Shown here piece by piece: positions 1-64,000 of a stretch of DNA of 64,000 nucleotides; position 1 is the stretch's first letter; each line of letters opens with the position of its first letter. The stretch comes from Candidatus Omnitrophota bacterium (GTDB lineage: Bacteria; Omnitrophota; Gorgyraeia; Gygaellales; Profunditerraquicolaceae). The stretch covers positions 230,900-294,899 of the forward strand of contig JBAZKL010000004.1 in NCBI GenBank assembly GCA_041650835.1, given 5' to 3'. The translations under genes and the position numbers were made by a program. The notes beneath the pieces are model-generated. The model was not told where the DNA came from, made no database searches, and saw only the letters and a list, made by a program, of their open reading frames with translations.

Positions 1-218
1 TCATTTCGAAGGCAACTTTGTTTTAGACGCTTAACCGATTGCCCCTCGTACCCTAAAACATATACTCCCATCTTCGGATATTCAAAAAACCTTACCGTTA
101 TTATCTCGGAATACCGCTTCGGATGGAATTATCTGCGCATAACCAAAGAATGCGGAAAAACCTCACACCATAAGGGAAGATCTAAAGCCGCGAACTCACA
201 CAAACTATCAAAGATGCC

Positions 219-2567
219 TTAAAAACCGTGGCTCATGCTGAAATGGAACCGGCCATTGCCCCTGCTTTCCTTACCCGGCTCCTTATTCAGCGGGATCCCG
301 TAATCAAGCATGATCGGTCCAATAGGCGTCTTGATCCTCACCCCCAGGCCAACACCTGACTTAAAACCGCCATTGCCGATATCGCCTGCCTTACTCCAAA
401 CATTGCCTACATCATAAAATGCCGCCACCTTAAAGAAATTAAAAAGCGGATAGGTATACTCAAGGTTGCCGACCACCAACGCGTCTCCGCCCAACGGATC
501 TTCGGTCACAGGATCGATCGGGCCGACTTTTCTCTCATTATAACCGCGTATGGAATACGCCCCGCCCACAAAGAAACGCTCGTAAATAGGGACTTTTTCC
601 GTATCCCCGAACGCGTTAGCGATACCCACGCGCGCGCGGGCCTCCAAATTGGAATTACGGAATAACGGGATGTAATGCGACGCCCTACCGAAAAACTTGG
701 TAAAGTTCTTATCGCCGCCAAAAGGCCCTCCCGCGCATTCAAATGAGCCGGAAATAAGGTCCCCTTTATTCGTATCAAAAACATTATCCCTGCTGTCATA
801 GGAAAGGGAGAATTCCATACTGCTTAAATTATTCTGTCCAACTTCATCCTTAAGGTCCTGGCTGGCAGAATCATCGACATTGCCTATCTTAATATTCTCA
901 AACCGGTATTTAACATCGCCCTTGACATATTCGGATAATTCTTTCCCAAGCCGCAGGTCGCCTCCCGTAATGTCCTCATCATACCCGTAGCCGATATCCG
1001 ATTCACGCTTACGCGTATGCTTATAGGCGTCAAAACCGAAAGAGATCGGCTGGTCGAACATCCAGGGCTCGGTAAAGCTTAAGTCAAATCCGTCGGTAAC
1101 AGTACCGGCGGAGAAACGAAGCTTGAGATTCTGGCCGGCCCCCGTAAAATAAGGGAAATTCTTCCAGTCAAAGTTCTTCTGTTCCAGTTCAATGAACCCG
1201 AGGAACTGGTCGACCGTGCTGTATCCGCCGCCAAAGCTGAATGACCCCGTCTTGGTTTCCTTAACTTCAACGACTAAGTCTTTTTTGTTAGGGATAGAAG
1301 TATCTTCCTTATCATAACTTACATCTTCAAAGAAGCCTAAATTCTGCAGGCGCTCCTTGCTTCTGCGCAGCTTGTCCCCGTCAAAACGGTCGCCCGGCTT
1401 TATCCTTAATTCCCTGCGGATAACAACGTCTTTGGTTTTAATATTGCCCTTGATCTTTATCTTATCGACATAGGCGATCTCATTTTCCATGATAGTCAAG
1501 ACAATATCGATACGCCCTGTCTTGGGATTCAAAGATGTTGCCTCCTCTATCTGCGCGGATATGTACCCACGGTCGAAATATAACCCCTGGATATTCATGA
1601 TATCCTCGCGTAATACTTCCTGGCTGAAGACTTTCCCTGAAACAGACCCCTTGATCTTCGAGAATATCTCGAACTCCTGGACATCCTGGTTGCCCTTAAC
1701 GGTAACCGCGCCGACCAGGAATTTCTCCCCCTCTTTGATCTTTATGCTCAGGTACAAAAACGGCCTGACCTTATCGGATTTGACCTCATATTCAACCAAC
1801 GCGTCGATGAAACCGTTCCTTTGATAGAACGATTTGACGCGCTCTAGATCTTCCTTTAAAACATCTTCCTTTAACGTCCCGGGGTTAAAAAGCCAGGCCT
1901 TCTTGGTCTTGAGTATCTTCAGGATCCTGCGGTCGGTAAAATTCTTATTGCCTTCGATAAAGACCTCTTTTATCCGTATCTTTTTACCTTCTAAAACGCT
2001 GAATTCCACCCGGGCCTTGTTCTTTTCTTTATCGATGGAAACATCATATTTGATCTCGACCTGGCCGAAGCCCTTCTTTTCATATAATTTTTTTATCTCT
2101 TTGACGTCATCTGCCAGGTTCGGATAATCCAGGTACTGCGTTTCTTTCGATTTCAGGGCCTCTTTAATTTTCGCGTCCTTCATCGCCAGGCGCTTGATAC
2201 CGGAAAAAGCGATCTTCTCAATTATGGGGCGTTCCACCAGGGACACGACGATCTTCACTCCGCCGCGGAAATCTTCGGTATCGATCTTAATATCGCTGAA
2301 GAACCCCAAAAGATAAAGCCGTTTTAAATCGTCATTAATGACCGTTTCCTGATAGGGGCTGCCGATACGGGTCTTCATCTTCGACAAAACCGTATTCGTG
2401 CTTATGGATTTATTACCCGAAATGTCTATGGCAGTAACTAATTTAGCTTCGGAAGAGGAGGAACCGGATAAGGATTGTTCGTTATCGCGCACTTGCGCTT
2501 GGACGGATAAAGCAGAGCAGAAACTTAAGGCTACACACGCAAAAAGCAGGAATAATCTTTTAGGCAT
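219..2567 (-). CDS. bamA: Outer membrane protein assembly factor BamA (Omp85, POTRA repeats plus beta-barrel). The true start is at MPKRLFLLF, a signal peptide ending ...VQAQ; the ORF-track N-terminal extension is rejected.
   Basis: 832-aa ORF with multiple POTRA-like repeats, a C-terminal Omp85 barrel and an internal Met followed by a typical signal peptide. Confidence 0.85.
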   Translation of the reverse strand: MPKRLFLLFACVALSFCSALSVQAQVRDNEQSLSGSSSSEAKLVTAIDISGNKSISTNTVLSKMKTRIGSPYQETVINDDLKRLYLLGFFSDIKIDTEDFRGGVKIVVSLVERPIIEKIAFSGIKRLAMKDAKIKEALKSKETQYLDYPNLADDVKEIKKLYEKKGFGQVEIKYDVSIDKEKNKARVEFSVLEGKKIRIKEVFIEGNKNFTDRRILKILKTKKAWLFNPGTLKEDVLKEDLERVKSFYQRNGFIDALVEYEVKSDKVRPFLYLSIKIKEGEKFLVGAVTVKGNQDVQEFEIFSKIKGSVSGKVFSQEVLREDIMNIQGLYFDRGYISAQIEEATSLNPKTGRIDIVLTIMENEIAYVDKIKIKGNIKTKDVVIRRELRIKPGDRFDGDKLRRSKERLQNLGFFEDVSYDKEDTSIPNKKDLVVEVKETKTGSFSFGGGYSTVDQFLGFIELEQKNFDWKNFPYFTGAGQNLKLRFSAGTVTDGFDLSFTEPWMFDQPISFGFDAYKHTRKRESDIGYGYDEDITGGDLRLGKELSEYVKGDVKYRFENIKIGNVDDSASQDLKDEVGQNNLSSMEFSLSYDSRDNVFDTNKGDLISGSFECAGGPFGGDKNFTKFFGRASHYIPLFRNSNLEARARVGIANAFGDTEKVPIYERFFVGGAYSIRGYNERKVGPIDPVTEDPLGGDALVVGNLEYTYPLFNFFKVAAFYDVGNVWSKAGDIGNGGFKSGVGLGVRIKTPIGPIMLDYGIPLNKEPGKESRGNGRFHFSMSHGF

Positions 2568-2588
2568 CGATAGTATGCAAACCCCTTT

Positions 2589-2700
2589 CGCAGAAGGCGA
2601 AACACCAACGCGATTCCTTTTAAGCGTTGGGTGTAGCAGAAGGACTGCCTGCCGGTAGGCAGGCGAAACACCCGCGCAATACCTATAAGCGCGGGGTGCT
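2589..2700. repeat. Two tandem GC-rich REP-like palindromic units (gcagaaRg ... cacc-N5-loop-N5'-gggtg) in the 5' leader of bamA. The second unit carries the ctgcctgccggtaggcagg hairpin.
   Basis: Hairpins caccaacgc/gcgttgggtg and cacccgcgc/gcgcggggtg. The same unit recurs at about 4165 and at 10540-10780. Confidence 0.55.
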
Positions 2701-2803
2701 ATCGTAAAAACCAACACACATTTTTGTAACCAGTAACCTTCATTCCTAATTTTATTTAATATATCACAATCTTTTCAAAAAGCAAACTATTTTCTTTAAC
2801 GGG

Positions 2804-4141
2804 TTATTCCCCCTGAATGATATTCTCGAACTTGGTATATTCCTTGACAAAGGTAAGCTTCATCGACCCGACCGGCCCGTTCCTCTGCTTGGCGATAATG
2901 ACCTCCGCGATACCTTGATTGTCCGGCGTCGGATTATAATACTCCTCCCTCAAAAGCAGGACCACGACATCAGCGTCCTGTTCGATAGCGCCGGATTCCC
3001 GAAGGTCGGAAAGCTGCGGGCGATGGTCCGTGCGTGACTCAACGGCGCGCGACAACTGGCTGATAGCGATAAGCGGGACATTGAGTTCGCGGGCCAGCGC
3101 TTTTAAGGAACGGGAGATCTCCGAGATCTCAGCCTGGCGGTTATCGACGCCTAATTTGCCGCGCATTAATTGCAGGTAATCCAGAACGATAAGCTGTATA
3201 TTATACTGCGATTTTAAACGCCTGGCTTTCGCGCGCAGTTCCATTACGGAGATAGCGGGAGTATCGTCGATAAAGATAGGGGCCTCCGACAATTTACCCG
3301 CGGCCGCGGTCAGGCGCGGCCAGTCAGACGTAGAAAGATACCCGGTACGCACTTTATGCGCGTCCACTTTGGCGTGAGAACAAAGCATCCTCTGAGCCAG
3401 TTGCTCCTTAGACATTTCCAAGCTGAAGAACGCGATCGGGACTTTTTCCACGATACCCGCGTATTCAGCCATATTTAAAGCCAAGGCGCTCTTACCCATG
3501 GAAGGCCTCCCGGCAACAATGATAAGGTCGGAAGGCTGCAGCCCCGCGGTCTTCATGTCGAAATCGATAAATCCCGTCGGGATACCGGTAACATGCGCTT
3601 TTTTCTGGTAGAGCCTGTCAATGGTCTCAATACTGTCTTTAATGATCTCTTTGAGGTGAAGGCAGGCGCCCTGAGCGCGGTGGTCCCGGACATCAAAGAT
3701 CAAAGTCTCCGCGGCATCGACCAGCTCGTCGACATTTCCTTCATTCTCAAAACACAGCGATACGATCTTTGTCGCGTTATTGATCAGGCCGCGCAGCGTG
3801 TTCTTTTCCTTAACGATGGAAACATAGTGGCTGATATTCGCGGCGGTTGGGACAGAGTTCACTAATTCCGTCAAGAAACTGACGCCGCCGACCGCATCCA
3901 GCAAGCCCAAACGCTTTAATTCGTCGGTCAAAGTGATCAGGTCGACTGCCCGGTTCTCGCCGTAGAGGTCGGATATGACCCCGAATATCTTCCGGTGCGA
4001 ATCTTTGTAGAACGAGATCTTGTCTAAAGACTCAACAGCGACGGCAATGGCCTCTTCATCTATAAGCATAGAGCCCAAAACAGCCATTTCAGCCTCAAGG
4101 TTTTGTGGAGGGAGTTTATCAGAAGATAATTCAGTAGGCAT
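2804..4141 (-). CDS. dnaB: Replicative DNA helicase DnaB. The likely start is MPTELSSDK; the ORF track extends it to 4189.
   Basis: N-terminal DnaB domain (NLEAEMAVLGSML), Walker A GRPSMGKS and a RecA-like C-terminus. Confidence 0.85.
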   Translation of the reverse strand: MPTELSSDKLPPQNLEAEMAVLGSMLIDEEAIAVAVESLDKISFYKDSHRKIFGVISDLYGENRAVDLITLTDELKRLGLLDAVGGVSFLTELVNSVPTAANISHYVSIVKEKNTLRGLINNATKIVSLCFENEGNVDELVDAAETLIFDVRDHRAQGACLHLKEIIKDSIETIDRLYQKKAHVTGIPTGFIDFDMKTAGLQPSDLIIVAGRPSMGKSALALNMAEYAGIVEKVPIAFFSLEMSKEQLAQRMLCSHAKVDAHKVRTGYLSTSDWPRLTAAAGKLSEAPIFIDDTPAISVMELRAKARRLKSQYNIQLIVLDYLQLMRGKLGVDNRQAEISEISRSLKALARELNVPLIAISQLSRAVESRTDHRPQLSDLRESGAIEQDADVVVLLLREEYYNPTPDNQGIAEVIIAKQRNGPVGSMKLTFVKEYTKFENIIQGE

Positions 4142-4161
4142 GCTCTCGGTACTCGGCTGCG

Positions 4162-4200
4162 CAGAAAGCGCGCACCGGCGCAATTCCAATTAGCGCCGGG
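4162..4200. repeat. Single REP-like palindromic unit (caccggcgc-aattccaatta-gcgccgggtg) in the dnaB leader.
   Basis: Inverted repeat seen directly; same family as 2589-2700 and 10540-10780. Confidence 0.5.
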
Positions 4201-4219
4201 TGTGCTCGGTTATCGGTTA

Positions 4220-4669
4220 TTACTTCTTCACGATCCAGATCTTTATTTTTGCGGAAATCTCAGGATGCAATTTAACCACTACTTCATAAATACCCAAGGC
4301 ATTGATCGGGTCATCCAAAGCAATAAGGTTTTTCTCAATATTAAAACCTTCGTCTTTAAGCGCCCGGGCGATATCCTGCGCGGCGACATTCGCGTATAAC
4401 TTCTCCCCTTCATGCACTAAAACAGGGATCGTCAGCGATACATTCGCCAATTTTTCTTTCAGCGCCAGCGCTTCCTGCTTTAATTTTTCCTGCTGGATAT
4501 CCCTGCGCTGTATTTCCTGCTGAAGCTTCTTGCGGTTAGCATCGGTAGCCAACACGGCCAAACCGCGGGGGATAAGGTAATTCAAGGCGTGGCCGTCTTT
4601 GACCTTAACGACGCCCCCCGCTTTCCCGAGACCGGCAACATCTTTTTCGAGTATGACTTCCATCGGCAA
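4220..4669 (-). CDS. rplI: 50S ribosomal protein L9.
   Basis: MEVILEKDVAGLGKAGGVVKVKDGHALNYLIPRGLA is an L9 signature. The start may be three codons into the ORF. Confidence 0.85.
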   Translation of the reverse strand: MPMEVILEKDVAGLGKAGGVVKVKDGHALNYLIPRGLAVLATDANRKKLQQEIQRRDIQQEKLKQEALALKEKLANVSLTIPVLVHEGEKLYANVAAQDIARALKDEGFNIEKNLIALDDPINALGIYEVVVKLHPEISAKIKIWIVKK

Positions 4670-4725
4670 CTCAACTGTTTACCCGCGGGCACCTTTATTC
4701 CGGCGCCCGAAGGACATACTATCAA

Positions 4726-4959
4726 TTACGCCTTAATGTACGGCATAAGCCCCAGGAACCGGGCTTTCTTGATCTCTTCGGTGATCTTACGCTGATGCTT
4801 GGCGCAATTACCGGTGCTGCGGGTCGAAATAATGCCCCCGCGCTCCCTGGCGAACAATTCCAACAATTTAATATCTTTATAATCTATTGACTTTACTCTT
4901 TCGGCGCAAAACCGGCACGATCTTTTCCTCATCGGTAAAAAGGAACCCGGCCTTTTCAT
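4726..4959 (-). CDS. rpsR: 30S ribosomal protein S18. The start is uncertain: the ORF track gives 4983, overlapping ssb.
   Basis: CRFC...IDYKD...LLELF...ISTRSTGNCAKHQRKITEEIKKARFLGLMPY is an S18 signature. Confidence 0.8.
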   Translation of the reverse strand: MKRPGSFLPMRKRSCRFCAERVKSIDYKDIKLLELFARERGGIISTRSTGNCAKHQRKITEEIKKARFLGLMPYIKA

Positions 4960-4972
4960 GATCTTTTTAGGT

Positions 4973-5404
4973 TTAATTCTCATTTAATTTCTCCTCACTT
5001 TCGTCTAACCATGCTGTTTCTGTAGCATGCTCCTGACGCGGTTCTTCAGATGCCTCAGCGGGCGCTTTTCCGGAAGGCGCGCCGATAAATTGCACGCGTT
5101 CCACCCGGACCTCGATAACGCTGCGTTTATTCCCCGTGTTGTCTTCCCAGGTACGGGATTGAAGCCTGCCCTCGATAAAAAGAGGGCTTCCTTTATGTAA
5201 ATACTGATTGCACGTTTCCGCCTGTTTATCCCAGACAACAGCGGTGATAAAACAGACCTCTTCCTTCAACTCCTGGTTCCTATCTTTGAATTTCCGGTTC
5301 ACCGCCAGGCGAAGATTAGCCACGGCTGTGCCCTGAGGAGTATACCGCAACTCCGGGTCTTTCGTTAAATTACCCATCAACAATACTTTATTAAAACTAG
5401 CCAT
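4973..5404 (-). CDS. ssb: Single-stranded DNA-binding protein.
   Basis: OB-fold N-terminus (LMGNLTKDPELRYTPQGTAVANLRLAVNR) and an acidic C-terminal tail. Confidence 0.85.
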   Translation of the reverse strand: MASFNKVLLMGNLTKDPELRYTPQGTAVANLRLAVNRKFKDRNQELKEEVCFITAVVWDKQAETCNQYLHKGSPLFIEGRLQSRTWEDNTGNKRSVIEVRVERVQFIGAPSGKAPAEASEEPRQEHATETAWLDESEEKLNEN

Positions 5405-5427
5405 AATCCTCTCCTTTAAAACAACAT

Positions 5428-5470
5428 CATCAAACGAAACTAACGATAGTAACGATAGTAACGAAACTAA
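5428..5470. repeat. Short tandem taacgaNNc direct repeats between rpsF and ssb.
   Basis: aacgatagtaacgatagtaacgaaactaacgat. It is related to the larger taacgag-word palindrome at 50411-50535. Confidence 0.4.
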
Positions 5471-5475
5471 CGATC

Positions 5476-5769
5476 TTACGCTTTTCCCAAAGCTGAGACT
5501 AAAAGCCTCAGGATATTTTCATTTAATTTATATATTTCTTTCAGCTTTACGATAGCGCCCGGGTCAATGGTGAAATTCATCAGGAAATAGACCCCTTCCG
5601 TCGATTTCTTGATCGGGAAAGTCAATTTCCTTCGTTCTCCCCAGACTGCCGCCTGAGAGACCTGCCCGTTATTCTTAATAACCGCGTCCTGGATCTGAGC
5701 AAAGAGGGTTTTACGCTCTTCTTCCGATAACTCAGGTTTCGTTATAAACATCGCTTCATACTTGTTCAT
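5476..5769 (-). CDS. rpsF: 30S ribosomal protein S6.
   Basis: MNKYEAMFITKPELSEEE... is an S6 signature; it sits in the operon position ahead of ssb-rpsR-rplI. Confidence 0.85.
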   Translation of the reverse strand: MNKYEAMFITKPELSEEERKTLFAQIQDAVIKNNGQVSQAAVWGERRKLTFPIKKSTEGVYFLMNFTIDPGAIVKLKEIYKLNENILRLLVSALGKA

Positions 5770-5782
5770 TGCCGCTTTCCTT

Positions 5783-6364
5783 TCATTTGATTTTTTCTTT
5801 TTTGTTAAACACGTTCATGCTTGCATCTATACCTTCACGAACCCACATTTCACAACACTCTATCGCCTGCGCCGTTACTTCCTCTAATTGCTTCTTCTGG
5901 GCCCGCGGAAAAGAAGACAACACATAATCAGAGACGACTTTTTCCGTCCGCCGGGGCCTGTCAATACCGATGCGCAGCCGCGCGAATTCCTGGCTTTTGA
6001 GCGCGTCGATGATCGATTTAAGCCCGCGCTGGCCTCCCGAAGACCCTCCCGGTTTTATCCTGAGCCTGCCAAACTCCAGGTCAAGGTCATCGCAGACGAC
6101 CAAAAGATCGTTCAACTCAACCCGGTATTTACGCACCAGAGCCGCAACGGCGCATCCGGAAAGGTTCATGAACGTAAGCGGCACCGCTATTGCTACCGCG
6201 CGCCCCTCAATATCCGTTTTCGCGCTCACCGCCGATACCGAACTGTCTTTTTTCAACGCGAGCTTATACCTGCCCGCCAAACCCCTGATTATCGAAGAAC
6301 CGATGTTATGCCTGGAACGCGCATACCATATACCCGGATTACCCAGCCCTACAATTAGTTTCAT
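5783..6364 (-). CDS. pth: Peptidyl-tRNA hydrolase.
   Basis: MKLIVGLGNPG...RHNIG... is a Pth signature. Confidence 0.9.
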   Translation of the reverse strand: MKLIVGLGNPGIWYARSRHNIGSSIIRGLAGRYKLALKKDSSVSAVSAKTDIEGRAVAIAVPLTFMNLSGCAVAALVRKYRVELNDLLVVCDDLDLEFGRLRIKPGGSSGGQRGLKSIIDALKSQEFARLRIGIDRPRRTEKVVSDYVLSSFPRAQKKQLEEVTAQAIECCEMWVREGIDASMNVFNKKEKIK

Positions 6365-6408
6365 GATGCTCCTACGCCAACCAATCGCCGATGCTGCAGG
6401 CTTGCCGG

Positions 6409-7092
6409 TTATTTCTCTTTAGCTTCCGCTTCTTTACCCTCGGCAGGAACTTCCTTCTTCTCTTTTATAACCTCGGGCTCTTTCTTCTCTTCGCCTTCAA
6501 CGCCTTCAGCAGGCGCCTCTTCTTTCATCGGAGCGGCGACTGAAACGATGATCGAATCGGGGTCGTTTAAAACCTTGATACTCGCAGGGAACACCACGTC
6601 TTTAATATGGACCGCCCCGCCCAATTTTAAATGGCTGACATCGACGCTGATATCTTCGGGCATCTCCGTCGGCAAACACTCGATCTCGATCTCCCACAGG
6701 ATATGTTCAAGTGAACCACCCTCAAGCTTAACGCCGGGAGCCTCTCCCTTGACCGTGACGGGAACACTCACCTTGATAGTTTTTGTCAAAGAGATCTCAT
6801 GAAAATCAACATGGATAATATCTCCCTTGACCGGATGATGCTGGATATCCTTGATCAAACAAGGCCGGCTTTTTTTCTTCTTATCGTCTTTTATCTTAAG
6901 CGATACGACCACATTCTCCAGCCTGTGCTCATGCAAAAGGTGCAGCAACGCCCGGTAAGCGACCTTCACCGACTGGGCTTCTTTACCTTCCCCATAAACA
7001 ACTGCCGGGATAAAATTCTTCTCGCGTAAATCTTTTACTTTGACCCTGCCTGTTTCTTCTCGTAACTCTGCTTCCAATACTATCTCTTCCAT
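6409..7092 (-). CDS. rplY: 50S ribosomal protein L25 / general stress protein Ctc, with a Lys/Glu-rich C-terminal tail.
   Basis: N-terminal L25/Ctc domain (REETGRVKVKDLREKNFIPAVVYG); the glmU-prs-ctc-pth arrangement is conserved. Confidence 0.8.
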   Translation of the reverse strand: MEEIVLEAELREETGRVKVKDLREKNFIPAVVYGEGKEAQSVKVAYRALLHLLHEHRLENVVVSLKIKDDKKKKSRPCLIKDIQHHPVKGDIIHVDFHEISLTKTIKVSVPVTVKGEAPGVKLEGGSLEHILWEIEIECLPTEMPEDISVDVSHLKLGGAVHIKDVVFPASIKVLNDPDSIIVSVAAPMKEEAPAEGVEGEEKKEPEVIKEKKEVPAEGKEAEAKEK

Positions 7093-7158
7093 GGCTTCCT
7101 TTTCCTTTCATACCTCGATTACATTACCGTGATTTTTTAAGTTTTACGCTTTTGGCCC

Positions 7159-8097
7159 TTAATCAAACAAAGAACTGACCGATTCTTCATTATGAATCCG
7201 CTTGATGGCTTCGCCTAAAAGGCTTGCCATTGATAAAACTTTGATCCGGGGGTGCTTTTTATGGTCAGCAAGCGGGATACTGTCGGAAATAACCAGTTCT
7301 TTAAGGTCACGGCACTGTTCTATCCGCTCAAGAGCCGGGCCGGATAAAACACCGTGAGTTATCGCCGCGTTTATCGATTTACACTTTGCTTTCTTTAACG
7401 CTTCCACCGCTTCGATCAACGAACTGCCTGTAGCTACCAGGTCATCGACAATGATCGCGTTCTTATTTTCAACCTCGCCTAAAATATGCATCACCTCGGT
7501 CTTTTCGGGGGAATCCCGCCTTTTATCGATAATGGCCAGGCCCGCGCCGAACCTTTTGGCGTACGCGCGCGCCATCTTGATCCCGCCGACATCGGGAGAA
7601 ACGATAACGAGGTCATTGATCTTTCCTTTTGAAAAATAATCTACAAAAACACCGACCGCGAGCAAATGGTCCACCGGGATATCAAAAAACCCCTGGATCT
7701 GGCCGGCATGTAAATCTATCGTTAAAATACGGTCGGCGCCGGCGATCGTCAACAAATTGGCAACGAGCTTCGCGGTGATCGGCACCCGCGGCTGGTCTTT
7801 ACGGTCCTGGCGGGCGTAGCCGAAATACGGGACAACCGCCGTAATGCGGTCGCTGGAGGCCCTTTTTAAAGCATCAATAATGATCAGGAGCTCCATCAAA
7901 TTATCGTTCGTCGGAGGGCAGGTCGGCTGCACGAGGAAAACATCTTTGCCCCGGACATTGTCATTTATTTTTACGCGGATCTCTCCTTCGCTGAACCGTG
8001 AAACAAACGCATCAGACAAATTAACTTTCAGGTATTTACAAATATCTCCGGCCAATGCCGGATGGGCATTACCGCTAAATACTGCTAATTTATCCAT
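7159..8097 (-). CDS. prs: Ribose-phosphate pyrophosphokinase.
   Basis: PRPP synthetase motifs (VPYFGYARQDRK, DLHA, PRPP-binding loop). Confidence 0.9.
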   Translation of the reverse strand: MDKLAVFSGNAHPALAGDICKYLKVNLSDAFVSRFSEGEIRVKINDNVRGKDVFLVQPTCPPTNDNLMELLIIIDALKRASSDRITAVVPYFGYARQDRKDQPRVPITAKLVANLLTIAGADRILTIDLHAGQIQGFFDIPVDHLLAVGVFVDYFSKGKINDLVIVSPDVGGIKMARAYAKRFGAGLAIIDKRRDSPEKTEVMHILGEVENKNAIIVDDLVATGSSLIEAVEALKKAKCKSINAAITHGVLSGPALERIEQCRDLKELVISDSIPLADHKKHPRIKVLSMASLLGEAIKRIHNEESVSSLFD

Positions 8098-8111
8098 AGT
8101 AATCTCGCTTT

Positions 8112-9377
8112 TTATGTGTCGCGTGTTTTTGCCGCCAGGGGCACAGCAGGAACGCCGACAACAGTCGCTCCCGCGGCAACATGATGATGCCGCCTCACCA
8201 CCGACCCGGCACCCGTCTTAGCGGCCTTCCCGATCCTGACAGGCGCGATCAACACCGTGTCGGAACCAATAAAGGCCCCGTCCTCTATAACGGTAATATT
8301 TTTATGCGTTCCGTCGTAGTTGGCGGTAACCGTGCCTGCTCCGATATTAACGCGCTTTCCGATACGGCTGTCGCCGATATAAGAAAAATGCTTTGCTAAA
8401 GTTTTTGATCCTAATGCAGAACGGGAAATTTCCAGGAAGTTTCCAACGGTAACTTCATTATTTAAAACCGTGCCTTCGCGCAAACGGGCAAAAGGGCCTA
8501 CATTGCAGGATTTCCCAATTTTAACATTTTTTTCAATAACTGTAAAGGGATAAATTACGCTATCCCGGCCTATTTTCACTCCATAACTGATAAAAGCCGA
8601 ATCAGGGTCGATAATGCTGACCCCCTCTTTCATGAATTCATCATTGATGCGCCGCTGCATGATCTTTTGAGCCTTAGACAATTCTAAGCGGGAATTAACC
8701 CCCATAGTTTCAAGGACATCAGGCGTTTCCGCGCTTTCAACCAGGTCCCCCTGTTGATAAAGGATCCCGATCACATCAGTCAGATAATATTCTTTCTTAC
8801 GGTTGTTCGGTTTAACTTTCTTTAAGGCGCCGATCAGCTTTTTCTTTTCAAAACAAATGATCCCGGTATTGATCTCTTTGATTTCCTTTTGGAAATCGTC
8901 CGCATCTTTTTCCTCGACGATACCGCAAATACTGCCATAAGCATCCCGGAGGATCCTGCCATAGCCGAGCGGTTTTTCGACCTTCGCCGTCAGCATGGTC
9001 GCCGCCGCCCCTGAACCTTCGTGGCGCTTGACCAATTTCGCGATCGTCTGCTTCTGTAATAACGGGACATCGCCGTAAAGGACGATAACCGAACCGCTGA
9101 AACTCTTTAAAAGCGGCAACGCCTCTTTCATGGCATCGGCGGTGCCCAGAAGTTTCTTTTGGACCACGGTTTGCGAAGCATTCCCGACAAAAGCCCTGAC
9201 CAGGTCCGCTTTAAACCCCAGGACAGTAACCGTTCTTTTCATTTTCAGGCTCGCGACCAGGTCCAGGACATACCCAAGCATCGGCCTGCCGCAGACGGCA
9301 TGCAAGACCTTCGGCAGGTCGGACTTCATCCTGGTGCCTTTTCCTGCCGCCAAAATTATTGCCGCGATGTTCTTCAT
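8112..9377 (-). CDS. glmU: Bifunctional GlmU (UDP-GlcNAc pyrophosphorylase / GlcN-1-P acetyltransferase).
   Basis: N-terminal LAAGKGTRM nucleotidyltransferase motif and a C-terminal left-handed beta-helix of hexapeptide repeats. Confidence 0.85.
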   Translation of the reverse strand: MKNIAAIILAAGKGTRMKSDLPKVLHAVCGRPMLGYVLDLVASLKMKRTVTVLGFKADLVRAFVGNASQTVVQKKLLGTADAMKEALPLLKSFSGSVIVLYGDVPLLQKQTIAKLVKRHEGSGAAATMLTAKVEKPLGYGRILRDAYGSICGIVEEKDADDFQKEIKEINTGIICFEKKKLIGALKKVKPNNRKKEYYLTDVIGILYQQGDLVESAETPDVLETMGVNSRLELSKAQKIMQRRINDEFMKEGVSIIDPDSAFISYGVKIGRDSVIYPFTVIEKNVKIGKSCNVGPFARLREGTVLNNEVTVGNFLEISRSALGSKTLAKHFSYIGDSRIGKRVNIGAGTVTANYDGTHKNITVIEDGAFIGSDTVLIAPVRIGKAAKTGAGSVVRRHHHVAAGATVVGVPAVPLAAKTRDT

Positions 9378-9410
9378 AAACGTTCTAATAATTATTTTTA
9401 TACGTACGTT

Positions 9411-9554
9411 TAAAGTTAAAAGTTTAAAGTTTAAATATCAAAGGAAGGTTAAAATTCAAAGGTTTAATTTTAAAATTTCCTACCTGCCGGTAGGCAGGGA
9501 CCTTAGACCTTTGATCTTCCTTTGTTATTTAGCCTTGAATCTTTATACTTTACT
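9411..9554. mobile_element. MITE-like AT-rich palindromic intergenic element, copy A, with a GC hairpin core.
   Basis: Terminal inverted repeats ...aaatatcaaaggaagg / ccttcctttgttattt... around the core cctacctgccggtaggcagg. About 80% identical to copy F. Confidence 0.7.
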
Positions 9555-9644
9555 ATAACTTGTTCCTGCGAAGCCGCACCGAGGTTTTACATTATTAACG
9601 GCGAAGCAGAACGATGCCAGACGTAGTCCGCTTTCTGAATACGA

Positions 9645-9908
9645 TTACAATTGTTTTAATAAAACTTTGTCGCCTTTTATCAATGCCAACTTCTTTTTTC
9701 TTGTCCAGCCTTTTATTTGTGCTTCGCGCTTTAATGCTGAAGGCTTGTCTAAGTATTGTTCATAAAATAGTATCTTTTCTACTCCAAATGATTTTGTAAA
9801 ATGACCGCCCCTGCCTGAGGCATGTTCTTTAAAGCGACGCTGAAGATCATCTGTAATGCCGGCATATAAATCGCTGTTCTTACATTTGAGGATATAAACA
9901 AACCATAT
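9645..9908 (-). CDS. GIY-YIG nuclease family protein (UPF0213/YhbQ-like). There is no canonical in-frame start; the best candidate is ATA with an upstream AAGGA.
   Basis: Minus-strand frame reads IWFVYILKCKNSDLYAGITDDLQRRFKEH...IKGWTRKKK. It is missed by the ORF track because it has no ATG/GTG/TTG start. Confidence 0.6.
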   Translation of the reverse strand: MWFVYILKCKNSDLYAGITDDLQRRFKEHASGRGGHFTKSFGVEKILFYEQYLDKPSALKREAQIKGWTRKKKLALIKGDKVLLKQL

Positions 9909-10022
9909 GGTGTCCTTCGACTCGTTCGTCGCTATCGCTCCTTACTCGCTCAGGATACTTCTCCTCCCTCGCCTTGCCTGGGCTTGTACTGAGCGACCGA
10001 GCGAAGCGAGGGAGTCGAAGTA

Positions 10023-10093
10023 CTGGGACGCATGGATTCGAACCATGATAGCGAGACCCAAATTCTCGTGTCCTACCATTGGACGACATCCCA
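10023..10093 (-). tRNA. tRNA-Gln (anticodon UUG).
   Basis: Cloverleaf folded by hand: acceptor TGGGATG/CGTCCCA, anticodon stem CGAGA/TCTCG with loop ATTTGGG, T-arm CATGG-TTCGAAT-CCATG, discriminator G. Confidence 0.75.
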
Positions 10094-10107
10094 AAATACA
10101 TTATAAT

Positions 10108-10521
10108 CTAAAGATCGGCATCTCCATACTCGCCGGGCTTACCGGTCTTTTTTTCGATTTCATACGCTTCCAGGACTTTCTTCTGTAAATATTCCCGGAA
10201 AACCTGTGTTATCGGATGAGCGACATCCTTATGCTCCGACTGCGCGAACGCGCCTGCCTCCGGGCCCACGGGACGGACTGATACGCTTAACTGCCCGCCG
10301 CACTGATTACAGAATTTTGAACGCGCTTCATTCTTAAATCCGCACTTCGGACAAGACTGTTTGATCTTACGCGAAGGCATAGCGATGAACAATTCGCTGG
10401 TACCCTGAATAACCTTGATATTCCTCACCACAAACGCGTCGTCAAAGGTAACCGTAGCGTATGCTTTCAGCTTTTTGTCGGGTGACTCTCGTAAGAAGAT
10501 TTTAACTTCAGTTATGTCCAT
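10108..10521 (-). CDS. spoVG: SpoVG-domain protein with a C-terminal zinc ribbon. The start is at MDITEVKIFL.
   Basis: SpoVG core (TVTFDDAFVVRNIKVIQGTSELFIAMPSRK) followed by CPKCG...CNQCGG. Confidence 0.75.
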   Translation of the reverse strand: MDITEVKIFLRESPDKKLKAYATVTFDDAFVVRNIKVIQGTSELFIAMPSRKIKQSCPKCGFKNEARSKFCNQCGGQLSVSVRPVGPEAGAFAQSEHKDVAHPITQVFREYLQKKVLEAYEIEKKTGKPGEYGDADL

Positions 10522-10542
10522 AGCAGCACCCCTTTCACAGAA

Positions 10543-10785
10543 AGTGAAACACCAACGCAATTCTGCCGCAGAAAGCGGCATACCGGCGCAATTCCAATCT
10601 GCGCCGGGTGCAAGCAGAAAGCCGCGTACCGGCGCAATACCGCCGCAACAAGCGGCGTACCCAGCCACACCTATTAGGCTGGGTGCGATCAGCGCCGGGT
10701 ACAGTCAGAAAGCCTGCCGTCAGGCAGGTTGCACACCCAGCCACGCCAATGAGGATAGGTGCCGATAAGCGCGGAGTGTTGTCAC
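10543..10785. repeat. Array of about five or six GC-rich REP-like palindromic units in the spoVG 5' leader, downstream of the ispE stop.
   Basis: Repeated gcagaaagcg ... cacc-N5-(aattccaat / aatacc / acacctatta loops)-N5'-gggtg units. One unit contains cctgccgtcaggcagg. Confidence 0.55.
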
Positions 10786-11715
10786 TTAAATCGTCCTTGT
10801 TACCGCCACAAATAAAGACTTATTTTCTTTCTTAAGCTGCCGGGAAAAAGACCGGGCTTCCTGTTGAGAAGGAACAAAAGCAAAAATCGACGGCCCGCTC
10901 CCAGACATTAAACTTGACCGCAACCCTAAGAAAACAAATCTTTTTTTCAGAAGTTTTACTTCAGGATAGACTTTTTCCGTAACAAGTTCCAAGCTGTTAA
11001 ACAAGGCTTTTTCGATCAAAGTAAGGTCTTTTTTCTTTAATATCGAACATAATATTGTAACATTTTGTTTAGGAATTGTCAACCTCAGAAGGCCTCCGGA
11101 ATACTCATCCCATTTCTTATAAATAAGCGGCGTGGAAACATGTAACGGCAATACGGCTAAAACATGCCACAGCCGGATAGCTTGAAGCGAATGTACGGGA
11201 CGGATCTTCTCTCCCCTGCCGCTTCCTAAAGCGAAAGGGGCGTCATATATAAAAAAAGGCACATCACTGCCGATCTTTTTGGCTAAAGAAACTAATTTAT
11301 TCCTCGTAAGCCCAAGGCCCCAAAGGCGATCCAGCCCTAAGAGAACTCCCGCAGCATCGCTTGAACCGCCGCCCATCCCGGCGCCTACAGGGATACGCTT
11401 GATGATCTTGATCCTTACCCCTTTATCGAGCTTCAAGCTCTCCTGCAACAATTGAGCGCTCTTATACGCGAGATTGGAGCTATCCTTAGGGACACCCGGA
11501 TGATCAGAAATGATCTCGATCTTTTTACCCGGCAAAGAAGATAACTTGAGCGTGTCATGCAGGTCAACGCGCTCAAAAAGAGTTTTTATCTCATGATAAC
11601 CATCGGCGCGCTTCTTAATAACCTCGAGGAACAGGTTGAGCTTAGCGTAACAACTGACTTCCACGCCTCGGGAACCAAGCAGTTTCAACGCTGAATGTAA
11701 TTGCCCCATGGACAT
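10786..11715 (-). CDS. ispE: 4-diphosphocytidyl-2-C-methyl-D-erythritol kinase.
   Basis: GHMP kinase motif PVGAGMGGGSSDAAG; N-terminal AKLNLFLEV. Confidence 0.85.
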   Translation of the reverse strand: MSMGQLHSALKLLGSRGVEVSCYAKLNLFLEVIKKRADGYHEIKTLFERVDLHDTLKLSSLPGKKIEIISDHPGVPKDSSNLAYKSAQLLQESLKLDKGVRIKIIKRIPVGAGMGGGSSDAAGVLLGLDRLWGLGLTRNKLVSLAKKIGSDVPFFIYDAPFALGSGRGEKIRPVHSLQAIRLWHVLAVLPLHVSTPLIYKKWDEYSGGLLRLTIPKQNVTILCSILKKKDLTLIEKALFNSLELVTEKVYPEVKLLKKRFVFLGLRSSLMSGSGPSIFAFVPSQQEARSFSRQLKKENKSLFVAVTRTI

Positions 11716-11724
11716 ATGATTATA

Positions 11725-12654
11725 TTAAGGAGAAACTATTCTTAAAACCGCTTTTTCTATATCGCCACTGGTAAGATTGTATTCTTTCATAAGTTCAGCC
11801 GGCTGGCCGGATTGGCCGAACCTGTTTCGTACTCCAACGCGGATAACTTTGGTAGGATGATTCTCAGCCACAACTTCGTCAACACTGGAAGCCAAGCCGC
11901 CGATAATGGTATGCTCTTCACAGATAACAATCCCTTTAGTCTGGCGGGCCGCGGCGAGGACCGTTTCGGTATCCAGGGGCCTGATAGTATGCATATTGAT
12001 CAAACGGGCGGAAATATTTTTCTTCTTCAGGCTCTCCACGGCAGCTAATGCCTCCTGCACCATGATCCCGCAGGCGATGATCGCGACATCGTTACCCTGG
12101 GTTAAAACTTGAGCCTTACCTAATTGGAATTTCCCTTTATTCTCAATAGTCACGACTTTCGGCCTTCCCAGGCGGACATAAAAGGGGCCTTTGGTATGAG
12201 CGGCGGCGATCACCGCTTCGCGCGTCTGAGGGCCGTCGCAAGGAGCCACGATAGTCATATTAGGGATCACGCGCATAAGCGCGATATCCTCCAACGCCTG
12301 ATGGCTGGCCCCGTCGGGTCCGACGCTCACGCCCGCGTGCGTCGCGACGATATTAATATTAAAATTATTATAGGCGACACTGTTCCTGATCTGGTCCCAT
12401 GCCCTGCCGGTAGCGAATATCGCGAAGGTTGAAGCAAAAACGATCTTCCCGCAGCTTGCCAGGCCGCTGGCAACAGCCATCATATTCTGTTCAGCAACCC
12501 CCATATTGAAAAAACGCTCCGGGTATTCTTTGGCAAATAAACCGGTACGCGTGGAACTGGATAGATCAGAATCGAGGACAATAATATCCTTATTCTCTTT
12601 ACCCAACTCGATGAGTGTCTGGCCGTAAACGTCTCTTTGGTATAATTGTTCCAT
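11725..12654 (-). CDS. Transketolase, C-terminal subunit of a split enzyme.
   Basis: Pyrimidine-binding and C-terminal transketolase domains (FNMGVAEQNMM...). Confidence 0.85.
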   Translation of the reverse strand: MEQLYQRDVYGQTLIELGKENKDIIVLDSDLSSSTRTGLFAKEYPERFFNMGVAEQNMMAVASGLASCGKIVFASTFAIFATGRAWDQIRNSVAYNNFNINIVATHAGVSVGPDGASHQALEDIALMRVIPNMTIVAPCDGPQTREAVIAAAHTKGPFYVRLGRPKVVTIENKGKFQLGKAQVLTQGNDVAIIACGIMVQEALAAVESLKKKNISARLINMHTIRPLDTETVLAAARQTKGIVICEEHTIIGGLASSVDEVVAENHPTKVIRVGVRNRFGQSGQPAELMKEYNLTSGDIEKAVLRIVSP

Positions 12655-12655
12655 T

Positions 12656-13477
12656 TTACTCTAACTCTCTCAACGCCTGCTCGGTTTCTTCTTTGGTAGG
12701 AGTGCGGCCGTGGAAATCAACCACATGCTCCATAAAAGAAACCCCCTTGCCTTTAATCGTATGGGCAATGATAATGGACGGCTTTCCTTTGACCGACCGC
12801 GCTTCATCATATGCCTCTAAAACCTGTTTCATATCATGGCCGTTTATTTCAACGGTATGCCATCCGAATGCCTGCCATTTCGCGATTATCGGCTCAAGAT
12901 TCATAACGTCTTTTGTTTTACCGTCGATTTGATACCCGTTATAGTCCAGGATGCCGCAGATATTATCGCAGCGATAGTGAGCCGCAGCCATAGCCGCTTC
13001 CCAAATATTGCCTTCCTGTATTTCTCCATCCCCCATTAAACAATACACCCGGTAACCTTTCTTATCGATCTTTGCCGCAAGGCTCATGCCGACCGCGATG
13101 GACAACCCCTGCCCGAGCGAACCGGAGGCGACATTGATCCCGGGGGTGCGCCGGTCAGGATGCCCCTGCAGTAAAGAACCGAATTGCCGCAAGGTCATAA
13201 GTTTTTCAAGAGGGAAATACCCGGACTCAGCTAAAACAGCATACAACAAAGGACAGCAATGCCCTTTCGACAAATGGAAACGGTCGTTCTCCGCGCTTAA
13301 AGGGTTTTTAGGGTCATGGCGCATTACCGCGAAATATAACGCGGTGATCAAATCAGCCGCCGAAAGGCTCCCTCCCGGATGGCCGGAACCCGCTTTAGCA
13401 AGCATGGTAATGATCAATTTACGGATATGCTTGGCTTTGACTTCTAATTCTTTAACCTTCGTATCGGAATAAGACAT
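12656..13477 (-). CDS. Transketolase, N-terminal thiamine-diphosphate-binding subunit.
   Basis: GSGHPGGSLS...GDGE...N TPP-binding motifs. Confidence 0.85.
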   Translation of the reverse strand: MSYSDTKVKELEVKAKHIRKLIITMLAKAGSGHPGGSLSAADLITALYFAVMRHDPKNPLSAENDRFHLSKGHCCPLLYAVLAESGYFPLEKLMTLRQFGSLLQGHPDRRTPGINVASGSLGQGLSIAVGMSLAAKIDKKGYRVYCLMGDGEIQEGNIWEAAMAAAHYRCDNICGILDYNGYQIDGKTKDVMNLEPIIAKWQAFGWHTVEINGHDMKQVLEAYDEARSVKGKPSIIIAHTIKGKGVSFMEHVVDFHGRTPTKEETEQALRELE

Positions 13478-13512
13478 CTCAATAATTATCTAAAACCGGG
13501 CTCTCGCTTATA

Positions 13513-14520
13513 TTATCGCACTACCGGCGCGGCCCCGTTTTTAGTTACTTCCTGATTTAATCTATCCAATTTCTGCTTAACCTGGTCCTGCTTTGAATCT
13601 ATGATCAACGATCTTTCCCAGCTTGCTATAGCGTTCGGGCGGTCGTTAAGCTTTAAATACGCGTCACCTAAATGGTCGAAAATAACATGGTCATCCAATA
13701 ACGCGCTGGCCTTTTTTAATTCCTGAACAGCGTCGCTGAATTTACCTTGTTTAAAATAAAGCCAGCCCAAACTATCGATATACGCTCCATTTTCAGGCTC
13801 AAGGGACAATGCCTTCCTTATCAAGCTTTCAGCGGTATCAAAATCCTTGTTTTCTTCAACATAAAGATACCCGAGATAATTCAACGCTTCGGCATAATCG
13901 GGGCGTAATTCGATCGCTTTTTTGAGCTCCACTATGGTCTGGTCCCGGTTTTTCAGCTCATCATAAACATTCGCCAGATAAAAATGGGCTTCGCTGTCGG
14001 AAGGCGACAGGTCAAGGATCAAGCGATACGTATTCTCAGCGTCTTTGAATTTCTTCTGACGCAGATAAACGATCCCTAAACTTTTATAAACATCGATATT
14101 CTGAGGTTCGACCTTGGAGGCATTCTGAAGCGCAAGCTCATATTCCGTGGTAGCCAGGTCAGGCTTGCCTTGAGAAAAATAAAGAAGCGCCAAAACCGCA
14201 TGCGGCTCTATGGCTTCCGCGTCATATTTAACGGCAAGGTTTAATTCAAGCGTAGCCCGGGGAGCATCATTCTGCCTTAAGTAACAAAGCGCCAGGTTCA
14301 GGTGGATCAAAGCATTCCTGGGGTCTAATTCCAAGGCTTTTTTATACTCGGTGACCGCTTCTTCGGTATCGCCTGACTGTTCATGCATAGAAGCCATGAT
14401 ATAATGCGTCAGGGTCAGCGATAAGCGTTTATCTAACGCGAGAACGCTTGTCGAAGCGCACAGCGTTAGTGAAAGGCAACACAAAATTAAAGAAACCCGT
14501 CTTTTTAGCTTAGGAAGCAT
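13513..14520 (-). CDS. Secreted tetratricopeptide-repeat protein.
   Basis: Signal peptide followed by about eight TPR-like repeats (AxxxYxxALxLDP pattern). Confidence 0.7.
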   Translation of the reverse strand: MLPKLKRRVSLILCCLSLTLCASTSVLALDKRLSLTLTHYIMASMHEQSGDTEEAVTEYKKALELDPRNALIHLNLALCYLRQNDAPRATLELNLAVKYDAEAIEPHAVLALLYFSQGKPDLATTEYELALQNASKVEPQNIDVYKSLGIVYLRQKKFKDAENTYRLILDLSPSDSEAHFYLANVYDELKNRDQTIVELKKAIELRPDYAEALNYLGYLYVEENKDFDTAESLIRKALSLEPENGAYIDSLGWLYFKQGKFSDAVQELKKASALLDDHVIFDHLGDAYLKLNDRPNAIASWERSLIIDSKQDQVKQKLDRLNQEVTKNGAAPVVR

Positions 14521-14699
14521 ATCGAGAACACTTCACCGGCACACCAGTGACAGCGTATCGCAGCAATATCTCAATGAATTTACATGATCCCTCCAGGTAA
14601 AAACCCGGATCTTTGAGGGACATTTATCTTATCGAGAACAAGCTGATAAGGCAAAGTACTGCCTTATCAGCTTGAACACAGGCTTTTTCGACCTACGAA

Positions 14700-14801
14700 T
14701 TAGCTCCAGTTTCTCTTCTTCAAATGACGCAACTTTCGACGCATCTTTTTTCTTTTATGCGTCTTGATCTTCTGTCTTTTTCTTTTCTTACCGCACGGCA
14801 T
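14700..14801 (-). CDS. Unannotated 33-aa Lys/Arg-rich small protein, MPCGKKRKRQKIKTHKRKKMRRKLRHLKKRNWS, with a candidate resemblance to ribosomal protein bS22.
   Basis: Strong GGAGGA Shine-Dalgarno 4 nt before the ATG. Its composition and the KKR-KR...HKRK pattern resemble mycobacterial bS22. It falls below the ORF-track length cutoff. Confidence 0.4.
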   Translation of the reverse strand: MPCGKKRKRQKIKTHKRKKMRRKLRHLKKRNWS

Positions 14802-14825
14802 TACTTCCTCCTCGATAAAACGATC

Positions 14826-15707
14826 TTAATAAATCACCTTGTTCAACGGATATTCGATGATCCCCTCGGCTCCGGCTTTCTTTAATTCAGGGATCAATTG
14901 CCTGACAATTTTTTCATCGATCACCGTCTCCAGCGCGAACCACCCCGTTTCAGAAAGCCCTGAAACAGTAGGGTTTTTTAAGGCCGGAACAACGGCGATG
15001 ACTTTTTGCAGGTCTTTCTTCCTGACATTCATCTTCAAACCGACTTTTTCTTCGGCAGCGATCGCCCCTTTCAATAAAACAGAGATCTGCTCCATTTTTT
15101 CTTTCTTCCAGGCATCCTTGACCGCGGCCTTATTGGCGATGAATTGCGTCGTCGATTCACAGACAGTGGCGATCTCCACCAGTTTATTCGCCCGCAGGCT
15201 CCTGCCGGTTTCCGTCAATTCCACGATAGCGTCAACAAGCCCCGAGCTTACCTTGACCTCAGTCGCTCCCCAGCTGAATTCCACATCGACCTTGACCTTA
15301 TGTTTGCTAAAAAAATCCCTGGTAACACCGACAAGCTCGGTAGCGATACGTTTATTATGCAGGTCCCTGACCGTTTTCATCCCTGAATTCTCCGGGACTG
15401 CCAGGACCCAACGGACCTTGCTTAAGCTCTGCTTGGCGTACATTAAGTCGGTCACCCGGTAAACATCGGACTTATTTTCCAGGATCCAGTCATTTCCGGT
15501 AACTCCGCAATCCAAAACCCCCTCCTGGACATACCGGGACATCTCCTGCGCCCGTAAAAGGATCGCTTCTATTTCGGGGTCATCGACCGAAGGGAAATAC
15601 GAACGCTCCGACGATAAAGACACGTTAAAACCGGCCTTCTTGAACATCCGGAACGTTGACTCCTGAAGGCTTCCCTTAGGGAGCCCCAGCTTTAAGATTT
15701 TTTTCAT
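14826..15707 (-). CDS. hisG: ATP phosphoribosyltransferase HisG, long form with a C-terminal regulatory domain. The start is at [14 protein letters not shown].
   Basis: HisG catalytic motifs and the C-terminal HisG_C domain; the ORF-track TTG-start extension is rejected. Confidence 0.85.
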
Positions 15708-15924
15708 TGCACCATACCCTCCAGCCACCTGCGTGGAAATACTCAATAAAAAACATCTCCGCCTCGACAAAACCTTTCGATCATTAGCGGGTCTGACAGG
15801 CAAGTTATTATACAGGGTGAGCAATAAATTGTAAAGAAAAAATTGCAAAAACTCAAATTTACCTTATAATAAAACTCTATAATAAATCTAACCTTTAATT
15901 ACCCATAGAGAGGAAGGCAGGATC

Positions 15925-17340
15925 ATGTTTAAAATGCTCCGAGACAAAAAAACCCAGAAAACTATCTGGATCGTTTTAGCGGTCATTATCGTACCGGCAT
16001 TCATTTTTTGGGGCTCCAGCAGCATAATCAAAGAGCCGGGAGAAGTAAATAATTTCTCCCTCAAGATCTTCGGCAAACGTATTTCTTACTCGGATTACCA
16101 GGACTCACTCGCGGCGGTCCGTAATCAGGCACTCATCCAATTCGGGGACAGCTTTGAGCAAATGCAGAAATTCCTGAACCTGGAAAGCCAGGCGGTCCAA
16201 CGGCTGGTTCTCGTCGCGGAAGCGCGCAAGCGTAAGATCAAGGTCAGCGACAAAGAAGTCGTCGATTTTATCCAGGCATTCGCGCCTTTCCAAAATAAAG
16301 GCCAGTTCGACAATAGGGCATACGCGTATATATTGCAATATGTATTCCGCACCCAGCCCCGGCTATTTGAAGAACAAACCAGGCAGAACCTGATGATAGC
16401 GAAGCTTTATGAAACCATTACCAAGGACGCCTCCGTTACCGAGCAGGAGGTCAAAGACGCTTACGCAAAAGAAAACGAGCAGATCAGCGTAAGTTATATT
16501 GCCAGCCTGTACGCGGACTCAAGCAAGGACGCCGTTACCAGCGATGAAGAACTTAAAGATTACTTTACTAAAAATTCCCTTTCTTTTAAACAACCCCTGT
16601 CGTTTAACGCCGTCTACCTCGCCCTGGATAACGAAACCCAGCAAAACAGCATTACCCCGCTGATCGCGAAAGAAAAAGACCTTGAAAAAGCGGCAAAAGA
16701 ATTAAACCTGAGCGTCAAAGAAACCGGGTTATTCAGCCAGGTTGACCCTGTCCCGGGGATCGGCTGGAGCCCGCAGATCTCCGCGATCATCTCAAAGCTT
16801 GACGTCGGGCAGATCTCAAGCGTCATCCCTTTTGACAAGAAATTCTACGTATTCCAGCTCAAAGAGCGTCGTGACCCTTATATACCCGATTTTGAAGCTA
16901 TAAAAGAAAAGGTAAAAGACGCCGTGGCCAGGAACAAGGCAAAGGATATCGCGAAAAGAAAAGCCGACAGCTGCTTTAAAATACTCCAGGATGCCGCGAA
17001 GATCGGCCTTAAAACGATCAATTTCGAGGCAATCGCCAAAGACGCGGGGCTTAAAACAGGGACAACCGCCCCTTTTAAATTCGGCAGCTATATCGAGAAT
17101 ATCGGCGCCTCCGACGAATTCTTTACCGCGGCACGCTCTTTAAAAGATGACGAGTTCAGCGCGGTGATCGACTCCCCTTCCGGCTACTTCATCATTAAGA
17201 CAAAATCGAGGGTGCCGGTTGATGAAGCGAAGTTTAAGGCGGAAAAAGAGGAATTCACGCAAAAGCTTTTATCCGAAAAGAAGCAGAACGAATTCTCAAA
17301 ATTCGCCGAAGAATTAATGAAGAAAATACAGGCAGGCTAA
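15925..17340 (+). CDS. ppiD: PpiD/SurA-like periplasmic chaperone (N-terminal transmembrane anchor, SurA-N-like and parvulin-like regions).
   Basis: An N-terminal TM helix followed by a long periplasmic domain with PpiD-like architecture. It is the only confident plus-strand gene in the window. Confidence 0.65.
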   Translation: MFKMLRDKKTQKTIWIVLAVIIVPAFIFWGSSSIIKEPGEVNNFSLKIFGKRISYSDYQDSLAAVRNQALIQFGDSFEQMQKFLNLESQAVQRLVLVAEARKRKIKVSDKEVVDFIQAFAPFQNKGQFDNRAYAYILQYVFRTQPRLFEEQTRQNLMIAKLYETITKDASVTEQEVKDAYAKENEQISVSYIASLYADSSKDAVTSDEELKDYFTKNSLSFKQPLSFNAVYLALDNETQQNSITPLIAKEKDLEKAAKELNLSVKETGLFSQVDPVPGIGWSPQISAIISKLDVGQISSVIPFDKKFYVFQLKERRDPYIPDFEAIKEKVKDAVARNKAKDIAKRKADSCFKILQDAAKIGLKTINFEAIAKDAGLKTGTTAPFKFGSYIENIGASDEFFTAARSLKDDEFSAVIDSPSGYFIIKTKSRVPVDEAKFKAEKEEFTQKLLSEKKQNEFSKFAEELMKKIQAG

Positions 17341-17378
17341 ACCGTAAGAAAAAAACGGGCACGCCGCTTTCGTTAAAA

Positions 17379-17435
17379 GAAAAGCCCCGTTCTTATTATC
17401 GGATCACGATAGAGAACGGGGCTTTTCTTTTAAAA
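17379..17435. terminator. Bidirectional rho-independent terminator between the convergent ppiD (+) and ferredoxin/por (-) genes.
   Basis: A near-perfect 14-15 bp inverted repeat (gaaaagccccgttct / agaacggggcttttc) flanked by A-tract and T-tract. Confidence 0.65.
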
Positions 17436-17439
17436 CGTA

Positions 17440-17622
17440 TTAACTTACTTTTATAGAATTGACCGGACACTGATCTGCTATCTCGGCGAGATTATGCGTT
17501 GGGCATGATTGAGCTTTCACATGAGCGATCCCGTCGCCCTGGACCTCGAAAACTTCAGGACAAGCCTGTTCACACAAACCGCACCCAACACAGGTAGAAG
17601 CATCAACGCTGACTTTTGCCAT
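17440..17622 (-). CDS. 4Fe-4S ferredoxin.
   Basis: CVGCGLCEQACP...CPTHNLAEIADQCP. Confidence 0.7.
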   Translation of the reverse strand: MAKVSVDASTCVGCGLCEQACPEVFEVQGDGIAHVKAQSCPTHNLAEIADQCPVNSIKVS

Positions 17623-17656
17623 TTTATTACCCCCTCTTGTAATGAATATAACCTTC

Positions 17657-18547
17657 TTAAGCTGTCGGAGCAGGAGTTTCTATCTTAAGGTTATACTTTT
17701 TAATATTATTATCGGCGACTTCCTGGATCTTCTTGATCAGCTCAACATTGTTCAACAAATGCTTAAACCTTCCCTGCACCTTCAAGTATTCTTCCACCGG
17801 AAGGCATTTGATCTGCCTTTTAGAGACCAGAACGCCATTTTCATATTCAATGACCGGATATAAACCGGTCTCAACCGCTAATTTCGCGATATCAAAAGTC
17901 CCTTTAGATTCATGGCGCCAGCCTAACGGGCAGGGGACATGGATCTGGATATATTTCGGCCCTTTAATGGATAATGCTTTTTTTACCTTGCGCTGAATGT
18001 CCTGGGGATAGCCCACGGTCGCGGTAGCAACATACGGTATCCCGTGCGCCAGAGTGATCTCAGGCATCGGTTTCTTAGGGCGCAGGTTCCCGCATGAAAT
18101 ACTGCCGGCAGGGCTGGTCGAGGTGTTCGCCTCAAAAGGCGTCAGGCCGCTGCGCTGAACGCCGGTATTCATATATGCTTCGTTATCATAACAAACATAC
18201 AAAATATCATGGCCGCGCTCCAACATTCCTGAAAGCGCCTGCAGGCCGATATCTGCTGTCCCGCCGTCACCGCCCTGGGCAATAACGTTGATCCCTTCTT
18301 TCTTTCCCATGAAGCGTAATGCCGCCTCTACTCCTGAAGCGACCGCCGCGCAGTTCTCAAACAAAGAATGTATAAACGGCACCTGCCATGCCGACTCCGG
18401 ATATTTGGTCGAGAATACTTCAAGACATCCGGTGTTATTCGCCACGATTGTATTCGGGCCGCTGGCATCGACGACCAAACGCGCCGCGATTGACTGTCCG
18501 CAACCGGAACATGCGGTATGACCACTGACAAATAAATGTTTACTCAT
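17657..18547 (-). CDS. porB: 2-oxoacid (pyruvate):ferredoxin oxidoreductase, beta subunit (TPP-binding).
   Basis: GDGG...N TPP motif and N-terminal Cys residues. Confidence 0.85.
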   Translation of the reverse strand: MSKHLFVSGHTACSGCGQSIAARLVVDASGPNTIVANNTGCLEVFSTKYPESAWQVPFIHSLFENCAAVASGVEAALRFMGKKEGINVIAQGGDGGTADIGLQALSGMLERGHDILYVCYDNEAYMNTGVQRSGLTPFEANTSTSPAGSISCGNLRPKKPMPEITLAHGIPYVATATVGYPQDIQRKVKKALSIKGPKYIQIHVPCPLGWRHESKGTFDIAKLAVETGLYPVIEYENGVLVSKRQIKCLPVEEYLKVQGRFKHLLNNVELIKKIQEVADNNIKKYNLKIETPAPTA

Positions 18548-19721
18548 ATTTTTCCTTTAATAACTCTGGTTTCAGATCAATAAATTCCAAACAACGCTCT
18601 TTCGGCGTAAGCAAACGGAAAACTTCTTTAATTGAATTCTTGGTAATATCGCGCCCGCCCAAACCAACCACAAAGCTGCTGATAACTTCCGGCTTTTTCT
18701 TTTTACCAAAGAACACTGCCTTGACCTCTGAAGAAAGCGGCGCGTAGGAGCCTAAAGACAATGCCCGGTCGAGGACTGCGACTTTCGGGACATTCTTTAA
18801 AGCTTCGTAGATCTGCGCGACTGGAAAAGGACGATACGAAGTGATCTTGAGCAACCCGACCTTCTTACCCTTAGCCCTCAATTCATCAACGACTTCTTTG
18901 CCGGTCCCGCAGACTGAGCCCATTGCCACGATCACCCGCTCGGCATCTTTCGTCCGGTATTCCTCAATAAGCCCGTTGTAGGTACGGCCGAAAACTTTTG
19001 AGAATTCAGCGGTGATCTTCGGGATCAAATCCAAAGCCTGCTTCTGGGTCTCCTGGATCGCGTAACGCGCTTCCGTATAATAGTCAGGATCAGCCAACGG
19101 CCCGAGCGTCATCGGATTCTCAACATCTAATTTATACAACGGTTTGTACGGCGGCAGGAATTTATCGACCTGCTCCTGGGTAGGCATATCAACCGTTTCA
19201 ATACCATGCGTCAAGATGAACCCGTCCATACAAACCATAACGGGGAGCATCATTGATTTATCTTCAGCCAGGCGGTACCCGATAAAATGAAGGTCGACCG
19301 CCTCCTGATTATCTTCCGCGTATAACTGTATCCAACCGGCATCACGCAGGGAGATCGAATCCTGCTGATCGTTCCAAATATTGATCGGCGCTGAAATAGC
19401 CCGGTTAGCGCACGTCATTACCAGCGGCAGGCGCATACCGGCAATATTAAAAACCACTTCCGCCATAAGCAATAACCCCTGAGAGCTGGTCGCGGTATAC
19501 GCGCGGACTCCCGTCGCTACTGCCCCCAAGACCACCGACGCCGCTGAATGCTCTGATTCGACGTTGACAAACTGCGTATTGAGTTCGTTGTTTGCCACAA
19601 ATTGAGCCAGTTCTTCAACAATATGCGTCTGAGGCGTGATCGGATAAGCGGAAATAACACCGGGTTTACATAATTTTACTGCCTCTGCAATCGCCATTGA
19701 ACCTTCTAAAAATTCTTTCAT
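18540..19721 (-). CDS. porA: 2-oxoacid:ferredoxin oxidoreductase, alpha subunit.
   Basis: PorA-type N-terminal pyrimidine-binding domain (AYPITPQT...). Confidence 0.85.
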   Translation of the reverse strand: MKEFLEGSMAIAEAVKLCKPGVISAYPITPQTHIVEELAQFVANNELNTQFVNVESEHSAASVVLGAVATGVRAYTATSSQGLLLMAEVVFNIAGMRLPLVMTCANRAISAPINIWNDQQDSISLRDAGWIQLYAEDNQEAVDLHFIGYRLAEDKSMMLPVMVCMDGFILTHGIETVDMPTQEQVDKFLPPYKPLYKLDVENPMTLGPLADPDYYTEARYAIQETQKQALDLIPKITAEFSKVFGRTYNGLIEEYRTKDAERVIVAMGSVCGTGKEVVDELRAKGKKVGLLKITSYRPFPVAQIYEALKNVPKVAVLDRALSLGSYAPLSSEVKAVFFGKKKKPEVISSFVVGLGGRDITKNSIKEVFRLLTPKERCLEFIDLKPELLKEKYE

Positions 19722-19723
19722 AT

Positions 19724-20023
19724 CTAATCCTTTTCTTCCTCTTTTATCATTTCGATATCTTTTTTAGGGCAAATCACCGCGCAGCTTCCGCAACCTTTAC
19801 AGAAAGCAAAATCGCAGCGAAAGGTATTCTTCTCTTCCCCTTCAATACATGCCTCGGGGCAGATCAAAACGCACAGCTTACAGGCAATACAATTCTTCTG
19901 CAGGAACTTCGGGCGGACATCAACCCTCCATGAACCTGTTTTGTTATTCTTACTGGAACCTGGCTTTGATACAAGCGGACCAAACATGTAAATTCTCCTA
20001 TAATTTTGCCTTGATAAACTCAT
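19724..20023 (-). CDS. porD: 2-oxoacid:ferredoxin oxidoreductase, delta subunit (2x[4Fe-4S]).
   Basis: CIACKLCVLICP and CKGCGSCAVICP. Confidence 0.8.
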   Translation of the reverse strand: MSLSRQNYRRIYMFGPLVSKPGSSKNNKTGSWRVDVRPKFLQKNCIACKLCVLICPEACIEGEEKNTFRCDFAFCKGCGSCAVICPKKDIEMIKEEEKD

Positions 20024-20543
20024 AGCCCTGTTTTACGGCTTCTATATTGCCTACCTGGGCTTTACCTGCGAATCTCTTTTTTACCGCTTCAACTAAAGTT
20101 TCCAAGGAGATCTCTCCGGTAGCAGCAGCATAAGCTCCAAGCAAAGCAGTATTACCTAACGGCCTGCCGATCGTTTTCATAGCGATCTCATTGGCGGGAA
20201 CACAATAGACTTTTTGCGTCGCTTTTACCTTAGGAAGTTCAACGCCCTCTTTCGCGTTAACAATAGCAATACCATTATCTTGCAATCCTGAGAAACAGTT
20301 AAAACCGCGCATCAAGGTAGAGTCGACAATAATCACGTAATCAGGTTCATATACCTGGCTGCGCAAGCGCACCGGCTGGGAATCCACACGCACAAAAGCG
20401 TTCATGGGTGCGCCCATACGTGCCGCGCCAAAATGGGGAAAAGCGTAAGGGTAGCTGCCCTGATGAAAATAAGCATACCCTAATAAAGATGCCGTGGTTA
20501 TCGCACCTTGCCCTGCGCGGGCATGAATGCGTATCTCTTTCAT
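19998..20543 (-). CDS. porG: 2-oxoacid:ferredoxin oxidoreductase, gamma subunit.
   Basis: HARAGQGAITTASLL gamma-subunit motif. Confidence 0.85.
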   Translation of the reverse strand: MKEIRIHARAGQGAITTASLLGYAYFHQGSYPYAFPHFGAARMGAPMNAFVRVDSQPVRLRSQVYEPDYVIIVDSTLMRGFNCFSGLQDNGIAIVNAKEGVELPKVKATQKVYCVPANEIAMKTIGRPLGNTALLGAYAAATGEISLETLVEAVKKRFAGKAQVGNIEAVKQGYEFIKAKL

Positions 20544-20582
20544 ATCTAAACTCCTTTTCTCTTGCTGTGAAAACAGATTCTT

Positions 20583-20611
20583 ATGTTATCTCTTTTGACT
20601 ATTCTTGTCAA
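20583..20611 (-). promoter_or_regulatory. Candidate sigma70 promoter for the por operon (TTGACA-17-TAACAT), followed by an AAAAGGAG RBS.
   Basis: -35 and -10 hexamers read on the minus strand with 17-nt spacing. Confidence 0.45.
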
Positions 20612-20619
20612 ATGTTTTT

Positions 20620-20664
20620 TTGCGTTAGAAAAACGCACACCGGCCTATCCTTTAAGACCGGGTG
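20620..20664 (-). terminator. Candidate intrinsic terminator after the zinc-ribbon gene: a GC hairpin (cacccggtc...ggccggtgtg) followed by a T-run.
   Basis: Imperfect inverted repeat followed by gcgtttttct on the minus strand. Confidence 0.35.
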
Positions 20665-20859
20665 TTACCGCAGGAGCTGCCTATCTGCCAGGCTTAATTT
20701 CGTTTTCTTATCCCCGACCACATTAGCGCAACTGGCGCACCGGTACTCATACAAATATCCATCGGGCAAGATCAAGAGTAAGCGCTCCCGTACCGGCATA
20801 GACCTGCCGCAGCGGTCGCAATATAAACAGCTGGCTTGTAAATTCTCGTATTGTTTCAT
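20665..20859 (-). CDS. Small zinc-ribbon protein (CxxC ... CxxC).
   Basis: 64 aa with CLYCDRCG and CASCAN pairs. Confidence 0.5.
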   Translation of the reverse strand: MKQYENLQASCLYCDRCGRSMPVRERLLLILPDGYLYEYRCASCANVVGDKKTKLSLADRQLLR

Positions 20860-20874
20860 ATCCTCGTAAGAAGC

Positions 20875-21171
20875 TTAAGTCAATCCGGGCAGGTTAAAAC
20901 CGGTCACGCTTTTCATTTTCTCGGCAGCGACCACTTGTGATTGTTTAATGGCTTTGGTAAACGCGTCTTTCATTGCCTGCTCTAAAGCCTTCGCCTGTAT
21001 AGCCGCCAGGTCTCCGACTACTTTAATATCGGTGATCTCCTGCGCGCCATTCATGGTGATCTTAATCAAACCATTTGAGCTCTGGACGTCAAAGGTAGTA
21101 TTTTCAAGTTGTTTTTTCATTTCCTGCATCTTCTTCTGCATATCCATTAGTGCTTTCATCTTATCAAACAT
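20875..21171 (-). CDS. ybaB: Nucleoid-associated protein YbaB/EbfC.
   Basis: YbaB family signature and length. Confidence 0.85.
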   Translation of the reverse strand: MFDKMKALMDMQKKMQEMKKQLENTTFDVQSSNGLIKITMNGAQEITDIKVVGDLAAIQAKALEQAMKDAFTKAIKQSQVVAAEKMKSVTGFNLPGLT

Positions 21172-21192
21172 GAGAGAAATCCTTTCTTAATA

Positions 21193-21657
21193 CTATAACC
21201 GCTCTTTTTTAAGGTCGCCTTTCGGGCCTATTTCGGTAACTTCTTCGATCTTTACCTTAAATATCACGAACTTTTCAGGTATCCCTATCTCAAAATTCTC
21301 GTGTTTATGCCCCCGGTAAAGCCCTTCAATGATCCGTTTAGCCGAAAGGCTGATTATCCTTTCGCCTAACTCATGGACGATCTTTTCATGTTGAGGCCCC
21401 TTTTCAATGATCTCAACCGGGCCGTTAACCTGAAAGCCGCTTAAAGAATTAGTATCCACGAAAGAAAGCGACATTTTAGGATTGATCTTAAGGTTTTCCC
21501 AGGTCTTACTCAAGGTATAATCGATCAAATATATGAAATTATTCTCAACTTTTAAAAGGAACTTAGGCGCGGCATTAGGAGTGCCTTTAAAATCACAGGT
21601 CGCCACACTGATAAACTCGCGCTTTTCCAGGAATTCAGTTATTTTCTTGGTGATCAT
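21193..21657 (-). CDS. Pyridoxamine 5'-phosphate oxidase-like FMN-binding protein.
   Basis: PPOX class general-stress-protein fold (FISVATCDFKGTPNAAP). Confidence 0.65.
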   Translation of the reverse strand: MITKKITEFLEKREFISVATCDFKGTPNAAPKFLLKVENNFIYLIDYTLSKTWENLKINPKMSLSFVDTNSLSGFQVNGPVEIIEKGPQHEKIVHELGERIISLSAKRIIEGLYRGHKHENFEIGIPEKFVIFKVKIEEVTEIGPKGDLKKERL

Positions 21658-21704
21658 GGTTTTTCTTCGAATAATAAATAATCTAAAAAGATCAGGATGA
21701 CGGA

Positions 21705-21848
21705 AAAGTTTAAAGGATTAAGACCAAATAACAAAGGAAATTCAAAGGATAAAGGTCCCTGCCTGCCGGCAGGTAGGAAATTTTAAAATTTAACCTTGAA
21801 ACTTAAACCTTCCTTTGTTCTTTAACCTTTAGTCTTTATCATTAACTA
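21705..21848. mobile_element. MITE-like element, copy B, inverted relative to copies A, E and F. Core is ccctgcctgccggcaggtagg.
   Basis: Same terminal inverted repeats (aaataacaaaggaa / ttcctttgttcttta) with the core in reverse-complement orientation. Confidence 0.7.
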
Positions 21849-21888
21849 ACTATTTTTATTTCCAGGCATCCTGAGATCTTATCTTTAA

Positions 21889-22275
21889 CTAAATATCCTT
21901 TATCACGATATCCCTGAACACATTGCCGAAAGCAGCTTCGAAATCGTAAACATCCTTAAAATCGTCGATGGAATCAGTCTCTGTCTTAGCGAGCATCTTA
22001 TTCTCGATCATAGTATAAACGATATTCCCGAAATCCTGGGTCCTGGTCACCCCCCAATGAGAAAACAATGTTTTTGCCATCGGGCCGTATTGTTCAACAA
22101 CGAATTTACGGATCCCTTCGGAAAGCTCTCCCCCGGTAACATGACTGGTTTTCTTAAGGGATTTCTGGGTATAATACAAGGCCTGCATGACAAATTCATA
22201 GGCGTCAGGCTTATAGCGTTTATCTTTTTCGCAAATCTCTTCTATTAACTTATAGAAATCCTTTTTTTCTTCCAT
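21889..22275 (-). CDS. Hypothetical protein.
   Basis: 128-aa ORF with reasonable coding character and no confident family assignment. Confidence 0.55.
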   Translation of the reverse strand: MEEKKDFYKLIEEICEKDKRYKPDAYEFVMQALYYTQKSLKKTSHVTGGELSEGIRKFVVEQYGPMAKTLFSHWGVTRTQDFGNIVYTMIENKMLAKTETDSIDDFKDVYDFEAAFGNVFRDIVIKDI

Positions 22276-22297
22276 AGTAATAATACCTTTTTAACGG

Positions 22298-22939
22298 TTA
22301 AAACCCTAAACTTTCATTAACCAGGATCACCTTCAACCTGTCCGCGGCCACTTCCGATTCAATGATCAACAGCTGAGCGCACATACGCCTGTATTCCGGA
22401 GCAAAGCATTTCACTTCGCGGCAATGACCGTTCTCTAAACAAGCGCTCTTCCAATCCAGGCGTTTACAATTCAGCGGCGTAGCATATTCCCGCGCCCGCG
22501 AGAGCGCGGCAGGCAGATCATCGCTCAGCTTATTGACGCCGCAAACGATGACCACGTTCCTGGCATTGGCGACACCCGCGGTGCGGTTTCCATACGCGCT
22601 CAAAAAAACCAGTTCCCCGGTTCGAGCGATCGCGTTAGCGCTGGCAAGATAATAATCCGCACCCGCCCCCAACCTTCTTAACTCCAAACTTTCCTGCCTG
22701 GAAATACCCGGTTTATTCTGGTTAAAAACCTTCCTGCCCGCGGCTTCTAACATAGCTATAACCCCAAGCTGATCGAGAGTTTGCGAGCCGGAGACTCCGA
22801 CGGATACAGCCTCAGGGACCGACTCCTTGATCATTTCAAGGGCTTCAAACTTATTTTCACAAAAAGATCCGGCGATATTTCTTCGCTTCCATCGCGAGAA
22901 AAGTTCCTCAATTTCCTTATTTATCCCGGGATTTTTCAT
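22298..22939 (-). CDS. LUD-domain (DUF162, LutC/YkgG-like) protein.
   Basis: LutC-like core plus a Cys-rich C-terminus. Confidence 0.65.
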   Translation of the reverse strand: MKNPGINKEIEELFSRWKRRNIAGSFCENKFEALEMIKESVPEAVSVGVSGSQTLDQLGVIAMLEAAGRKVFNQNKPGISRQESLELRRLGAGADYYLASANAIARTGELVFLSAYGNRTAGVANARNVVIVCGVNKLSDDLPAALSRAREYATPLNCKRLDWKSACLENGHCREVKCFAPEYRRMCAQLLIIESEVAADRLKVILVNESLGF

Positions 22940-22967
22940 GAATATGAGTGATCAGGAAATAATCGCC

Positions 22968-23453
22968 CTACAAATACAGTAACGCTTTATATTCATTCTT
23001 GGGAAAAGAATTGGATTTTGATTTAACAACTCCATTCTTATCAAGAAGTATGTACGTAGGTATTCCCATGACATTATAATTACCGGCTAAAGCGGAATTC
23101 TCATCTAAAAGAACGGGAAAGGTAAAATTATTATTCTTAACAAAAGCGCTGACTTTCGCCTGGTTTTCTCCCACATTAATAGGGTACACATCCAATCCCT
23201 GGTCCTTTAACGCGCTATATTCCGCGTTCACGCGCCCTAATTCTTTACGGCAATACGGGCACCATGTTGTCCAGAATAACAACAAGACGGGCTTATCCGC
23301 GTTAGCGCCTATCGATACCATATTGCCATTTAAATCCTTTAGAGACACCCCCGCGGCTTCCGCCCCCTGCCTGGATTGTAACGGCTCAACCGCGAAAATA
23401 ACTCCCTGGATCAACGCTAAAAACAAAAAAATAGAGAAAATCCTTTTCACCAC
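22968..23453 (-). CDS. TlpA/ResA-like periplasmic thiol:disulfide oxidoreductase.
   Basis: Signal peptide and WCPYC thioredoxin motif. Confidence 0.75.
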   Translation of the reverse strand: MVKRIFSIFLFLALIQGVIFAVEPLQSRQGAEAAGVSLKDLNGNMVSIGANADKPVLLLFWTTWCPYCRKELGRVNAEYSALKDQGLDVYPINVGENQAKVSAFVKNNNFTFPVLLDENSALAGNYNVMGIPTYILLDKNGVVKSKSNSFPKNEYKALLYL

Positions 23454-24154
23454 ATCAACCTCCCTGCTTGAATGAGAAAATACTCTCCCACGCCGATTAA
23501 AATAAACCCGCCGAGTTTTTTTATCCTAAGCTCCCAGACCTCAGCCTTTGGAAAACTTAAGAACATGACGCCAAAGGTCCCCGCTAAAACCAACAGCAAC
23601 CCCATGCCATAGGCAAAGACAAGCAATAAAGAAGCGCCGTATAATATATTTTGCCTGCTTGCGACTAAAGCCAATATAGCGCCCAATGCCGGAGCTGTGC
23701 AAGGGCCGGCGATCAAACCTGAAGCTAAACCAAGCAGAAAAACAGCCGGATAACCGCGCCTAATTTTTATTTTATTCTGCAACTGTATGAACGTGAAATC
23801 AAAGGGCACTACGTCCAGAAGCGATAAACCGGCAATAATACAAATATTACCCAGTATAAACGGCGACAGGGGATGCGATGATACGCGGCCGAATAGTTTA
23901 CCGCTTAATGCCGCGAACAAACCGAGGATCGAATACGTAACCGCTATGCCCGAAACATAGACCAGGCTCAATGACAGGCCTTTCCAACGGGAATGCTTTC
24001 CTTTGATCCCGATAAAACCCAAGGTAATGGGGATAAGAGGATAAACACACGGCGAAAAGCTGACAACGACCCCGCCTAAAAAAGCGCTGACATACCCGAT
24101 AGAATCACCTGGTAGACTCATTGATCCACTCCAAATATTCCTTGCTGCCGTCAA
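23447..24154 (-). CDS. ccdA: Cytochrome c-type biogenesis protein CcdA (DsbD transmembrane domain).
   Basis: Polytopic membrane protein with conserved Cys in TM1 and TM4 (SFSPCVYPL...). Confidence 0.8.
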   Translation of the reverse strand: MTAARNIWSGSMSLPGDSIGYVSAFLGGVVVSFSPCVYPLIPITLGFIGIKGKHSRWKGLSLSLVYVSGIAVTYSILGLFAALSGKLFGRVSSHPLSPFILGNICIIAGLSLLDVVPFDFTFIQLQNKIKIRRGYPAVFLLGLASGLIAGPCTAPALGAILALVASRQNILYGASLLLVFAYGMGLLLVLAGTFGVMFLSFPKAEVWELRIKKLGGFILIGVGEYFLIQAGRLMW

Positions 24155-24416
24155 TTATCGGCAGCGCGATAATCTCAGGGACTTCATAACTATGCAATGA
24201 CTTTACTTTTTTAATCAGTTTCTTAATGAGCGCTTTTCTTGTTTTGATTACCAAAAGCGCCTCTGCCGCGCGGTCAATTTTCCCTTGCCACCGGAAAACA
24301 GATCTTACAGAATCGACGATATTAACGCAGGCAACGAGCCGGGATTCAACCAATCCGGAGGCTATTTTTTGCGCTTCTTCTTTATTTGAAGCTGTTACTA
24401 AGGCTACACAATACAT
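24105..24416 (-). CDS. cutA: Divalent-cation tolerance protein CutA.
   Basis: CutA1 fold signature (VALVTASNKEEAQKIA...). Confidence 0.8.
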   Translation of the reverse strand: MYCVALVTASNKEEAQKIASGLVESRLVACVNIVDSVRSVFRWQGKIDRAAEALLVIKTRKALIKKLIKKVKSLHSYEVPEIIALPIIDGSKEYLEWINESTR

Positions 24417-24525
24417 ATAAGTAAAAAGTAAGCTTTATTTATATAATCTTACCATGAATTAAGGCTGTATTCAAGGAGTCTTGATTGATAGCTGACTCAT
24501 AAAACCGGATACACTAAGGTAATTC

Positions 24526-24648
24526 TAAAGTATAAAGTATAAAGAACAAAGGAAGATTAAAGGTTAAAGGTTAAAGGTTAAATTTTAGAATTTAGTCTTT
24601 ATTCTTTGAATTTCCTTTGTTATTTAATCTTTATCCTTTAAACTTTCC
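24526..24648. mobile_element. MITE-like element, copy C; a short variant lacking the GC hairpin core.
   Basis: Shares the ...aagaacaaaggaagattaaaggttaaa / ttctttgaatttcctttgttatttaatcttta termini with the other copies. Confidence 0.6.
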
Positions 24649-24682
24649 CGGTAGCTTTTAACGATCCGTAAGGATCGCCTGG

Positions 24683-25441
24683 TCATTTCAACATAAGGAC
24701 CGCCATCATCCTGCCGCATGATGCGCCTTGGCGGCGGTAAGAAAAATACCGGTCATTGCGGCAGGAGGTACACGTCGCGTTATCAAAGATATTAATATCC
24801 CGAAGCCCCGCGCCCGCAAGCTGCGTGCGGTTTATTCCGGCTAAATCAAGATAATAACGGCTGCCCCTGGAGATGATCTCTTCAGGAAAGAGCTCTTTAA
24901 ATTCAGCACCGACCTCATAACAACACGCCCTGATCGAAGGGCCTAATCCGGCATACAGGTCCCGGGGGCGGGTATTAAATCTTTCTTTCATTGCTTGCAC
25001 TGTTTGAAAGACGATCCTTTCTTTTGTGCCCCGCCATCCGCTATGCACCAGCCCTATCGCGGGCGCGTGAGGATCATATAAGAAGACGACCTGACAATCG
25101 GCGCTGAAAATGGCCAACGGCACGTTCCGGTAATCGGTAATAAGCGCGTCGGTATCCATAACTGAAGTCTGATATGATAACGCGCCGCTTCCCTTATCCC
25201 GGAAGTCAACATACCGTACACAGCCGGCATGCACCTGTTTTGCAGCGACAAGGGACTGATGATCGATACCCAGGCGTATCAGGAACTCGTTACGGTTCAA
25301 ACAGGCGTTTTCCCTGCCTTCGCCATAAACCAAAGACATGTTCCGGTGATAGCGGTTGCTAAAACCGCAAACAAGCTCGCGATTGAGCAGGTCGGAAAAA
25401 AGGTCGTATTCCTCTTCTTGAAGAAATTCGTGTATTGGCAT
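24683..25441 (-). CDS. pgeF: Peptidoglycan editing factor PgeF / YfiH (purine nucleoside phosphorylase, laccase-domain family).
   Basis: HSGWRG and Cys/His signature motifs of DUF152/YfiH. Confidence 0.8.
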   Translation of the reverse strand: MPIHEFLQEEEYDLFSDLLNRELVCGFSNRYHRNMSLVYGEGRENACLNRNEFLIRLGIDHQSLVAAKQVHAGCVRYVDFRDKGSGALSYQTSVMDTDALITDYRNVPLAIFSADCQVVFLYDPHAPAIGLVHSGWRGTKERIVFQTVQAMKERFNTRPRDLYAGLGPSIRACCYEVGAEFKELFPEEIISRGSRYYLDLAGINRTQLAGAGLRDINIFDNATCTSCRNDRYFSYRRQGASCGRMMAVLMLK

Positions 25442-25444
25442 CGC

Positions 25445-25681
25445 TTATACGCAAACCCGGATAACCTTATCCCTGATATTATGGCCGCTAAGGATCTCAA
25501 GCTGATATTTCTTTACGTTCAGGAACTCAGCCAAGAGCTCGACCAACTGCCGGTTCGCCAATCCCCCCTGGGCCGGCTTGGTTAAATAAACTTTTATATA
25601 ATCATTTTCTTTTTTTACCAAATTCCTGCTTGCTTTGGGGATGACACGGACCTTGATAGTCGAAGGAATTGAGATACTCAT
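25445..25681 (-). CDS. DUF167 (YggU) family protein.
   Basis: 78 aa; the position adjacent to yfiH is conserved in many bacteria. Confidence 0.7.
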   Translation of the reverse strand: MSISIPSTIKVRVIPKASRNLVKKENDYIKVYLTKPAQGGLANRQLVELLAEFLNVKKYQLEILSGHNIRDKVIRVCV

Positions 25682-25697
25682 AGGAAAGATACAATAA

Positions 25698-25842
25698 GTT
25701 AATTTTAAAGGCTAAAGTTTAAATAACAAAGGAAGATTAAAGGCCTAAGGTTCCTGCCTACCGGCAGGTAGGAAATTTTAAAATTAAATCTTTATTCTTT
25801 GAATTTCCTTTGTTCTTTAACCTTTAATCTTTAGACTTATCC
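25698..25842. mobile_element. MITE-like element, copy D, in the same orientation as copy B. Core is cctgcctaccggcaggtagg.
   Basis: This core is the exact reverse complement of the copy A and F core. Confidence 0.7.
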
Positions 25843-25851
25843 GTCTTCCAA

Positions 25852-26160
25852 TTATTTCTTCTTTGCCGCAACCCGGTACGCGTCATAAATACTATAAATA
25901 CCGACCACGCAGATCAAAGATAACCCAACGATACAAAGGCTGGCGCCGAGGATCAAGAGTGCCGTCCCTTTAAGCTTGCCCAATAACCACAACCCGGTAA
26001 GCAGGCTTCCGGTAAAGAAAAAGAACATATTGACCGCTGAAATAAAAATAATAAAAAGCCCCTTACCGATCTGGCCGTTATAGATCTGTCCCAAACCGTT
26101 AAAAACAAAAGAAAATACTGCCGCCAGCCCGGGATGAGACGAATTATTTTCCTGCGTCAT
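25852..26160 (-). CDS. Small integral membrane protein.
   Basis: Three predicted TM helices with a GLGQIYNGQ motif. Confidence 0.5.
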   Translation of the reverse strand: MTQENNSSHPGLAAVFSFVFNGLGQIYNGQIGKGLFIIFISAVNMFFFFTGSLLTGLWLLGKLKGTALLILGASLCIVGLSLICVVGIYSIYDAYRVAAKKK

Positions 26161-27139
26161 TTAAGCCCTCCTGCGTTTGCGATTCTATTTGCGGCCTCTG
26201 AGCAGTCGAAGCCAGTTTTTCGGTAAACTTCCCCAACTTCACCTTCGCGTCATTATATTTCGTGGCAGCATTAGAGAGATGGCTTCCCACGAGGTCGAAA
26301 TCGCCCTGGAATTTCTTAAAATCGATCTGGATACTCCCTAATTCAGCCAGTATCTTCTGGATATTGCGCTGGATATTGACACCCCGCAGCCCGTGCAGGA
26401 TAGCCTGCAAATAAGCGTAGAAAGTGTTCGGGGAGACAAAAACCACCTTCCGGGCCTGAGCATAAGCGCATAATTCTTCATCCTGGTTGATCTGGTAATA
26501 AACAGCCTCGGCCGGTATATACATAAGCGCGAAATCAAACGTGGATTCTCCGGGTAAAATATACTTGGAAGCGACCTCTTCGATCCGCTTCTTTACATCC
26601 CGCACGAAAACCCGGTACACCGATTTCTTCTCATCTTCAGAAGGGCTTTCAGAAAACTTCTTAAAATTTTCCAAAGGGAATTTAGCGTCGATAGAGATCA
26701 GGTTTTGCCCGATAACTATCACCGCGTCGGCAATATCGCCGCTTTTAAAGCGGTATTGCAGCTTGATGTTTTCCTTAGGCAGGATATCTTCCAAAAGCCT
26801 CCCCAGCAGCGTCTCGCCGAGCTCACCCCTGAATTTCGGGGCGCGCAGGAGCTCCTGGAGGCTGGCGATATCCTTACTGATCTCATATATCTGCTTATGG
26901 GTCTCCTCCAACCTTCCCAGGCTTTTCTGAACATCGCCGAAAACGCGCGTGGCGGAATCGAGCCGCTCTCCCACCGTCTTATGCGCCTCTTGCAAGGCTT
27001 GAGAAGTCTCTTTAAGGCGTTCATTGACCTGCTGGGTGACCGAATTCAATTGCTGATTCACCTGCCCGGCGATCTTCATAACCAAAGCTATGATCGCCCC
27101 CTTCCCCGCCGCAACGATCACAATGACCAGCCACATCAT
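26144..27139 (-). CDS. rmuC: DNA recombination protein RmuC.
   Basis: N-terminal TM helix, coiled coil and RmuC C-terminal domain. Confidence 0.8.
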   Translation of the reverse strand: MMWLVIVIVAAGKGAIIALVMKIAGQVNQQLNSVTQQVNERLKETSQALQEAHKTVGERLDSATRVFGDVQKSLGRLEETHKQIYEISKDIASLQELLRAPKFRGELGETLLGRLLEDILPKENIKLQYRFKSGDIADAVIVIGQNLISIDAKFPLENFKKFSESPSEDEKKSVYRVFVRDVKKRIEEVASKYILPGESTFDFALMYIPAEAVYYQINQDEELCAYAQARKVVFVSPNTFYAYLQAILHGLRGVNIQRNIQKILAELGSIQIDFKKFQGDFDLVGSHLSNAATKYNDAKVKLGKFTEKLASTAQRPQIESQTQEGLNDAGK

Positions 27140-27160
27140 AATCTAAGCCCTCTACGATTA

Positions 27161-27300
27161 ATGTTAAAGGTTAAAGACTAAATATCAAAGGAATGTTTAA
27201 GTCTAAAGGTTAAATTTTAAAATTACCTGCCTGCCGGTAGGCAGGAATCTTTAAACTTTAAATTTCCTTTATTATTTAATCTTTGATCTTTATACTTTAT
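27161..27300. mobile_element. MITE-like element, copy E. Core is acctgcctgccggtaggcagg.
   Basis: Same family; termini aaatatcaaaggaatg / atttcctttattattta. Confidence 0.7.
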
Positions 27301-27319
27301 TTATTATATCACTCTTTTG

Positions 27320-28039
27320 CTAAAGCAAATAATCCTCTTTTATCCTTTTGACACTGCGAAAGATATTCGTTTTCACATCAGGGCAGATCTTTCTCAAATC
27401 TTCAATAAGGGCGCCCATTTTGGCCCGGTTAGAAGTTACAGAACGAGGGCATACACAGGTTTCATGAGGGATCTTCTCTTCTTTGGCAAAGCGTTTGATC
27501 ATCTTTTCCTCTACATACGCAAGAGGACGGATAAGCGTGACCTTGCCGCCGAAAAGCTTTTGTTTGGCAGCCATGGCGGAAATTTCACCCTGAAAGAACA
27601 GGTTCAATAAAATAGTCTCAATAATATCGTCTTTATGATGCCCCAGGGCGACTTTCGTGCAGCCAAAACGCCCGGCCACTTCAAAGAGCGCTTTGCGCCG
27701 GTTCCAGGAACACCAAAAACAATTGATATCTTTCCGCTTGGTCTTCCTTAAAACATCGACCTTCTCAATATGGTAGGGGATCTTTTCTTTTTTAAATAAC
27801 CGCTCCAATTTCTTGGCGCAGGAGCGCGGGTAGCCCATATCGACATGCACCGCCAGGACCTCATATTTGACCGGCACAAATTTCCTGCGGTCGTTTAAAA
27901 CACGCAGCAATGCCAAGCTATCCTTGCCGCCGGAGACCGCCACGGCGATCTTATCGCCTGCGGTGAGCATTTTATAATCCATGATCGCCCTGCCGACCCG
28001 CTTTGAAATATAGTATTCGGTTCCCTGGAGTACTGCCAT
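27320..28039 (-). CDS. ttcA: tRNA 2-thiocytidine(32) synthetase TtcA (PP-loop ATPase).
   Basis: SGGKDS PP-loop and CxxC pairs. Confidence 0.8.
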   Translation of the reverse strand: MAVLQGTEYYISKRVGRAIMDYKMLTAGDKIAVAVSGGKDSLALLRVLNDRRKFVPVKYEVLAVHVDMGYPRSCAKKLERLFKKEKIPYHIEKVDVLRKTKRKDINCFWCSWNRRKALFEVAGRFGCTKVALGHHKDDIIETILLNLFFQGEISAMAAKQKLFGGKVTLIRPLAYVEEKMIKRFAKEEKIPHETCVCPRSVTSNRAKMGALIEDLRKICPDVKTNIFRSVKRIKEDYLL

Positions 28040-28077
28040 ATACCGCCTCGTTTGATATAAAGCTTAAAAAATGCGGA

Positions 28078-28218
28078 AAAGTTTAAAGATTAAATTTTAA
28101 ATAACAAAGGAAACTCAAAGAATAAAGGTTAAATTTTAAAATTTCCTACCTGCCGGTAGGCAGGAACCTTAAGCCTTTAATCTTCCTTTGTTATTTAGAC
28201 TTTAAACTTTATCATTAA
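28078..28218. mobile_element. MITE-like element, copy F. Core is cctacctgccggtaggcagg.
   Basis: Closest relative of copy A. Confidence 0.7.
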
Positions 28219-28301
28219 CCGTAGTTAATTATGAGCTTTTGTTATATATTAATACGCAATTACACGTTTTCTTCTAGATTATCATTCTTTTATTATTAAG
28301 G

Positions 28302-29120
28302 TTAATACCGGGGAATAAGGAAAATATGGCCGATGATAGCGTCCGCCCAAAACATCGACAAGATCGCTGCCAGGGCTAAAAACGGACCGTAGGGAATGGT
28401 ATGATCTTTTTTGACCAGGAGGTTTAAGACGCCGATCACGGCGCCAAAGAAAGGAGCAAGGAAAAATGTTATCACCGCTTTTTCCCAGCCGAGAAAAGCC
28501 CCGATCATTGCCAGGAGTTTGACGTCACCGCCGCCCATGGATTCTGTTTCTCCCTGGATAGGGCCCTTCTTGAGTAATTTAAAATAAACCAGGTCGAAGA
28601 GGACCCCGGTCAAATAGATGATACCCCCTCCTATGATTATTCCGAGGAAGGACTGCAGGGCAGGATTGAAATCATAGCGTAACGGCTCCAGATGCACCCC
28701 GCGCGCGGCATTAATAAGGAACCCGACAACCAGGCCGCCCACGGATATCTCATCGGGAATGATCCTATGCTGGATATCCACGAATGTCGCGACGATCAAT
28801 CCCGCCACAAAAATAATATAGTAAACCGATTTAAAGCTGAAGCCGTAAAGGTTATAAAACCATAAAAAGCACAAGCCCGTCAAAAGCTCAACGATCCAAT
28901 ACCGCGGCGAGATACTTTTGCGGCAAAACCGGCATTTCCCCCCCAAAATAAGATAACTTATCAAGGGGACATTATCAAACCAGGCAATAGGCTTTTTACA
29001 ATTCGGGCAGAATGATCCCGGAACAACGACCGATTGCTCAAGCGGCATCCGGTAAATGCAGACATTCAAGAAACTTCCGACGATAGCCCCAAAAAGAAAG
29101 GTAAAAACCTGTTCGATCAT
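28302..29120 (-). CDS. pilD: Type IV prepilin leader peptidase / N-methyltransferase (A24 family).
   Basis: CPNC...CRFC zinc knuckle, polytopic membrane protein with conserved Asp residues. Confidence 0.8.
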   Translation of the reverse strand: MIEQVFTFLFGAIVGSFLNVCIYRMPLEQSVVVPGSFCPNCKKPIAWFDNVPLISYLILGGKCRFCRKSISPRYWIVELLTGLCFLWFYNLYGFSFKSVYYIIFVAGLIVATFVDIQHRIIPDEISVGGLVVGFLINAARGVHLEPLRYDFNPALQSFLGIIIGGGIIYLTGVLFDLVYFKLLKKGPIQGETESMGGGDVKLLAMIGAFLGWEKAVITFFLAPFFGAVIGVLNLLVKKDHTIPYGPFLALAAILSMFWADAIIGHIFLIPRY

Positions 29121-29965
29121 TTATGTTTTGCCATTTCATCAACCAAGGCTTTACGCATTACTTCAACCGATGGCTGCCTTCCCGTCCAATATTCAAATGA
29201 TTTCATCCCCTGGTACAAAAGCATGCCTAAGCCGTTGGAATATTTACAGCCTTTAGCCCGTGCTAACTGCAACAATTTTGTCTGTTGCGGATTATAGATC
29301 AAATCGTAGACGAAAGTAGACGCAGATAATTTATTTACATTCACTAATACCGGATCGAGCTCGTTCATGCCTATGGGGCTGGAATTGATCAACAGGTCGG
29401 GAACAACCTCAAGCAGGCTGTCAATGGAATCAACGGCTTCGACATTAGCAACTTCGAAATTCTCGGTGACCTTATCCACAATACTCTCCGCTTTCTCTTT
29501 TTGAATATCATAAATCAATATCTTTCCCGCCCCCTCTGCCGCTAACGACTGTACCACGGCGCGCGCGGCACCGCCTGCGCCTATTACCGAAACGGTCTGG
29601 TTATAAAGGCTTTTGACATACACATCCATCAAGTGCTGCAGGAAACCGAGCGCGTCGGTATTATGCCCCATGGTCCTGCCGTCACAGATCTTAACCGTAT
29701 TGACCGCGCCGATGACCCTTGCTTCTTCAGTCAATTGGTCCACATAATTAACCATTGTTTCCTTATAGGGGATCGTGACATTAAAACCACGGATATTTTC
29801 TTTAGCGCTCGACTGTAAGAACGAGCCTAACAATTCAGGCTGGACCTCAAAAAGCTTGTATTTAGCATTAATACGCAGCGCCTGAAAAGCCGCGTTATGC
29901 ATCGCAGGTGAAACGCTGTGTTTTACCGGATACCCTACTAAACCGTATATTTCAGGAGCACTCAT
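29117..29965 (-). CDS. aroE: Shikimate dehydrogenase.
   Basis: AroE N-terminal substrate domain and GAGGAARA NADP-binding motif. Confidence 0.85.
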   Translation of the reverse strand: MSAPEIYGLVGYPVKHSVSPAMHNAAFQALRINAKYKLFEVQPELLGSFLQSSAKENIRGFNVTIPYKETMVNYVDQLTEEARVIGAVNTVKICDGRTMGHNTDALGFLQHLMDVYVKSLYNQTVSVIGAGGAARAVVQSLAAEGAGKILIYDIQKEKAESIVDKVTENFEVANVEAVDSIDSLLEVVPDLLINSSPIGMNELDPVLVNVNKLSASTFVYDLIYNPQQTKLLQLARAKGCKYSNGLGMLLYQGMKSFEYWTGRQPSVEVMRKALVDEMAKHK

Positions 29966-31467
29966 AACATCTCCGTTTTGTTGATCGCGTCCACATACGC
30001 GCGGATCGCCGCTTCAATAATATCGGTACTGGAACCTCTCCCCGGGACAGTTTTAACTTTTGCCTTCAAGGTAAGGCTCACGTGCCCTAAAGCGTCTTTA
30101 CCGGAAGTCACCGCTTCTAAACGAAAATCTTCCAGTTTAAAAGTATTCCGCGTGATCTTATCCACTGCCTTGAAACAGGCGTCAACCGGCCCATCCCCGA
30201 TAGAGACGCCGCTTTGCAGCTTACCCTTCTTATTTAAAGTCACCGTTGCTTCAGGAGTGACCTTGGTCCCGGAATTGACCATGAAGCTCTCCAGCTGCCA
30301 TAAGGGTTTAACTACCCGTATCTGGTCCTCCACAATGGTCCGCAGGTCATCGTCATAAATATCCTTCTTTTTGTCGGCGACTTCTTTAAAGCGCTCAAAA
30401 GACTTATTTAATTCATCCTCGCTTAAATGGAACCCCAGCCTGCCCAGGCGCTCGCTAAACGCGTGGCGGCCGGAATGTTTTCCCAGCACCAGCCCTTCAC
30501 CGTAGAAGCCGACATCTTCCGGCTTAATGATCTCATAGGTTGAACGTTCTTTTAAAACACCATCCTGATGTATGCCTGACTCGTGCCTGAAGGCGTTGCC
30601 TCCGACAATAGCCTTATTAGGGGCAATAACAAACCCTGTCAGCTTACTGACCAGGCGCGAGGTATGGTAAAGGTGTTTTTTATTAATGTTCGTCCCCAGG
30701 TTCTTATAAATGTCTTTACGCGTATCCAAAGACATAATGATCTCTTCAAGCGCGGCATTCCCCGCCCGCTCGCCGATACCGTTGACCGTGCATTCCACCT
30801 GGCGGGCGCCGTTCTTTATCGCTGCCAAAGAATTCGCGACCCCCAGCCCCAGGTCATTGTGGCAATGGACGGAAATTACCGCTTTCCGGATATTCGGGAC
30901 ATTCTCCCTGATCGCCTTGATCAAAGCGCCATACTCTTGCGGTTCAGTATAACCGACCGTATCCGGGATATTAACCGTATTTGCCCCCGCCTTAATGACC
31001 GCTTCCAGCACCCTGAACAAAAACTCAAGCTCCGTGCGTGAAGCATCTTCGGGAGAGAATTCAACATCGGGGCAATATTTCTTCGCGTAACTCACCGACT
31101 CTACCGCCAGCCGAAGGATCTCATCTTCAGCTTTTTTAAGCTTATACTTCATGTGTATCTTGGAAGTAGCCAGGAAGACATGGATACGCGAACGCCGGGC
31201 GGCACGGGTCGCAAGATACGCCGCGTCGATATCTTTTTTTATCGACCTGCTTAAGCCGCAGATGACCGGACCTTTAACCAAGCGTGCGATCAAGCGGACA
31301 GCATCAAAATCGCCTTTCGAGGAAATAGGGAACCCCGCCTCAATAATATCAACACCGAGGCGCGCGAGCGCCTGAGCGACTTCCAATTTCTCTTTTTGGT
31401 TCAGGCTTGCCCCGGGCGCCTGTTCCCCGTCACGAAGTGTTGTGTCGAAAATCAAGACCTTTTCCAT
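29962..31467 (-). CDS. leuA: 2-isopropylmalate synthase (LeuA/CimA family, with C-terminal regulatory domain).
   Basis: DTTLRDGEQ...HCHND TIM-barrel motifs and a LeuA dimerisation/regulatory C-terminus. Confidence 0.85.
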
Positions 31468-31468
31468 T

Positions 31469-32098
31469 CTACCTCAAATTAAAAGTTTTAACCGAAGACT
31501 CGAACAACCTTGCGTTTTTATTGAAAGTTTCCGCTTTGTCCGCGCAGGATATCGTAAAGCTGATGTTATTCTTAAAAAAGATATATACTAAATACTTCAG
31601 TTTAATTTCCAAAGTCCCCATGCTTACCGCCGATTCATACGTAAACGTCACACCTTCGCTCTTATTTATCGTGACTTTTTTGGGCTTTTTGATCACTTTC
31701 ATGCTGGTGCCCATCGCGTTTATGGTATTCAAATATTTCCTTGCATAATCCAGCTTTGATTCCGAGCTTAAAGCACTGATTAATTCCGCGACTACCGTGA
31801 TACTCGGATTCGATTTATTCTTTGTGTCCAGCGGATACGCGGAGAATACAGTTAAAATGCCCAGCCGCTGAGCGGACTGGTCGGGCGTTTTCGTAACGTC
31901 GTCGATAGTCTTGGTAACCATCCCCTGGAAAACCTCTCCCGGGGTTTGAAGCCATCCATCAGGAGAAATAAAGGTGAGCCCCATGGTTTTATTATCGTAA
32001 ACGGCTGATGCCGCCCGGGCAGGGCATAAAAACATTGCCCCCGAGAGAGTTAAAACAATCATCATTGCCGACGACAACAAAACTTTCTTAAGAAACAT
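31469..32098 (-). CDS. Hypothetical secreted protein; the ORF abuts the leuA start.
   Basis: Signal peptide (LSGAMFLCPARA); no family recognised. Confidence 0.5.
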   Translation of the reverse strand: MFLKKVLLSSAMMIVLTLSGAMFLCPARAASAVYDNKTMGLTFISPDGWLQTPGEVFQGMVTKTIDDVTKTPDQSAQRLGILTVFSAYPLDTKNKSNPSITVVAELISALSSESKLDYARKYLNTINAMGTSMKVIKKPKKVTINKSEGVTFTYESAVSMGTLEIKLKYLVYIFFKNNISFTISCADKAETFNKNARLFESSVKTFNLR

Positions 32099-32173
32099 AG
32101 GTTTCCTTTTTACTTTACTCCTGAATTAACCACTTACCCATGCCACCATTAACAAATACTTATATACCGTTAA

Positions 32174-32290
32174 TGATAAAGGCTAAAGACTAAATAACAA
32201 AAGAAGGTTAAAGTCTCAAGTCTAAATTTTAAAGTTTAACCTTTATTCTTTGAATTTCCTTTGTTATTTAAACTTTAATTTTTAGACTTT
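32174..32290. mobile_element. MITE-like element, copy G; a short variant lacking the GC core.
   Basis: Shares ...aaataacaaaagaaggttaaag / ttctttgaatttcctttgttatttaaacttta termini with copy C. Confidence 0.6.
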
Positions 32291-32486
32291 CCGTCAACCT
32301 AATTTTATGAATTTACAGGGGATTACTTCTTCATCCAGGGCATCATTAATGAGCAGACAACTTACGGAGCCTCATTTTTTACGCTTCCTACGACGTAAGT
32401 TGTAGGCCGTCAGGCCGTCTGCGAATTATCCCGCAGCGCGCGATGCGGCATTTCGAAGAAATGCGCGAGCGTTTACGCCAGGGAAG

Positions 32487-33479
32487 TTATTTCTTCATCC
32501 AGGGCATCATATCCCGCAGCTGCTTGCCGACTTTTTCAATTTTGTGGTCATCGCCTGCTTTTAATAAACTATTAAATTGGGCCCTGCCTGTTTCGTTCTC
32601 CTTGATCCATTCTTTAGCGAATTTACCCTTCTGGATCTCTTTAAGGATCTTTTTCATTTCTTTTCTGGTTTTATCGGTGATCACCCGCGGCCCCCTGGTC
32701 AGGTCCCCGTAACAAGCGGTATTGGAGACCCGCCGGCGCATTCCCGCGATACCATATTCCTGGATCAAATCCGTAATAAGTTTTAATTCATGCAAGACCT
32801 CAAAATAAGCGATCTCAGGCTGATATCCCGCCTCAACGAGCGTATCAAACCCGGCCGTGATCAATTCACTTACCCCTCCGCATAACACAGCCTGCTCTCC
32901 GAAAAGGTCGGTCTCTGTTTCCTCTTTGAACGTCGTTTCAATAACGCCGGCTCTTGTGGCGCGAAGCGCTTTAGCATATGCTAAAGCGATCTTCAAAGCA
33001 TTGCCGGTAGCGTCCTGGTATATCGCCACCAATGAAGGGACCCCTTTACCCTCCTCGTACATCCTTCTGACGAGCGCGCCCGGTCCTTTCGGCGCCACCA
33101 TAAAAACGTCGACGTTCTTGGGAGGTTTGATCTGTTTAAAATGGATATTAAATCCATGAGAAAAACAAAGGGCTTTCCCCTTCTTTAAATTCGGCTTGAT
33201 AGCTTCCTGATAAACTTTTGCCTGAACATGGTCCTGGGTCAATATTTGGATCACATCCGCCGATTTTGCCGCTTCGATCGCGGAAACGGGAGTAAACCCG
33301 TCTTGTTTGGCCTGTTCGAAGTTCGGGGTACCAAACATTTCAGAAACAACGACTTTACAGCCGGAATCGCGCAAACACAGCGCCTGGCCGCGGCCCTGGA
33401 TCCCATAACCGATGATCGCAACGGTTTTATCTTTTAACACATTCAAATCCGCATCGTTATCATAATATACTTTAATCAT
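32487..33479 (-). CDS. ilvC: Ketol-acid reductoisomerase.
   Basis: [17 protein letters not shown] Rossmann motif and the class I KARI C-domain. Confidence 0.9.
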
Positions 33480-33571
33480 CTCTTTCCTTTCTGTAATGAA
33501 ACCCGCTTCAGGTATAAAACGGGCATAATACGCTATTTACCGTACGATGACCGGGAATACCCTTTTGATTT

Positions 33572-35008
33572 TTATATTATTTCCAGCAACGTTTCTACTA
33601 TTTTTTTGTCGTAACGAATACCGATATACTTCCTTAATTCTTCTTTAGCCACATCGACGCTCAACCCCTTACGGTACGGACGGTCAGTCGTCATAGCGTC
33701 ATAACTATCCGTTACCGCAAGTATTTTCGAGCCGAGAGGGATCTGGCTTTCTTTTAACTTATCAGGATACCCGCTTCCATCCAGCCATTCATGATGACTG
33801 CGGATAATATTGCATAGACGGGCAAGTGAACGTACCGGCTTAACGATCCCCTCGCCGATCAAAGGATGCTTCCGCATTATTTGCATCTCTTCATCAGACA
33901 AAGGGCTGGCTTTCCTCAGGATCTCATCAGTGATACCGATCTTGCCTATATCATGAAGCTCCGCGGCATCCTTTATATTCTTTATCGTATCGGCATCCAA
34001 GCCCAATTTCTCCGCGATCCTGACCGAATATTGAGAAACGCGGTCAGAATGGCCGCGGCTGTAATAATCCCGCGCCTCTACCGCCATTGCCAACGCGGAG
34101 ATTGTTTCCAAATACGTCTTTTCCGCGTCCAGATGAAGCCGGTCATTCTCAACGGCGATCGCCGTCTGAGAAGCCAGGTTCGAGATGATCAATAATTCAT
34201 CTTCCGCGAAGCTGCCGCCGGCGATCCTGCCTGATACCAGGAGGACCCCAATAACCCTGTCCTGATACAACATCGGCGAGCACAATAACGGCGGGCTAAA
34301 GATATCCTCCTCGGATTGATTGTTTATTTTCTGTAACGCGGGGACTAAGAGCGGTTTTTTATGTTTTGCCACCCAACCGGGAGCTTCTTCCCCGACCTTG
34401 AGGCGGATGTCTTCGATATTCCTGCCTATTCCCGAAATATTCTTAAGATACAGCTCTTGTTTTTCCTCATCAAGCAGCATTAAAACGCCCACACGGGCAT
34501 CTAACGCGTTAGCGGTTATTTCAACGATCAATTCCAGGAAAGTATCTATAGTCTGCAGCGAAGTCATTCCTACTGCCAGCTTTGACAACACATACTGCAT
34601 GGTCCGCTTAGAAGCCTCAAGGCGCTTAATATTACTTTCCAGGTTCTTGGTAGCTTCGCTGAAGGCCCTGGTCAACTGCGTGATCTCGCTTCCGTCGACA
34701 GGCGAAGAAACAGACAATCCCGGGATATCTTTTACCAGGCTTTTGGTCGCCTGTTGCGTCAACGCCTGGATCTTCATGATGGATTTACGCATAGCGAAAA
34801 ACCCCACCAACGCTCCGGGCCCGAGAAAAGCAATAAGCATAAAGAACGAATTTTCATCTAAAGAAAGCTTCCCCGTGGACTTGAACTGCCAAAACAAATA
34901 AACGATCACCAAGAACGGTACCAGCGACATCAAAATGAAAAGGATCGAGAATTTATGTATCAGCGGCGCGTTCTCTATCGAGGAAACAAGCCTTATTTTA
35001 GCGCTCAT
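33572..35008 (-). CDS. Membrane-anchored GAF plus HD-GYP domain phosphodiesterase.
   Basis: Two N-terminal TM helices and a GAF-like region, followed by HD (HDIGKIG) and GYP (DGSGYPD) motifs. Confidence 0.75.
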   Translation of the reverse strand: MSAKIRLVSSIENAPLIHKFSILFILMSLVPFLVIVYLFWQFKSTGKLSLDENSFFMLIAFLGPGALVGFFAMRKSIMKIQALTQQATKSLVKDIPGLSVSSPVDGSEITQLTRAFSEATKNLESNIKRLEASKRTMQYVLSKLAVGMTSLQTIDTFLELIVEITANALDARVGVLMLLDEEKQELYLKNISGIGRNIEDIRLKVGEEAPGWVAKHKKPLLVPALQKINNQSEEDIFSPPLLCSPMLYQDRVIGVLLVSGRIAGGSFAEDELLIISNLASQTAIAVENDRLHLDAEKTYLETISALAMAVEARDYYSRGHSDRVSQYSVRIAEKLGLDADTIKNIKDAAELHDIGKIGITDEILRKASPLSDEEMQIMRKHPLIGEGIVKPVRSLARLCNIIRSHHEWLDGSGYPDKLKESQIPLGSKILAVTDSYDAMTTDRPYRKGLSVDVAKEELRKYIGIRYDKKIVETLLEII

Positions 35009-35009
35009 A

Positions 35010-35486
35010 CTATTCGACTCCTATCGCTAAACGCCCTGTCCTGACAAGTTCCTGAATACCATAGGGGCTCAATAATTCAAGCAGCTGTTTGATCTGCGCC
35101 TGGTCACCCACCGCTTCCACGATCGCCGTATTAGCTTTGCCGCGGACCACGCGGGCGACGAACTTTCTTAAAACGTTTTCCAATTTATTCTTCTCTTTGG
35201 CAGGGCAGGTGATCTTAACTAAGATCAATTCGCGGTCAACATGCTCTTTCTTCGTATAATCGGTCACCTTGACAACATCGATCAATTTGTTAAGCTGCTT
35301 CTTGATCTGCTCAAGGATAGACTCATCTTTAGCATCGACAACGATCGTCATATAAGAAACTAAGGGATCGAGCGTCTCGCTCACCGCTAAAGAAGCGATA
35401 TTATACCCGCGCGCGCTAAAGAGTCCCGCCACCCGCGCCAGGACCCCGAACTTATTCTCGACTAATACTGATATCGTATGTTTCAT
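35010..35486 (-). CDS. ilvN: Acetolactate synthase small (regulatory) subunit.
   Basis: ACT domain N-terminus (ISVLVENKFGVLARVAGLFSARGYNI). Confidence 0.85.
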   Translation of the reverse strand: MKHTISVLVENKFGVLARVAGLFSARGYNIASLAVSETLDPLVSYMTIVVDAKDESILEQIKKQLNKLIDVVKVTDYTKKEHVDRELILVKITCPAKEKNKLENVLRKFVARVVRGKANTAIVEAVGDQAQIKQLLELLSPYGIQELVRTGRLAIGVE

Positions 35487-35490
35487 TTTT

Positions 35491-35568
35491 CACAGACACA
35501 AGACACCCGACACAAGACACCAGTAAGATCTTTTCCTGGTGACCTTGTGACTTTGTGTCATGTGACTC
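35491..35568. repeat. Imperfect palindrome built from acacaagacac words, between ilvB and ilvN.
   Basis: cacagacacaagacacccgacacaagacacc ... ggtgaccttgtgactttgtgtcatgtg. The same word family recurs at 43190-43300. Confidence 0.5.
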
Positions 35569-35569
35569 T

Positions 35570-37234
35570 TTATGCCAACCCCTCGATCATCCGGTTGATC
35601 GCTTCACCCGCAGGAACCATGGGGAAAACGTTCTCTTCAGGTTCTACGACAAAATCAATAAAAACGGTATTATCGATAGAAATTGCTTTCTCGATCGCTT
35701 TACGGACATCTTCTTTTTTAGTGACGCGGATACCTGCCGCGCCGTAACTTTCAGCCAGCTTCACAAAATCAGGCGAGCTGATACACACATGGGAATAGCG
35801 CCTTTTGTAAAAAAGTTCCTGCCACTGGCGCACCATTCCTAAATAACCGTTGTTAAGGATCGCGACCTTCACATTTATTTTATTATACACACAGGTAGCC
35901 AACTCCTGAATATTCATCTGGATCGAACCATCACCGGCAATATCAATGACCGTCTTTTCAGGGTGGCCCATTTTAGCCCCTATCGCCGCAGGAAAACCAA
36001 AACCCATAGTCCCCAGGCCGCCGGAAGAAACAAAAGTGCGCGGGTGATCATATTTATACCACTGCGCGGCCCACATCTGGTTCTGGCCCACTTCGGTGGT
36101 AATGATCGCGTCCCCTTTGGTAACCGAATAGATCTGTTCGACCACATATTGGGGCTTAAGTTTACCGTCCTCCTTATACCGCAAGGGATATTTCTTTTTT
36201 AACGCTTCAATAGATTTAAGCCATTCTCCCGTATCGGGGATTTCCTTAAGCTGCTCGATCAACTCACCGATAATGTTCTTGGCGTCTCCGACGATCGGCA
36301 CATCGACCCGGATATTCTTGCTGATAGAAGAAGGATCGATATCGATATGAATGATCTTGGCGTGGGGAGCGAAGGTATCGGTCCTTCCGGTAACACGGTC
36401 GTCAAAGCGGGCGCCTACCGCAAGGATCAAATCCGCGTCCATAACCGCGTGATTGGCGTAGGCCGTCCCATGCATGCCCAGCATGCCCAAAGATAATTTA
36501 TGCGTCGCGGGGAACCCGCCGATACCCATCAATGTCCAGGTAACCGGCGCGTGGATCTTTTCAGCCAGCGCCCGCACTATCAAATGAGCGCCGCTGGAGA
36601 TGATCCCGCCTCCGGCGTAAATGAGAGGTTTTTTTGCCCGCGAGATCAATTGCGCGGCCTTCTTGATTTGGCCCGGATGCCCGAAATACGTGGGTTTATA
36701 ACTGCGCATCTCAACCGTCTCAGGCCAAACAAAAGGAACATCCTGCATCTGGATGTCGGACGGGATATCGATCACCACCGGCCCCTGCCTTCCGGTTGAA
36801 GCGATATAAAAAGCTTCCCGGACTATGCGGGCCAGGTCAGAAACATCCTTCACCAGATAATTGTGCTTAGTGATCGGGCGCGTAATGCCGGTGACATCGG
36901 CTTCCTGAAACGCGTCATTGCCGATAAGAAAAGATTTCACCTGGCCGGTAATAGCCACCAGGGGGATGGAATCCATATGCGCGTTGGCGATACCGGTGAT
37001 CAGGTTCGTCGCCCCGGGCCCTGACGTAGCCAAACACACGCCCGTTTTACCCGTCGCGCGGGCGTAGCCGTCAGCCGCGTGCACCGCTCCCTGTTCATGG
37101 CGGGTAAGGATAAACTTAATATCGGAATCATACAGTTTATCAAAAATAGGCAGTACCTGGCCACCGGGGTAGCCGAACATGACCTCTACCCCTTCGCGCT
37201 TTAAACATTCTATTAATATCTGTGCGCCGATCAT
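35570..37234 (-). CDS. ilvB: Acetolactate synthase large subunit.
   Basis: TPP and FAD domains with a GDG...N motif. Confidence 0.9.
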   Translation of the reverse strand: MIGAQILIECLKREGVEVMFGYPGGQVLPIFDKLYDSDIKFILTRHEQGAVHAADGYARATGKTGVCLATSGPGATNLITGIANAHMDSIPLVAITGQVKSFLIGNDAFQEADVTGITRPITKHNYLVKDVSDLARIVREAFYIASTGRQGPVVIDIPSDIQMQDVPFVWPETVEMRSYKPTYFGHPGQIKKAAQLISRAKKPLIYAGGGIISSGAHLIVRALAEKIHAPVTWTLMGIGGFPATHKLSLGMLGMHGTAYANHAVMDADLILAVGARFDDRVTGRTDTFAPHAKIIHIDIDPSSISKNIRVDVPIVGDAKNIIGELIEQLKEIPDTGEWLKSIEALKKKYPLRYKEDGKLKPQYVVEQIYSVTKGDAIITTEVGQNQMWAAQWYKYDHPRTFVSSGGLGTMGFGFPAAIGAKMGHPEKTVIDIAGDGSIQMNIQELATCVYNKINVKVAILNNGYLGMVRQWQELFYKRRYSHVCISSPDFVKLAESYGAAGIRVTKKEDVRKAIEKAISIDNTVFIDFVVEPEENVFPMVPAGEAINRMIEGLA

Positions 37235-37320
37235 TTCTCAACTCAAAATTTAAAAGTAAAAATCAAAAATATGGAATAAACCTTTTTCCTGCTTTTTACT
37301 TTTGGCTTCTCACTTTTTAC

Positions 37321-38973
37321 TTAACTTAACACCGCCCCTTTATCCGCGGAACTTACCAACTTTGAATAACGGGAAAGATACCCTCGGGTGATCTTGGGAG
37401 GGACAGGTTTCCAAGACTTAAACCTTTTTTCAATTTCCTGTTTGCTTAATTTTACTTCTAATTTCCGTTTTGGAATATCAATGATTATTATATCATCGTT
37501 TTTCAAAATCGCAAGAGGTCCCCGCGCAGAAGCCTCGGGGGAAATATGGCCGATACAGGGGCCCTTGGTCCCGCCGGAGAATCTGCCGTCGGTAATAAGG
37601 GCGACGCTATCCTCCAACCCCATACCGACGATCGCCGCAGTCGGGGCAAGCATCTCCCGCATGCCCGGCCCGCCGCTGGGGCCCTCATAACGAATAACGA
37701 TCACTTCACCGCCCTTGATCTTCCCGTTTAAGATCGCCGCCATAGCTTCTTCTTCACGGTTAAAGACCCGGGCCTTGCCCTGGAACTGCATCATGGCAGC
37801 ACTTACCGCCGCCTGTTTTACCACGGCGCCCTTGGGTGCCAGATTACCGAACAAAACAGCAATGCCTCCCTGTTCATGATACGCCCGTTCAAAGGGACGG
37901 ATCACTTCTTCATCGAAGATCTCGGCTCCGTTGGCGATAGCGAATATTTTCTTCCCGCTTAACGTCAAAGTATTATTCAACTTGCTTTTCAAACGCTTCA
38001 AGACCGCGGGGATCCCTCCCGCATATTCCACATCTTCCATAAAATGCGTACCCGCCGGCTCCAGATTCGTGATATGGGAGACTTCTTTACTGATCTTATC
38101 GAACATCTTCAGATCAAGCGGTATCCCCGCCTCATGGCTTATTGCCATCAAATGCAGGATCGTATTGCTGGAACCTCCGAGCGCCATATCAACCATGATC
38201 GCATTATGAAGAGATTCTTTAGTAATGATATCCAGCGGCTTAATATCTTTTTTTACCAACGCAACTATCCGCTCGCCGCTTTCACAGGCGAGGCGCCGCT
38301 TCTTGGCGGAAACTGCCAATGCCGTCGCGCAACCGGGCAGCGACATACCCAAGGTCTCGGTCAAACAGGCCATCGTATTAGCCGTATATAACCCCTGGCA
38401 GGAACCCGCACCGGGGCAAGCCTCCATCTCCAGGCAGCTTAATTCTTTTTGAGAGATATCTCCCTTTTTGGCGCGGGCTAAGGCTTCATAGGTATCATGC
38501 ACAAAAGCAAGCTTGCGCTGTTTATACCGGCCGGAAACCATCGGCCCGGCAGTCACGATGATCGCCGGGATATTTAAACGCGCCACCCCCATAAGCATTC
38601 CTGGCGTGATCTTATCGCAATTAGTCAGGCATACTATACCATCAAGCTGATGAGCGTTACAGACTGTTTCGATCGTATCGGCGACGATCTCACGCAGCGC
38701 CAAAGGATAACACATCCCCAAATGGCCCATCGCAATGCCGTCGCATATACCGGGGATCCCGAATAAAAACGGGACGCCGCCGCCATAACAGACGCCGCGT
38801 TCAATATAGCGTTCCAAATCCCGCATGCCGATATGCCCGGGTATGAGATCGGTAAACGATGTCGCCACGCCGATGAACGGGCGCGCAAGGTCTTTCCTGC
38901 TCAAGCCCGTCGCGTGCAGCAACGCGCGATGAGGGACCCGCTCTAAACCAACTTTGATCTTATCAGACCTCAT
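37321..38973 (-). CDS. ilvD: Dihydroxy-acid dehydratase. The start is at MRSDKIK; the ORF-track extension is rejected.
   Basis: IlvD/EDD family motifs (CDKITPGML, Cys ligands). Confidence 0.9.
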
Positions 38974-38995
38974 AGGTATCTCCTGGTGGAATATG

Positions 38996-39050
38996 TAGTC
39001 CATGGTCCATAGCCGACAGTCCATGGACTATGGACTATCAACCCATGGCT
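38996..39050. repeat. Palindromic element of gtccatag / ccatgg words upstream of ilvD.
   Basis: gtccatggtccatagccgacagtccatggactatggactat. A sibling element lies at 44606-44652. Confidence 0.45.
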
Positions 39051-39063
39051 TTCAAGGGAGCAG

Positions 39064-40389
39064 TTAATCCGCGCCTTCCCCGTCATGGTGTAACTCTGAG
39101 CTTTGTTTATGCTTACGAACGATGACACGCTTCAAGGTCACATATTTATCGACCAATGATTTATTATTGACGGCATTAAGCTGTTTGAAGAGAAAATCAA
39201 ACCTGTTCTCGATCTCTCCTGCGATCGCGTCCCGGATATCTTGAGGCAACCCCATGATATCTTTCTTAAACGGCCCTAATGCTTTCTTACGGCTGGTGTA
39301 AAAGAATTGTTCATCCGTCTGGCCTTCTTTTCTTTCTGAAGCGGCGTTTACTTTAAGCCATTCATAAATCTTGTCTTTTAGTTCTTTCGGAAAATGTTTG
39401 CTGTCATAGATCATATTCTGGAATTCAGTGGCTAAATGGACCTCAGCGGCATCGCATTCCGCGAATTTATGGAACGCTTCCGAAGGCAACGTCGAGGCGC
39501 CATGCTGGACAGCCCCTGCCATGCCGAATTCCCCGCGCGCCAGCTCAGAAAGAGTTTTAAGCGTGTCAAAATCAAGTTTGACCTGGGCGATAGTACCGTC
39601 GGGTAAGACGACGCCGCCGTGAGAAGTACCGGTTTGAATGGAGATCTTACTGATCCCGGTCAAACCTTTGCGCAAACGTTCGCTATATCCATTCATGAAC
39701 GCGCGCAGGTCCTCGGGAGTGGAATTCTTATGGCCTACTTCCCCGATCTCCCCGCCCACAGAAACCGTGATCCCCTTAGGTTCTATGCGGCGGATAAACT
39801 GCGTCAATTGAGCGCAAACCGCGTAATTATAATACTGCTGCTTCTTAACATCGGCTTTTGAAAGATCAACCACGGTGGATGAGTCGATATCGATATTATA
39901 AAATCCGGCGCCTATCGCGTCCGTGATCAAAGCCTGAAGGCCTTCAACTTCTTTTTCCTGGTCCTCCTGGAACTTCTTGGCGTTGACCTGAAAATGGTCG
40001 CCCTGGACAAATACCGGCCCGCTATACCCTTCTTTAATCGCCGCCGCCAAAATGACCGCTGAATATTCTACCGGGGGCTGCGCGGTATAGCCCATTTCTG
40101 ACTTGGCGATCTCAAAAATAAACGCTCCCGCGTTATTCTTTTTTGCCACCCTGAACATCGCCCGCGCCAGGTCATAGGTCATGCTGCGCAAATTAAACGC
40201 CGGGACGGTAAACCCCTTCATTTCGCCTTTACCGCGCGCCGCGTAAAATTCATGGATACTCGAAAGATATATCCCTTTCTTATACGCAAGGTCGGATATT
40301 TTCTTTGCGACAACACGCTTATGCGCCATGTCGTCGTTTGTGATAAGGCCCATTACAATCGTATCGATATTCACCGGTTTTCTTCCCAT
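39064..40389 (-). CDS. Class II (zinc) fructose/ketose-bisphosphate aldolase family protein, long form.
   Basis: Class II aldolase His motifs (GDHF, GGEIGEVG, TSHGG); 441 aa is longer than the canonical FbaA. Confidence 0.6.
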   Translation of the reverse strand: MGRKPVNIDTIVMGLITNDDMAHKRVVAKKISDLAYKKGIYLSSIHEFYAARGKGEMKGFTVPAFNLRSMTYDLARAMFRVAKKNNAGAFIFEIAKSEMGYTAQPPVEYSAVILAAAIKEGYSGPVFVQGDHFQVNAKKFQEDQEKEVEGLQALITDAIGAGFYNIDIDSSTVVDLSKADVKKQQYYNYAVCAQLTQFIRRIEPKGITVSVGGEIGEVGHKNSTPEDLRAFMNGYSERLRKGLTGISKISIQTGTSHGGVVLPDGTIAQVKLDFDTLKTLSELARGEFGMAGAVQHGASTLPSEAFHKFAECDAAEVHLATEFQNMIYDSKHFPKELKDKIYEWLKVNAASERKEGQTDEQFFYTSRKKALGPFKKDIMGLPQDIRDAIAGEIENRFDFLFKQLNAVNNKSLVDKYVTLKRVIVRKHKQSSELHHDGEGAD

Positions 40390-40464
40390 GCCATCCTCCC
40401 TATTTTAACATTTTTAATTTTTAACATTTTGACCCCAAGCTCTGTCGAGGGGTTTACTTTTGCC

Positions 40465-41442
40465 TTAGGTCAGTACTTTAATTAAATTAACCAGCCGGTT
40501 AACCTTTAAATTCTTCTTAATAACCGCGCGCTTAAAATCAATATCAACGATCTCACCGTTCTTAAAACCAACCGCCTTGTCCTTCTTGCCCTGGACTAAC
40601 GCGTCGACCGCGGCTTTCCCCAGGATAAGCGCCAGCGCCCTGCTGTAGGCGGTAGGGCGCCCACCCCGCTGGATATGGCCCAGGACAACCGCCCGCGCCT
40701 CAAGGCTCGTCAACCGGTTTATCTGCTTTGCTATATCAGGGGCGGAACCGGCCCCTTCAGCGACAACAATGATCCAACTGATCTTCCCCCGCAAATTCCC
40801 TTCAACGATCTCATGACAGATCTTTTCAAGATCAAATTTCCGTTCAGGGATCAATACCCCTTCACAACCGCCCGCCAAGGCGACTTGGAGCGCGATGAAA
40901 CCCGACCCCCTGCCCATGACCTCGACGACAAATACCCGTTCCATGGAAGTAGCCGTATCACGGATATTATCAATCGCCAAAAGCGCGGTATTGACCGCCG
41001 TATCAGAACCGATCGTCACATCAATGCCGTTAATATCGTTATCTATGGAAGCCGGCACCCCGATACAAGGCACTTTATATTTTTTATAAAAACTGTGCGC
41101 TCCGGTAAATGAACCATTGCCGCCAATAACAATGAAACCGTCTATCGCGTGTTTTTGAATAGTCTCATACGCCCGCTTCTGTCCGGCGGAAGTATGGAAT
41201 TCGGGGCAGCGGGCGGTCTTTAAGACCGTGCCGCCTAAATTAATGATCCCGGATACCGAACGATGATCCATCGCTTTAACATCATCATAGATCAACCCTA
41301 AATAGCCGCGAGAAACCCCGACTACTTCCAGATCCTTATTGATCGCGCTGCGCACCACGCTGCGGATCGCCGCGTTCATGCCGGGAGCGTCTCCTCCGGT
41401 AGTCAGGACTGCGATCTTTTTTATCGGCATAACATTCTCCAA
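40465..41442 (-). CDS. pfkA: ATP-dependent 6-phosphofructokinase.
   Basis: TTGGDAPGMNAAIR and GGDGS motifs. Confidence 0.85.
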   Translation of the reverse strand: MENVMPIKKIAVLTTGGDAPGMNAAIRSVVRSAINKDLEVVGVSRGYLGLIYDDVKAMDHRSVSGIINLGGTVLKTARCPEFHTSAGQKRAYETIQKHAIDGFIVIGGNGSFTGAHSFYKKYKVPCIGVPASIDNDINGIDVTIGSDTAVNTALLAIDNIRDTATSMERVFVVEVMGRGSGFIALQVALAGGCEGVLIPERKFDLEKICHEIVEGNLRGKISWIIVVAEGAGSAPDIAKQINRLTSLEARAVVLGHIQRGGRPTAYSRALALILGKAAVDALVQGKKDKAVGFKNGEIVDIDFKRAVIKKNLKVNRLVNLIKVLT

Positions 41443-41470
41443 GGAAAAAAAACATTACCCAACGATCCGT

Positions 41471-43162
41471 CTATAATCCATCGACCTGCATATCGCGCGG
41501 ATGCTCGACGATATAATTCAATATTATTTCTTTCTTGGCTTTCGGCTCTAATTCCAACTCCCAGAGCCAGACGCCTTTTCTATCCTGCCAGTTCTTTTCT
41601 TTCGGCTCTAAGGATACCTGCCCGAGCTTGACCTTGATGCGGTCATCTTCCGAGACAGGCATCGCATCAAATAATTTCACTTTTATCTTTTTCGACTTAT
41701 AACTCTCGACGGTCAGCTTATATTTGAACGCGGTCTTACGCGTCGGCGAAGGGATCCCGCCGATAATGGTCTCATCAACCTTCTTCTCGACCTGCTCGCG
41801 CTTTACCTTAACATTCTCATCCACGCCCAAATACAGGTCGAATTCTTCCTGCGGAGCGGTGTTGCCCAAATTGGAAATCCCCACAAAATCACCGTCTAAA
41901 AAAATATTCACCCTGCCGGGGAGAAGCTGCAGGTCTTTGGCGTTGGTGACCCGGCTGCCCAGATAAGCCGCCGGATTAATACGCGGATAGGTGGAATATT
42001 CAAAATCGGCCTTTAACATCTGAGTTGAAACCGCCAGTTTATGGTCTGAACCGTCGGACTTGATACTGGCTTTCCGGGGCAGCGTATAAACTATTGCCAC
42101 TCCTTTTTCTTCCGCGACGGCATAAGCGGCTTCAGCCTTCTTTTTATCCGACCCCGCGACCCCGCCGCTGTTTTCAGCTAATTCCTCATCGCTTTCAAAG
42201 GCACGGGATTGCATCGAAGGTGCCACCGCATCCATCATTTTGGAGCGCCTTTCAAAATGCACCTGCAACGGCCGCAATATCCAGGGGCTTACATACGGGA
42301 GGTTTCCGCCTATTGCCGGCCTTGCCGTTGATAAGGCAATATCGACATCCTGCCAGTCTTCACCCGAACTCTGCCTAAGGATCCCGAACGACACTAACTC
42401 TACTTCCGAGCCCTGAAAGTTCGCCCGGGCATCGTAGATCGGCTGCCAGGAAGCGCCCCCCACCAGGTACGACGCGTTTAAAATGACCTCTCCCTGCTTT
42501 AAGACCTGCAGGTCGACGACGATCGAACGCTTCAATTTCTGCAGTGGCCCTGAGATCTGGACAAGCTCTCTCTTTAAAGCATCACCCCTCAAAGAAAGAT
42601 CCCGCAGCTTGATCTCACAATCCATAACAAAAGAAAAGTTTTCTTTTAACTTTATATCCAGGAACTTCAAGGTATCTTCCAAATCCTTGGCCGCAGGCAT
42701 TTGAGTGACCAGCTCTTTCGGTAATTGCTGATGGGAGAAGAAGCGCAATGAATCCAGGAAACTTTTTTCTTCCTGGAAGACACTTTTCAGGTCAACTAAA
42801 GCCCGCTGCTCATCTTCCAGCTTCTGGATCTCATCCTGCAGTTGTTTTATCTTTTCGGAAGGGGTTTCTTTCAGGAATTCTTTCTTGAGCTGACAGCCTA
42901 ATATCCTGACATCGGCCTTGCCCTCTTCGGTGACCCGCAAGGAATTATCGTCGACGTTGGGAATAATGTTGGGGAATACGACCTTGTATTCACCGGGATC
43001 TAAGGAAAGCTGCGCCTGACGGGTCAACAAGGCCTGTCCCGGATAGATCATCACCCGGGTGATCCGGGAATCCGCCTCAATTTCAGCGGCAAAACCATAG
43101 CCTGCAAAGACAGATACGAGTAAAGCCAGTACAGCCCAAGAAACAACGCGCTCTTTCCTCAT
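41471..43162 (-). CDS. Secreted coiled-coil protein of the DUF4139/DUF4140 (MuiA-like) family.
   Basis: Signal peptide, a central coiled coil and a C-terminal beta-rich domain characteristic of DUF4139. Confidence 0.55.
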   Translation of the reverse strand: MRKERVVSWAVLALLVSVFAGYGFAAEIEADSRITRVMIYPGQALLTRQAQLSLDPGEYKVVFPNIIPNVDDNSLRVTEEGKADVRILGCQLKKEFLKETPSEKIKQLQDEIQKLEDEQRALVDLKSVFQEEKSFLDSLRFFSHQQLPKELVTQMPAAKDLEDTLKFLDIKLKENFSFVMDCEIKLRDLSLRGDALKRELVQISGPLQKLKRSIVVDLQVLKQGEVILNASYLVGGASWQPIYDARANFQGSEVELVSFGILRQSSGEDWQDVDIALSTARPAIGGNLPYVSPWILRPLQVHFERRSKMMDAVAPSMQSRAFESDEELAENSGGVAGSDKKKAEAAYAVAEEKGVAIVYTLPRKASIKSDGSDHKLAVSTQMLKADFEYSTYPRINPAAYLGSRVTNAKDLQLLPGRVNIFLDGDFVGISNLGNTAPQEEFDLYLGVDENVKVKREQVEKKVDETIIGGIPSPTRKTAFKYKLTVESYKSKKIKVKLFDAMPVSEDDRIKVKLGQVSLEPKEKNWQDRKGVWLWELELEPKAKKEIILNYIVEHPRDMQVDGL

Positions 43163-43189
43163 ACCACCTCCCCTTTACATGTCACAGGT

Positions 43190-43300
43190 TGCAAGACACC
43201 TGACTGCCGTCAGGCAGGCATGACACAAGTATCAAAACATAAAAAGTAACTACCTTGTATTATCTTTTACTTGTGTCTTGTGTCTTGTGTCAATTCAATA
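43190..43300. repeat. Composite intergenic repeat: the ctgactgccgtcaggcagg hairpin, a gacacaagt...acttgtgtc stem-loop and (ttgtgtc)x3 tandem repeats.
   Basis: Read directly between ahcY and the DUF4139 gene. Combines the GC hairpin module with the acacaag word family. Confidence 0.5.
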
Positions 43301-43316
43301 TTTACTCACCCCGAGA

Positions 43317-44573
43317 CTACGTCCCCATCTCCCAGCTTGACAAATATTTCTTCTGCTCTTCAGTCAAGGTATCGATCCTTGCCCCCATTGATTTTAATTT
43401 CAACCGGGCGATATTGGTATCGATATCCTGCGGGACCCGATAAACCTTGTTATCCAATTGCTTATAGTTCTTGATGATATATTCAGCGCTGAGCGCCTGG
43501 TTGGCAAAAGACATATCCATGACGCTGGCGGGATGGCCCTCTGCCGCCGCGAGATTAATTAACCGGCCTTCTCCTAAAAGATAGATCCTGCGCCCGTCTT
43601 TAAGCGTATATTCATCGACGAAATCGCGTATCATCCTCTTGCTCTTGGCGAGGCTCTCTAAACCGGGAATATCGATCTCGACGTTAAAATGCCCGGAATT
43701 AGAAACTATCGCCCCGTCTTTCATGGTCTGGAAATGTTCTTTACGGATGACATTAATATCGCCGGTGACCGTCACGAAAATTTCGCCGAGCTTCGCGGCA
43801 TCCTTAATCGGCATGACCTGGAAGCCGTCCATGACAGCTTCAATGGCCTTTAACGCCGAAACTTCCACCACCACGACATTGGCGCCCATGCCTTTGGCGC
43901 GCATAGCAACACCCCTGCCGCACCAGCCGTACCCGCAGACCACAAGCGTGCTGCCGGCTAATAATTTATTGGTAGCGCGGATGATGCCGTCAATGGTAGA
44001 CTGGCCCGTGCCGTAACGATTATCAAAAAAATGCTTGGTTTCCGCGTCATTAACGGCAACGATAGGATAACGCAGCTTTCCTTCTTCCGCCAACGCCCTC
44101 AAACGGATAACGCCGGTTGTCGTTTCCTCGGTGCCGCCGATGATATTGCTGTGCGCGGAGGGGTCACGTTTATGGATAGTGCTGACAAGGTCGGCCCCGT
44201 CATCCATGGTTATCTCAGGTTTGACCGCCAAAGCCGCTTCCATATGTTTATAATACGTTTTTGTATCTTCGCCTTTAATGGAGAACACGGCGATCTTAAG
44301 GTCCTGCGCTAAAGAAGCAGCGACATCATCCTGAGTCGATAACGGGTTAGACGCGCACAGCGTAAGCTGGGCGCCGCCGGTCTTTAGAACTTCCATTAAA
44401 ACAGCAGTTTCGGTGGTCACGTGCAAGCAACAGGCGACCTTTAATCCGGCGAGCGGTTTTTCTTTCTTAAAACGCTCCGCGATAAGTTTTAAAACGGGCA
44501 TATTGTTACGCGCCCATTCAATCCGTAACGCGCCTCTTTTCGCCAACTTCAGATCTTTAACGTCATGTTTCAT
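43317..44573 (-). CDS. ahcY: Adenosylhomocysteinase.
   Basis: SAH hydrolase NAD-binding and catalytic motifs ([12 protein letters not shown]..., GYGWCGRG). Confidence 0.9.
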
Positions 44574-44605
44574 AATTTCTCCCTTTTAAAGATGATACGG
44601 GTTAA

Positions 44606-44652
44606 TAGTCCACAGTCCATAGTCCATAGTCGATGGACCATGGGCCATGGGC
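44606..44652. repeat. Palindromic gtccatag / ccatgg word element between metK and ahcY.
   Basis: agtccacagtccatagtccatagtcgatggaccatgggccatggg. Confidence 0.45.
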
Positions 44653-44662
44653 TAAAAACTTT

Positions 44663-45841
44663 TTATAACTTCGACGCGTGTTTTTTCAATGCCGCTGATT
44701 TATCCGTCATTTCCCATTTAAACTCAGCTTCACTTCGTCCAAAATGGCCGTAGCAAGCTGTCCTGCGGTATATCGGACGCAACAGCTCGAGCGTCTTAAT
44801 GATCCCGCCGGGAGTAAGGTCGAAATTCTCCCGGATAAGCTTTACGAATTTATCGTCGGAAAGTTTTCCCGTATCAAAGGTATTGACAAAGATCGATAAT
44901 GGATCGGCATAACCGATAACATAGGATAACTGTACCATGAATTTATCGGCCAGGCCTGCGTCAACGATATTCTTGGCGATATACCGGCACATGTAAGCGG
45001 CAGAACGGTCGACCTTGGTCGGATCTTTACCTGAAAACGCTCCGCCTCCATGAGGTACAACACCGCCGTAGGTATCAACGATTATCTTTCTTCCCGTCAT
45101 ACCGGTGTCCGACTGCGGACCGCCGATCACGAATTTCCCCGTCTGATTCACATAATATTTCGTATGCTTATCGATCAACCCGGTCAAACCCGGCTTGGCG
45201 ATCACCTCGATCATCTCCTGGCGCGCCTTATCAGTGATATTCTGGCCTGATTTATCCAGGATATCTTCCGTATGCTGGCAGGCGAGAACGACCGAATCAA
45301 CGCGGACCGGTTTATCGTTCTCATATTCAATAGTGACCTGCGATTTACAATCCGGCCCTAAATATTTTAACGTGCCGTTGCGGCGGACATCAGCCATGCG
45401 TTTTACCAATTTATGCGCCAGTATTATCGGAAGCGGCATAAGCTCCTCGGTCTCACGGCAGGCATAACCGAACATAATGCCCTGGTCTCCGGCTCCGCCG
45501 GCGTTGACCCCTTGCGCGATATCGGGAGACTGGCTGTTTATGGTATTAACAATAGCGCAGGTCTCATAATCAAATCCGTATTTGGGATCGGTGTAACCTA
45601 TTTCCTGGATCACCTTGCGCGCGAGCTTCTGAATATCCACATACGCGTTCGTGGTAATTTCTCCTCCGACGATCAAAAGCCCCATCGTTACATACGTCTC
45701 GCAGGCGACCCTGCTTTTTTCTTTATCTTTATCAGCGGTTAACACCTGGTCTAAAACAGCGTCGGATATCTGGTCGCAAACCTTATCCGGATGGCCTTCC
45801 CCGACCGACTCCGATGTAAAATAATGTTTTTTTATAGCCAT
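44663..45841 (-). CDS. metK: S-adenosylmethionine synthetase. The start is at MAIKKHYF.
   Basis: GEGHPDK, GAGDQG and the remaining MetK motifs. Confidence 0.9.
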
Positions 45842-46133
45842 AGCTGCTCCTTGCAGATACCTTACCTGGCCTTTTTCGCGGGCTGTCAACCTTATTAAAA
45901 AAAGCCGTAAGATCACCTGCGCCTGCCGTTATTATTAAGCAGGGTTGACCCCGACACCGGTAAACACCGGTATCAAGATATTATTATTAAACAAACTTCC
46001 CCGACCCGTGCGATGATACAAATCTTTTCTCAAAACCTCTTTTTCCGGTATTCTGCGTTGGCGAAGCCAAACACATACGGATAAAAACAGCTTCCTCCCG
46101 GGATGAATACCGCGCAAGTCGGCCTGCGCTTGA

Positions 46134-47864
46134 TTATCCCAGGATTTCCCGTAATTTAGACTGGCTGAACTCTTCAACTTCTTTTCCGGTAGACAACTCT
46201 AAAGCACGGCGGGCAATTTCCTGGACTTTCTTAACCGTGATCAACCGAATAATATATTTTATTTCCGGGATCGCCAAAGGCGGCATACTGAACTCATCCA
46301 AGCCTAAACCCAGCAATATCAGCACGGATGCCGGTTCACTGGCCATTTCACCGCACATCCCGACCTTAATATTTGCCGAATGAGAGGCGTCAATAACGTT
46401 CTTGATCAACCGTAAAACAGCAGGATGCATCGGTTCATACAAATACGCCGCTTTTTCGTTGGTCCGGTCCACTGCCAAAGAATACTGGATCAAATCGTTT
46501 GTCCCGATGCTGAAAAAATCAGCTTCAGTCGCCAGGATATCAGCCGTCATTGCCGCCGAAGGAACTTCGATCATAGCCCCTACTTCGATATTCTTGTCAA
46601 AATCTATGCCGTTAGAGCGTAATTCTTCTTTAACTTCTTCTAATATTTTCTTTGCCTGGCGCAGCTCTTCAATACCGGAGATCATCGGATACATGAGCTT
46701 GAGCTTCCCGAACACAGAAGCCCGTAATATCGCCCGCAGCTGCAATTTGAAGACATCAGGCCTGGCAAGGCAGAAACGGATCGCCCGCCAGCCTAAAAAT
46801 GGGCGCATCTCTTTGGGGATCTCGAATTGCGATAAGAATTTATCGCCCCCCAGGTCCAAAGTGCGGATGATGACCGGATGCGGCGCCATATGCTCTGCCA
46901 CATATTTATAAGCCTGAAAATGCTCCTCTTCCAACGGCAGGTCTTTTCTATTCATATAAAAGAACTCGGTGCGATACAGGCCGATCCCCTGGCCGCCGTG
47001 GAGCCTTACCGAAGGGACCTCATCGGGAAACTCTATATTCCCGCTGATCTGTATAGCCCTGCCGTCAAGAGTGACCGCCGGCAGGTCTTTAACGGTATAA
47101 AAACGCTCAACGATGCCTTTTAATTTCTGTTCTTCCTGCTGGTACTCTTTTAACGTTTCTTCATCGGGATTGACGATAACGATCCCCATACTGCCGTCAA
47201 CGATCAACATATCGCCGCTTTTGATCTTGATCATCGCCTCTACCGCGCCGACAACCGCGGGGATCTCAAGGGATTTGGCCATGATAGCGGTATGAGAGGT
47301 CTTACCGCCGATATCGGTGACAAAAGCGCTCACCAACTGCCTATGCATCGCGGCAGTATCCGACGGAGAAAGATCATGGGCGATCACGATCATGCGTTCC
47401 TTCAAATCCTGCAGGCCCTTTTGCTCTTTCCCCAGGAGATTACGCAGGATCCGCTTTCCGACATCATTAACGTCTGCAGCACGCTCTTTGAGGTATTCAT
47501 CTTCTATCTTAGAAAAAACATCGATGTATTTCTTGAGGACTTCGGAAAAAATAAACGCCACATTGACATATTCTTTCTTAAGGCGGGAAATAACCTCTTC
47601 GATGATCATGCGGTCTTCCAGGACAAGAAGATGCGCGTTAAAAATATCGGCTTCCTGCTGGCCGATATCATTAGAAATCTTGGTCTGCAGCCCCATGATC
47701 TCTTTACGGGTCTGTATCAAAGCTTCTTCGAAAAGCTGGATCTGAGCGGGGATCTCTTCCGGAGCTATATTTTGCCTGGTAATGGAAAATTCTTCCTTGC
47801 CTACTTTATAGGCAGGCCCGATACTAATGCCGGAAGCTGCAGGAATACCCTGTAATTTTATCAT
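46134..47864 (-). CDS. ptsI: Phosphoenolpyruvate-protein phosphotransferase (PTS enzyme I).
   Basis: EI N-terminal domain, phosphohistidine domain (GGKTSHTAI) and PEP-utilising C-domain. Confidence 0.85.
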   Translation of the reverse strand: MIKLQGIPAASGISIGPAYKVGKEEFSITRQNIAPEEIPAQIQLFEEALIQTRKEIMGLQTKISNDIGQQEADIFNAHLLVLEDRMIIEEVISRLKKEYVNVAFIFSEVLKKYIDVFSKIEDEYLKERAADVNDVGKRILRNLLGKEQKGLQDLKERMIVIAHDLSPSDTAAMHRQLVSAFVTDIGGKTSHTAIMAKSLEIPAVVGAVEAMIKIKSGDMLIVDGSMGIVIVNPDEETLKEYQQEEQKLKGIVERFYTVKDLPAVTLDGRAIQISGNIEFPDEVPSVRLHGGQGIGLYRTEFFYMNRKDLPLEEEHFQAYKYVAEHMAPHPVIIRTLDLGGDKFLSQFEIPKEMRPFLGWRAIRFCLARPDVFKLQLRAILRASVFGKLKLMYPMISGIEELRQAKKILEEVKEELRSNGIDFDKNIEVGAMIEVPSAAMTADILATEADFFSIGTNDLIQYSLAVDRTNEKAAYLYEPMHPAVLRLIKNVIDASHSANIKVGMCGEMASEPASVLILLGLGLDEFSMPPLAIPEIKYIIRLITVKKVQEIARRALELSTGKEVEEFSQSKLREILG

Positions 47865-48133
47865 TATAGTTTTTCTTCGCTGGAAATGTGTTTTTCTAAT
47901 TCAATAAGCGCAAGCTCCGCGTCTACTCCTTCAGCTTCAAGTTCAATAACGCTTCCCTTTTCAGCCCCCAGCATAAGGATCCCCATGATAGACTTGCCGT
48001 TAACTTTCTCGTTATCGCGGATAACGGTGATCCGGGAATCAAACTTATTGGCAATCTGGACAAAGACTGCCGCAGGGCGGGCATGCAACCCCTGGCTGTT
48101 CTGCACCACGACTTTTTTCCTTATTACCGCCAT
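47864..48133 (-). CDS. ptsH: Phosphocarrier protein HPr.
   Basis: GLHARPA active-site motif (His15) and KS regulatory-site region. Confidence 0.85.
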   Translation of the reverse strand: MAVIRKKVVVQNSQGLHARPAAVFVQIANKFDSRITVIRDNEKVNGKSIMGILMLGAEKGSVIELEAEGVDAELALIELEKHISSEEKL

Positions 48134-48251
48134 AATAATTACCCTCGCGCTCTTTAACTAAAAAACTCACCCGCCTGATACAACTGCTTAAATTCTCCCC
48201 AAGGCTAAGAAATACGCCGCGCGCCTCCCGTCAAGACCGGGCCTACGCGGA

Positions 48252-49514
48252 TCAAAGCTCTTCTTTAAAGTTAAAAATAAACTTCGCTAATTTAACCGGG
48301 TCATGGCGGATCACATCGTTAGTCGCGACGATATCTTCCTCTAATACGCGATAACCCATACTTACTATATTTTTTTTATCGACAACAACCGGATACGCTT
48401 TATCCGCTTCATAGCGCTTCAAAAGCGAAGCGGGGATCTTTCCATTATTAACAAGGCAATAATCAAAGATTTTAGGATGGCTATGCTGTAAAAGCATATT
48501 GATATGGGTTGACGCGGCATAGCCGTCAGTTTCACCGGGCTGAGTCATGACATTGCACACGTATATTTTTGTCGCCTTGGCGCCGGCGATCGCTTCGGTT
48601 ATTTCCCGTATCAAAAGATTAGGGATGATACTGGTGAACAGCGAACCGGGGCCCAAAACAATCATATCCGCTTCTTCAATAGCGCGTATCGCTTCCGGAG
48701 TTGCTTCAGGATATCCGGGCTTCAAGAAGACTTTTTCAATAGGCTTTAAGGCTTTCGGGATCTTAAATTCACCCTCCGTTATAGAACCATCCTTATGCCG
48801 GGCAACAAGCGTGACATTGTTCAACGTAGAAGGAATAACCTGCCCGCGTAATGCCAGGACCTTGCTGGTTTCCTTGATCGCTTTCTCAAAATCTCCGGTC
48901 AAGCGGGTCATGACGGTAATAAAAAGGTTACCGAAATTATGCCCCTGGAGCTCTGAGCCCTCCGCGAAACGGAATTGGAAGAGGTCCTGCATCAAAGTCG
49001 AAGCGTCAGCCAGCGCCACCAGGCAGTTACGGATATCTCCCGGAGGAAGAATATCAAACTGCTGGCGAAGCCTCCCGGAAGACCCTCCGTCGTCAGCGAC
49101 CGTCACAATAGCGGTAATATTAGATGAATATTCTTTCAAACCCGACAAGAGGACGGCAAGGCCGGTACCGCCGCCTACCGTTACGATCTTAGGGCCATGC
49201 CCTAAAAATTTACGCTGGTATAAAACATCCACCAGCTCTCTTTCTTTAAACGTCGGGATAAAAGCGCTTATAAAAGAACGGAGCAGCCGTTTAATCGCTA
49301 AGACCAGAATAAGAATACTGGAAACTACAACAACGATATCTAATGCTTGAATGACCCAGAACTCTTCACTGCGCAAATGGCTTGAACTGATTATCAGTAA
49401 TACTATCCCGAAAGCCCCTAAACCGATCCAACGCTTAATTCCTATTCCCGGATACAACCATTTAATCGCGCTTTTGATCCTCGCAGTCAGCCACTTAAGA
49501 TTAAAGTTTATCAT
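48252..49514 (-). CDS. YvcK/UPF0052 (CofD-like) gluconeogenesis-factor family protein with an N-terminal transmembrane extension.
   Basis: KIVTVGGGTGL...VADDGGSSGRLR signature. Confidence 0.75.
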   Translation of the reverse strand: MINFNLKWLTARIKSAIKWLYPGIGIKRWIGLGAFGIVLLIISSSHLRSEEFWVIQALDIVVVVSSILILVLAIKRLLRSFISAFIPTFKERELVDVLYQRKFLGHGPKIVTVGGGTGLAVLLSGLKEYSSNITAIVTVADDGGSSGRLRQQFDILPPGDIRNCLVALADASTLMQDLFQFRFAEGSELQGHNFGNLFITVMTRLTGDFEKAIKETSKVLALRGQVIPSTLNNVTLVARHKDGSITEGEFKIPKALKPIEKVFLKPGYPEATPEAIRAIEEADMIVLGPGSLFTSIIPNLLIREITEAIAGAKATKIYVCNVMTQPGETDGYAASTHINMLLQHSHPKIFDYCLVNNGKIPASLLKRYEADKAYPVVVDKKNIVSMGYRVLEEDIVATNDVIRHDPVKLAKFIFNFKEEL

Positions 49515-49971
49515 CTTCTTGGGTAATGATCTTTATGATCGCCTTATCGTCGGTACAGGCGCGCAGGCTGTCGCGGAAATATTTATCTTTAAACAGCCGT
49601 GAAATACGGGCCAACGCTTTGAGATGCGGCCCCGCGGAATCCTGGGGAGCGACCAGTAAAAAGAAGATATAGACCGGTTCGCCGTCCAAAGAATCAAAAT
49701 CGACCCCTTTTCTCGAGAGAGAGAACGCCCCCACCAGTTTACTGACCGCGTCTGATTTCGCGTGAGGGATAGCTATCCCCTGCCCGATCGCCGTCGACCC
49801 TAACGATTCGCGCTCCATGAGCGCGTCGACGATCTTGCTGCGGTGGTTTTTCTCGATATCCCCCGCATTGATCAAGGCATCGACAAGTTCGCGCACCACA
49901 TCTTCTTTCTTAGCCGACTTTAAATCGGAAAGAATAGCTTTTTTAGATAAAAAATCCAATATCTTCATCAT
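49501..49971 (-). CDS. ptsN: PTS EIIA-Ntr-type nitrogen regulatory protein.
   Basis: PTS EIIA type-2 domain with the active-site His in GIAIPHAK. Confidence 0.8.
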   Translation of the reverse strand: MMKILDFLSKKAILSDLKSAKKEDVVRELVDALINAGDIEKNHRSKIVDALMERESLGSTAIGQGIAIPHAKSDAVSKLVGAFSLSRKGVDFDSLDGEPVYIFFLLVAPQDSAGPHLKALARISRLFKDKYFRDSLRACTDDKAIIKIITQEDDKL

Positions 49972-50041
49972 TACTCCTTTTGTTTAAAGATCATATCCGT
50001 ATTCAAAAGCAACGGCAGTATGTCGGTACGAAAGAAAAAAA

Positions 50042-50114
50042 AGCGGGAGACGGGGATCGAACCCGCGACAACTACCTTGGCAAGGTAGCGCTCTACCAAC
50101 TGAGCTACTCCCGC
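50042..50114 (-). tRNA. tRNA-Gly (anticodon GCC).
   Basis: GCGGGAG acceptor, anticodon stem CTACC/GGTAG with loop TTGCCAA, T-arm GCGGG-TTCGATC-CCCGT. Confidence 0.8.
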
Positions 50115-50337
50115 GTCGTTCTACATAGATGAATTGTAATGAAGTAACGCTTGATCTTTTGCTCAACGCTGCTACTTTCCTATCTATGAAATCTCAAACT
50201 TTCAAATTCGAGGAAAACGTTTTCATTCCCACGAAAAAAAATATTACAGCCGAACTCCTTCCTGATATATTAGAATTTCCTGTCCGAGAATTAGAAAACC
50301 CACGGCCACCTCATGATAGAGGGCAAGCATGTTTATG

Positions 50338-50409
50338 GGCGGAAGAGGAGTTGAACCTCCAAGGGTTGCCCCAATAGCTCCTAAGGCTATCGCGTATGCC
50401 AGTTCCGCC
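50338..50409 (-). other. tRNA-like degenerate element: a perfect 7-bp acceptor-like stem (GGCGGAA/TTCCGCC) and a GGAGGTTCAACTCC T-arm-like hairpin, but no canonical D or anticodon arm.
   Basis: Hand-folded. A GNRA-like GGGG-CAA-CCC hairpin replaces the anticodon arm; the element lies between tRNA-Gly and tRNA-Lys on the same strand. Confidence 0.25.
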
Positions 50410-50410
50410 A

Positions 50411-50535
50411 TCCGCCCGCAAGACGCAGTAACGAGTAAACAGTAACAAATAACTAGTAATTAACTATTAATGCGGGCAGAGGAAATTCCTGGAATTCCTG
50501 TTACGTATTACTCGTTACTCGCTTACTAGTTACTA
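50411..50535. repeat. Large imperfect palindrome built from gtaacgagta / tactcgttac words around a gaaattcctggaattcc centre.
   Basis: Inverted arms cagtaacgagtaaacagtaacaaataactagtaa ... ttacgtattactcgttactcgcttactagttac. Confidence 0.5.
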
Positions 50536-50644
50536 AAATCTCTTACAATAAAAGACCGCTTTTGAATTGTCCCTCTCCGCTAAACTCCGCTTCAAGGGCA
50601 ACTCGGGATTAATTTTCCCCACGCACAGCATGGGAAAAATTTAA

Positions 50645-50717
50645 TGAGCCTCCCGCGGCTCGAACGCGGCACAACCACATTAAAAGTGTGGTGCTCTACC
50701 AGATGAGCTAGAGGCCC
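50645..50717 (-). tRNA. tRNA-Lys (anticodon UUU).
   Basis: Acceptor GGGCCTC/GAGGCTC, anticodon stem CCACA/TGTGG with loop CTTTTAA, T-arm CCGCG-TTCGAGC-CGCGG. Confidence 0.8.
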
Positions 50718-50755
50718 GAATTTAAACTTAAAATTTATATTCTCAAAGCGTTATG

Positions 50756-51319
50756 CTAAAACTCAAGTATTTCTTTTTCTTTATTCTTAAGCAGCTCATC
50801 TACGCGGGCGATATACCTATCAACAAGCTTTTGAAGTTCGTCAACACCTTTAAATTTATCGTCCTCTGAAATTGTTTTATCTTTTTCAGCCTTTTCAAGC
50901 AATTCTTTTGAGTCGCGCCTGACCGTACGCAACGACACCCTTCCCTCTTCAATGATCTTATGCACCAGCTTTACCAGGTCCTGGCGCCGCTCTTTTGATA
51001 AGGGAGGGACTGAAAGCCGCACGACCTTACCGTCATTCATCGGCGTGATCCCTAATTTTGATTTCTGGATCGCTTTTTCGATCTCGGCGATTGCCGCGGG
51101 ATCCCAGGGCTGGATGACGATCATATGCGCGTCCGGGACGGAAATCGAAGCTAATTGCTTGACCAAAGTGGGAGTCCCGTAATAATCAACATGCAATCCT
51201 TCAACCAAATGAGGACTTGCCCTGCCGGTGCGTATCTCAGAGAATTCACGCACTACAAAATCGACAACTTTCTTCATTTTATCTTCACTTCCATGCAAAA
51301 TTTCTCTGACAGCCATCAC
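50756..51319 (-). CDS. frr: Ribosome recycling factor.
   Basis: RRF signature across the full 187 aa. Confidence 0.9.
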   Translation of the reverse strand: MMAVREILHGSEDKMKKVVDFVVREFSEIRTGRASPHLVEGLHVDYYGTPTLVKQLASISVPDAHMIVIQPWDPAAIAEIEKAIQKSKLGITPMNDGKVVRLSVPPLSKERRQDLVKLVHKIIEEGRVSLRTVRRDSKELLEKAEKDKTISEDDKFKGVDELQKLVDRYIARVDELLKNKEKEILEF

Positions 51320-51353
51320 GAGCCCCCTTATTTTAAATTCTACGAGCCTAAAG

Positions 51354-52079
51354 CTAATCCCTTACGACGGTACCGATCTTCTCACCCAGGACAACCCGTT
51401 TAATATTGCCTTCCCTATTCAAATTAAAGACCACAATAGGCAATTTATTATCCATGCAAAGGCTGATAGCGGTCGCATCCATCACCTTCAACCCCTTTTT
51501 CAACACATCGATATATTTCAGCCGGGTGAATTTCCTGGCATCCTTGACTTTCACGGGGTCGGCGGAATAAACACCGTCTACTTTTGTGGCTTTTAATATC
51601 GCGTTGGCGTTAATTTCCATCGCGCGCAGCGCGGCGGCCGTGTCCGTCGTAAAATAAGGATTCCCCGTCCCTGAAACAAAAATAACCACGCGCTTCTTTT
51701 CTAAATGACGGACTGCCCGGCGCCTGATGTACGGCTCGGCGATCCGCTGCATCTCAATAGCCGTCATGACACGGGTCGGGATCCCTATCTTTTCCAAGAC
51801 GTTCTGCAGGGCCAAGCCGTTGATCACCGTCGCCAGCATCCCCATGTAATCAGCCACCGACCTGTCCATATCCAAACCTCTCGAAGCGGTATTCTCCTGG
51901 CCGCGGAAAATATTGCCTCCGCCCAAGACCAACGCGACATCGACATTGAGGTCGCGTATCTCTTTTATCTGGCGGGCGATAGCCACGAGAACCGTCTGGT
52001 CGATGCCATGCAGCTTCTTCCCCTGCAAGGCTTCGCCGCTGATCTTCAAGACTATTCTTTTATAGATAGGATGAGACAT
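51354..52079 (-). CDS. pyrH: Uridylate kinase.
   Basis: KISGEAL...GGGNIFRG amino-acid-kinase motifs. Confidence 0.9.
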
Positions 52080-52609
52080 TATTCGGCAACGCCAACTTTA
52101 TAACGCACAAATCTGCGGATAAGGATATTTTCTCCGATCTTACCGATCAAGCTCGTAAGATAATCTTTAATGGTAAGGCTTGGATCTTTAATAAAGGCCT
52201 GCTCTAACAAACAGCCGGCTTTATAAAACGCTTCTTTATCGGCTTGCTCTTTCAAGACATCTTCGGGAACATCTTCCTTTTTAATATACGCAGGGTTACA
52301 CGCGGCGATCTGCATAGCAAGGTCTTTGGTAAACTGGCAGAATTCACTGTTCCTGGCGACAAAATCGGTCTCGCAATCAACCTCAACCAGTACGCCGATC
52401 TTACTGCCTAAATGAATATACGCTTCAACCCTGCCGTCCTTGGCTAACCTGCCCTGTTTATTTGCCGCGATCTCCATGCCGCGCTTGCGTAATAACTCAA
52501 CTGCCTTCTTTAAATCTCCCGATGCTTCCTGCAGCGCTTTTTTACAATCCATAACGCTGGCATTCGTTAAATTTCTCAGTTCTTTGATTGCTTCAACCGG
52601 TGAACTCAT
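52079..52609 (-). CDS. tsf: Elongation factor Ts, short form. The start is at [12 protein letters not shown]; the ORF-track extension into rpsB is rejected.
   Basis: UBA-like N-terminal domain ([19 protein letters not shown]) and EF-Ts core. Confidence 0.85.
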
Positions 52610-52613
52610 TTTA

Positions 52614-53510
52614 CTATACCTTCCTTTTACTTCTGGCCTTATCATCTCCCGGCTTACTGCGGATCTTCTTGCCGGTTTTCTGATCATCTTCAGGCTTTTC
52701 AGTTGTTTCGACGATTTCTTCGATCTCCTTGATCTTTATTTCCTCTTCGGGGGCGACAACAGGAGCTTCCGCCGCATCTTCCTTTTTAGCCTTGATAGCC
52801 ACTCCGCTTTCCGAAAGATATGACAGGAATTTCTTGCGCCCTTCAATAATGCTATCTGCAAGCAACCGGGCAATTAAGCCGATCGATTTAGTCGCATCAT
52901 CATTACCCGGGATGGGGTAATCAACCAGGTCAGGATTGGAATTAGTGTCGATAAACCCGATAACCGGGACACCTAACCGGCGCGCTTCCCTGACCGCGGT
53001 CTCTTCTTTCTTAGTATCGACGATAAAGATGGCTTTCGGCATCCGCTCCATCTGGACGATACCGGAAAAATTCTTCTTTAATTTTCCCAATTCCTTCTCC
53101 AGCAACGCCACTTCTTTTTTCGTCAATTTCTGAAAAGTCCCGTCTTCTTTCATTTTCTCGATCTCTTTAAGACGGTTGATGCTTTTCTTGATGGTAGCAA
53201 AGTTAGTCAACAAGCCGCCCGGCCAGCGCTCCGTGACATAGTACATACCGGCACGGATCGCTTCCTGCTGCACGACTTCCTGCGCCTGCTTTTTAGTCCC
53301 GACAAACAGCGCTACCTCGCCCTTGGAGGTTATGTCCAATAAATAATCCCTGGCTTTATTGAAACATTCCTCTGTCTTTTCCAAATCAATAATGTAAATA
53401 CCGCTGCGTTGGCCAAAGATAAATTTCTTCATCTTAGGGTTCCACCGTGAAACTTTGTGGCCAAAATGAACCCCGGCTTCCAAGAACTGCTTAATTATTT
53501 CTGAAGGCAA
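52614..53510 (-). CDS. rpsB: 30S ribosomal protein S2 with a Lys/Glu-rich C-terminal extension.
   Basis: S2 signature (HFGHKVSRWNPKM...). Confidence 0.9.
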   Translation of the reverse strand: MPSEIIKQFLEAGVHFGHKVSRWNPKMKKFIFGQRSGIYIIDLEKTEECFNKARDYLLDITSKGEVALFVGTKKQAQEVVQQEAIRAGMYYVTERWPGGLLTNFATIKKSINRLKEIEKMKEDGTFQKLTKKEVALLEKELGKLKKNFSGIVQMERMPKAIFIVDTKKEETAVREARRLGVPVIGFIDTNSNPDLVDYPIPGNDDATKSIGLIARLLADSIIEGRKKFLSYLSESGVAIKAKKEDAAEAPVVAPEEEIKIKEIEEIVETTEKPEDDQKTGKKIRSKPGDDKARSKRKV

Positions 53511-53562
53511 AATAAACCCCCCTGTTAAAGTTAATAAATTGTTAACCCAAATTAATTTTATA

Positions 53563-53590
53563 AGTATAACATACTTTCTTTAAGTTGCAA
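53563..53590 (-). promoter_or_regulatory. Candidate sigma70 promoter (TTGCAA-16-TATACT) upstream of rpsB-tsf-pyrH-frr.
   Basis: Hexamers read on the minus strand in the AT-rich region about 50 nt upstream of the rpsB ATG. Confidence 0.4.
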
Positions 53591-53675
53591 ACTTTATTTA
53601 CAGCTTAAGAAAGATATTATTATACTTATTTTACCCTTTAAAAGCAATAAAATTATCCAAGAATCTTCTTATTGC

Positions 53676-54248
53676 CTAAATCGCCTTTTCTTGAGGATTT
53701 CTATACATTTCCCGCAAAAGCCATGCGCCTGAAACCAGGCAGGCCAGCATAACCATAACCGCGACCACCTTCACCCCCCCTGCCAAAAAGGTGTCGTAGC
53801 GCAGGACCCCCATGCGTGCCAGCAAATAATTCCAATCATGGATAATAGTATCGCCGCCAAAAGGGCTCACTAACGGCAAAGACATAGTTTGAGCATCACC
53901 CAAATACCGGGCAATTCCGAATAAATTATCCGCAAGCCACCCAAAAGATAACGAAATAGCAAAAAAATCCTTTTGACGGTAAAAATTAAACACGGCAAAA
54001 ACCGGAACTAAACATTGGGCCAACGTCCCGCCCCAAACCCCCGCAAACTCCCCCAAGAAAGCAAAAACCACGTGCCCCAACTCGTGTATCCCTAAATTTA
54101 ACATACCCAGGACCGAACAATACAATGGGTCCAGGAAATAACGGACCAGGCTATAGGCAAACCAGGCCAAAAGAGGAAGGCGCGCCAGCCAGGATTTCCC
54201 CCGGCACCATTCCAAAGCTTCCTGACGCAACAAACTCAATAATTCCAT
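53676..54248 (-). CDS. Small polytopic membrane protein with an intramembrane HExxH motif (putative zinc metalloprotease-like).
   Basis: 190 aa, about five TM helices, with LGIHELGHVVFA inside a hydrophobic segment. Confidence 0.5.
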   Translation of the reverse strand: MELLSLLRQEALEWCRGKSWLARLPLLAWFAYSLVRYFLDPLYCSVLGMLNLGIHELGHVVFAFLGEFAGVWGGTLAQCLVPVFAVFNFYRQKDFFAISLSFGWLADNLFGIARYLGDAQTMSLPLVSPFGGDTIIHDWNYLLARMGVLRYDTFLAGGVKVVAVMVMLACLVSGAWLLREMYRNPQEKAI

Positions 54249-54389
54249 AAAAATTAAATCAATACATTTAAAGCAAGAATTTGCTTTAACCTGTTTTGAT
54301 TTATAGGGTTATACCCTTCACGCAAATCAGCGCGCTGATCGAGGGCCCTTATTAGGATAAACTAAAAAGGAAGGTTGATTGAGAAAAGC

Positions 54390-54779
54390 TCACCATTGCT
54401 CTTTAATTCTCTGAGCTATTTTCATTGCTAACGCAGGATCCGGTTGAAGGCCTTTTACGGCTTTTATTTCTATCCGGATCTTACGGGACTTCAATTGGGT
54501 CACCGTAACGACGACATCGGAATCTTTTATCAATGCCTCTAACCTGCCGGCTTTTTCTTCTTGAAAACGAATAAGCCCCATGCTATAAACAACCTTATAC
54601 GTAGTAAGCCAACCCTGCTGGTAAGCCGCTCGCTTTTCCAAACGGACAGAAGCATCTGCGGCACTCATAATTTGAGCGGTTCCCAGGCGGCCGCTTGAGG
54701 AGAACAGAGCACAGCCGTTTAAGAATAACGCGGCACTTATGATCATCCCTGCAACGCTTATTTTCTTCATCATTATCAA
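54390..54779 (-). CDS. Lipoprotein (LNGC lipobox) of unknown function.
   Basis: Signal peptide followed by a Cys lipobox; 129 aa. Confidence 0.55.
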   Translation of the reverse strand: MIMMKKISVAGMIISAALFLNGCALFSSSGRLGTAQIMSAADASVRLEKRAAYQQGWLTTYKVVYSMGLIRFQEEKAGRLEALIKDSDVVVTVTQLKSRKIRIEIKAVKGLQPDPALAMKIAQRIKEQW

Positions 54780-54871
54780 TGCTTAAGGCTCCCCCGGCAC
54801 TCCTGCCGCCTAAAATCCGGTATTTAACTTATTGTACCTTAAATAACGCGATTTTCAAATATAAATAAGAG

Positions 54872-56173
54872 TTATTTGCGGCCCTTTATATCTTTAATAA
54901 CCGTAACGATCCGAGTGACTTTGCCGCCTTCTAAAACAGGTATTTTCCTTGTTTCCGTGGAATAACGCTTATCTTTTATCTTAACTCTTTCTTTCGTAAC
55001 CAGCGTCTTTCTGGTTTTCAAGACTTTTTGATATTCATCATATACGCTTTCAGACAAAAAGGGGAAAACCTCAAACAATTCCTTGCCGATAACAGGGCCC
55101 TTAATCCGTATATTCTTAGTCCACTGCGTAAAGACCTTATTGAGCAAAAGGATCCGCAACTGACGGTCAACAACATGAACCGCGTCCCCCATCGAGTCCA
55201 GCGTCATACGATACTGCAATTCGGAGGACTTCCTCTTCTCTTCAGCAAGCTTATATTCGGTAATATCATACAAATGGCCCAGATAATGCGTAATACGGCC
55301 GGCATCATCCTGAGGAAGGATCGTAAAAACATGCACCCACTTATAGATACCGCCTAAACACCGGATACGGTATTCAGCTTCAAAACAGCCCGTGCTCTTC
55401 TTTATATTCTCTTTAACATCTTCTTCTAAACGCTTACGGTCATCAGGATGAAGCAGGTTAGCGTATAGTATCTTTCCGGTCATAAAATCGGCCGGTTCAT
55501 AGCCAAACTGGTTTGAAACATTTTCCGATACATACTCTACCGGCCAACCTTCCTGCGCCTTCCACTTGAATACTACGGTCGGGCCGCTGATAAACAATTT
55601 CCTTTCCGCATCCAGCTCTTCCTGTATCCTGATACGCTTATCGATCTCAAGATGAAGGTCTTCATTGGCTTTACTGAGTTCTGCGGTACGCACCTTGACC
55701 CGGATCCCCAATTCAGCCCGGGAATTCCGCAGATCTTCTTCCATTTTCTTACGCTCGGTAATATCAAAAATGACGCCTACCAACCCTCCGGTAAGGCCAA
55801 CTTCATTCAGAAATGTTTCTTTATAAAACACGACATTGTGCTTGGCGCCGTTTGTTGCGGAAACATAGCTTTCATATTCCTGAATGCCGCCTTCTTTAAA
55901 TAATTCCCGGTCTTTTTTATAGTAAATTTCAGCCAGGTCTTTCGGAAAAAGCTCAAAAACTGTCTTACCGATCAATTGCTCTTTCGATAAACCTACATAG
56001 CGCTCAAACTCCAGGTTACACCCTAAATACTTACCGGAAAAATCTTTATAGAAAATAGGAATAGGGATAGCATCGATCACGACCTGCAAGAAACGCAATT
56101 GCTCCTGCGATTCATTAAACGCCTGCTCTCTCTTGTTCGAAGCTGATTCGGAATTATGGTTTTGATCCTGCAT
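54872..56173 (-). CDS. Cytoplasmic sensor protein with three tandem PAS domains and no recognisable output domain.
   Basis: Three PAS-like repeats (IPIPIFYKDFSGKYLGCN...; GPTVVFKW...; MGDAVHVVDRQLRILLLNK...) separated by coiled-coil linkers. Confidence 0.7.
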   Translation of the reverse strand: MQDQNHNSESASNKREQAFNESQEQLRFLQVVIDAIPIPIFYKDFSGKYLGCNLEFERYVGLSKEQLIGKTVFELFPKDLAEIYYKKDRELFKEGGIQEYESYVSATNGAKHNVVFYKETFLNEVGLTGGLVGVIFDITERKKMEEDLRNSRAELGIRVKVRTAELSKANEDLHLEIDKRIRIQEELDAERKLFISGPTVVFKWKAQEGWPVEYVSENVSNQFGYEPADFMTGKILYANLLHPDDRKRLEEDVKENIKKSTGCFEAEYRIRCLGGIYKWVHVFTILPQDDAGRITHYLGHLYDITEYKLAEEKRKSSELQYRMTLDSMGDAVHVVDRQLRILLLNKVFTQWTKNIRIKGPVIGKELFEVFPFLSESVYDEYQKVLKTRKTLVTKERVKIKDKRYSTETRKIPVLEGGKVTRIVTVIKDIKGRK

Positions 56174-56271
56174 GTGGCCTTTGAAAGAGTAAAAGCGACT
56201 CCCGCTGCCTGTGAGCCGCCTTCCTTACCTATATATATGTATATACGAAAGCCCGTCTTATTACCTTGAAT

Positions 56272-56299
56272 TATTATAACACTCGCTCTTAAGCTGTCA
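56272..56299 (-). promoter_or_regulatory. Near-consensus sigma70 promoter (TTGACA-16-TATAAT) for the PAS gene. It overlaps the stop of the upstream radical-SAM gene.
   Basis: Both hexamers match consensus exactly when read on the minus strand. Confidence 0.5.
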
Positions 56300-57415
56300 A
56301 CCTTTGATTTTGGCTTTTTTATCGAAAACCCCGGAAGGATATCCGGATTTGACCTCAAAAGGATACTCGTGGTACTCGTAATCCAATTTAAAGAAAAGGC
56401 TCATTTGAGCCATTTTTTCAATGATCTTGCTGATTGGCTTATCTTGCGCGGATATAAAAGAGGGATTATTCCTTATTTTCAAATAGCGCGAATCAATACC
56501 CGGGCAAATAATGCCTAAGCCGCATTCCAGGCATTCTTTATGTGTATGAGCGCTTTGATTATAATTAAACATGGGTTCCGGTTTAAAGGATGTATTCTTT
56601 CCCAAAACCTGATCATTATAGAAAAACATTTTGTTTTTTCTCAGCTTTAACGGCAGCTCAAGGCAGAGATATTCAAAACCTTTATACAAACATAGTGGGA
56701 AACGGCTTATAACAACACCTATATCGTTACTAACCGCATATTTAATGACACTCTGAAGATAACCGGCAAACTTATTATAATCAGGGATAAGCTGCGGATC
56801 CTCACAGACCCGCCCCTCAAGATTAAGCGTCTTTATATGTACCAAAAAATCCCTGCCGCCTAAGAGCTTTTTCAACAGCTTGAAAACCGCCAGTATTTTA
56901 GTGTAATTGAGGGAATTCGGGATGAAATTAAAAAAGATCACCATTTTACTTTTATAATCCCTGATATTTTCCACCCCTCTGATCAACTCATCAAAAGCAT
57001 CCACGCCCATAAGGGCTCGAAACATCGCTTTATCGTGAGCATGCACGGAGATTTCAATAGAATCGAGGTATTTTAAGATCCGCCGCGCGAATTTCCGGTC
57101 AGCGAATTTAATGCCATTGGTGACTAAATACGTCTTTATCCCCTGACGGTGAATGAAGCGCAATATCTCCTCCAAGTCTTCCCGCAGCGTTGTCTCCCCC
57201 CCCATAAAATTGATCGCTTCAATACCCATCGATTTAAGCTTCAGCACAGTTTGTTTGATAACGCTCAAATCGACATTAACCGGGTGAGTATGCCGGCCTT
57301 CGGAGCAAAACAGGCAACGCGCGTTACAAAACGAAGTCACATTCAGGATCGCCGTCTCACCCTTGATCTTCCTAACGCCGGTCTTAAGATTTGGCAATAT
57401 GCTCATAATATTCAA
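56297..57415 (-). CDS. Radical SAM protein (CNARCLFC) with a C-terminal Cys-rich auxiliary-cluster region; last gene of the radical-SAM operon.
   Basis: CxxxCxxC in the first 35 aa, a GGE motif (NFMGGETTL) and a C-terminal HTHKECLECGLGIICPG. Confidence 0.75.
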   Translation of the reverse strand: MNIMSILPNLKTGVRKIKGETAILNVTSFCNARCLFCSEGRHTHPVNVDLSVIKQTVLKLKSMGIEAINFMGGETTLREDLEEILRFIHRQGIKTYLVTNGIKFADRKFARRILKYLDSIEISVHAHDKAMFRALMGVDAFDELIRGVENIRDYKSKMVIFFNFIPNSLNYTKILAVFKLLKKLLGGRDFLVHIKTLNLEGRVCEDPQLIPDYNKFAGYLQSVIKYAVSNDIGVVISRFPLCLYKGFEYLCLELPLKLRKNKMFFYNDQVLGKNTSFKPEPMFNYNQSAHTHKECLECGLGIICPGIDSRYLKIRNNPSFISAQDKPISKIIEKMAQMSLFFKLDYEYHEYPFEVKSGYPSGVFDKKAKIKG

Positions 57416-57420
57416 TAAAG

Positions 57421-59073
57421 TTATTTACCGGCACGTTGCCGGATATATGGCTTGCTCAGGGTGACAGAAACATCCTTTCCGATAAACTTTCTTGCCGCGT
57501 GGTCCCGGGTCTTAATAATAAATGACGCGGAAAACTCCCGGAATAATATAAATTTGCTTTGCATGGTATGTATCGCCTGGCCGCAATCAATAAAACAGGT
57601 TGACGGATATTTCCGCCTCAGGCCTCCTGAAGCGCGATGCCCATGCACCCAGACCTCAGGCATCAACTCCACAGGAAGAAGCTCAGTAAGCAACTGAGCG
57701 GCCTTGCCGACTTTTATCAAATCAACAGGGTAATGAGAGAACACGATCCTGATAGAATCGGCTTTCCTCTTTAAAATGTTCATCAGCTTCTCAAAGGTTT
57801 CTTCGCGTATCGTATCCGCAGCGGCCAATTCTTTATCGGCAGGAAAAGCGTCTATCGGTAAAATAATAGAGCAAATATTACCATCCTCGAAAAACGTAAA
57901 CAGCTTACCGCAAAGGTATTTACGAAACCACGTAAGGAGCGGCTTCCTGTTCTTATAAACATAGTCATGATTCCCCAGGACATGCGTGATCGATCTTCTC
58001 TGCGCACAAACAGCAAGAATTCTTTTATATGCCGTATACGCCGCGGCCCCCCGGTCGCCCTCCACCGTATCACCCACAAAAAAGCCTTTTGACCAGAAAA
58101 CCGAATTACTATCCCGCAGTATCGCCCCTACCTTGCCTGCGTTGGTTCCTGAGGCATGCAGGTCCGCGAGGCACCAGAAAGAAAGGTATTTATCCGGAGC
58201 GTTTATCGTGTTGAGCTCCCCCTCACAGCCTAAAGCGTCCCGGCAGCGAAGACACTCTTTTTTCTTACTTACCATTCTGTTTATAAGCGGCGCCAAGCGC
58301 TTGCGTTTACCGTCTTCAAAGACGACAGAGATATCCCTTACATTTGTATTTTCTTTGATCTTGAATTTATTCAAGCCTCTCGCGAGGCAGCGGGGGATAA
58401 AATAAAGCGTTCCCCGGGCCAAACGGACCGACGCGAGGTTACGGACTAACCTGCGGATATCCGCGTAGTCGAGCAATTTATCCTTATCGATATCGACTTC
58501 ACCGGTAAAATCAAGGCGGAAAGGCACTACCGGGCTTACCATAAAGAAATTAATGCCCCGTTGAGCGAAGAAATCGAGCGTCGTATGGGCATGGGCAATA
58601 TTATAACGGTGGAGCAAAAGGCTGCCCCCCAAATCTATCCCTTTTCCGCGAAGGTTCTTAATGCCCCGCGTGAGCTCCTGAAAACTTCCGCTTACCCCGG
58701 TAATCTTTTCATGGACACCTTGTTTATGCGAATGAAGCGAAAAGACCACCTTAGTCACGCCCGCCGCGACGATCCTCCTGCAAAAATCCCGATAATACAA
58801 CATCCTCCCGTTGGTAAAGAGCGTTATGTGCCTGAAGCCATTCTCGCGCGCCTGACTGACGTACTCAAATATACGCGGGCTGGTGGTAGGTTCCGCCCCT
58901 CTTAAATCAATGCGCGTAACTCCTCGCCCGGCAGCGTTCTTGATCGCCGCCAATACAAAATCTTTGTCGGGGGAGCCGGATGGATGGATTTTGCAAAAGA
59001 AGCATGCGTTATTACACGCATGGGTAAACTGAATGATGATTATTTTTTTACGTTTTTCTTCCAAACTCAACAT
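57421..59073 (-). CDS. Fusion protein: N-terminal radical SAM domain (CNNACFFC) plus a C-terminal calcineurin-like metallophosphoesterase domain.
   Basis: Radical-SAM core to about aa 300 (GAEPT, CLRCRDALGCEG), then MPP motifs ADLHAS, GDTVEGDRG, GNHD, HGH. Confidence 0.75.
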   Translation of the reverse strand: MLSLEEKRKKIIIIQFTHACNNACFFCKIHPSGSPDKDFVLAAIKNAAGRGVTRIDLRGAEPTTSPRIFEYVSQARENGFRHITLFTNGRMLYYRDFCRRIVAAGVTKVVFSLHSHKQGVHEKITGVSGSFQELTRGIKNLRGKGIDLGGSLLLHRYNIAHAHTTLDFFAQRGINFFMVSPVVPFRLDFTGEVDIDKDKLLDYADIRRLVRNLASVRLARGTLYFIPRCLARGLNKFKIKENTNVRDISVVFEDGKRKRLAPLINRMVSKKKECLRCRDALGCEGELNTINAPDKYLSFWCLADLHASGTNAGKVGAILRDSNSVFWSKGFFVGDTVEGDRGAAAYTAYKRILAVCAQRRSITHVLGNHDYVYKNRKPLLTWFRKYLCGKLFTFFEDGNICSIILPIDAFPADKELAAADTIREETFEKLMNILKRKADSIRIVFSHYPVDLIKVGKAAQLLTELLPVELMPEVWVHGHRASGGLRRKYPSTCFIDCGQAIHTMQSKFILFREFSASFIIKTRDHAARKFIGKDVSVTLSKPYIRQRAGK

Positions 59074-59086
59074 GGATGGACCTGCG

Positions 59087-60199
59087 CTATTTTACTCTCT
59101 CGGAATAATGATAAAAACAGCCTTTACAGGCGGGAGACAGGCTTCGGGCAAACAAAGCCCTTACCTCTTGCGCCTGATGGCCATTCCAGATTTCCGCAAA
59201 AGAACGCTCCTTAATATTACCTATAAAAACATCATGACAGATATAAATATCGCCATTAGGCATAAGATTGACCTGATGCCAGGGCGCCGTGCAATACCGG
59301 CGGTAATGTAATGCCCCCCGGTTATCTTTATAATACGGGATAATTTCATCCGGGTACAGATCCGGACTGAAAGACACCGCGCGGTTCTTTTTGACTTTCT
59401 TGATCTCGGCAATAAACCGGGAGAAATCAATATCCCCCGGAGAATAGGTATATCCCGGCCAAAGTTCAAGCGACGTAATATTGAACTTCTCCCGTAAAAA
59501 CTTTTTTTGCATTTCCAGCGTCTCCTGATTTATAAACATGAGATGCTGAAAATGGTAGTTGTCTACTGCTATGCCGGCCTGCCGCATGAACTCAATGAAC
59601 TCTCCCATATAAGCATAACTGAGATCCGAAAGAGTATATAAAACACTTAACCGGGGCCGGTTGGCGTGTTTTTTCTTATACAGCGTAAGAGCGTCCAACC
59701 CCTCGATGATCGCCTTAAAATGAGCGAAAGAATTCTCCCTGATCAAATGAAGGATTGACGGCGGGCCACCCAGGGAAAGACTGACCTGGTCTAATACCCG
59801 GACAACCTTTGTAAGGTTTTTTAAAAGATAGACGCCGTTTGTGGTAACGGAAACCCGCACCCCCCGTTCTTTAAAACACCGGGCAAGGTGGTACCAACGG
59901 GGAGATAAAAGCGGTTCCCCTCCCGAAAAAGTCACCGTCTTGGGGCTAAACGCCGTAATTTCCTGCGCGAATTTTTCCAGGTCTTTGCGGCTTAAAGAGG
60001 CTTTATATTTGTTAAGGAACCCTTTTTTTCTGCACGGCCCGTGGATCCCCCACCACGAACAAACTTTACAGCGCAGGTTACAGCGCAGTGAAAACATGAT
60101 ATAAACCTCTCCTACAGAAGAGGCCTTCAATAAATCATTACTGGCCCTTCCCTTAAGGGATAAAGCCAAAGCTTGCGTATCTACTTTTAGATCAAGCAT
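59087..60199 (-). CDS. Radical SAM / SPASM-domain protein (CNLRCKVC).
   Basis: SGGEPLL and a C-terminal SPASM pattern CTAPW...NGDIYICHDVFIGNI...CKGCFYHY. Confidence 0.8.
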   Translation of the reverse strand: MLDLKVDTQALALSLKGRASNDLLKASSVGEVYIMFSLRCNLRCKVCSWWGIHGPCRKKGFLNKYKASLSRKDLEKFAQEITAFSPKTVTFSGGEPLLSPRWYHLARCFKERGVRVSVTTNGVYLLKNLTKVVRVLDQVSLSLGGPPSILHLIRENSFAHFKAIIEGLDALTLYKKKHANRPRLSVLYTLSDLSYAYMGEFIEFMRQAGIAVDNYHFQHLMFINQETLEMQKKFLREKFNITSLELWPGYTYSPGDIDFSRFIAEIKKVKKNRAVSFSPDLYPDEIIPYYKDNRGALHYRRYCTAPWHQVNLMPNGDIYICHDVFIGNIKERSFAEIWNGHQAQEVRALFARSLSPACKGCFYHYSERVK

Positions 60200-62199
60200 C
60201 GCGCGTCTCCTGGTCCCTGCCGCTTGAGCGGGAAATACATATGCGAGTGAAAGAATTCCCAGAACATCTCCTCGATAATGAAATTATTCATAACGATCTC
60301 TTTTTCCCGAGAGCCGTTCTTATGCGAACGCATAAGACGGCATAACGCGGCGTCAAGTTCAGCGGTAAAAGCCTTACGATGCCCGGGAGCAGCGATATCG
60401 CCGATGTAAGCGGTTCTTTTAAGGTATTGAAAGCGTTTTGAGGAAATAAGGCTCCCGCAGAGATACATCTTGCCTTCGAGATCAACGGTAATCCCGGGGA
60501 ACGCAGCGCCGCAAGCGCCGGTTTGCCCGCAATTCAATATCTGAGCTGCCTTACGGAAATAAAGGTCCCTGCTTATTCTAAAAAGACAGACAAAAGCCCG
60601 TGCCACGCAAGACGCGTCATACAAAACAGCCGGATCATAAGAAAACATTATTTTTTTCACTCCCCGCCCTGCCAAAAAAGAAACATTTTCCTTAAAGCCT
60701 TCAAGATTTAATAAGGGGACATCCAGCATGACCCCGAAATCTCCGCCGCGATCATTGAAACGTTTTATCATTGCCGATACCTGCCGCTTTAAGGATGCCG
60801 GGCAAGCTCCACCATCGATCTTCAAAAGATACGTCACCTTCTGCCGTGAAAGAAAATCAATTTTTTCTTCATCAAGCGATAACCCGGGGCTTACCAGCGT
60901 GCAGGTAAGCTGCTTGGGATGAGAAGCCATTCTTTGCCGGGTATAGAGAAGTGCTGCCCTGATCATTTCAAAACACGCAAAAGGCTCTTTGCAGGAGAAT
61001 TCCAGTTCGACCTTATTCTCTAAAGAAGCAAACAGCATATCAATGCTTTTCTTTAAAGCCCTCTCACCCATGAACGCTTCAGTGCCCGCGCGGGAATAAG
61101 GGCGCTGCAGGGACCGCTCCGGGTGAAGAAAGAAAATGATTTTCCTGAATGAAAAATAACGCTCCCCCCTGATCTTCTTTTTGAACGGATGGCTCTCAAA
61201 GAGGTCGTATTCCCGGCGTAAATGATTAAATTTATATAAAAACTCTCCTGCGATCCCCGCATAAATATTAGCCAGCAATTTCCGGTCCAGGAAGCGGGCG
61301 TGCCTGCGGATAAGCGCTGCCTGCGCGCCTTTAGTCATTTTTAAAGCCGTCAACTCCTTAAAATCATCAAGTTTACCAAAATAAAAAATACGGTTTAATT
61401 CCGGGCACAGCTTCTCCAATACCAGCGCGCACCCGATAAAGACCTTTCCGCCGGCAGTGATATTGATCTGCGGACAATACAATATCGGCTCGCAATCAGC
61501 CTCAAAATTCAGGATCCGGCCCCCCGTCCCTTGTACTGCTTTGAGCAAACCACACAATTCCCGGATAAACACGAAAGAATCCTTCTCTGAATATTTCTGT
61601 CCCAGCGCGTAAGCGACCCAAATACGCAGCATCCCTTTACTTCTTAAAAAATCGATGTTCTTGCGCACCCCGGGAATATCTTCGCGCAAAACCACCATAT
61701 TCACGAAATATCGGATCTTATACTTATTCAACAGGCCGATATTGCGCAGCAACTGTGAAAAATAATCTTCATTCCCCGCCTTCATCGGCCTGTTCTTTAA
61801 CTGCGTCACCTGAGCGCCGTCAATACTGACCATGACCTGGACTTTCTCACGAAAAAGAAAACCGGCCTTCTCTTCATCAAGAAGCAGCCCGTTAGTCGTA
61901 AGCAAATATTCGATGTTTTTGCCGGTGGCCTTTTTTTTCATGCCCGCATACGCTACTGCTTTTTTGATCAGGTCGAAGCGCAGCAGCGGTTCACCGCCGA
62001 AAAACTGTAATTCTATCTTCTTCTCAAAAGAAGTAAATAACAGGTCAATGGACTTTTTCAGAACATCTTCCGGCATATCCGGCTGGTCGCGGTTTAAGAA
62101 ACAATACCGGCACGACAACGGACAACGGGTAGTAAGCATCACCGCGACATTACGGATGCTCGACGGTTCTTTAAAGCGCGTGAACTCCACGCGTTCCAT
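60187..62199 (-). CDS. Twin radical-SAM/SPASM protein: an intact N-terminal domain (CPLSCRYC) followed by a duplicated second domain lacking the CxxxCxxC triad. The start is probably MERVEF.
   Basis: Internal repeat evident (DLLFTSFEKKIELQFFGGEPLLRFDLIKKAVAYA vs DMLFASLENKVELEFSCKEPFACFEMIRAALLYT). Both halves end in Cys-rich SPASM-like segments. Confidence 0.75.
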   Translation of the reverse strand: MERVEFTRFKEPSSIRNVAVMLTTRCPLSCRYCFLNRDQPDMPEDVLKKSIDLLFTSFEKKIELQFFGGEPLLRFDLIKKAVAYAGMKKKATGKNIEYLLTTNGLLLDEEKAGFLFREKVQVMVSIDGAQVTQLKNRPMKAGNEDYFSQLLRNIGLLNKYKIRYFVNMVVLREDIPGVRKNIDFLRSKGMLRIWVAYALGQKYSEKDSFVFIRELCGLLKAVQGTGGRILNFEADCEPILYCPQINITAGGKVFIGCALVLEKLCPELNRIFYFGKLDDFKELTALKMTKGAQAALIRRHARFLDRKLLANIYAGIAGEFLYKFNHLRREYDLFESHPFKKKIRGERYFSFRKIIFFLHPERSLQRPYSRAGTEAFMGERALKKSIDMLFASLENKVELEFSCKEPFACFEMIRAALLYTRQRMASHPKQLTCTLVSPGLSLDEEKIDFLSRQKVTYLLKIDGGACPASLKRQVSAMIKRFNDRGGDFGVMLDVPLLNLEGFKENVSFLAGRGVKKIMFSYDPAVLYDASCVARAFVCLFRISRDLYFRKAAQILNCGQTGACGAAFPGITVDLEGKMYLCGSLISSKRFQYLKRTAYIGDIAAPGHRKAFTAELDAALCRLMRSHKNGSREKEIVMNNFIIEEMFWEFFHSHMYFPLKRQGPGDARCLI

Positions 62200-64000
62200 A
62201 TTTGCGGACATATGCGGACCAGACTCCTTCGCACCAGCCATTTTCTTTGCATGATGCGCAAAACTTAAACTTGATCTTTTTTGACGCGCGTTGTTTAACG
62301 CACTTACTCAAAGTACCCTTAAGCGTCATGACTTCATCAAAAGGACGGTACGGCTCAAAGGCGCGCAGGCTCAATTGAGCTAACGAACATAAAGGAAAAC
62401 CTTCGCAATAAAGCTTCCGGGTGAATTCCGGAAGCTGAGCGCTTATTCTGCGCAATTGGCGCGTAACTGCCGGTATCGCCGGGATGTCGGCTTGCGGGAC
62501 CTGTATATACCCCAACGAATTACTTACGAAAACAAGATGCAATTCATCAACACCCAGTTTTAGCAAGAACGCGCAGCATTCGTACAACGACTCAAGATTA
62601 GCGTTGGAGACAAAAAGGTCCGCCTGGATAGACAGGCAGCGCGCGTTCTCCCTGATATTCCTGATACCGGCAATTGCCTGGCGAAAAGCGCCTTTAACCA
62701 GGCTCTGCCGGTCATGAACATGCTCCAGCCCGAAAAAAGGTATAATGACTTTTTCCAAAGAGCTAAAACCCCCCAACGCTTTTACCAATCCCGGATACGA
62801 TAACAGACGGGCGTTGGTGTATAAGAAAAGGTTATGCATCTCCAACGCGTCGCTGTAACGCAGTATATCCATGATATCTTTCCTTAAGAGCGGCTCTGCG
62901 CCCGCCAAAACAACATACTCCCCTCTGCTCTTGGCAAGCTCAAGCTCTGAGCTTACCTGCGCGAAGCTTTTCTGCGCACGCAAGCGATCTTTCGCCAACA
63001 GGCAAAACTCACAATTATTATTACAGGTATTGGAGAGTTGTATAATGCTCGTCCGGGGCTTTATCATGCCGGAGAATTCTTCAAGCCTTTTTTCGCTATG
63101 CTCCAGGGTAAAAGCAGGCGGCGTGTGATCAGCGCCTAAATAATAATCTTTCCGGAGCAAGCCTTTCTGTTCAAAGATATCATGGATCAGCGTCATCGGA
63201 TAGACTTTGACAATGTTCACCAGCAGGTTATCCGGGTCACAATCACGGACATAACAGGCGGTTTCCCTTATCGTCTCCTCTGTTTCACCCAGATTTCCGA
63301 CCATAAGCATAAGAACAGTCCTGATCCCCGCGCGCGCGGTAAGCCGAAAGGCCTTTTTTGACTTTACTAAATCAAGGTTCTTGCCGGTCAAACGCTGGAT
63401 CCGCACGGATGCGCTCTCTAATCCATAAGATATCTCAAAACAGCCTGCCCGCGCCATGAGGACCAGTAACGGCGCGTCGACCGAATCTGAACGGGTCATA
63501 CATGTCCAGCTTATTTTAAGCCCTGCTTTCAGGATCCCTTCGCATATCGCGACAACTCTTTTCCTGTCCCGTGTAAAGAAATTATCGCCAAAAACAAAAT
63601 TCCTGATCTTGAACTTTTCATGAAAATGCCCGACCATCGCGACAAAATACCCGGGGCTGTGAAAGCGTATCTTGTCCCCCGTCACCTTGCTCATCGGGCA
63701 AAAATTACAACTATAGACACAACCGCGGGAAGAAAGCAATAAGAGAGCGTTGCGGAAGCTTGTGCAGCGCTTCCCCAGGATAAAATTTTTCTTAGCTGAA
63801 AGGCTGTCCGGGCAGTTTATCTTTTTCTGAAAACCCTTAAAAAGATGGAACGCAGGATAAGCCAGGCGATCCAGATCGGTAATACCGCGCCGGTCTTTGG
63901 TACGCGCCACTTTCCCATGCCGCAGATACGCGATCCCGTCAATCGCGCCGGTATCTCCTTTTGTTTTCAGGCAAGAGACTAATTCGACAAAAGTCCGCTC
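62171..64000 (-). CDS. Class-B (B12-binding type) radical SAM protein carrying a second radical-SAM domain. The 5' end is partial: the reading frame stays open to the window edge.
   Basis: ...IDGIAYLRHGKVARTKDRRGITDLDRLAYPAFHLF...SSRGCVYSCNFC (class-B hallmark), then LSNTCNNNCEFC (second CxxxCxxC) and C-terminal CASCKENGWCEG. No stop between 63910 and 64000. Confidence 0.75.
   Translation of the reverse strand, partial: ERTFVELVSCLKTKGDTGAIDGIAYLRHGKVARTKDRRGITDLDRLAYPAFHLFKGFQKKINCPDSLSAKKNFILGKRCTSFRNALLLLSSRGCVYSCNFCPMSKVTGDKIRFHSPGYFVAMVGHFHEKFKIRNFVFGDNFFTRDRKRVVAICEGILKAGLKISWTCMTRSDSVDAPLLVLMARAGCFEISYGLESASVRIQRLTGKNLDLVKSKKAFRLTARAGIRTVLMLMVGNLGETEETIRETACYVRDCDPDNLLVNIVKVYPMTLIHDIFEQKGLLRKDYYLGADHTPPAFTLEHSEKRLEEFSGMIKPRTSIIQLSNTCNNNCEFCLLAKDRLRAQKSFAQVSSELELAKSRGEYVVLAGAEPLLRKDIMDILRYSDALEMHNLFLYTNARLLSYPGLVKALGGFSSLEKVIIPFFGLEHVHDRQSLVKGAFRQAIAGIRNIRENARCLSIQADLFVSNANLESLYECCAFLLKLGVDELHLVFVSNSLGYIQVPQADIPAIPAVTRQLRRISAQLPEFTRKLYCEGFPLCSLAQLSLRAFEPYRPFDEVMTLKGTLSKCVKQRASKKIKFKFCASCKENGWCEGVWSAYVRKYGTRGVHAL

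Follow-up and report, generated by a model that had tools for sequence, protein, structure and literature searches.

What is the short GC-rich hairpin that recurs in AT-rich MITEs, in REP-like arrays, and in another intergenic region of the window (the whole 64-kb stretch of DNA analyzed here), and how could it have come to lie in each of them? The original prediction that such a hairpin is shared above chance holds, as CTGCCNNNNGGCAGG occurs at 8 distinct window sites (15 strand-matches) compared to a mean of 0.03 and a maximum of 1 in 100 dinucleotide-preserving shuffles. The 15-nt stem-loop first described was too short: the conserved unit, which we named "K," is 20 nt long and has the general form (CCTR)2CC followed directly by GG(YAGG)2. 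A 16-nt short form is found at one site, which lies at 10713-10728 and not at about 10705-10722. K has a 4-nt periodicity, and slippage is possible between its three registers. The window copies are 0.9-32 kb apart and housed in other repeats, as follows.

2581 to 2700, no strand assigned: REP-like array of two units, upstream of the bamA start (ATG at 2567)
2644 to 2663, plus strand: K copy ACTGCCTGCCGGTAGGCAGG, in the second unit of the REP-like array upstream of bamA
9479 to 9498, plus strand: K copy CCTACCTGCCGGTAGGCAGG, inside MITE copy 9412-9553
9645 to 9941, minus strand: small GIY-YIG open frame without an ATG, GTG, or TTG start, of another subfamily than the K-linked one
10528 to 10780, no strand assigned: REP-like array of several nested units between ispE and spoVG, with no Rfam match
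10713 to 10728, plus strand: 16-nt short K CCTGCCGTCAGGCAGG, in a unit of the REP-like array upstream of spoVG
21758 to 21777, minus strand: K copy CCTACCTGCCGGCAGGCAGG, inside MITE copy 21706-21838
24532 to 24648, no strand assigned: MITE copy without K, a less clean empty site in which an extra AACCTTT word blurs the gap
25753 to 25772, minus strand: K copy CCTACCTGCCGGTAGGCAGG, inside MITE copy 25700-25841
27226 to 27245, plus strand: K copy CCTGCCTGCCGGTAGGCAGG, the form used for the cross-phylum scan, inside MITE copy 27159-27300
28145 to 28164, plus strand: K copy CCTACCTGCCGGTAGGCAGG, inside MITE copy 28078-28219
32176 to 32292, no strand assigned: MITE copy without K, with a clean 20-nt gap at the K position in the alignment of copies
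43199 to 43218, plus strand: K variant CCTGACTGCCGTCAGGCAGG, between ahcY and a DUF4139 gene, adjoining an ACACAAG-word hairpin

The AT-rich element of about 140 nt is a MITE by its features: it is multi-copy and non-coding, falls within about 100-200 nt, and has inverted-repeat arms. The palindromic arms are built of TTTAAAG-type words and are 71-88% identical among seven copies. Five of these carry K, as had been claimed, and two further copies are without it. In all five, K (here of the form CCT[A/G]CCTGCCGG[T/C]AGGCAGG) occupies one position in one orientation, which is not the center of the element, as first thought, but just 3′ of the central AAATTTTAAAATTT and off the symmetry center. 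The closest copies of the K-less MITEs are K-bearing ones (0.83-0.87 arm identity); for example, the arms of the K-less copy 24532-24648 are 85-86% identical to those of copies 25700-25841 and 28078-28219. Because K-less copies are closest to, or nested among, K-bearing ones, K was gained or lost more than once.

In the bamA array, the K-bearing unit differs from its neighbor by exactly 20 nt: the neighbor reads GCAGAAGG directly followed by CGAAACACC, and the K-bearing unit reads GCAGAAGG, 20 nt, and CGAAACACC, with no target duplication. In the spoVG array, sister units are AGAAAG+CGGCA+TACC, and the unit with K is AGAAAG+16 nt+TTGCA+CACC. K is a precise insert that lacks target duplication. 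It is not itself a MITE, an IS-derived element of 50-500 bp with terminal inverted repeats and a target-site duplication, since K is 20 nt long and shows no duplication when compared with empty paralogous sites. A search for a longer element with half-K ends found none.

The same sequence is found in many phyla with unrelated flanks. We found the 19-mer CTRCCTGCCGGTAGGCAGG in at least 120 stretches of genome sequence representing a dozen or more phyla; our own arithmetic for 596 Gb gives about 9 occurrences expected by chance. These stretches include Bacteroidota isolates, many Patescibacteria, Omnitrophota, Ignavibacteria, Planctomycetes, Thermodesulfobacteriota, Nitrospirae, Chloroflexi, Acidobacteria, and others, and K is present in viral contigs as well. 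The base preceding the 19-mer is C in 117 of the 120 matches listed, and the unit is therefore a 20-mer. Among the matches listed, the flanks are unrelated from genome to genome, most copies are single, and K is mostly intergenic (13-17% in long open frames versus 53-72% of random positions). Solo copies have a weak preference for predicted hairpin loops (36% versus 26% at nearby control positions), and in four loci K is nested inside K (L009, L025, L043, and L079). The variant CCTGACTGCCGTCAGGCAGG of the 43199 site recurs 4 times in viral contigs, and an independent metagenome contig (L001) matches the region of this site exactly. The earlier description of the hairpin as a portable module is thus strongly supported, both by the 20-nt insertions, which are precise and free of target duplication in the window as in many other genomes, and by the presence of the same 20-mer in unrelated contexts across phyla.

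Variants of K preserve the hairpin CCTNNC-TGCC-GNNAGG via compensatory changes. In degenerate scans of viral contigs, the NN/NN pairs are complementary at 76 of 120 sites (GC/GC at 42, GT/AC at 30, and GA/TC at 4), compared to 1 in 16 expected by chance. The dominant form in viral contigs, and also in the cassettes described below, is the perfect palindrome CCTGCCTGCCGGCAGGCAGG.

Could such hairpins have arisen by convergence, either from CCTG/CAGG slippage tracts that independently became palindromes or through selection for generic stable hairpins such as terminators? The periodicity of K and its slips between three registers would suit such an origin. We nevertheless regard convergence as extremely improbable, given the 120 or more occurrences of one asymmetric 19-mer, an insert length fixed at 20 nt, and a specific linkage to one protein family. 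The termination role suggested in the original prediction also fits poorly: an intrinsic terminator has a GC stem and a T-run in the orientation of the upstream gene, a combination found at one of the six K sites in 9300-28400, where K lies in both orientations and the total number of terminator-like sites is not above that in shuffles. The hairpin of the type I-F CRISPR repeat, CTGCC-GTATA-GGCAG, has a 5-bp stem in common with K; the window contains no CRISPR array, and no cas domains were found among the ORFs scanned. Of the Rfam 15 covariance models, only those of tRNAs pass the gathering threshold in the window, and permissive scans of 9380-10030 and 10400-10900 gave chance-level matches only.

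A DNA- or RNA-binding partner had been predicted for the hairpin, with a REP-associated tyrosine transposase (RAYT, a Y1 HUH transposase) as the named candidate. K indeed resembles a REP-type element in being short, palindromic, mostly extragenic, and multi-copy, and GTAG, a tag that many REPs carry (PMC3733652), is present in one K form. However, the Y1_Tnp domain is absent from the 30 window ORFs scanned with Pfam, among them all ORFs of about 120-260 aa, and ORF clustering around 127 K sites elsewhere (among the matches listed) recovered no transposase family. In REPs, the palindromic stem adjoins a conserved GTAG or CGTC head (PMC3733652), whereas in K, GTAG lies only inside the T-containing form, and the commonest form, the perfect palindrome, has neither head. 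REPs are also species- or genus-specific, while K is identical across phyla. Service by a RAYT is therefore very improbable, and the prediction of a specific partner survives only in spirit: the sole gene family adjoining K in the ORF clustering is a stand-alone GIY-YIG nuclease of about 80 aa, similar to UPF0213 and Slx1.

Among the 120 genome loci selected by K, the GIY-YIG ORFs listed number eight in seven loci, all within 125 nt of K, and the strong GIY-YIG matches in viral loci both adjoin K. In the genome sample, no more than about 6% of K sites (among the matches listed) have the gene as a neighbor. Most copies are solo, and we infer their origin.

We also used 80 metagenome loci picked by GIY-YIG homology alone. 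K lies 23-77 nt upstream of the GIY-YIG ORF in 52 of the 80 loci under a strict pattern and in 64 under a loose one, and in about 68 of the 80 a tRNA gene on the same strand begins 0-20 nt after the ORF. Sixty-six of the 70 loci having a post-ORF tRNA also contain a decoy tRNA copy with an insertion, and the two tRNAs match where compared. It is the 5′ tRNA part of the decoy that K interrupts, mostly at the junction of the D-loop and D-stem. Relative to the intact tRNA, the K copies are precise insertions in 45 of 51 cases, and in 27 of these 45 the insertion follows nt 20-23 (between GGTA and GAGC). This insertion point in the D-arm is fixed across ten tRNA types. Among the loci that fail both K patterns, there are ten in which the decoy tRNA copy contains K derivatives or GC palindromes of other kinds. 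The 16-nt form seen at 10713 is of the same kind as that in three cassettes (L285, L292, and L333), and the variant of the 43199 site is found in a fourth (L306). The linkage of K to this GIY-YIG/tRNA cassette is tight and specific, and the arrangement (K beside a tiny GIY-YIG gene wedged into tRNA genes) is one that we did not find described in the literature.

The cassette ORFs are about 77-90 aa long and consist of the catalytic domain only (PF01541, E = 2e−17 to 6e−18 for two cassette proteins and the window frame). In a profile search, the closest solved relatives of the K-linked protein are UPF0213 proteins, followed by SLX1 structure-specific nucleases, and the I-TevI structure was also matched. 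The nearest GIY-YIG relative of a cassette has the same tRNA type in 42 of 62 cases versus 12.9 expected, so that protein lineages track tRNA type. No relatives were found in cultured phages or plasmids. With its catalytic domain and its fixed place by a conserved host gene, the cassette resembles that of a free-standing GIY-YIG homing endonuclease, although the separate DNA-binding domain of I-TevI and Seg is missing. In phage T4, the seg genes are free-standing GIY-YIG homing endonuclease genes, and SegB lies in a tRNA cluster (PMC2988022, PMC13096335). As with seg genes and intron-borne I-TevI, the gene lies beside or inside a highly conserved target, its lineages track target type, and its habitat is a tRNA region. 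Unlike them, the protein is closer in sequence to UPF0213 and Slx1 than to I-TevI. The cassette also brings two features that have not been described for seg or mob genes, a duplicated part of a tRNA and a fixed palindrome of 20 nt.

The window has its own GIY-YIG frame (9645 to 9941), downstream of tRNA-Gln (10022-10094) and about 90 nt upstream of a MITE with K. This frame is about 34% identical to the K-linked subfamily, and a search for a decoy tRNA-Gln beside it found none; together with the noncanonical start, these features sit uneasily with the reading of K that we favor below.

K might instead act mainly in regulation or at the RNA level, as an operator at which a GIY-YIG dimer represses its own gene or as a 5′-UTR hairpin that shields the mRNA or blocks folding of the decoy tRNA half; solo copies would then have spread by MITE hitch-hiking and gene conversion, with no mobility of their own. 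Within the cassettes, the position of K is always between the promoter side of the tRNA and the ORF, and its sequence is constant while the protein diverges to about 50% identity. Asymmetric K is mostly oriented with G·T/G·U on the sense strand rather than A·C (about 9 versus 2). There is also a precedent, as I-TevI is an autorepressor at an operator resembling its own homing site. Such a role leaves unexplained the fixed D-arm insertion point across ten tRNA types, the K copies inside K, and the precise 20-nt inserts in unrelated hairpins in both orientations; in the window, K is found both ways round relative to genes that are uniformly on the minus strand. We consider a mainly regulatory or RNA-level K unlikely. 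A 20-bp palindrome upstream of its own gene would fit a plain operator as well, a point against the reading below.

Solo K copies could also be inert scars, that is, footprints of abortive homing or cassette excision, or fill-ins of breaks, with neither ongoing mobility nor function; the window would then hold one old scar multiplied by the MITE and three more. Most K copies are single without common flanks, degraded and nested derivatives are common, and the single position and orientation of K in five MITE copies fit this account. Decay would be expected of a scar, whereas more than a dozen phyla share an identical 20-mer whose variants keep complementarity, and the nesting of K-less MITEs among K-bearing ones implies repeated gain or loss. 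We consider inert scars unlikely too.

The reading that we favor, and to which we give about an even chance, is that K is a portable 20-nt quasi-palindrome shared across phyla, whose regular home is a selfish tRNA-gene cassette, and that the copies in the window are solo ones, with a MITE having amplified one of them. First in the cassette comes a decoy 5′ tRNA part that K divides, mostly where the D-loop meets the 3′ strand of the D-stem; a short spacer, the GIY-YIG gene of about 80 aa, and an intact copy of the same tRNA follow in that order, this tRNA beginning within about 20 nt of the ORF end. All eight window copies lie outside any such cassette. In one insertion line, K would have entered the AT-rich MITE, which then multiplied; the other three copies would be separate insertions, two in REP-like hairpin units and one in another intergenic region. 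The intact cassette tRNA keeps an uninterrupted D-arm, which fits awkwardly with a simple model where the homing site is both marked and blocked by K.

It is quite possible, if somewhat short of an even chance, that the GIY-YIG nuclease has K as its cognate DNA substrate, and the nuclease may be what moves K. Solo copies could arise if the DNA is nicked at a loop/stem junction, or at K when extruded, and the single-strand hairpin is then re-ligated, in the manner of IS200/IS605 "peel and paste" with another enzyme, or if homing aborts once only the palindrome has been copied. K and its nuclease would then be functionally akin to REP/REPIN and RAYT with a different nuclease. A bolder version, which we put forward tentatively and hold to be rather doubtful, is that K is the smallest mobile DNA, a hairpin-only single-strand element of 20 nt moved in trans by a tRNA-homing, Slx1-like GIY-YIG nuclease of 80 aa. 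Under that version, one 20-mer could be identical in more than a dozen phyla because near-universal tRNA conservation would supply the homology arms.

Several known systems share parts of this behavior. The small dispersed repeats (SDR) of cyanobacteria, reportedly characterized as very small mobile palindromic repeats by Elhai and co-workers in 2008, a study cited in PMC3116915, are likewise inserts of about 20 nt that are imperfect palindromes, insert precisely, nest in repeats and mobile elements, and encode no function, a likeness that concerns behavior only. To our knowledge, SDRs are described only in cyanobacteria and have no protein partner, whereas K is found in many phyla and has a candidate one. 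IS200/IS605 elements transpose as single strands by "peel and paste" and have non-autonomous palindrome-associated derivatives; K resembles them in its lack of target duplication, hairpin-defined ends, and apparently precise loss, and differs in having no Y1 transposase or fixed target tetranucleotide and in consisting of one 20-nt unit where they have a pair of end hairpins. The GC clusters and double-hairpin elements of fungal mitochondria are GC-rich palindromic mini-inserts in AT-rich spacers, with nesting and suspected mobility as in K, but they are organellar, lineage-restricted, and unrelated in sequence, and we know of no nuclease cassette linked to them. Related mitochondrial palindromic repeats have been described (PMC7218506). 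REP/REPIN-RAYT systems also combine short, extragenic, palindromic, multi-copy units with one small nuclease-type gene, and their units also lie far from that gene (PMC3116915, PMC3733652). K is unlike them in its partner (GIY-YIG, not Y1 HUH), its length of only 20 nt, its cross-phylum range, and its placement, as it lies upstream of the gene, splitting a decoy tRNA half, and not on both sides.

The decoy tRNA half, palindrome, GIY-YIG gene, and intact tRNA appear to form a new selfish arrangement that is common in bacteria not yet cultured and missing from collections of cultured phages and plasmids. Its 80-aa nuclease and putative 20-bp palindromic partner make an attractive minimal protein-DNA system and a possible tool, and with this pair the spread of very short repeats within and between genomes becomes directly testable. 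If the link between K and the nuclease holds, many intergenic GC hairpins of environmental bacteria would gain a source and a candidate enzyme, and K would also account for spurious "LPAGRQ"-type N-terminal extensions in open-frame translations.

The hairpin that the original prediction described as shared between different repeat contexts is indeed strongly overrepresented: across the 64-kb window, the pattern CTGCCNNNNGGCAGG matches at 8 distinct sites, whereas dinucleotide-preserving shuffles of the window averaged 0.03 and never exceeded 1. Reading each site in context, we found that the 15-nt stem-loop is common to the sites, but that the shared unit extends past it to a 20-nt GC-rich near-palindrome, here called K. 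The element has a 4-nt periodicity, (CCTR)2CC-GG(YAGG)2, and can fold in three registers, either as the full palindrome or as one of two interleaved 6-bp hairpins, with predicted stabilities of -5.5 to -8 kcal/mol as single-stranded DNA. All window sites are intergenic, lie among minus-strand housekeeping genes, and include both orientations of K. The AT-rich palindromic element that carries K at five of the sites (MITE) has seven copies in the window and not five as first counted, and the site in the spoVG leader, initially placed at about 10705-10722, is located at 10713-10728.

Forms of K in the window, and a nearby open frame
Four MITE sites, two of them on the minus strand: CCTACCTGCCGG[T/C]AGGCAGG
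27226, in a MITE: CCTGCCTGCCGGTAGGCAGG
2644: ACTGCCTGCCGGTAGGCAGG
43199: CCTGACTGCCGTCAGGCAGG
10713 (10713-10728), 16-nt short form: CCTGCCGTCAGGCAGG
9645-9941, minus strand: GIY-YIG open frame directly downstream of tRNA-Gln (10022-10094) and about 90 nt upstream of a MITE with K (9412-9553)

K resembles a terminator at one of the six sites tested and not at the other five, which argues against the role in termination proposed for it. Considered as a terminator, a CRISPR repeat, or a member of any Rfam family, K failed the defining tests; no Rfam family matched K, the MITE, or the REP-like arrays, and a permissive scan gave no Rfam match for the spoVG array.

As an insert, K has a fixed length and is not accompanied by target duplication. 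The MITE copies at 24532-24648 and 32176-32292 are devoid of it. In the alignment, the second has a clean 20-nt gap at the K position, between AAAATTT and RACCTT, and in the first the gap is blurred by an extra AACCTTT word; no target duplication was found among the window copies. The arms of the K-less copies are 83-87% identical to those of the K-bearing copies at 28078-28219 and 25700-25841, versus only 71-79% for the other K-bearing copies, and the K-less copies are therefore no outgroup to the K-bearing ones. Because they are closest to some K-bearing copies, gain or loss of K at one MITE position must have happened repeatedly. Similarly, in the array upstream of bamA, GCAGAAGG is followed directly by CGAAACACC in unit 1 and is separated from it by 20 nt in unit 2, and the 16-nt form of K within the spoVG array occupies a spot that is empty in the sister units. 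K itself is too small to be a MITE and lacks the target duplication, and a search for a longer parental element bounded by K halves yielded a few isolated half sites, which formed no pattern. In behavior, K is comparable to the small dispersed repeats of cyanobacteria.

The REP-like arrays (2581-2700, 4165-4205, and 10528-10780) are built from two alternating hairpins, one of 6 bp with an AGAAR loop and the other CACCnnGCGC-AATWCCWWTWR-GCGCnnGGGTG, and each array lies directly upstream of a minus-strand start codon, namely those of bamA (ATG 2567), dnaB (~4141), and spoVG (~10522). The SpoVG domain encoded at 10108-10668 on the minus strand is split by a zinc-ribbon segment (Pfam DZR/Zn_Ribbon_1, ORF residues 106-128). 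The rmuC gene (26144-27139), whose family has been tied to the restriction of inversions at short inverted repeats, has K-bearing MITE copies on either side (25700-25841 and 27159-27300), which is probably a coincidence.

Beyond the window, K is identical across phyla. In a scan of one genome per species, CTRCCTGCCGGTAGGCAGG was found in at least 120 genome stretches, compared with ~9 expected by chance (our own arithmetic, 596 Gb), and it is barely credible that such matches reflect convergence. Among the matches listed, at least 12 phylum-level groups carry this 19-mer. They include Bacteroidota isolates (Olivibacter oleidegradans CCM 7765, Flavobacteriaceae bacterium R38, and Thermobacterium salinum), many Patescibacteria lineages, Omnitrophota, Ignavibacteria, Planctomycetes, Thermodesulfobacteriota/Syntrophaceae, Nitrospiraceae, Chloroflexi, Terriglobia, Bdellovibrionales, Gammaproteobacteria, and Stahlbacteria. 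The base preceding the 19-mer is C in 117 of the 120 listed sites and positions further into the flanks are unconstrained; the unit is therefore a 20-mer. We rejected an adapter or assembly artifact because K is present both in the genomes of isolates and across many independent studies, and because its flanks are imperfect, with no exact fold-backs.

The flanks of K are unrelated from genome to genome, and a search for flanks common to different genomes returned nothing beyond other short hairpin modules. Such GC modules recur beside K in unrelated genomes, e.g., tgtcattcccgcgaaagcgggaatc and the ccctctcc..ggagaggg(t)gagg type (L007, L016, L026, L030, L039, L063, L091, L097, L099, and L104; L numbers denote stretches from other genomes, viral contigs, or metagenomes with K or its associated gene), and several hairpin modules, K among them, may be shared across phyla. 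Flanking sequence also often consists of 7-8-nt tandem words in inverted orientation (L009, L014, L036, L047, L137, and the window), such as GACCAGCA, GTATCAAG, and GTGAGAG/CTCTAAC in other genomes and inverted ACACAAG/CTTGTGT words at 43219-43300 of the window; the MITE arms are made of TTTAAAG words.

Only 13-17% of the listed K sites fall in long open frames, versus 53-72% of random positions. In L039, one K and a ccctctcc hairpin lie within a long open frame, and the sequence downstream encodes, by our own reading, a histidine-kinase ATPase motif; K inside genes may be tolerated at times. Four loci (L009, L025, L043, and L079) have K nested in K, split between CCTGCCTGCCG and GTAGGCAGG. 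Gapped alignment gave significantly inverted flanks at ~18% of K sites and tandem-type direct flanks at ~19%, compared with 5% in controls, and in-register pairing of the flanks (5.3/20) is at the control level (5.0/20), so that K is not always at the tip of a local palindrome. With K deleted in silico, 36% of the insertion points fell in a predicted hairpin loop, versus 26% of nearby control positions, suggesting a weak tendency of K toward such loops.

ORF clustering across the 120 listed genome loci identified a sole gene family beside K, that of a stand-alone GIY-YIG protein of ~80 aa. Its eight ORFs, spread over seven K loci, all lie within 125 nt of K (8/8), and both strong matches in viral loci adjoin it (2/2). 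Other recurring families (sensor-kinase-, ABC-transporter-, permease-, and thioredoxin-reductase-like by our own sequence reading) were not found adjoining K. Pfam confirmed the GIY-YIG domain, and the family profile best matched the UPF0213 structures 1ywl and 1zg2, followed by SLX1 structure-specific endonucleases and then the I-TevI catalytic domain. The K-linked subfamily is marked by the motif REKYLKSGxGKEFLK. At a cutoff of E <= 1e-8, tblastn detected no relative in the genomes of cultured phages or in PLSDB plasmids.

One partner originally suggested for K was a RAYT. At the listed loci of other genomes, only the GIY-YIG family stands beside K, and within the window no Y1/RAYT domain was found in 30 scanned ORFs, including all of ~120-260 aa; five of these ORFs had no Pfam match, and the rest are housekeeping genes. 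Although K behaves like REP/REPIN elements with their RAYT (PMC3116915, PMC3733652), its enzyme is the wrong one, its main form lacks the GTAG head, and it is not lineage-specific, which makes a REP element mobilized by a RAYT highly improbable. The window's own GIY-YIG frame is of another subfamily, ~34% identical to the K-linked one and with relatives at three loci in viral contigs. The frame lacks an ATG, GTG, or TTG start, may begin with ATA at 9906-9908 or be a pseudogene, and has no decoy tRNA-Gln beside it. For these three reasons, this gene is not assignable to K. The 110-nt spacer between the frame and tRNA-Gln contains further GC hairpins, including gtatcctgagcga...cgaaggac.

The regular home of K is a cassette. 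In the K-selected GIY-YIG loci the order is constant: a 5′ part of a tRNA gene (the decoy) broken by exactly 20 nt of K, the GIY-YIG ORF, and an intact copy of the same tRNA with an uninterrupted D-arm. We tested this architecture independently on 80 metagenome loci picked by protein homology alone. K lies 23-77 nt upstream of the protein match in 52/80 loci under the strict 20-mer pattern and in 64/80 under a looser one, and a same-strand tRNA starts 0-20 nt past the ORF in ~68/80. Among the 70 loci with a same-strand tRNA, 66 have a decoy copy with an insertion; ten loci that fail both patterns have decoys with K derivatives (nested, 16 nt, or 19 nt) or other GC palindromes. Insertion relative to the intact tRNA is precise for 45 of the 51 K copies upstream of a tRNA, and 35 of these 45 are the perfect palindrome. 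The insertion follows tRNA nt 20-23 in 27/45, between GGTA or GATA and GAGC where the D-loop meets the 3′ D-stem, and nt 14-15 in 11/45, ten of which are tRNA-Leu; the duplicated part stops at nt 29-42 in most cases. The cassettes use ten tRNA types, and between a protein and its nearest relative the type agrees in 42/62 cases versus 12.9 expected. Nuclease lineages therefore keep to one kind of tRNA gene. Tandem cassettes, with two sets of decoy, K, and GIY-YIG gene ahead of one intact tRNA (L121, L278, and L282), would be a natural outcome of unequal exchange or of repeated homing. Among L069, L166, L256, L299, L309, and L334 are decoys with several hairpin inserts of different kinds, located in the D-arm, anticodon arm, and T-arm, and K copies with a further insert at their own center.

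A parallel to the cassette exists in free-standing GIY-YIG homing endonuclease genes, for example T4 SegB, which lies in a tRNA cluster (PMC2988022, PMC13096335), but the cassette differs in its 80-aa protein with a catalytic domain only, its duplicated tRNA part, and its fixed palindrome. In the searchable literature, whose coverage is incomplete, exact strings of the K forms matched no paper; a topic search combining GIY-YIG with repeats or tRNA turned up no account of the cassette, which, at equally incomplete coverage, is absence of evidence only.

The K 19-mer is present in 13 viral-contig stretches, and degenerate scans of viral contigs gave a variant spectrum unbiased as to the K form. 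With CCTNNCTGCCGNNAGGCAGG, we recovered GC/GC (the perfect palindrome) 42 times, GT/AC 30 times, GC/GT (the form used for the genome scan) 14 times, and GA/TC (the form at 43199 of the window) 4 times. Complementary NN/NN pairs account for 76 of 120 sites, versus 1 in 16 by chance. When the other stem was varied, covariation was far lower (TG/CA 42, TA/CA 14, CG/CG 5, and a noise-like remainder). These scans indicate that both the sequence and the hairpin CCTNNC-TGCC-GNNAGG are constrained. We regard it as unlikely that K is an operator or RNA-level element with no mobility of its own.

We tentatively propose instead that K is the DNA substrate of the Slx1-like GIY-YIG nuclease, a reading that we consider possible. 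The fixed D-loop/D-stem position, the nesting of K in K, and the insertions into small hairpins suggest action at the loop/stem junctions of extruded or single-stranded hairpins. Solo copies of K could then arise if the 20-nt hairpin were excised and re-ligated on one strand, a route that, in keeping with the MITE comparison, would lead to precise gain and loss, or if homing were aborted once only the palindrome beside the break had been copied. That solo copies are inert scars seems doubtful to us. The tRNA setting of K may explain its phylogenetic reach, because tRNA sequence offers conserved homology in any bacterium.

What the first reader, a model, noticed from the sequence alone, without database searches (positions are those of the whole stretch)
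2589..10785. GC-rich REP-like tandem palindrome arrays placed in the 5' leaders of bamA, dnaB and spoVG
Units of about 45 nt (gcagaaRgcg ... cacc-N5-loop(aattccaat / aatacctataa)-N5'-gggtg) occur twice at 2589-2700, once at 4162-4200 and five or six times at 10543-10785. In two cases the array ends just upstream of a conserved gaaaggggt Shine-Dalgarno-like sequence and the ATG (bamA: ...ctgcgaaaggggtttgcatactatcgATG; spoVG: ...ctgtgaaaggggtgctgctATG). They would therefore be transcribed as highly structured leaders and may influence mRNA stability or translation, or act as terminators for the upstream gene. They also create spurious GC-rich ORFs in the six-frame track.
Basis: seen in the sequence. 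Interest (0 to 1): 0.55.

Follow-up and report, generated by a model that had tools for sequence, protein, structure and literature searches.

The report
Two-hairpin mobile intergenic repeats of Omnitrophota
The GC-rich palindromes in front of bamA, dnaB and spoVG are real copies of a previously undescribed 46-base, two-hairpin repeat that has spread through the spaces between genes in many Omnitrophota genomes. It inserts beside and inside its own copies, so it behaves like a very small piece of mobile DNA rather than a control element dedicated to these three genes.

Summary
The window holds about nine copies of a ~46-nt unit, all on the minus strand and all intergenic, at four sites.

Read on the minus strand, each unit has two hairpins:
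- Hairpin 1: CACCC-stem-T(A/T)ATNGG(A/T)ATT-stem-GGTG, with a bulged C.
- Hairpin 2: a variable 5-6 bp stem with a YTTCT loop.

Both stems covary strongly: 13 of 15 pairs show compensatory changes across 131 copies. No Rfam family matches.

An unconstrained-stem pattern scan of 185,579 species genomes found stem-validated copies only in 23 Omnitrophota-type MAGs.

Relatives show the units come and go:
- The GHMP-kinase/spoVG spacer is empty (24-28 nt) in two relatives.
- It holds exactly one unit in a third.
- In the window, that same unit is split in its loop by ~200 nt of further units.

At least ten independent nested insertions lie at the same loop position. Units occur in both orientations relative to genes, about 2:1 sense. 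They often abut the Shine-Dalgarno sequence but lack terminator U-tracts. No transposase was found.

Best reading: a new REP/BIME- or MITE-like miniature mobile repeat. Its effects on mRNA are secondary and untested.

The parts
2586..2633 (-). Unit next to bamA. Hairpin 1 is CACCCAACGC-ttaaaaggaatc-GCGTTGGTG (2603-2633). Hairpin 2 is TTTCGC-cttct-GCGAAA (2586-2602). Its 3' arm runs into the SD-like GGGGT (2581-2585). The bamA ATG is at 2567-2565.
   Evidence: Sequence; CM hit of 60.2 bits; predicted fold. This unit is absent from the orthologous site in L051.
2634..2698 (-). Distal bamA unit. Hairpin 1 is CACCCCGCGC-ttataggtatt-GCGCGGGTG (2669-2698). Hairpin 2 is interrupted by a mini-palindrome GCCTGCC-tacc-GGCAGGC (2647-2664) and ends with CCTTCTGC (2636-2643).
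   Evidence: CM hit of 43 bits. It is conserved in L051. A promoter-like site lies upstream at 2778-2749.
4157..4202 (-). Single unit in the rplI-dnaB spacer: CACCCGGCGC-taattggaatt-GCGCCGGTG followed by CGCGC-tttct-GCGCAG. It is flanked by CCGATAA/CCGAG short repeats. The dnaB ATG is at 4141-4139 and the rplI stop is at 4220.
   Evidence: CM hit of 59.6 bits. The same site is filled in L051. Near-identical composite copies occur elsewhere in that MAG (L038, L048, L065).
10533..10563 (-). 3' half of the oldest (outer) spoVG unit: gaatt-GCGTTGGTG followed by TTTCAC-tttct-GTGAAA. It runs into the SD-like GGGGTG (10527-10532). The spoVG ATG is at 10521-10519.
   Evidence: CM partial hit of 16.9 bits. 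The alignment with the single intact unit of L095 shows this is the same unit.
10763..10778 (-). 5' half of the same outer unit: CACTCCGCGC-ttatcg. About 200 nt of inserted units separate it from its 3' half.
   Evidence: The minimum-free-energy fold pairs the two halves around the whole array.
10701..10762 (-). Degenerate unit: CACCTATCC-tcattggcgtg-GCTGGGTG, then the mini-palindrome CCTGCC-tgac-GGCAGG (10713-10728), then CTTTCTGA.
   Evidence: weak CM hit at 10727-10778, 13.8 bits.
10611..10700 (-). Unit whose hairpin-1 loop carries a nested unit: ACCCGGCGC-tgatcg-[nested unit]-gtatt-GCGCCGGTA, then CGCGGC-tttct-GCttg.
   Evidence: CM hit at 10611-10701, 30.2 bits, with a long insertion; predicted fold.
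10641..10685 (-). Nested unit: CACCCAGCC-taataggtgtg-GCTGGGTA followed by CGCCGC-ttgtt-GCGGCG. It sits between the two Gs of the host loop TGATCG|GTATT.
   Evidence: CM hit of 28 bits.
10564..10610 (-). Best-preserved unit: CACCCGGCGC-agattggaatt-GCGCCGGTA followed by TGCCGC-tttct-GCGGCA.
   Evidence: CM hit of 73 bits.
20621..20664 (-). It starts right after the stop codon of a 64-aa ORF (20665-20859). An A-tract and a TTGACA-N17-TAACAT promoter-like site (20611-20583) for the POR gamma gene follow it.
   Evidence: CM hit of 34.2 bits. The orthologous site has two units in L018 and two or more in L066.

Best explanation
These are copies of a lineage-specific, non-autonomous miniature repeat of Omnitrophota. 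It is a discrete ~46-nt DNA unit made of two hairpins.

Shown:
- The unit has defined ends.
- It is gained and lost at orthologous sites.
- It accumulates in the short spacers between genes by three routes: insertion into unique intergenic DNA, usually just 5' of a purine-rich stretch such as the Shine-Dalgarno sequence or a promoter A-tract; insertion into the apex of hairpin-1 loops of resident copies, between the two Gs of GG(A/T)ATT; and gain or loss of whole units within arrays.

Inferred:
- A trans-acting enzyme, still unidentified, recognises the conserved features and moves or copies the unit, probably through a single-stranded hairpin intermediate as in REP/RAYT or IS200/IS605 systems. 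Those features are the CACCC/GGTG foot with its bulged C, the 11-nt loop and the YTTCT loop.
- Where a unit lies in the sense orientation it is transcribed into the mRNA. There it forms stable hairpins flush with the ribosome-binding site. This can secondarily affect mRNA stability or translation of bamA, dnaB and spoVG, but that is not why it is there.
For: Family and structure:
- 131 CM hits (E < 0.01) in 755 kb of fetched loci plus the window.
- 96.5% of cells are paired, 13 of 15 pairs show compensatory changes, and the covariation score is 0.44 against 0.13 in shuffles (0 of 500 shuffles reach it) and against 0.05 or less when partners are slid.

Lineage specificity:
- The pattern left the stem positions free. 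It gave 94 stretches in 185,579 species genomes.
- All stem-validated copies come from 23 Omnitrophota-type MAGs. The other 23 stretches lack complementary stems.
- There are no matches in plasmids, phages or viral contigs.

Gain and loss:
- The spoVG spacer is 24 nt in L097/L098 and 28 nt in L099/L100, with no unit. It is 62 nt in L095/L096, which is exactly one unit. It is 264 nt in the window, where the same unit is split in its loop. Each state is seen in two independent assemblies.
- In the bamA leader, L051 has one unit and the window has one more, flanked by CCTTCTGC.
- At the POR site the window has 1 unit, L018 has 2 and L066 has 2 or more, while the flanking DNA is 82-90% identical.

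Defined ends:
- Another repeat family occurs both empty (..TTAGCG|AAAC..) and with the unit inserted at that point, in L004, L037, L046, L065, L088 and L090.
- At least 10 nested insertions all lie at NG|G(A/T)ATT.

Other:
- Both orientations occur. Of 78 arrays, 35 have both flanking genes in sense and 16 have both antisense. In the antisense cases every gene of the 8-kb locus is on the other strand. Both orientations occur within one same-direction stretch of contig JBAZTA010000001.1.
- Head-to-head inverted partners occur in at least 9 loci.
- The genome also carries other small palindromic repeat families.
- The units are strictly intergenic, and their neighbours are ordinary housekeeping genes.
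Against: - No transposase was found. Only about 8 kb around each copy could be searched, never a whole genome.
- No target-site duplication is visible, so transposition cannot be told apart from recombination or gene conversion between copies.
- Three features could equally reflect selection on an RNA function: the 2:1 sense bias; the flush abutment of hairpin 2 to the Shine-Dalgarno sequence in about 20 of about 55 terminal units; and the roughly 3:1 excess of G.U over C.A mismatches on the element strand (25 against 9).
- The loop sequences are conserved across 23 species, so a trans factor must read them. That factor could be an RNA-binding protein.
- All the data come from MAGs, where repeat arrays can be mis-assembled.
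Confidence: 0.68

Rival explanations
1. A selected cis-acting RNA module. The two hairpins, transcribed in 5' UTRs and intercistronic spacers, are bound by a conserved RNA-binding protein or by the ribosome. They set mRNA stability, processing or translation initiation of many genes, forming a post-transcriptional regulon. Arrays act as multi-site leaders.
For: - Sense orientation is favoured: 48 arrays have a co-oriented downstream gene against 22 with an opposite one.
- Hairpin 2 ends flush with AGGAGG/GGAG, 5-18 nt before the start codon, in about 20 terminal units from many genomes.
- The loops (T(A/T)ATNGG(A/T)ATT and YTTCT) and the bulged C are conserved while the stems covary.
- G.U mismatches outnumber C.A on the element strand, 25 against 9.
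- GGA in the hairpin-1 loop plus a GGA in the Shine-Dalgarno sequence resembles the dual sites bound by CsrA (own knowledge).
Against: - One third of arrays are antisense to every neighbouring gene.
- The same genes lack the element in close relatives.
- Some copies lie upstream of promoters.
- Nested copies inside loops, and copies inside other repeats, are hard to explain by selection for regulation.
- About one third of loops read GGT rather than GGA, which argues against CsrA.
- No CsrA-like ORF is present in the sequence held, but that is only a small part of each genome.
- The terminal pair is C.A in 30 of 131 copies. It would be a G.U pair only on the other strand.
Confidence: 0.17
2. 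DNA-level binding sites for a nucleoid or topology protein (as proposed for gyrase and IHF at E. coli BIMEs), or another chromosome-structuring signal, kept in intergenic DNA in either orientation.
For: - Both orientations occur, and head-to-head pairs resemble BIME architecture.
- The units are strictly intergenic and are often placed just upstream of a promoter A-tract and -35 box.
Against: - No such protein or spacing regularity was identified.
- Density is modest, at 4 loci in 64 kb.
- The strong covariation of both stems points to a hairpin in single-stranded nucleic acid rather than a duplex recognition site.
- Presence or absence varies between close relatives.
Confidence: 0.08
3. Intrinsic terminators or attenuators for the upstream genes.
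For: The units are GC-rich hairpins placed directly after stop codons in several cases, for example 20664 in the window and L043, L049, L059, L076 and L091.
Against: - No U-tract follows either hairpin in the sense orientation. Many are followed by A-tracts or a Shine-Dalgarno sequence.
- The terminator-like count in the region is at chance level, 28 against 23.1 expected.
- The units sit inside apparent operons, immediately before translated genes.
Confidence: 0.03

Closest known systems
REP / BIME elements of Enterobacteria and Pseudomonas, and REPINs mobilised by RAYT transposases (PMC3337134, PMC3116915)
   Same: - Short, GC-rich, imperfect palindromes, strictly extragenic and present in many copies.
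- Found as singlets, tandem clusters and inverted pairs.
- The consensus is lineage-specific.
- They persist at orthologous sites, but copy number there varies.
- They are transcribed into mRNAs as stable hairpins.
   Different: - The unit here is two different hairpins in a fixed order, not one palindrome or an inverted doublet.
- The conserved foot is CACCC...GGTG with a bulged C, not a GTAG-type head.
- Precise self-nesting at the loop apex is common.
- No RAYT gene was found in the sequence that could be searched.
- The host is Omnitrophota, which none of the REP/RAYT papers retrieved here cover.
Bacterial MITEs and palindrome-associated elements derived from IS200/IS605 (own knowledge)
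   Same: - Non-autonomous, structured and intergenic, with defined ends.
- No obvious target duplication, as for IS200/IS605 derivatives.
- Hairpins at both ends, and insertion next to specific short sequences.
   Different: - At about 46 nt the unit is far smaller than typical MITEs (100-400 nt).
- It has no terminal inverted repeats.
- The ends coincide with the feet of the hairpins rather than lying 10-20 nt away.
- It shows no strict strand bias relative to the direction of the surrounding genes, unlike IS200/IS605.
Small dispersed repeats of heterocyst-forming cyanobacteria (Elhai and colleagues 2008; own knowledge, not retrieved here)
   Same: Very small mobile repeats that are found inserted within one another and within other repeats, in ways that preserve hairpins.
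   Different: The sequence, size, two-hairpin architecture and phylum all differ. No sequence relationship was tested.
CsrA/RsmA target leaders and CsrB-type multi-hairpin RNAs (own knowledge)
   Same: GGA presented in a hairpin loop, a second GGA in the Shine-Dalgarno sequence about 25-30 nt downstream, and arrays of repeated hairpins.
   Different: - One third of the loops carry GGU.
- Many copies are antisense or lie upstream of promoters.
- The element is gained and lost between relatives.
- No csrA gene was seen.

Membership tests
REP / BIME (repetitive extragenic palindromes) | Short imperfect palindrome, highly repeated, predominantly extragenic | tested here: met
   There are 9 units in the window and 131 in the fetched loci, all between ORFs. 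The palindromic stems covary.
REP / BIME (repetitive extragenic palindromes) | Occurs as singlets, clusters and alternating-orientation pairs | tested here: met
   Solo, tandem and nested copies occur. Head-to-head inverted partners occur in at least 9 loci.
REPIN-RAYT system | [quoted passage not shown] | tested here: not met
   The recurrent unit with defined ends is hairpin 1 plus hairpin 2 in direct order. Inverted doublets are a minority.
REPIN-RAYT system | A cognate RAYT (Y1 HUH transposase) gene in the same genome, typically flanked by its REPs | tested here: inconclusive
Genes flanked by units are housekeeping genes. Whole genomes could not be scanned.
MITE | Terminal inverted repeats and target-site duplication | tested here: not met
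   The ends are CACCC... and the 3' foot of hairpin 2, which are not inverted copies of each other. Empty and filled comparisons show no duplication.
IS200/IS605-derived miniature elements | Subterminal hairpins, no target duplication, insertion 3' of a fixed tetra- or pentanucleotide, strong strand bias | tested here: inconclusive
   Hairpins and the lack of duplication fit. The 5' flank is only loosely conserved: A at position -1 in 31 of 48 units and G in 12 of 48. Both orientations occur in one same-direction gene stretch.
Intrinsic (Rho-independent) terminator | GC-rich hairpin followed directly by a U-tract on the transcribed strand | tested here: not met
   The 3' flanks are purine-rich: position +1 is A or G in 46 of 48 units. 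The terminator scan is at chance level.
Any curated RNA family (Rfam 15) | Match to a covariance model at or near the gathering score | tested here: not met
   Only tRNAs reach the gathering score in the window and in six related loci. The best sub-threshold hits on the spoVG array have E = 0.26 and 1.2, far below the gathering scores.
CsrA/RsmA binding sites | Invariant GGA in the hairpin loop and a csrA gene in the genome | tested here: not met
   GGT replaces GGA in about one third of loops. No CsrA-like ORF is present in the sequence held, which is a weak test.

The most novel reading that the evidence does not exclude
The 46-nt unit is moved by a hairpin-reading enzyme that is not a RAYT and has not been described. 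This enzyme inserts the unit exactly at the apex of single-stranded hairpin loops, including the unit's own, and just 5' of purine-rich ribosome-binding sites. Omnitrophota would then carry one of the smallest defined-end mobile elements known. Its copies, placed flush with Shine-Dalgarno sequences, would have been co-opted as a genome-wide layer of translational or mRNA-stability control read by a conserved protein.
Probability: 0.15. Interest if true: 0.75.

Novelty: new variant of a known kind. Interest (0 to 1): 0.45.

Why it matters
Omnitrophota are uncultivated, small-celled bacteria, and nothing retrieved here describes their genome dynamics at the level of repeats.

What this family offers:
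- A new, well-defined example of a miniature structured repeat outside the Proteobacteria.
- Clean empty, single and expanded states at one locus.
- A precise, recurrent self-insertion point. This is a concrete handle for finding the enzyme responsible.

Practical consequences:
- The units create spurious GC-rich ORFs and mis-called gene starts in MAG annotation. For example, the spoVG ORF extends to 10668.
- They are likely break points for assembly.
- They could serve as strain markers.

If the hairpins next to ribosome-binding sites do affect expression, they would influence essential genes such as bamA, dnaB and spoVG.

Tried and rejected
- Known RNA family: rejected.
- Intrinsic terminator: rejected because there is no U-tract.
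- CsrA sites: weakened by GGT loops, antisense copies and the absence of a csrA-like ORF.
- Kissing interaction or pseudoknot between loop 1 and loop 2: no consistent complementarity by inspection, and GGA/GGT does not track TTTCT/CTTCT in the list.
- Anti-Shine-Dalgarno mimicry (CACCC and CUUUCU resemble parts of the 16S 3' tail): only a resemblance; no test was possible.
- RAYT or IS200 transposase next to the units: not found. The one weak hit is a dihydrouridine synthase.
- Strict linkage of orientation to transcription or replication strand: rejected.
- Plasmid, phage or viral origin: no matches. The single viral pattern hit lacks a stem.
- One literature search on cyanobacterial small dispersed repeats returned nothing useful.
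- The exact SpoVG protein of the window is not in the assembly index, so the source genome itself could not be retrieved.
- The metagenome-wide scan was not used.

Full report
**Setting.** The window has 47% G+C, and nearly all its genes lie on the minus strand.
- BamA/Omp85: 219-2567
- DnaB: 2804-4141
- Ribosomal protein L9: 4220-4669
- SpoVG with a zinc-ribbon insertion: 10108-10521
- A GHMP (IspE-like) kinase: 10786-11715

The closest relatives are MAGs labelled Candidatus Omnitrophota, or 'uncultured Planctomycetales' in the binchicken set. CAZPNW01 is 87-90% identical in nucleotide sequence and syntenic. JBAZTA01 is 82-84% identical. The best SpoVG hits are Omnitrophota proteins.

**The observation.** Read on the gene (minus) strand, each unit consists of two hairpins.
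- Hairpin 1: CACCC + 5 nt, an 11-nt loop T(A/T)ATNGG(A/T)ATT, then 5 nt + GGTG. This gives 9 bp with a conserved bulged C.
- Hairpin 2: a 5-6 bp stem of almost any sequence, closed by C-G, around the loop YTTCT.

I built a covariance model from 39 copies, 37 of them from other genomes, and ran it over the window without filters. It finds copies only at 2586-2698, 4157-4202, 10533-10778 and a fourth site, 20621-20664, all on the minus strand. Simple pattern counts are far above shuffles.

**Is the structure real?** I scanned one genome for each of 185,579 species with a pattern that fixes only the conserved single-stranded and foot positions. The stem positions were left free.
- Of 94 stretches found, 71 carry perfectly complementary stems. 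They come from 23 Omnitrophota-type MAGs.
- The other 23 stretches come from unrelated taxa, have no stems, and match the number I expected by chance (about 26, my own estimate).

Across 131 model hits:
- 96.5% of cells are paired.
- 13 of 15 pairs show changes on both sides.
- The covariation score is 0.44. Shuffles give 0.13, and 0 of 500 shuffles reach the observed value. Slid partners give 0.05 or less.

The caveat is that this alignment is fitted to the model. The stem-free origin of the sample limits the circularity. No Rfam family matches.

**What the copies do in evolution.** The decisive comparison is the spacer between the GHMP-kinase gene and spoVG, where gene order is conserved.

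| Genome | SpoVG identity | Spacer | Content |
|---|---|---|---|
| L097/L098 | 85% | 24 nt | No unit; plain GAGGAGG Shine-Dalgarno |
| L099/L100 | 80% | 28 nt | No unit; plain GAGGAGG Shine-Dalgarno |
| L095/L096 (JBAZTA01) | 92% | 62 nt | Exactly one unit, running into GGGGTG-ctact-ATG |
| Window | - | 264 nt | The same unit with ~200 nt of further units inserted in its hairpin-1 loop |

Each state is seen in two independent assemblies.

The predicted RNA or ssDNA fold of the window array is accordingly a multi-branched, nested structure closed by the two halves of the oldest unit. A second nesting lies inside it: unit 10641-10685 sits in the loop of unit 10611-10700.

Other evidence for gain, loss and defined ends:
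- At least ten independent nested insertions occur in other loci and genomes. All lie between the two Gs of the loop GG(A/T)ATT.
- A different ~95-nt repeat family occurs both empty (..TTAGCG|AAAC..) and with the 46-nt unit at exactly that point. This defines the ends of the unit and shows no target duplication.
- At the bamA leader, the relative L051 has one unit and the window has an extra one.
- At the site after the 64-aa ORF, the window has one unit, L018 has two and L066 has two plus more repeats. The flanking promoter region stays about 90% conserved in L018, and the unit sequences differ by compensatory stem changes.

Whole units are therefore gained, lost and replaced much faster than the surrounding DNA changes.

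**Position and orientation.** I used a crude ORF map of 78 arrays.
- 35 arrays have both flanking genes in the sense orientation and 16 have both antisense.
- Counting only the downstream gene, it is co-oriented in 48 arrays and opposite in 22.
- In the antisense cases every gene of the 8-kb locus lies on the other strand, with normal coding-strand GC3 skew.
- Both orientations occur along one stretch of contig JBAZTA010000001.1 whose genes all run the same way.

So there is a roughly 2:1 sense bias but no strict rule.

Flanks are non-random. The base before CACCC is A in 31 of 48 units and G in 12 of 48. The three bases after hairpin 2 are purine-rich.

Consistent with this, about 20 of about 55 non-nested terminal hairpin 2s end flush with AGGAGG/GGAG, 5-18 nt before a start codon. 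Eight are followed by an A-tract, in several cases with a -35-like TTGACA. Several units begin right after a stop codon.

In the window:
- The bamA array lies downstream of a promoter-like site (2778-2749), so it is probably in the 5' UTR.
- The unit at 20621-20664 lies upstream of a promoter-like site (20611-20583).
- No U-tracts follow the hairpins, and terminator-like matches are at chance level.

**Mechanism.**

Shown:
- A discrete two-hairpin unit with defined ends exists.
- It is specific to one lineage.
- It is inserted in unique DNA, in its own loops and in other repeats.
- It is present or absent at orthologous sites.
- It occurs in either orientation.

This is the behaviour of REP/BIME/REPIN-like or MITE-like miniature mobile DNA (definitions in PMC3337134).

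Inferred: the conservation of the loops and the bulge across 23 species, while the stems drift, means a trans-acting factor reads them. I take this to be the mobilising enzyme, acting on hairpins in single-stranded DNA, and I take the effects on mRNA to be secondary.

I could not identify that enzyme.
- All genes bracketed by units are housekeeping genes.
- Whole genomes could not be scanned.

**Main rival.** The main rival is a selected RNA module read by an RNA-binding protein. The sense bias, the flush Shine-Dalgarno abutment and a 25:9 excess of G.U over C.A mismatches favour it. Against it stand the antisense copies, the copies upstream of promoters, the empty orthologous sites and the nesting.

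I give the mobile-repeat reading about 0.68 and the RNA-module reading about 0.17. The two are not exclusive, because co-option of REPs is well known.

**Comparison with known systems.** The family meets the descriptive definition of REP/BIME elements. It fails two defining features of REPIN-RAYT systems: the inverted-doublet unit was tested and not met, and the cognate RAYT test was inconclusive. It also fails the MITE definition, having no terminal inverted repeats and no target duplication. The precise self-nesting recalls the small dispersed repeats of cyanobacteria (own knowledge). A literature search for Omnitrophota together with palindromic and intergenic repeats returned nothing relevant.

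**Verdict.** The reading as a leader or regulator of three specific genes is not supported as the primary explanation. This is a new variant of a known kind of element, of moderate interest. The most useful leads are the clean empty, single and expanded series at spoVG and the fixed insertion point in the loop.

Noticed in passing
window 9412-9553, 21706-21838, 24532-24648, 25700-25841, 27159-27300, 28078-28219, 32176-32292: A second intergenic repeat family with seven copies. It is a ~150-nt AT-rich long palindrome (TAAAGnnTAAAG...AACAAAGGAAG ... CTTCCTTTGTT...CTTTA), and most copies have a central GC-rich hairpin CCTGCC-GGYA-GGCAGG. The alignment with the relative L066 breaks at four of these sites (about 24500, 25700, 27200 and 28100), so they are variable insertions there. 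This looks like a MITE-like element in its own right.
   Followed up: partly
window 2647-2664 and 10713-10728; also L005, L006, L010, L051: The same mini-palindrome GCCTGCC-N4-GGCAGGC that forms the centre of the 150-nt repeat also sits inside hairpin 2 of some 46-nt units. This suggests a third, even smaller inserting module, or recombination between the families.
   Followed up: partly
L004 ~6400-6750, L037, L046, L065, L088, L090 (JBAZTA01 and CAZPNW01): A ~95-nt repeat, TTGAGCACCT..TTAGCGAAACCCCACCGAGTGCACG-(hairpin)-CGTGCGCTTACGAGGTG, is present in several copies per genome, with or without the 46-nt unit inserted at AGCG|AAAC. It lies antisense to the neighbouring genes. No Rfam match.
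   Followed up: partly
window 4203-4219 and 4142-4160; L038, L048, L051, L063, L065, L069, L075, L094: The dnaB-type unit is flanked on both sides by short direct repeats of the form CCGATAA / CCGAGNA. The whole composite recurs at many loci of the relative CAZPNW01, at up to 96% identity to the window copy.
   Followed up: no
L021, L035, L045, L066, L073, L083 (JBAZTA01, CAZPNW01): Another short palindrome, AAGACCGGGTCTT, recurs next to the units and in clusters, for example in L066 at 380-540.
   Followed up: no
window 10108-10521 (minus strand): SpoVG here carries a zinc-ribbon insertion (Pfam DZR/Zn_Ribbon at residues 54-79) inside the SpoVG domain. This form is conserved in thousands of Omnitrophota-like proteins.
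   Followed up: no
L095 3212-3454 (JBAZTA010000001.1): An 80-aa GIY-YIG domain gene sits between spoVG and the glmU-like gene in this relative. It is absent at that position in L097 and L099. In the window that interval carries a tRNA and a copy of the 150-nt repeat.
   Followed up: no
window 20665-20859 (minus strand): A 64-aa ORF with two CxxC pairs and no Pfam match is conserved in L018 and L066. It ends exactly where a unit begins.
   Followed up: no
window 1-64000: All ORFs of 110 aa or more that look like genes lie on the minus strand, except the SurA-like gene at 15925-17340. GC skew is uniformly negative on the plus strand, so the window appears to lie within one replichore with strongly co-oriented genes.
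   Followed up: no

Follow-up and report, generated by a model that had tools for sequence, protein, structure and literature searches.

A 64-kb window (the whole stretch of Candidatus Omnitrophota DNA that was analysed, 64,000 nucleotides) carries an AT-rich hairpin repeat of ~140 bp in seven copies, and an nhmmer profile built from the copies' alignment finds it nowhere else there. At NCBI, homologues of its TtcA and GlmU bear Omnitrophota/Omnitrophica names. The family had been proposed from a sequence-only reading, and it is real: find_repeats connects the copies to one another, MAFFT aligns them (mean column identity 77%), and nhmmer (E values 1e-46 to 5e-30) recovers exactly seven members. 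Within the window, pairwise identity is 74–90%, and the GC content of the copies is 25–33% versus 47% for the window as a whole. The family is non-coding, dispersed, and of the inverted-repeat type. As that reading also held, all seven copies are intergenic, each lies between minus-strand (housekeeping) genes, and both orientations are represented.

Five of the seven copies possess, near the apex, a 20-nt GC palindrome, the core; alignment confirms that those at 24517 and 32164 do not. Copy 1 (9406–9559, plus; E = 6e-44; core at 9479–9498) lies 28 nt upstream of a glmU-like start codon and is followed by another kind of hairpin repeat (9562–9613) and then by a GIY-YIG ORF. Copy 2 (21696–21848, minus; E = 1e-46; core at 21758–21777, CCTGCCTGCCGGCAGGTAGG) sits in a spacer of 231 bp, with a 128-aa ORF on one side and a PNPOx-like gene on the other. 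Copy 3 (24517–24655, no strand assigned), a short form without the core, was identified by nhmmer (E = 8e-31) and by alignment between a yfiH-like gene and cutA. The remaining copies were likewise found with nhmmer. Copy 4 (25692–25846, minus; core at 25753–25772) occupies almost the whole 170-bp spacer (25682–25851) between a 102-aa ORF with its stop at 25852 and a DUF167/YggU ORF with its start at 25681. Copy 5 (27153–27300, plus; core at 27226–27245, CCTGCCTGCCGGTAGGCAGG) separates ttcA from rmuC, and copy 6 (28071–28224, plus; core at 28145–28164) separates a prepilin peptidase gene from ttcA. Finally, copy 7 (32164–32299, no strand assigned), the second short form lacking the core, sits between ilvC (KARI) and a 209-aa ORF.

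The unit inverts as a whole. Specifically, in the pair at 25692 and 28071 the arms are inverted along with the core, and copies 4 and 6 are 88–90% identical when arm-and-core orientation is matched. Reverse-complement cores had been described in copies 2 and 4. The core of copy 4 is indeed the exact reverse complement of that of copy 6, and it is the only exact one; the cores at 21758–21777 and 27226–27245 are each one base off.

Architecture of the repeat and its core

Each copy is an imperfect palindrome of 136–155 bp with arm complementarity of 62–81%. The shared motifs aaataacaaaggaag and cttcctttgttattt, initially taken for terminal inverted repeats, are subterminal, and dyad symmetry extends ~22 nt outward beyond them. 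The body, 116–135 bp, consists of two inverted arrays, each of about nine degenerate heptamers (AAAGNNT), with an invariant AAATAAC-AAAGGAAG block inside the array. The taaag/ttaaa periodicity, first read as 5 nt, is one of 7 nt (lag-7 self-identity 0.56 versus 0.30 ± 0.04 in shuffles). The termini exist in three end variants, and some copies in other genomes possess additional outer palindromic layers. The core palindrome, CCT(A/G)CCTGCCGG(T/C)AGGCAGG, lies 7 nt off the dyad centre and is present in some copies only. The central GC hairpin reported earlier (ctgcc-ggta-ggcagg) is present in five copies, but it is in fact part of a 20-mer, CCTACCTGCCGGTAGGCAGG, that contains two overlapping 6-bp hairpins. 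The build of the repeat is modular and nested.

The core is not restricted to the AT-rich family. The window contains eight core matches versus 0.02 expected. One outside the family, ACTGCCTGCCGGTAGGCAGG (2644–2663, plus), is embedded in the dnaB–bamA spacer, within a REP-like repeat that is rich in GC. A variant, CCTGCCGTCAGGCAGG (10713–10728, plus), lies upstream of spoVG, inside an array of GC-rich nested-hairpin repeats. Another, CCTGACTGCCGTCAGGCAGG (43199–43218, plus), has compensatory stem changes and resides within a different heptamer element composed of TGTGTCT arrays (43163–43316); this variant also occurs in four viral loci. Other repeat types of this genome carry the core, as do MAG loci; it was not found in the congener loci L150 and L155 introduced below. 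In viral contigs, it is present at 47 loci, versus none for either of two control palindromes matched in composition. Pairs that differ by exactly these 20 nt exist for the AT-rich family, for the GC-rich repeat, and for a phage tRNA-Met, in which the core sits in the variable loop and the comparison is with related phages that do not carry it. The core is a tiny insertion in its own right, independent of the AT-rich family, and the most unusual part of the system. Because it is a 20-nt module that occurs in unrelated contexts, copies with and without it are not related by simple deletion.

In these respects the core recalls the small dispersed repeats (SDRs) of cyanobacteria, which are very small mobile elements. 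Nostoc reportedly harbors STRR heptamer repeats together with small dispersed repeats SDR1–8. In both settings, tandem heptamer arrays form intergenic hairpins, and an element of ~20–27 nt with a conserved hairpin and compensatory changes is embedded, in one orientation or the other, both within heptamer arrays and within other repeats, with no obvious transposase. The differences are that one occurs in Cyanobacteria and the other in Omnitrophota and uncultured phage contigs, that SDR1–8 are compared by description only, and that in the Omnitrophota repeat the body with its heptamer arms is a conserved, multi-copy unit in its own right.

Heptamer repeats of another kind, intergenic direct repeats of TAACTGA, exist in Beggiatoaceae, Cyanobacteria, and Bacteroidetes (PMC4679880), and prokaryotes show a general excess of heptanucleotide simple repeats (Mrazek 2007, as summarized in PMC4679880). 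Shared with the Omnitrophota repeat are the 7-nt period, a concentration in intergenic positions next to start codons, and a patchy phylogenetic distribution. However, the TAACTGA repeats are perfect direct repeats of one heptamer, whereas the Omnitrophota heptamers are degenerate and arranged in two inverted arrays in a fixed order, that is, as a homologous family.

Copies added to short spacers between intact genes

A 646-kb contig of a congener with ~84% nucleotide identity (represented by L150 and L155) is collinear with window positions 18–38686 at 82–88%, and it has the repeat at none of the seven sites. Copy 1 is absent in syntenic L155, and the alignment is interrupted at all six copy sites within L150. 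Copy 3 is absent there, and copies 2 and 4 separate genes that, in L150, are only 1 nt and 7 nt apart. The ttcA–rmuC spacer measures 180 bp in the window with copy 5 and 44–77 bp in relatives (L150, 60 bp; L153, 44 bp; L209, 77 bp; L210, 46 bp), and no copy was found in L153/L154, L209, or L210. Short spacers that separate co-transcribed housekeeping genes have gained copies, in one orientation or the other, and the genes remain intact. Four relatives run the same operons with spacers of 0–77 bp and no repeat, so the repeat is dispensable. In L151, which is 94% identical at the nucleotide level, a different heptamer-hairpin element occupies the copy 5 site, and the contig ends 4–9 nt into the position orthologous to copy 6. 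At the 27161 site, the “empty” L150 spacer also contains a sequence, ACGTTTAATTTTAAGG, that resembles the end of the element. Given this sequence and the fuzzy ends of the repeat, some empty sites could be deletions that left remnants.

Beyond the window, the MAG CAZPNW01 has at least six copies and the metagenomic contig Ga0265297_10001953 at least two, for a total of at least ~15 among three genomes, found with a metagenome search pattern that demanded conserved arms. Thus, the family is neither confined to the loci first described nor refractory to alignment, and the sequence-only reading holds on this point. Between these genomes and the window, the repeats alone can be aligned. Subfamilies are common to different genomes at 85–90% identity (copy 7 is 86% identical to MAG copy L004a). 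The copies are locally clustered, with seven in 23 kb of the 64-kb window (estimated p about 0.01); L004 has a pair within 0.8 kb, and L136 has a pair within 2 kb.

Mobility and competing explanations

The repeat is probably a lineage-restricted, mobile, non-autonomous palindromic element of modular, nested build. The best reading places it, by its behavior, with REPIN-, MITE-, and ERIC-type elements. An enzyme encoded elsewhere would copy the units in trans, recognizing structure or the repeated AAAG motif and not discrete terminal inverted repeats. Insertion would leave the target unduplicated and would most plausibly involve a single-stranded fold-back, through an HUH/RAYT-like reaction or a similar one that targets hairpins or loops at replication forks. 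We propose this single-strand route only tentatively. Once inserted, the copies would be neutral or mildly structural passengers of the mRNA. There is no sign of current activity because the window copies are only 74–90% identical, which leaves the earlier suggestion of an active or recently active element doubtful.

REPINs are doublets of REP sequences that form hairpins and are mobilized by RAYT transposases in Pseudomonas and E. coli (PMC3116915). Like them, the Omnitrophota repeat is extragenic, non-coding, and locally clustered, forms long hairpins, lacks target-site duplications, belongs to families conserved across related genomes, and would be mobilized in trans. Unlike REPINs, which consist of two GC-rich REPs of 20–35 nt, its arms are AT-rich degenerate heptamers; no conserved GTAG-type 5′ tetranucleotide was found in the repeat, and no RAYT gene in the Omnitrophota sequence examined.

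An unlikely alternative is that the repeat is a host cis-acting RNA or DNA structure (an intercistronic terminator, attenuator, RNase III site, or mRNA stabilizer) whose similarity would be kept by selection and which would spread by recombination or gene conversion, not transposition. Every copy folds into a long RNA hairpin (−24 to −48 kcal/mol, z −2.2 to −7.4; copy 6, −48 kcal/mol, z −6.4), lies within a co-directional gene string and hence would be transcribed, and is clustered with others. Moreover, the subfamilies are conserved across genomes with far more diverged proteins; TtcA, RmuC, LUD-domain, and YfiH-like proteins are 52–82% identical between the window and L153. This high conservation could equally well reflect selection for a host function. 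However, covariation was not found among the repeat copies (RNAalifold term +0.11; paired cells 75.3% versus 78.9% in shuffles), and the variable heptamer-spacer positions are systematically mismatched, with no compensatory variation. Therefore, what is conserved is the phased AAAG/CTTT motif and not pairing. The terminator role once suggested fares poorly: one of seven copies is terminator-like, two have no GC hairpin, and geometry and orientation to transcription vary. The suggested promoter role does no better (30 promoter-like matches versus 21.1 ± 4.7, an enrichment that is not significant). Rfam has no match for the repeat, and the four relatives with the same operons manage without it.

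We also consider it quite unlikely that the repeat is a classical MITE, that is, a deletion derivative of a DDE-transposase IS moved by cut-and-paste via its terminal inverted repeats with duplication of a short target such as TA. MITEs occur within operons in other bacteria: Correia elements in Neisseria, ERIC/IRU in enterobacteria, and Chunjie in Geobacter. These families have defined terminal inverted repeats and target-site duplications (TA for Correia), and Correia elements have internal-deletion length variants. The Omnitrophota repeat is like them in its size range (100–160 bp), in its inverted symmetry, in having a long and a short variant, in being inserted between co-transcribed genes that stay unbroken, and in being present or absent among relatives. 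Its non-coding nature and its intergenic copies in both orientations also fit, and its long and short forms resemble internal-deletion variants. The label MITE-like is only partly supported: it suits a dispersed inverted repeat with insertion-type polymorphism, but the classical mechanism finds no support. Specifically, a common-boundary scan found a 3-nt match in 7 of 12 copies (null mean 6.8, maximum 8), no duplication of any length above the null, and none of the TA or short AT repeats anticipated; nor was TA or another flanking duplication seen by eye at the copies. The repeat lacks sharp termini, its conserved blocks are subterminal as well as periodic, and the long and short forms differ by the portable 20-nt module. 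Pfam scans of the window, which took in the ORFs flanking each copy and, outside the syntenic block, the major ORFs (≥150 aa), revealed no transposase, RAYT, or integrase. As first noted, then, the window has no transposase, and neither do the gene tables of the syntenic relatives. None adjoins the copies in five loci of CAZPNW01 and one Ga0265297 contig (L136), and no IS with matching ends is present in the window or in these six copy-bearing loci.

It is improbable that the arms are arrays of binding sites, in which a sequence-specific host protein, such as a nucleoid, partition, or translational factor, would recognize AAAG at 7-nt intervals in DNA or RNA and the element would be a recruited landing pad. 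Conservation does center on the phased AAAG/CTTT teeth, with spacers that vary freely and are unpaired, and regulator binding has been suggested as the role of the intergenic heptamer direct repeats of Beggiatoaceae, Cyanobacteria, and Bacteroidetes (PMC4679880). However, no candidate protein was found, the arrays are wholly absent from close relatives, and heptamer excess has been ascribed to polymerase slippage (Mrazek 2007, as relayed in PMC4679880). Other palindromes in the window, no strand assigned, are armed with different heptamers. One (35487–35569; AGACACN ×4, CAG..CTG, GTGTCNN), of a different family, lies in the ilvN–ilvB spacer, which is 25 bp in L150, and another (44574–44662; ATAGTCC ×4, then ATGGRCC ×3) lies between the SAH hydrolase and SAM synthetase genes. 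That these heptamers are unrelated argues that the 7-nt period is structural or mutational and does not reflect one binding specificity.

The copies also resemble integron attC sites, as in the Vibrio cholerae repeats, in being imperfect palindromes of ~120–150 bp, 75–90% alike, between same-strand genes, but this reading is ruled out by synteny with repeat-less relatives, in which the same conserved housekeeping genes stand in the same order; in addition, copies occur in both orientations, RYYYAAC/GTTRRRY core sites are absent from the sequence, and the window has no integrase.

A last observation is that the short-read contigs of the source run end inside repeat copies.

A family of palindromic repeats between minus-strand genes

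The window harbors a family of homologous, multicopy, AT-rich palindromic repeats. The sequence-only reading had proposed seven intergenic copies of one family, and three approaches bear this out for all seven. Specifically, a repeat search joins them through direct and inverted matches, 117-166 nt long at 75-93% identity, a MAFFT alignment gives 77% mean column identity, and an nhmmer profile built from that alignment matches the 64 kb at exactly these seven places (E 1e-46 to 5e-30), with no further member in the window. The nhmmer boundaries are 9406-9559 (copy 1, plus strand), 21696-21848 (copy 2, minus), 24517-24655 (copy 3), 25692-25846 (copy 4, minus), 27153-27300 (copy 5, plus), 28071-28224 (copy 6, plus), and 32164-32299 (copy 7). 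Because the copies are palindromic, the opposite strand of each also scores. Copies are 136-155 bp long, have a GC content of 25-33% (vs 47% for the window), and contain no gene in the ORF lists. All seven sit between minus-strand genes; those bordering them are glmU-like, PNPOx-like, cutA, yfiH-like, DUF167, rmuC, ttcA, prepilin peptidase, and ilvC. As had also been proposed, both orientations occur, and copies 1, 2, 4, 5, and 6 possess a GC hairpin that copies 3 and 7 lack.

Each copy is an imperfect palindrome from end to end, with arm complementarity of 62-81%. An arm comprises about nine degenerate heptamers: five of the form AAAGNNT, closing in an invariant AAATAAC-AAAGGAA, then a 4-nt spacer and four more. 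Self-identity at lag 7 is 0.56, compared with 0.30 +/- 0.04 in shuffles. The outer ends are ACGG-type and come in three variants, and many copies in two other genomes (the MAG CAZPNW01 and the metagenome contig Ga0265297_10001953) carry an extra outer palindromic layer, TTAGGTTAGGAAACTTGGGTTATTTAACG. The terminal inverted repeats described earlier have genuine inverted symmetry, but the dyad continues approximately 22 nt further outward, and the motifs are therefore subterminal. In the two copies that lack the GC hairpin, the apex is a perfect palindrome, TAAAGGTTAAATTTT joined to AAAATTTAACCTTTA. The other five hold exactly 20 extra nucleotides, seven bases off center, with the sequence CCTACCTGCCGGTAGGCAGG or one that differs from it by a single base. 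The segment, hereafter the core, contains two overlapping 6-bp hairpins. At the copy 2 site, approximately 40 nt on each side of the 231-bp insert (21650-21700 and 21850-21890) do not belong to the consensus of the family. The two flanks are inverted repeats of each other (AGATC-AGGATG / CATCCT-GAGATCT), suggesting another nested layer.

Filled and empty sites among relatives

Insertion-type polymorphism exists at all seven sites, and the family is absent from four relatives. Window positions 18-38686 are collinear, at 82-88% nucleotide identity, with a 646-kb Omnitrophota contig (L150 and L155) that carries no family member: all seven sites are empty. The alignment to L150 is interrupted at each of the six copies within its coverage. 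The spacer is 231 bp in the window vs 1 nt in L150 at site 21705 (copy 2), about 170 vs 7 bp at 25698 (copy 4), 180 vs 60 bp at 27161 (copy 5), 262 vs 58 bp at 28078 (copy 6), and 388 vs 46 bp at 32174 (copy 7); at 24526 (copy 3), the unaligned segment is 198 vs 47 bp. Three further, more distant relatives (L153/L154, L209, and L210), whose TtcA proteins are 80-82% identical to that of the window, likewise lack copies, have no hairpin resembling the core, and show hardly any heptamer arrays, and in L153, L209, and L210 the ttcA-rmuC site of copy 5 is also empty.

In a closer relative (L151/L152, 94% nucleotide identity), the contig terminates 4-9 nt into the position orthologous to copy 6. At its ttcA-rmuC site (L151 762-953, and also L152) lies a different heptamer-hairpin element, in which GTCGATA/GTCAATA heptamers surround CGTGCCTGTCCGGCAGGCAGGCACG. 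Thus, sister lineages have each filled this spacer with a different element. The "empty" L150 spacer at this site opens with ACGTTTAATTTTAAGG, resembling one end type of the family; the spacer is either a remnant or made of sequence that the element favors. Exact-protein look-ups for closer strains that could fix the insertion boundaries returned only fragments from the same sample, and another contig bears a GlmU 92% identical to that of the window. The best homologs of TtcA and GlmU are annotated as Candidatus Omnitrophota/Omnitrophica. Contigs of run SRR8542065 match the window at 100%, and these short-read contigs stop inside the copies, as expected of a repeat. In practical terms, repeats of this family fragment short-read assemblies of such genomes.

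The family is present in at least three genomes that cannot be aligned outside the repeats. The arms pattern was scanned over one genome per species and matches were vetted by the family profile, which assigned 47 of the 52 genome-collection matches to chance. Real members in that scan came only from CAZPNW01, labeled "uncultured Planctomycetales", with six copies on five contigs. Among the matches listed in the metagenome scan were contigs of the CAZPNW01 organism and Ga0265297_10001953, the latter with one full and one half copy and representing a third genome with the family. The possibility that the repeat is confined to this window is answered by these copies, at least eight in two other genomes. 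Six arms-pattern matches in viral contigs were all chance by nhmmer. The CAZPNW01 and Ga0265297 loci are unalignable to the window outside the repeats, and the genes flanking their copies are ordinary (ABC-F, NuoB-like, RadA, SMC, GGDEF, and others).

Subfamilies cut across these genomes. Specifically, copies 4 and 6 group with L048, L029 (both CAZPNW01), and L136 (Ga0265297_10001953) at 85-90% identity, and copies 2, 3, and 7 group with L004a and L009 (CAZPNW01) at 82-86%, while copies of different subfamilies inside the window are only 74-79% alike. Between the window and L153, the TtcA, RmuC, LUD-domain, and YfiH-like proteins share 52-82% amino acid identity. The repeats are far more conserved between genomes than are host proteins. 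Our literature searches yielded no description of the repeat content of the uncultured phylum Candidatus Omnitrophota. Here, one lineage has filled its tight operon spacers with several nested palindrome layers, whereas congeners keep 0-77 bp. Such a contrast offers a natural experiment, and a clean one, on the entry of noncoding DNA into streamlined genomes and on whether 150-nt hairpins between coupled genes are tolerated in operons.

Origin of the family

We consider it probable that the family is a mobile, nonautonomous repeat. The notion is that copies would be made in trans by a putative enzyme encoded elsewhere, which may recognize a folded strand or the phased motif. Insertion would proceed without target duplication, and short AT-rich or structured spacers and loops would be the preferred targets.

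The foremost competing idea, which we judge unlikely, is that the copies are cis-acting RNA structures of the host. Each folds as RNA into one long hairpin (-24 to -48 kcal/mol, z -2.2 to -7.4), a consequence of its being palindromic. Covariation argues against conserved RNA structure: across 14 copies, RNAalifold yields a covariation term of +0.11 kcal/mol, with pairing limited to the invariant AAAG/CUUU teeth. When the full dyad is imposed, 75.3% of cells pair, compared with 78.9% when partners are shuffled between copies; 500 of 500 shuffles reach the observed value, and at several spacer positions, 10-13 of the 14 copies have a mismatch. Thus, what is conserved is a phased sequence motif rather than base pairing. 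The earlier suggestion that copies supply terminators or promoters likewise found no consistent signal. An intrinsic terminator was rejected, as only the hairpin at 27245-27226, in one of the seven copies, passes the terminator scan, a GC stem is missing from two copies, and copy orientation relative to transcription varies. Promoter-like matches between 20 and 33 kb number 30 vs 21.1 +/- 4.7, which is not a clear enrichment, and the outward TTGTTA-N16-TATCAT match made by some ends points toward the downstream gene in only three or four copies. In Rfam, only tRNAs reach the gathering threshold in the window, and two copies searched at E<=1 returned nothing (the best subthreshold hit was 19 bits vs a gathering score of 211).

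A classical MITE, mobilized by a DDE transposase, is slightly less likely still. The sequence-only reading favored a MITE, and part of that stands: the elements are short, noncoding, and multicopy (136-155 bp, seven in the window plus at least eight in two other genomes), and orthologous sites are filled or empty, as befits a mobile repeat. The whole unit is an imperfect palindrome, yet it has three end variants and extra layers elsewhere. The missing part is a target-site duplication. We scanned every boundary pair, measured from fixed internal anchors, in 12 copies; for the null, left and right flanks were taken from different copies. No shared boundary yields a 3-nt match in more than 7 of 12 copies, and the one that reaches this number falls within the heptamer arrays. 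Under the null, the highest count averages 6.8 and never exceeds 8. The absence of a transposase from the window also holds. Pfam scans covered the ORFs on either side of each copy and, beyond the syntenic block, window ORFs of at least 150 aa; neither the scanned ORFs nor the neighbors of copies at six related loci encode a transposase, RAYT, or integrase. Y1_Tnp had no match in the scanned window ORFs or beside related copies, and no IS with the same ends exists among the window's annotated ORFs or at the six loci. Neither target-site duplication, covariation, nor a local transposase accompanies the family. The copies are long extragenic hairpins, but their arms are heptamer arrays and not the two inverted REP units of a REPIN. 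BLAST against GenBank phages and PLSDB plasmids returned no match to a copy.

That the phased heptamers are protein-binding arrays strikes us as improbable. Integron attC sites have next to no chance of being the explanation: the flanking genes are syntenic housekeeping genes in repeat-less relatives, both orientations occur, and the scanned ORFs encode no integrase. Synteny, orientation, and spacing rule out a CRISPR-like array. The congener without copies shares a small GIY-YIG ORF that lies beside copy 1 in the window (9648-9899, minus strand; Pfam PF01541, E 1e-16), and the presence of this ORF therefore does not correlate with the family. Between this ORF and tRNA-Gln lies another hairpin repeat, TTCCTGCGAAGCC...GGCGAAGCAGAA; the window has a single copy, at 9562-9613, immediately next to copy 1, and the congener has four in tandem (L155 9380-9700).

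The 20-nt core is an independently occurring insert

The core also occurs apart from the AT-rich family. The hairpin pattern CCTGNCNNNNGNCAGG has eight occurrences in the window against 0.02 expected, five of which lie in the family. The others are at 2644-2663 and 10713-10728, both inside a GC-rich nested-hairpin repeat, and at 43199-43218, inside a different heptamer element (43163-43316, intergenic, TGTGTCT heptamers with a core variant). CAZPNW01 has the core in at least four different contexts, and the congener L150/L155 lacks it. Its stem pairs vary in a compensatory manner (CCTACC/GGTAGG, CCTGAC/GTCAGG, and CCTGCC/GGCAGG); in the form CCTxyC/Gy'x'AGG, AC/GT, GA/TC, and GC/GC all occur.

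Pairs of loci that differ by exactly these 20 nt exist in three settings. The AT-rich family provides the first. The second is the GC-rich repeat, in which L004 (CAZPNW01) reads CAGAAAG[CCTACCTGCCGGTAGGCAGG]CCGCGCACCGGCGC and window position 10622 reads CAGAAAG followed directly by CCGCGTACCGGCGC. The third is a phage tRNA-Met (L188 2239-2330), whose variable loop is extended into a long arm by the 20-mer, located between AGG and TC; ARAGORN calls a 92-nt tRNA-Met despite it. Two related phages (L212 12794-12829 and L213 6831-6866), 77-78% identical to L188 over 1.7-2 kb, have an uninterrupted tRNA-Met at the matching place, upstream of the portal gene. In another viral contig (L160 8616-8635), a tRNA-Met contains the 20-mer and a 13-nt T-arm deletion. 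We also note a 20-mer at L199 515-534, between GGTAGCTCAGTTGGTA and GAGC, in a context resembling the D-loop of a whole or partial tRNA; ARAGORN makes no call there.

The exact 20-mer is present in 47 viral-contig loci of 33-70% GC, with three or four occurrences on some contigs. Neither of two control palindromes matched for composition occurs in viral contigs (0 and 0), and a compensatory variant occurs four times. Flanks of the viral 20-mers show no codon periodicity and a modest excess of 7-nt periodicity: 2.5% have a strong lag-7 signal vs 0.08% of random windows, and several 20-mers have heptamer arrays on both sides. Portal, capsid, and tail proteins recur on these contigs, and no nonstructural gene is common to them. 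The cultured phage and plasmid collections hold no full-length match to the 20-mer, and the searchable literature yielded nothing relevant to it. Some viral contigs (L184, L193, and L195, on one contig of 29.5 kb; L165; L182-L183) have three to six 20-mers, each in a larger local repeat, such as CCCGTAG[core]GGGCGGCACAATCTAGCCCAGGGCGGAAGCCCTGGG or CCCCTCTCC..GGGAGAGGG[core]G.TGGGGGTGAGG.

Orientation was informative within the family. Members of the subfamily of copies 4 and 6 are 86-90% identical in the same orientation vs about 70% when flipped; arms and core flip together, and the inversions are therefore of whole units. Copy 2 and L048 are 80% identical flipped vs 69% unflipped, which hints at independent core insertion.

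Tentatively, and at rather less than even chances, we propose that the 20-nt (CCTG)2CCGG(CAGG)2, with its compensatory variants, is itself a mobile unit spread by a putative enzyme among uncultured bacteria and phages. If so, the unit would be among the smallest known, an exact 20-nt block entering without target duplication, and its targets would be unpaired spots of structured DNA or RNA. The spots observed are close to the apex of the AT-rich palindrome, between the hairpins that make up the GC-rich repeat, and in the phage tRNA-Met variable loop. The 140-bp family could then carry the unit, or could itself be something larger made by the same hairpin-targeting machinery. We regard the 20-mer as the lead most worth pursuing: the exact sequence CCTRCCTGCCGGYAGGCAGG is a sharp search key, and profiling its presence against gene families could reveal the enzyme.

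Similar architectures and neighboring repeats

The family joins the bacterial interspersed palindromes as a new member, set apart by its heptamer-array build with a portable 20-nt palindrome. It resembles the cyanobacterial SDR/STRR repeats. As there, heptamer arrays host a small hairpin, here approximately 20 nt (within the 20-27 nt of such elements), that is also seen in other contexts and is kept by compensatory changes. Elhai (2008, cited in PMC3116915) reportedly described small dispersed repeats nested in heptamer arrays in Nostoc. The present repeat extends this pattern of very small mobile elements in heptamer arrays, puzzling since 2008, outside the Cyanobacteria. Among long simple repeats in prokaryotes, those with heptanucleotide units are the most frequent, and intergenic heptamer direct repeats occur in Beggiatoaceae, Cyanobacteria, and Bacteroidetes (PMC4679880).

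An analogous many-copy palindromic family exists in a Treponema population of metagenome Ga0268262, at thirteen loci (L058, L068, L073, L081, L084, L085, L106, L112, L123, L124, L126, L135, and L141; plus L002); the RadA of one locus has its best matches in Treponema sp. Its arms are AAATAAC/AGGTAAC heptamers with an inner block AACAAAGGAAG...CTTCCTTTGTT, and its center is roughly 55 nt, GC-rich, asymmetric, and present in both orientations, giving the same architecture as the window family. The two families have AACAAAGGAAG...CTTCCTTTGTTATTT and heptamer arms in common. We do not claim homology because the search pattern selected for that similarity.

Further repeats lie within the window. 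The GC-rich nested-hairpin family occupies 2570-2700, 4150-4210, and 10540-10770, as well as L004 3007-3090 and 5698-5798 and L150 16988-17068. Its units resemble CACCGGCGCAATTCCAATTAGCGCCGGGTG with CAGAAAG joints, about five of them upstream of spoVG. It has no Rfam match. Its identity is 85-95% between the window, the MAG, and even the congener, in which there are no AT-rich copies. Intergenic palindromes armed with other, unrelated heptamers lie at 35487-35569 (AGACACN/GTGTCNN; missing in L150, which has 25 bp there), 43163-43316 (the TGTGTCT element described above), and 44574-44662 (ATAGTCC/ATGGRCC), and a 9-mer array of AACGATAGT lies at about 5430-5480. Finally, two Lake Tanganyika metagenome loci (L083 4375-4500 and L086 10119-10244) match the family profile weakly (E 3e-4) and have the same layout: five AAATGTC-type heptamers closing in AAAGGAA, a 4-nt spacer, and more heptamers.
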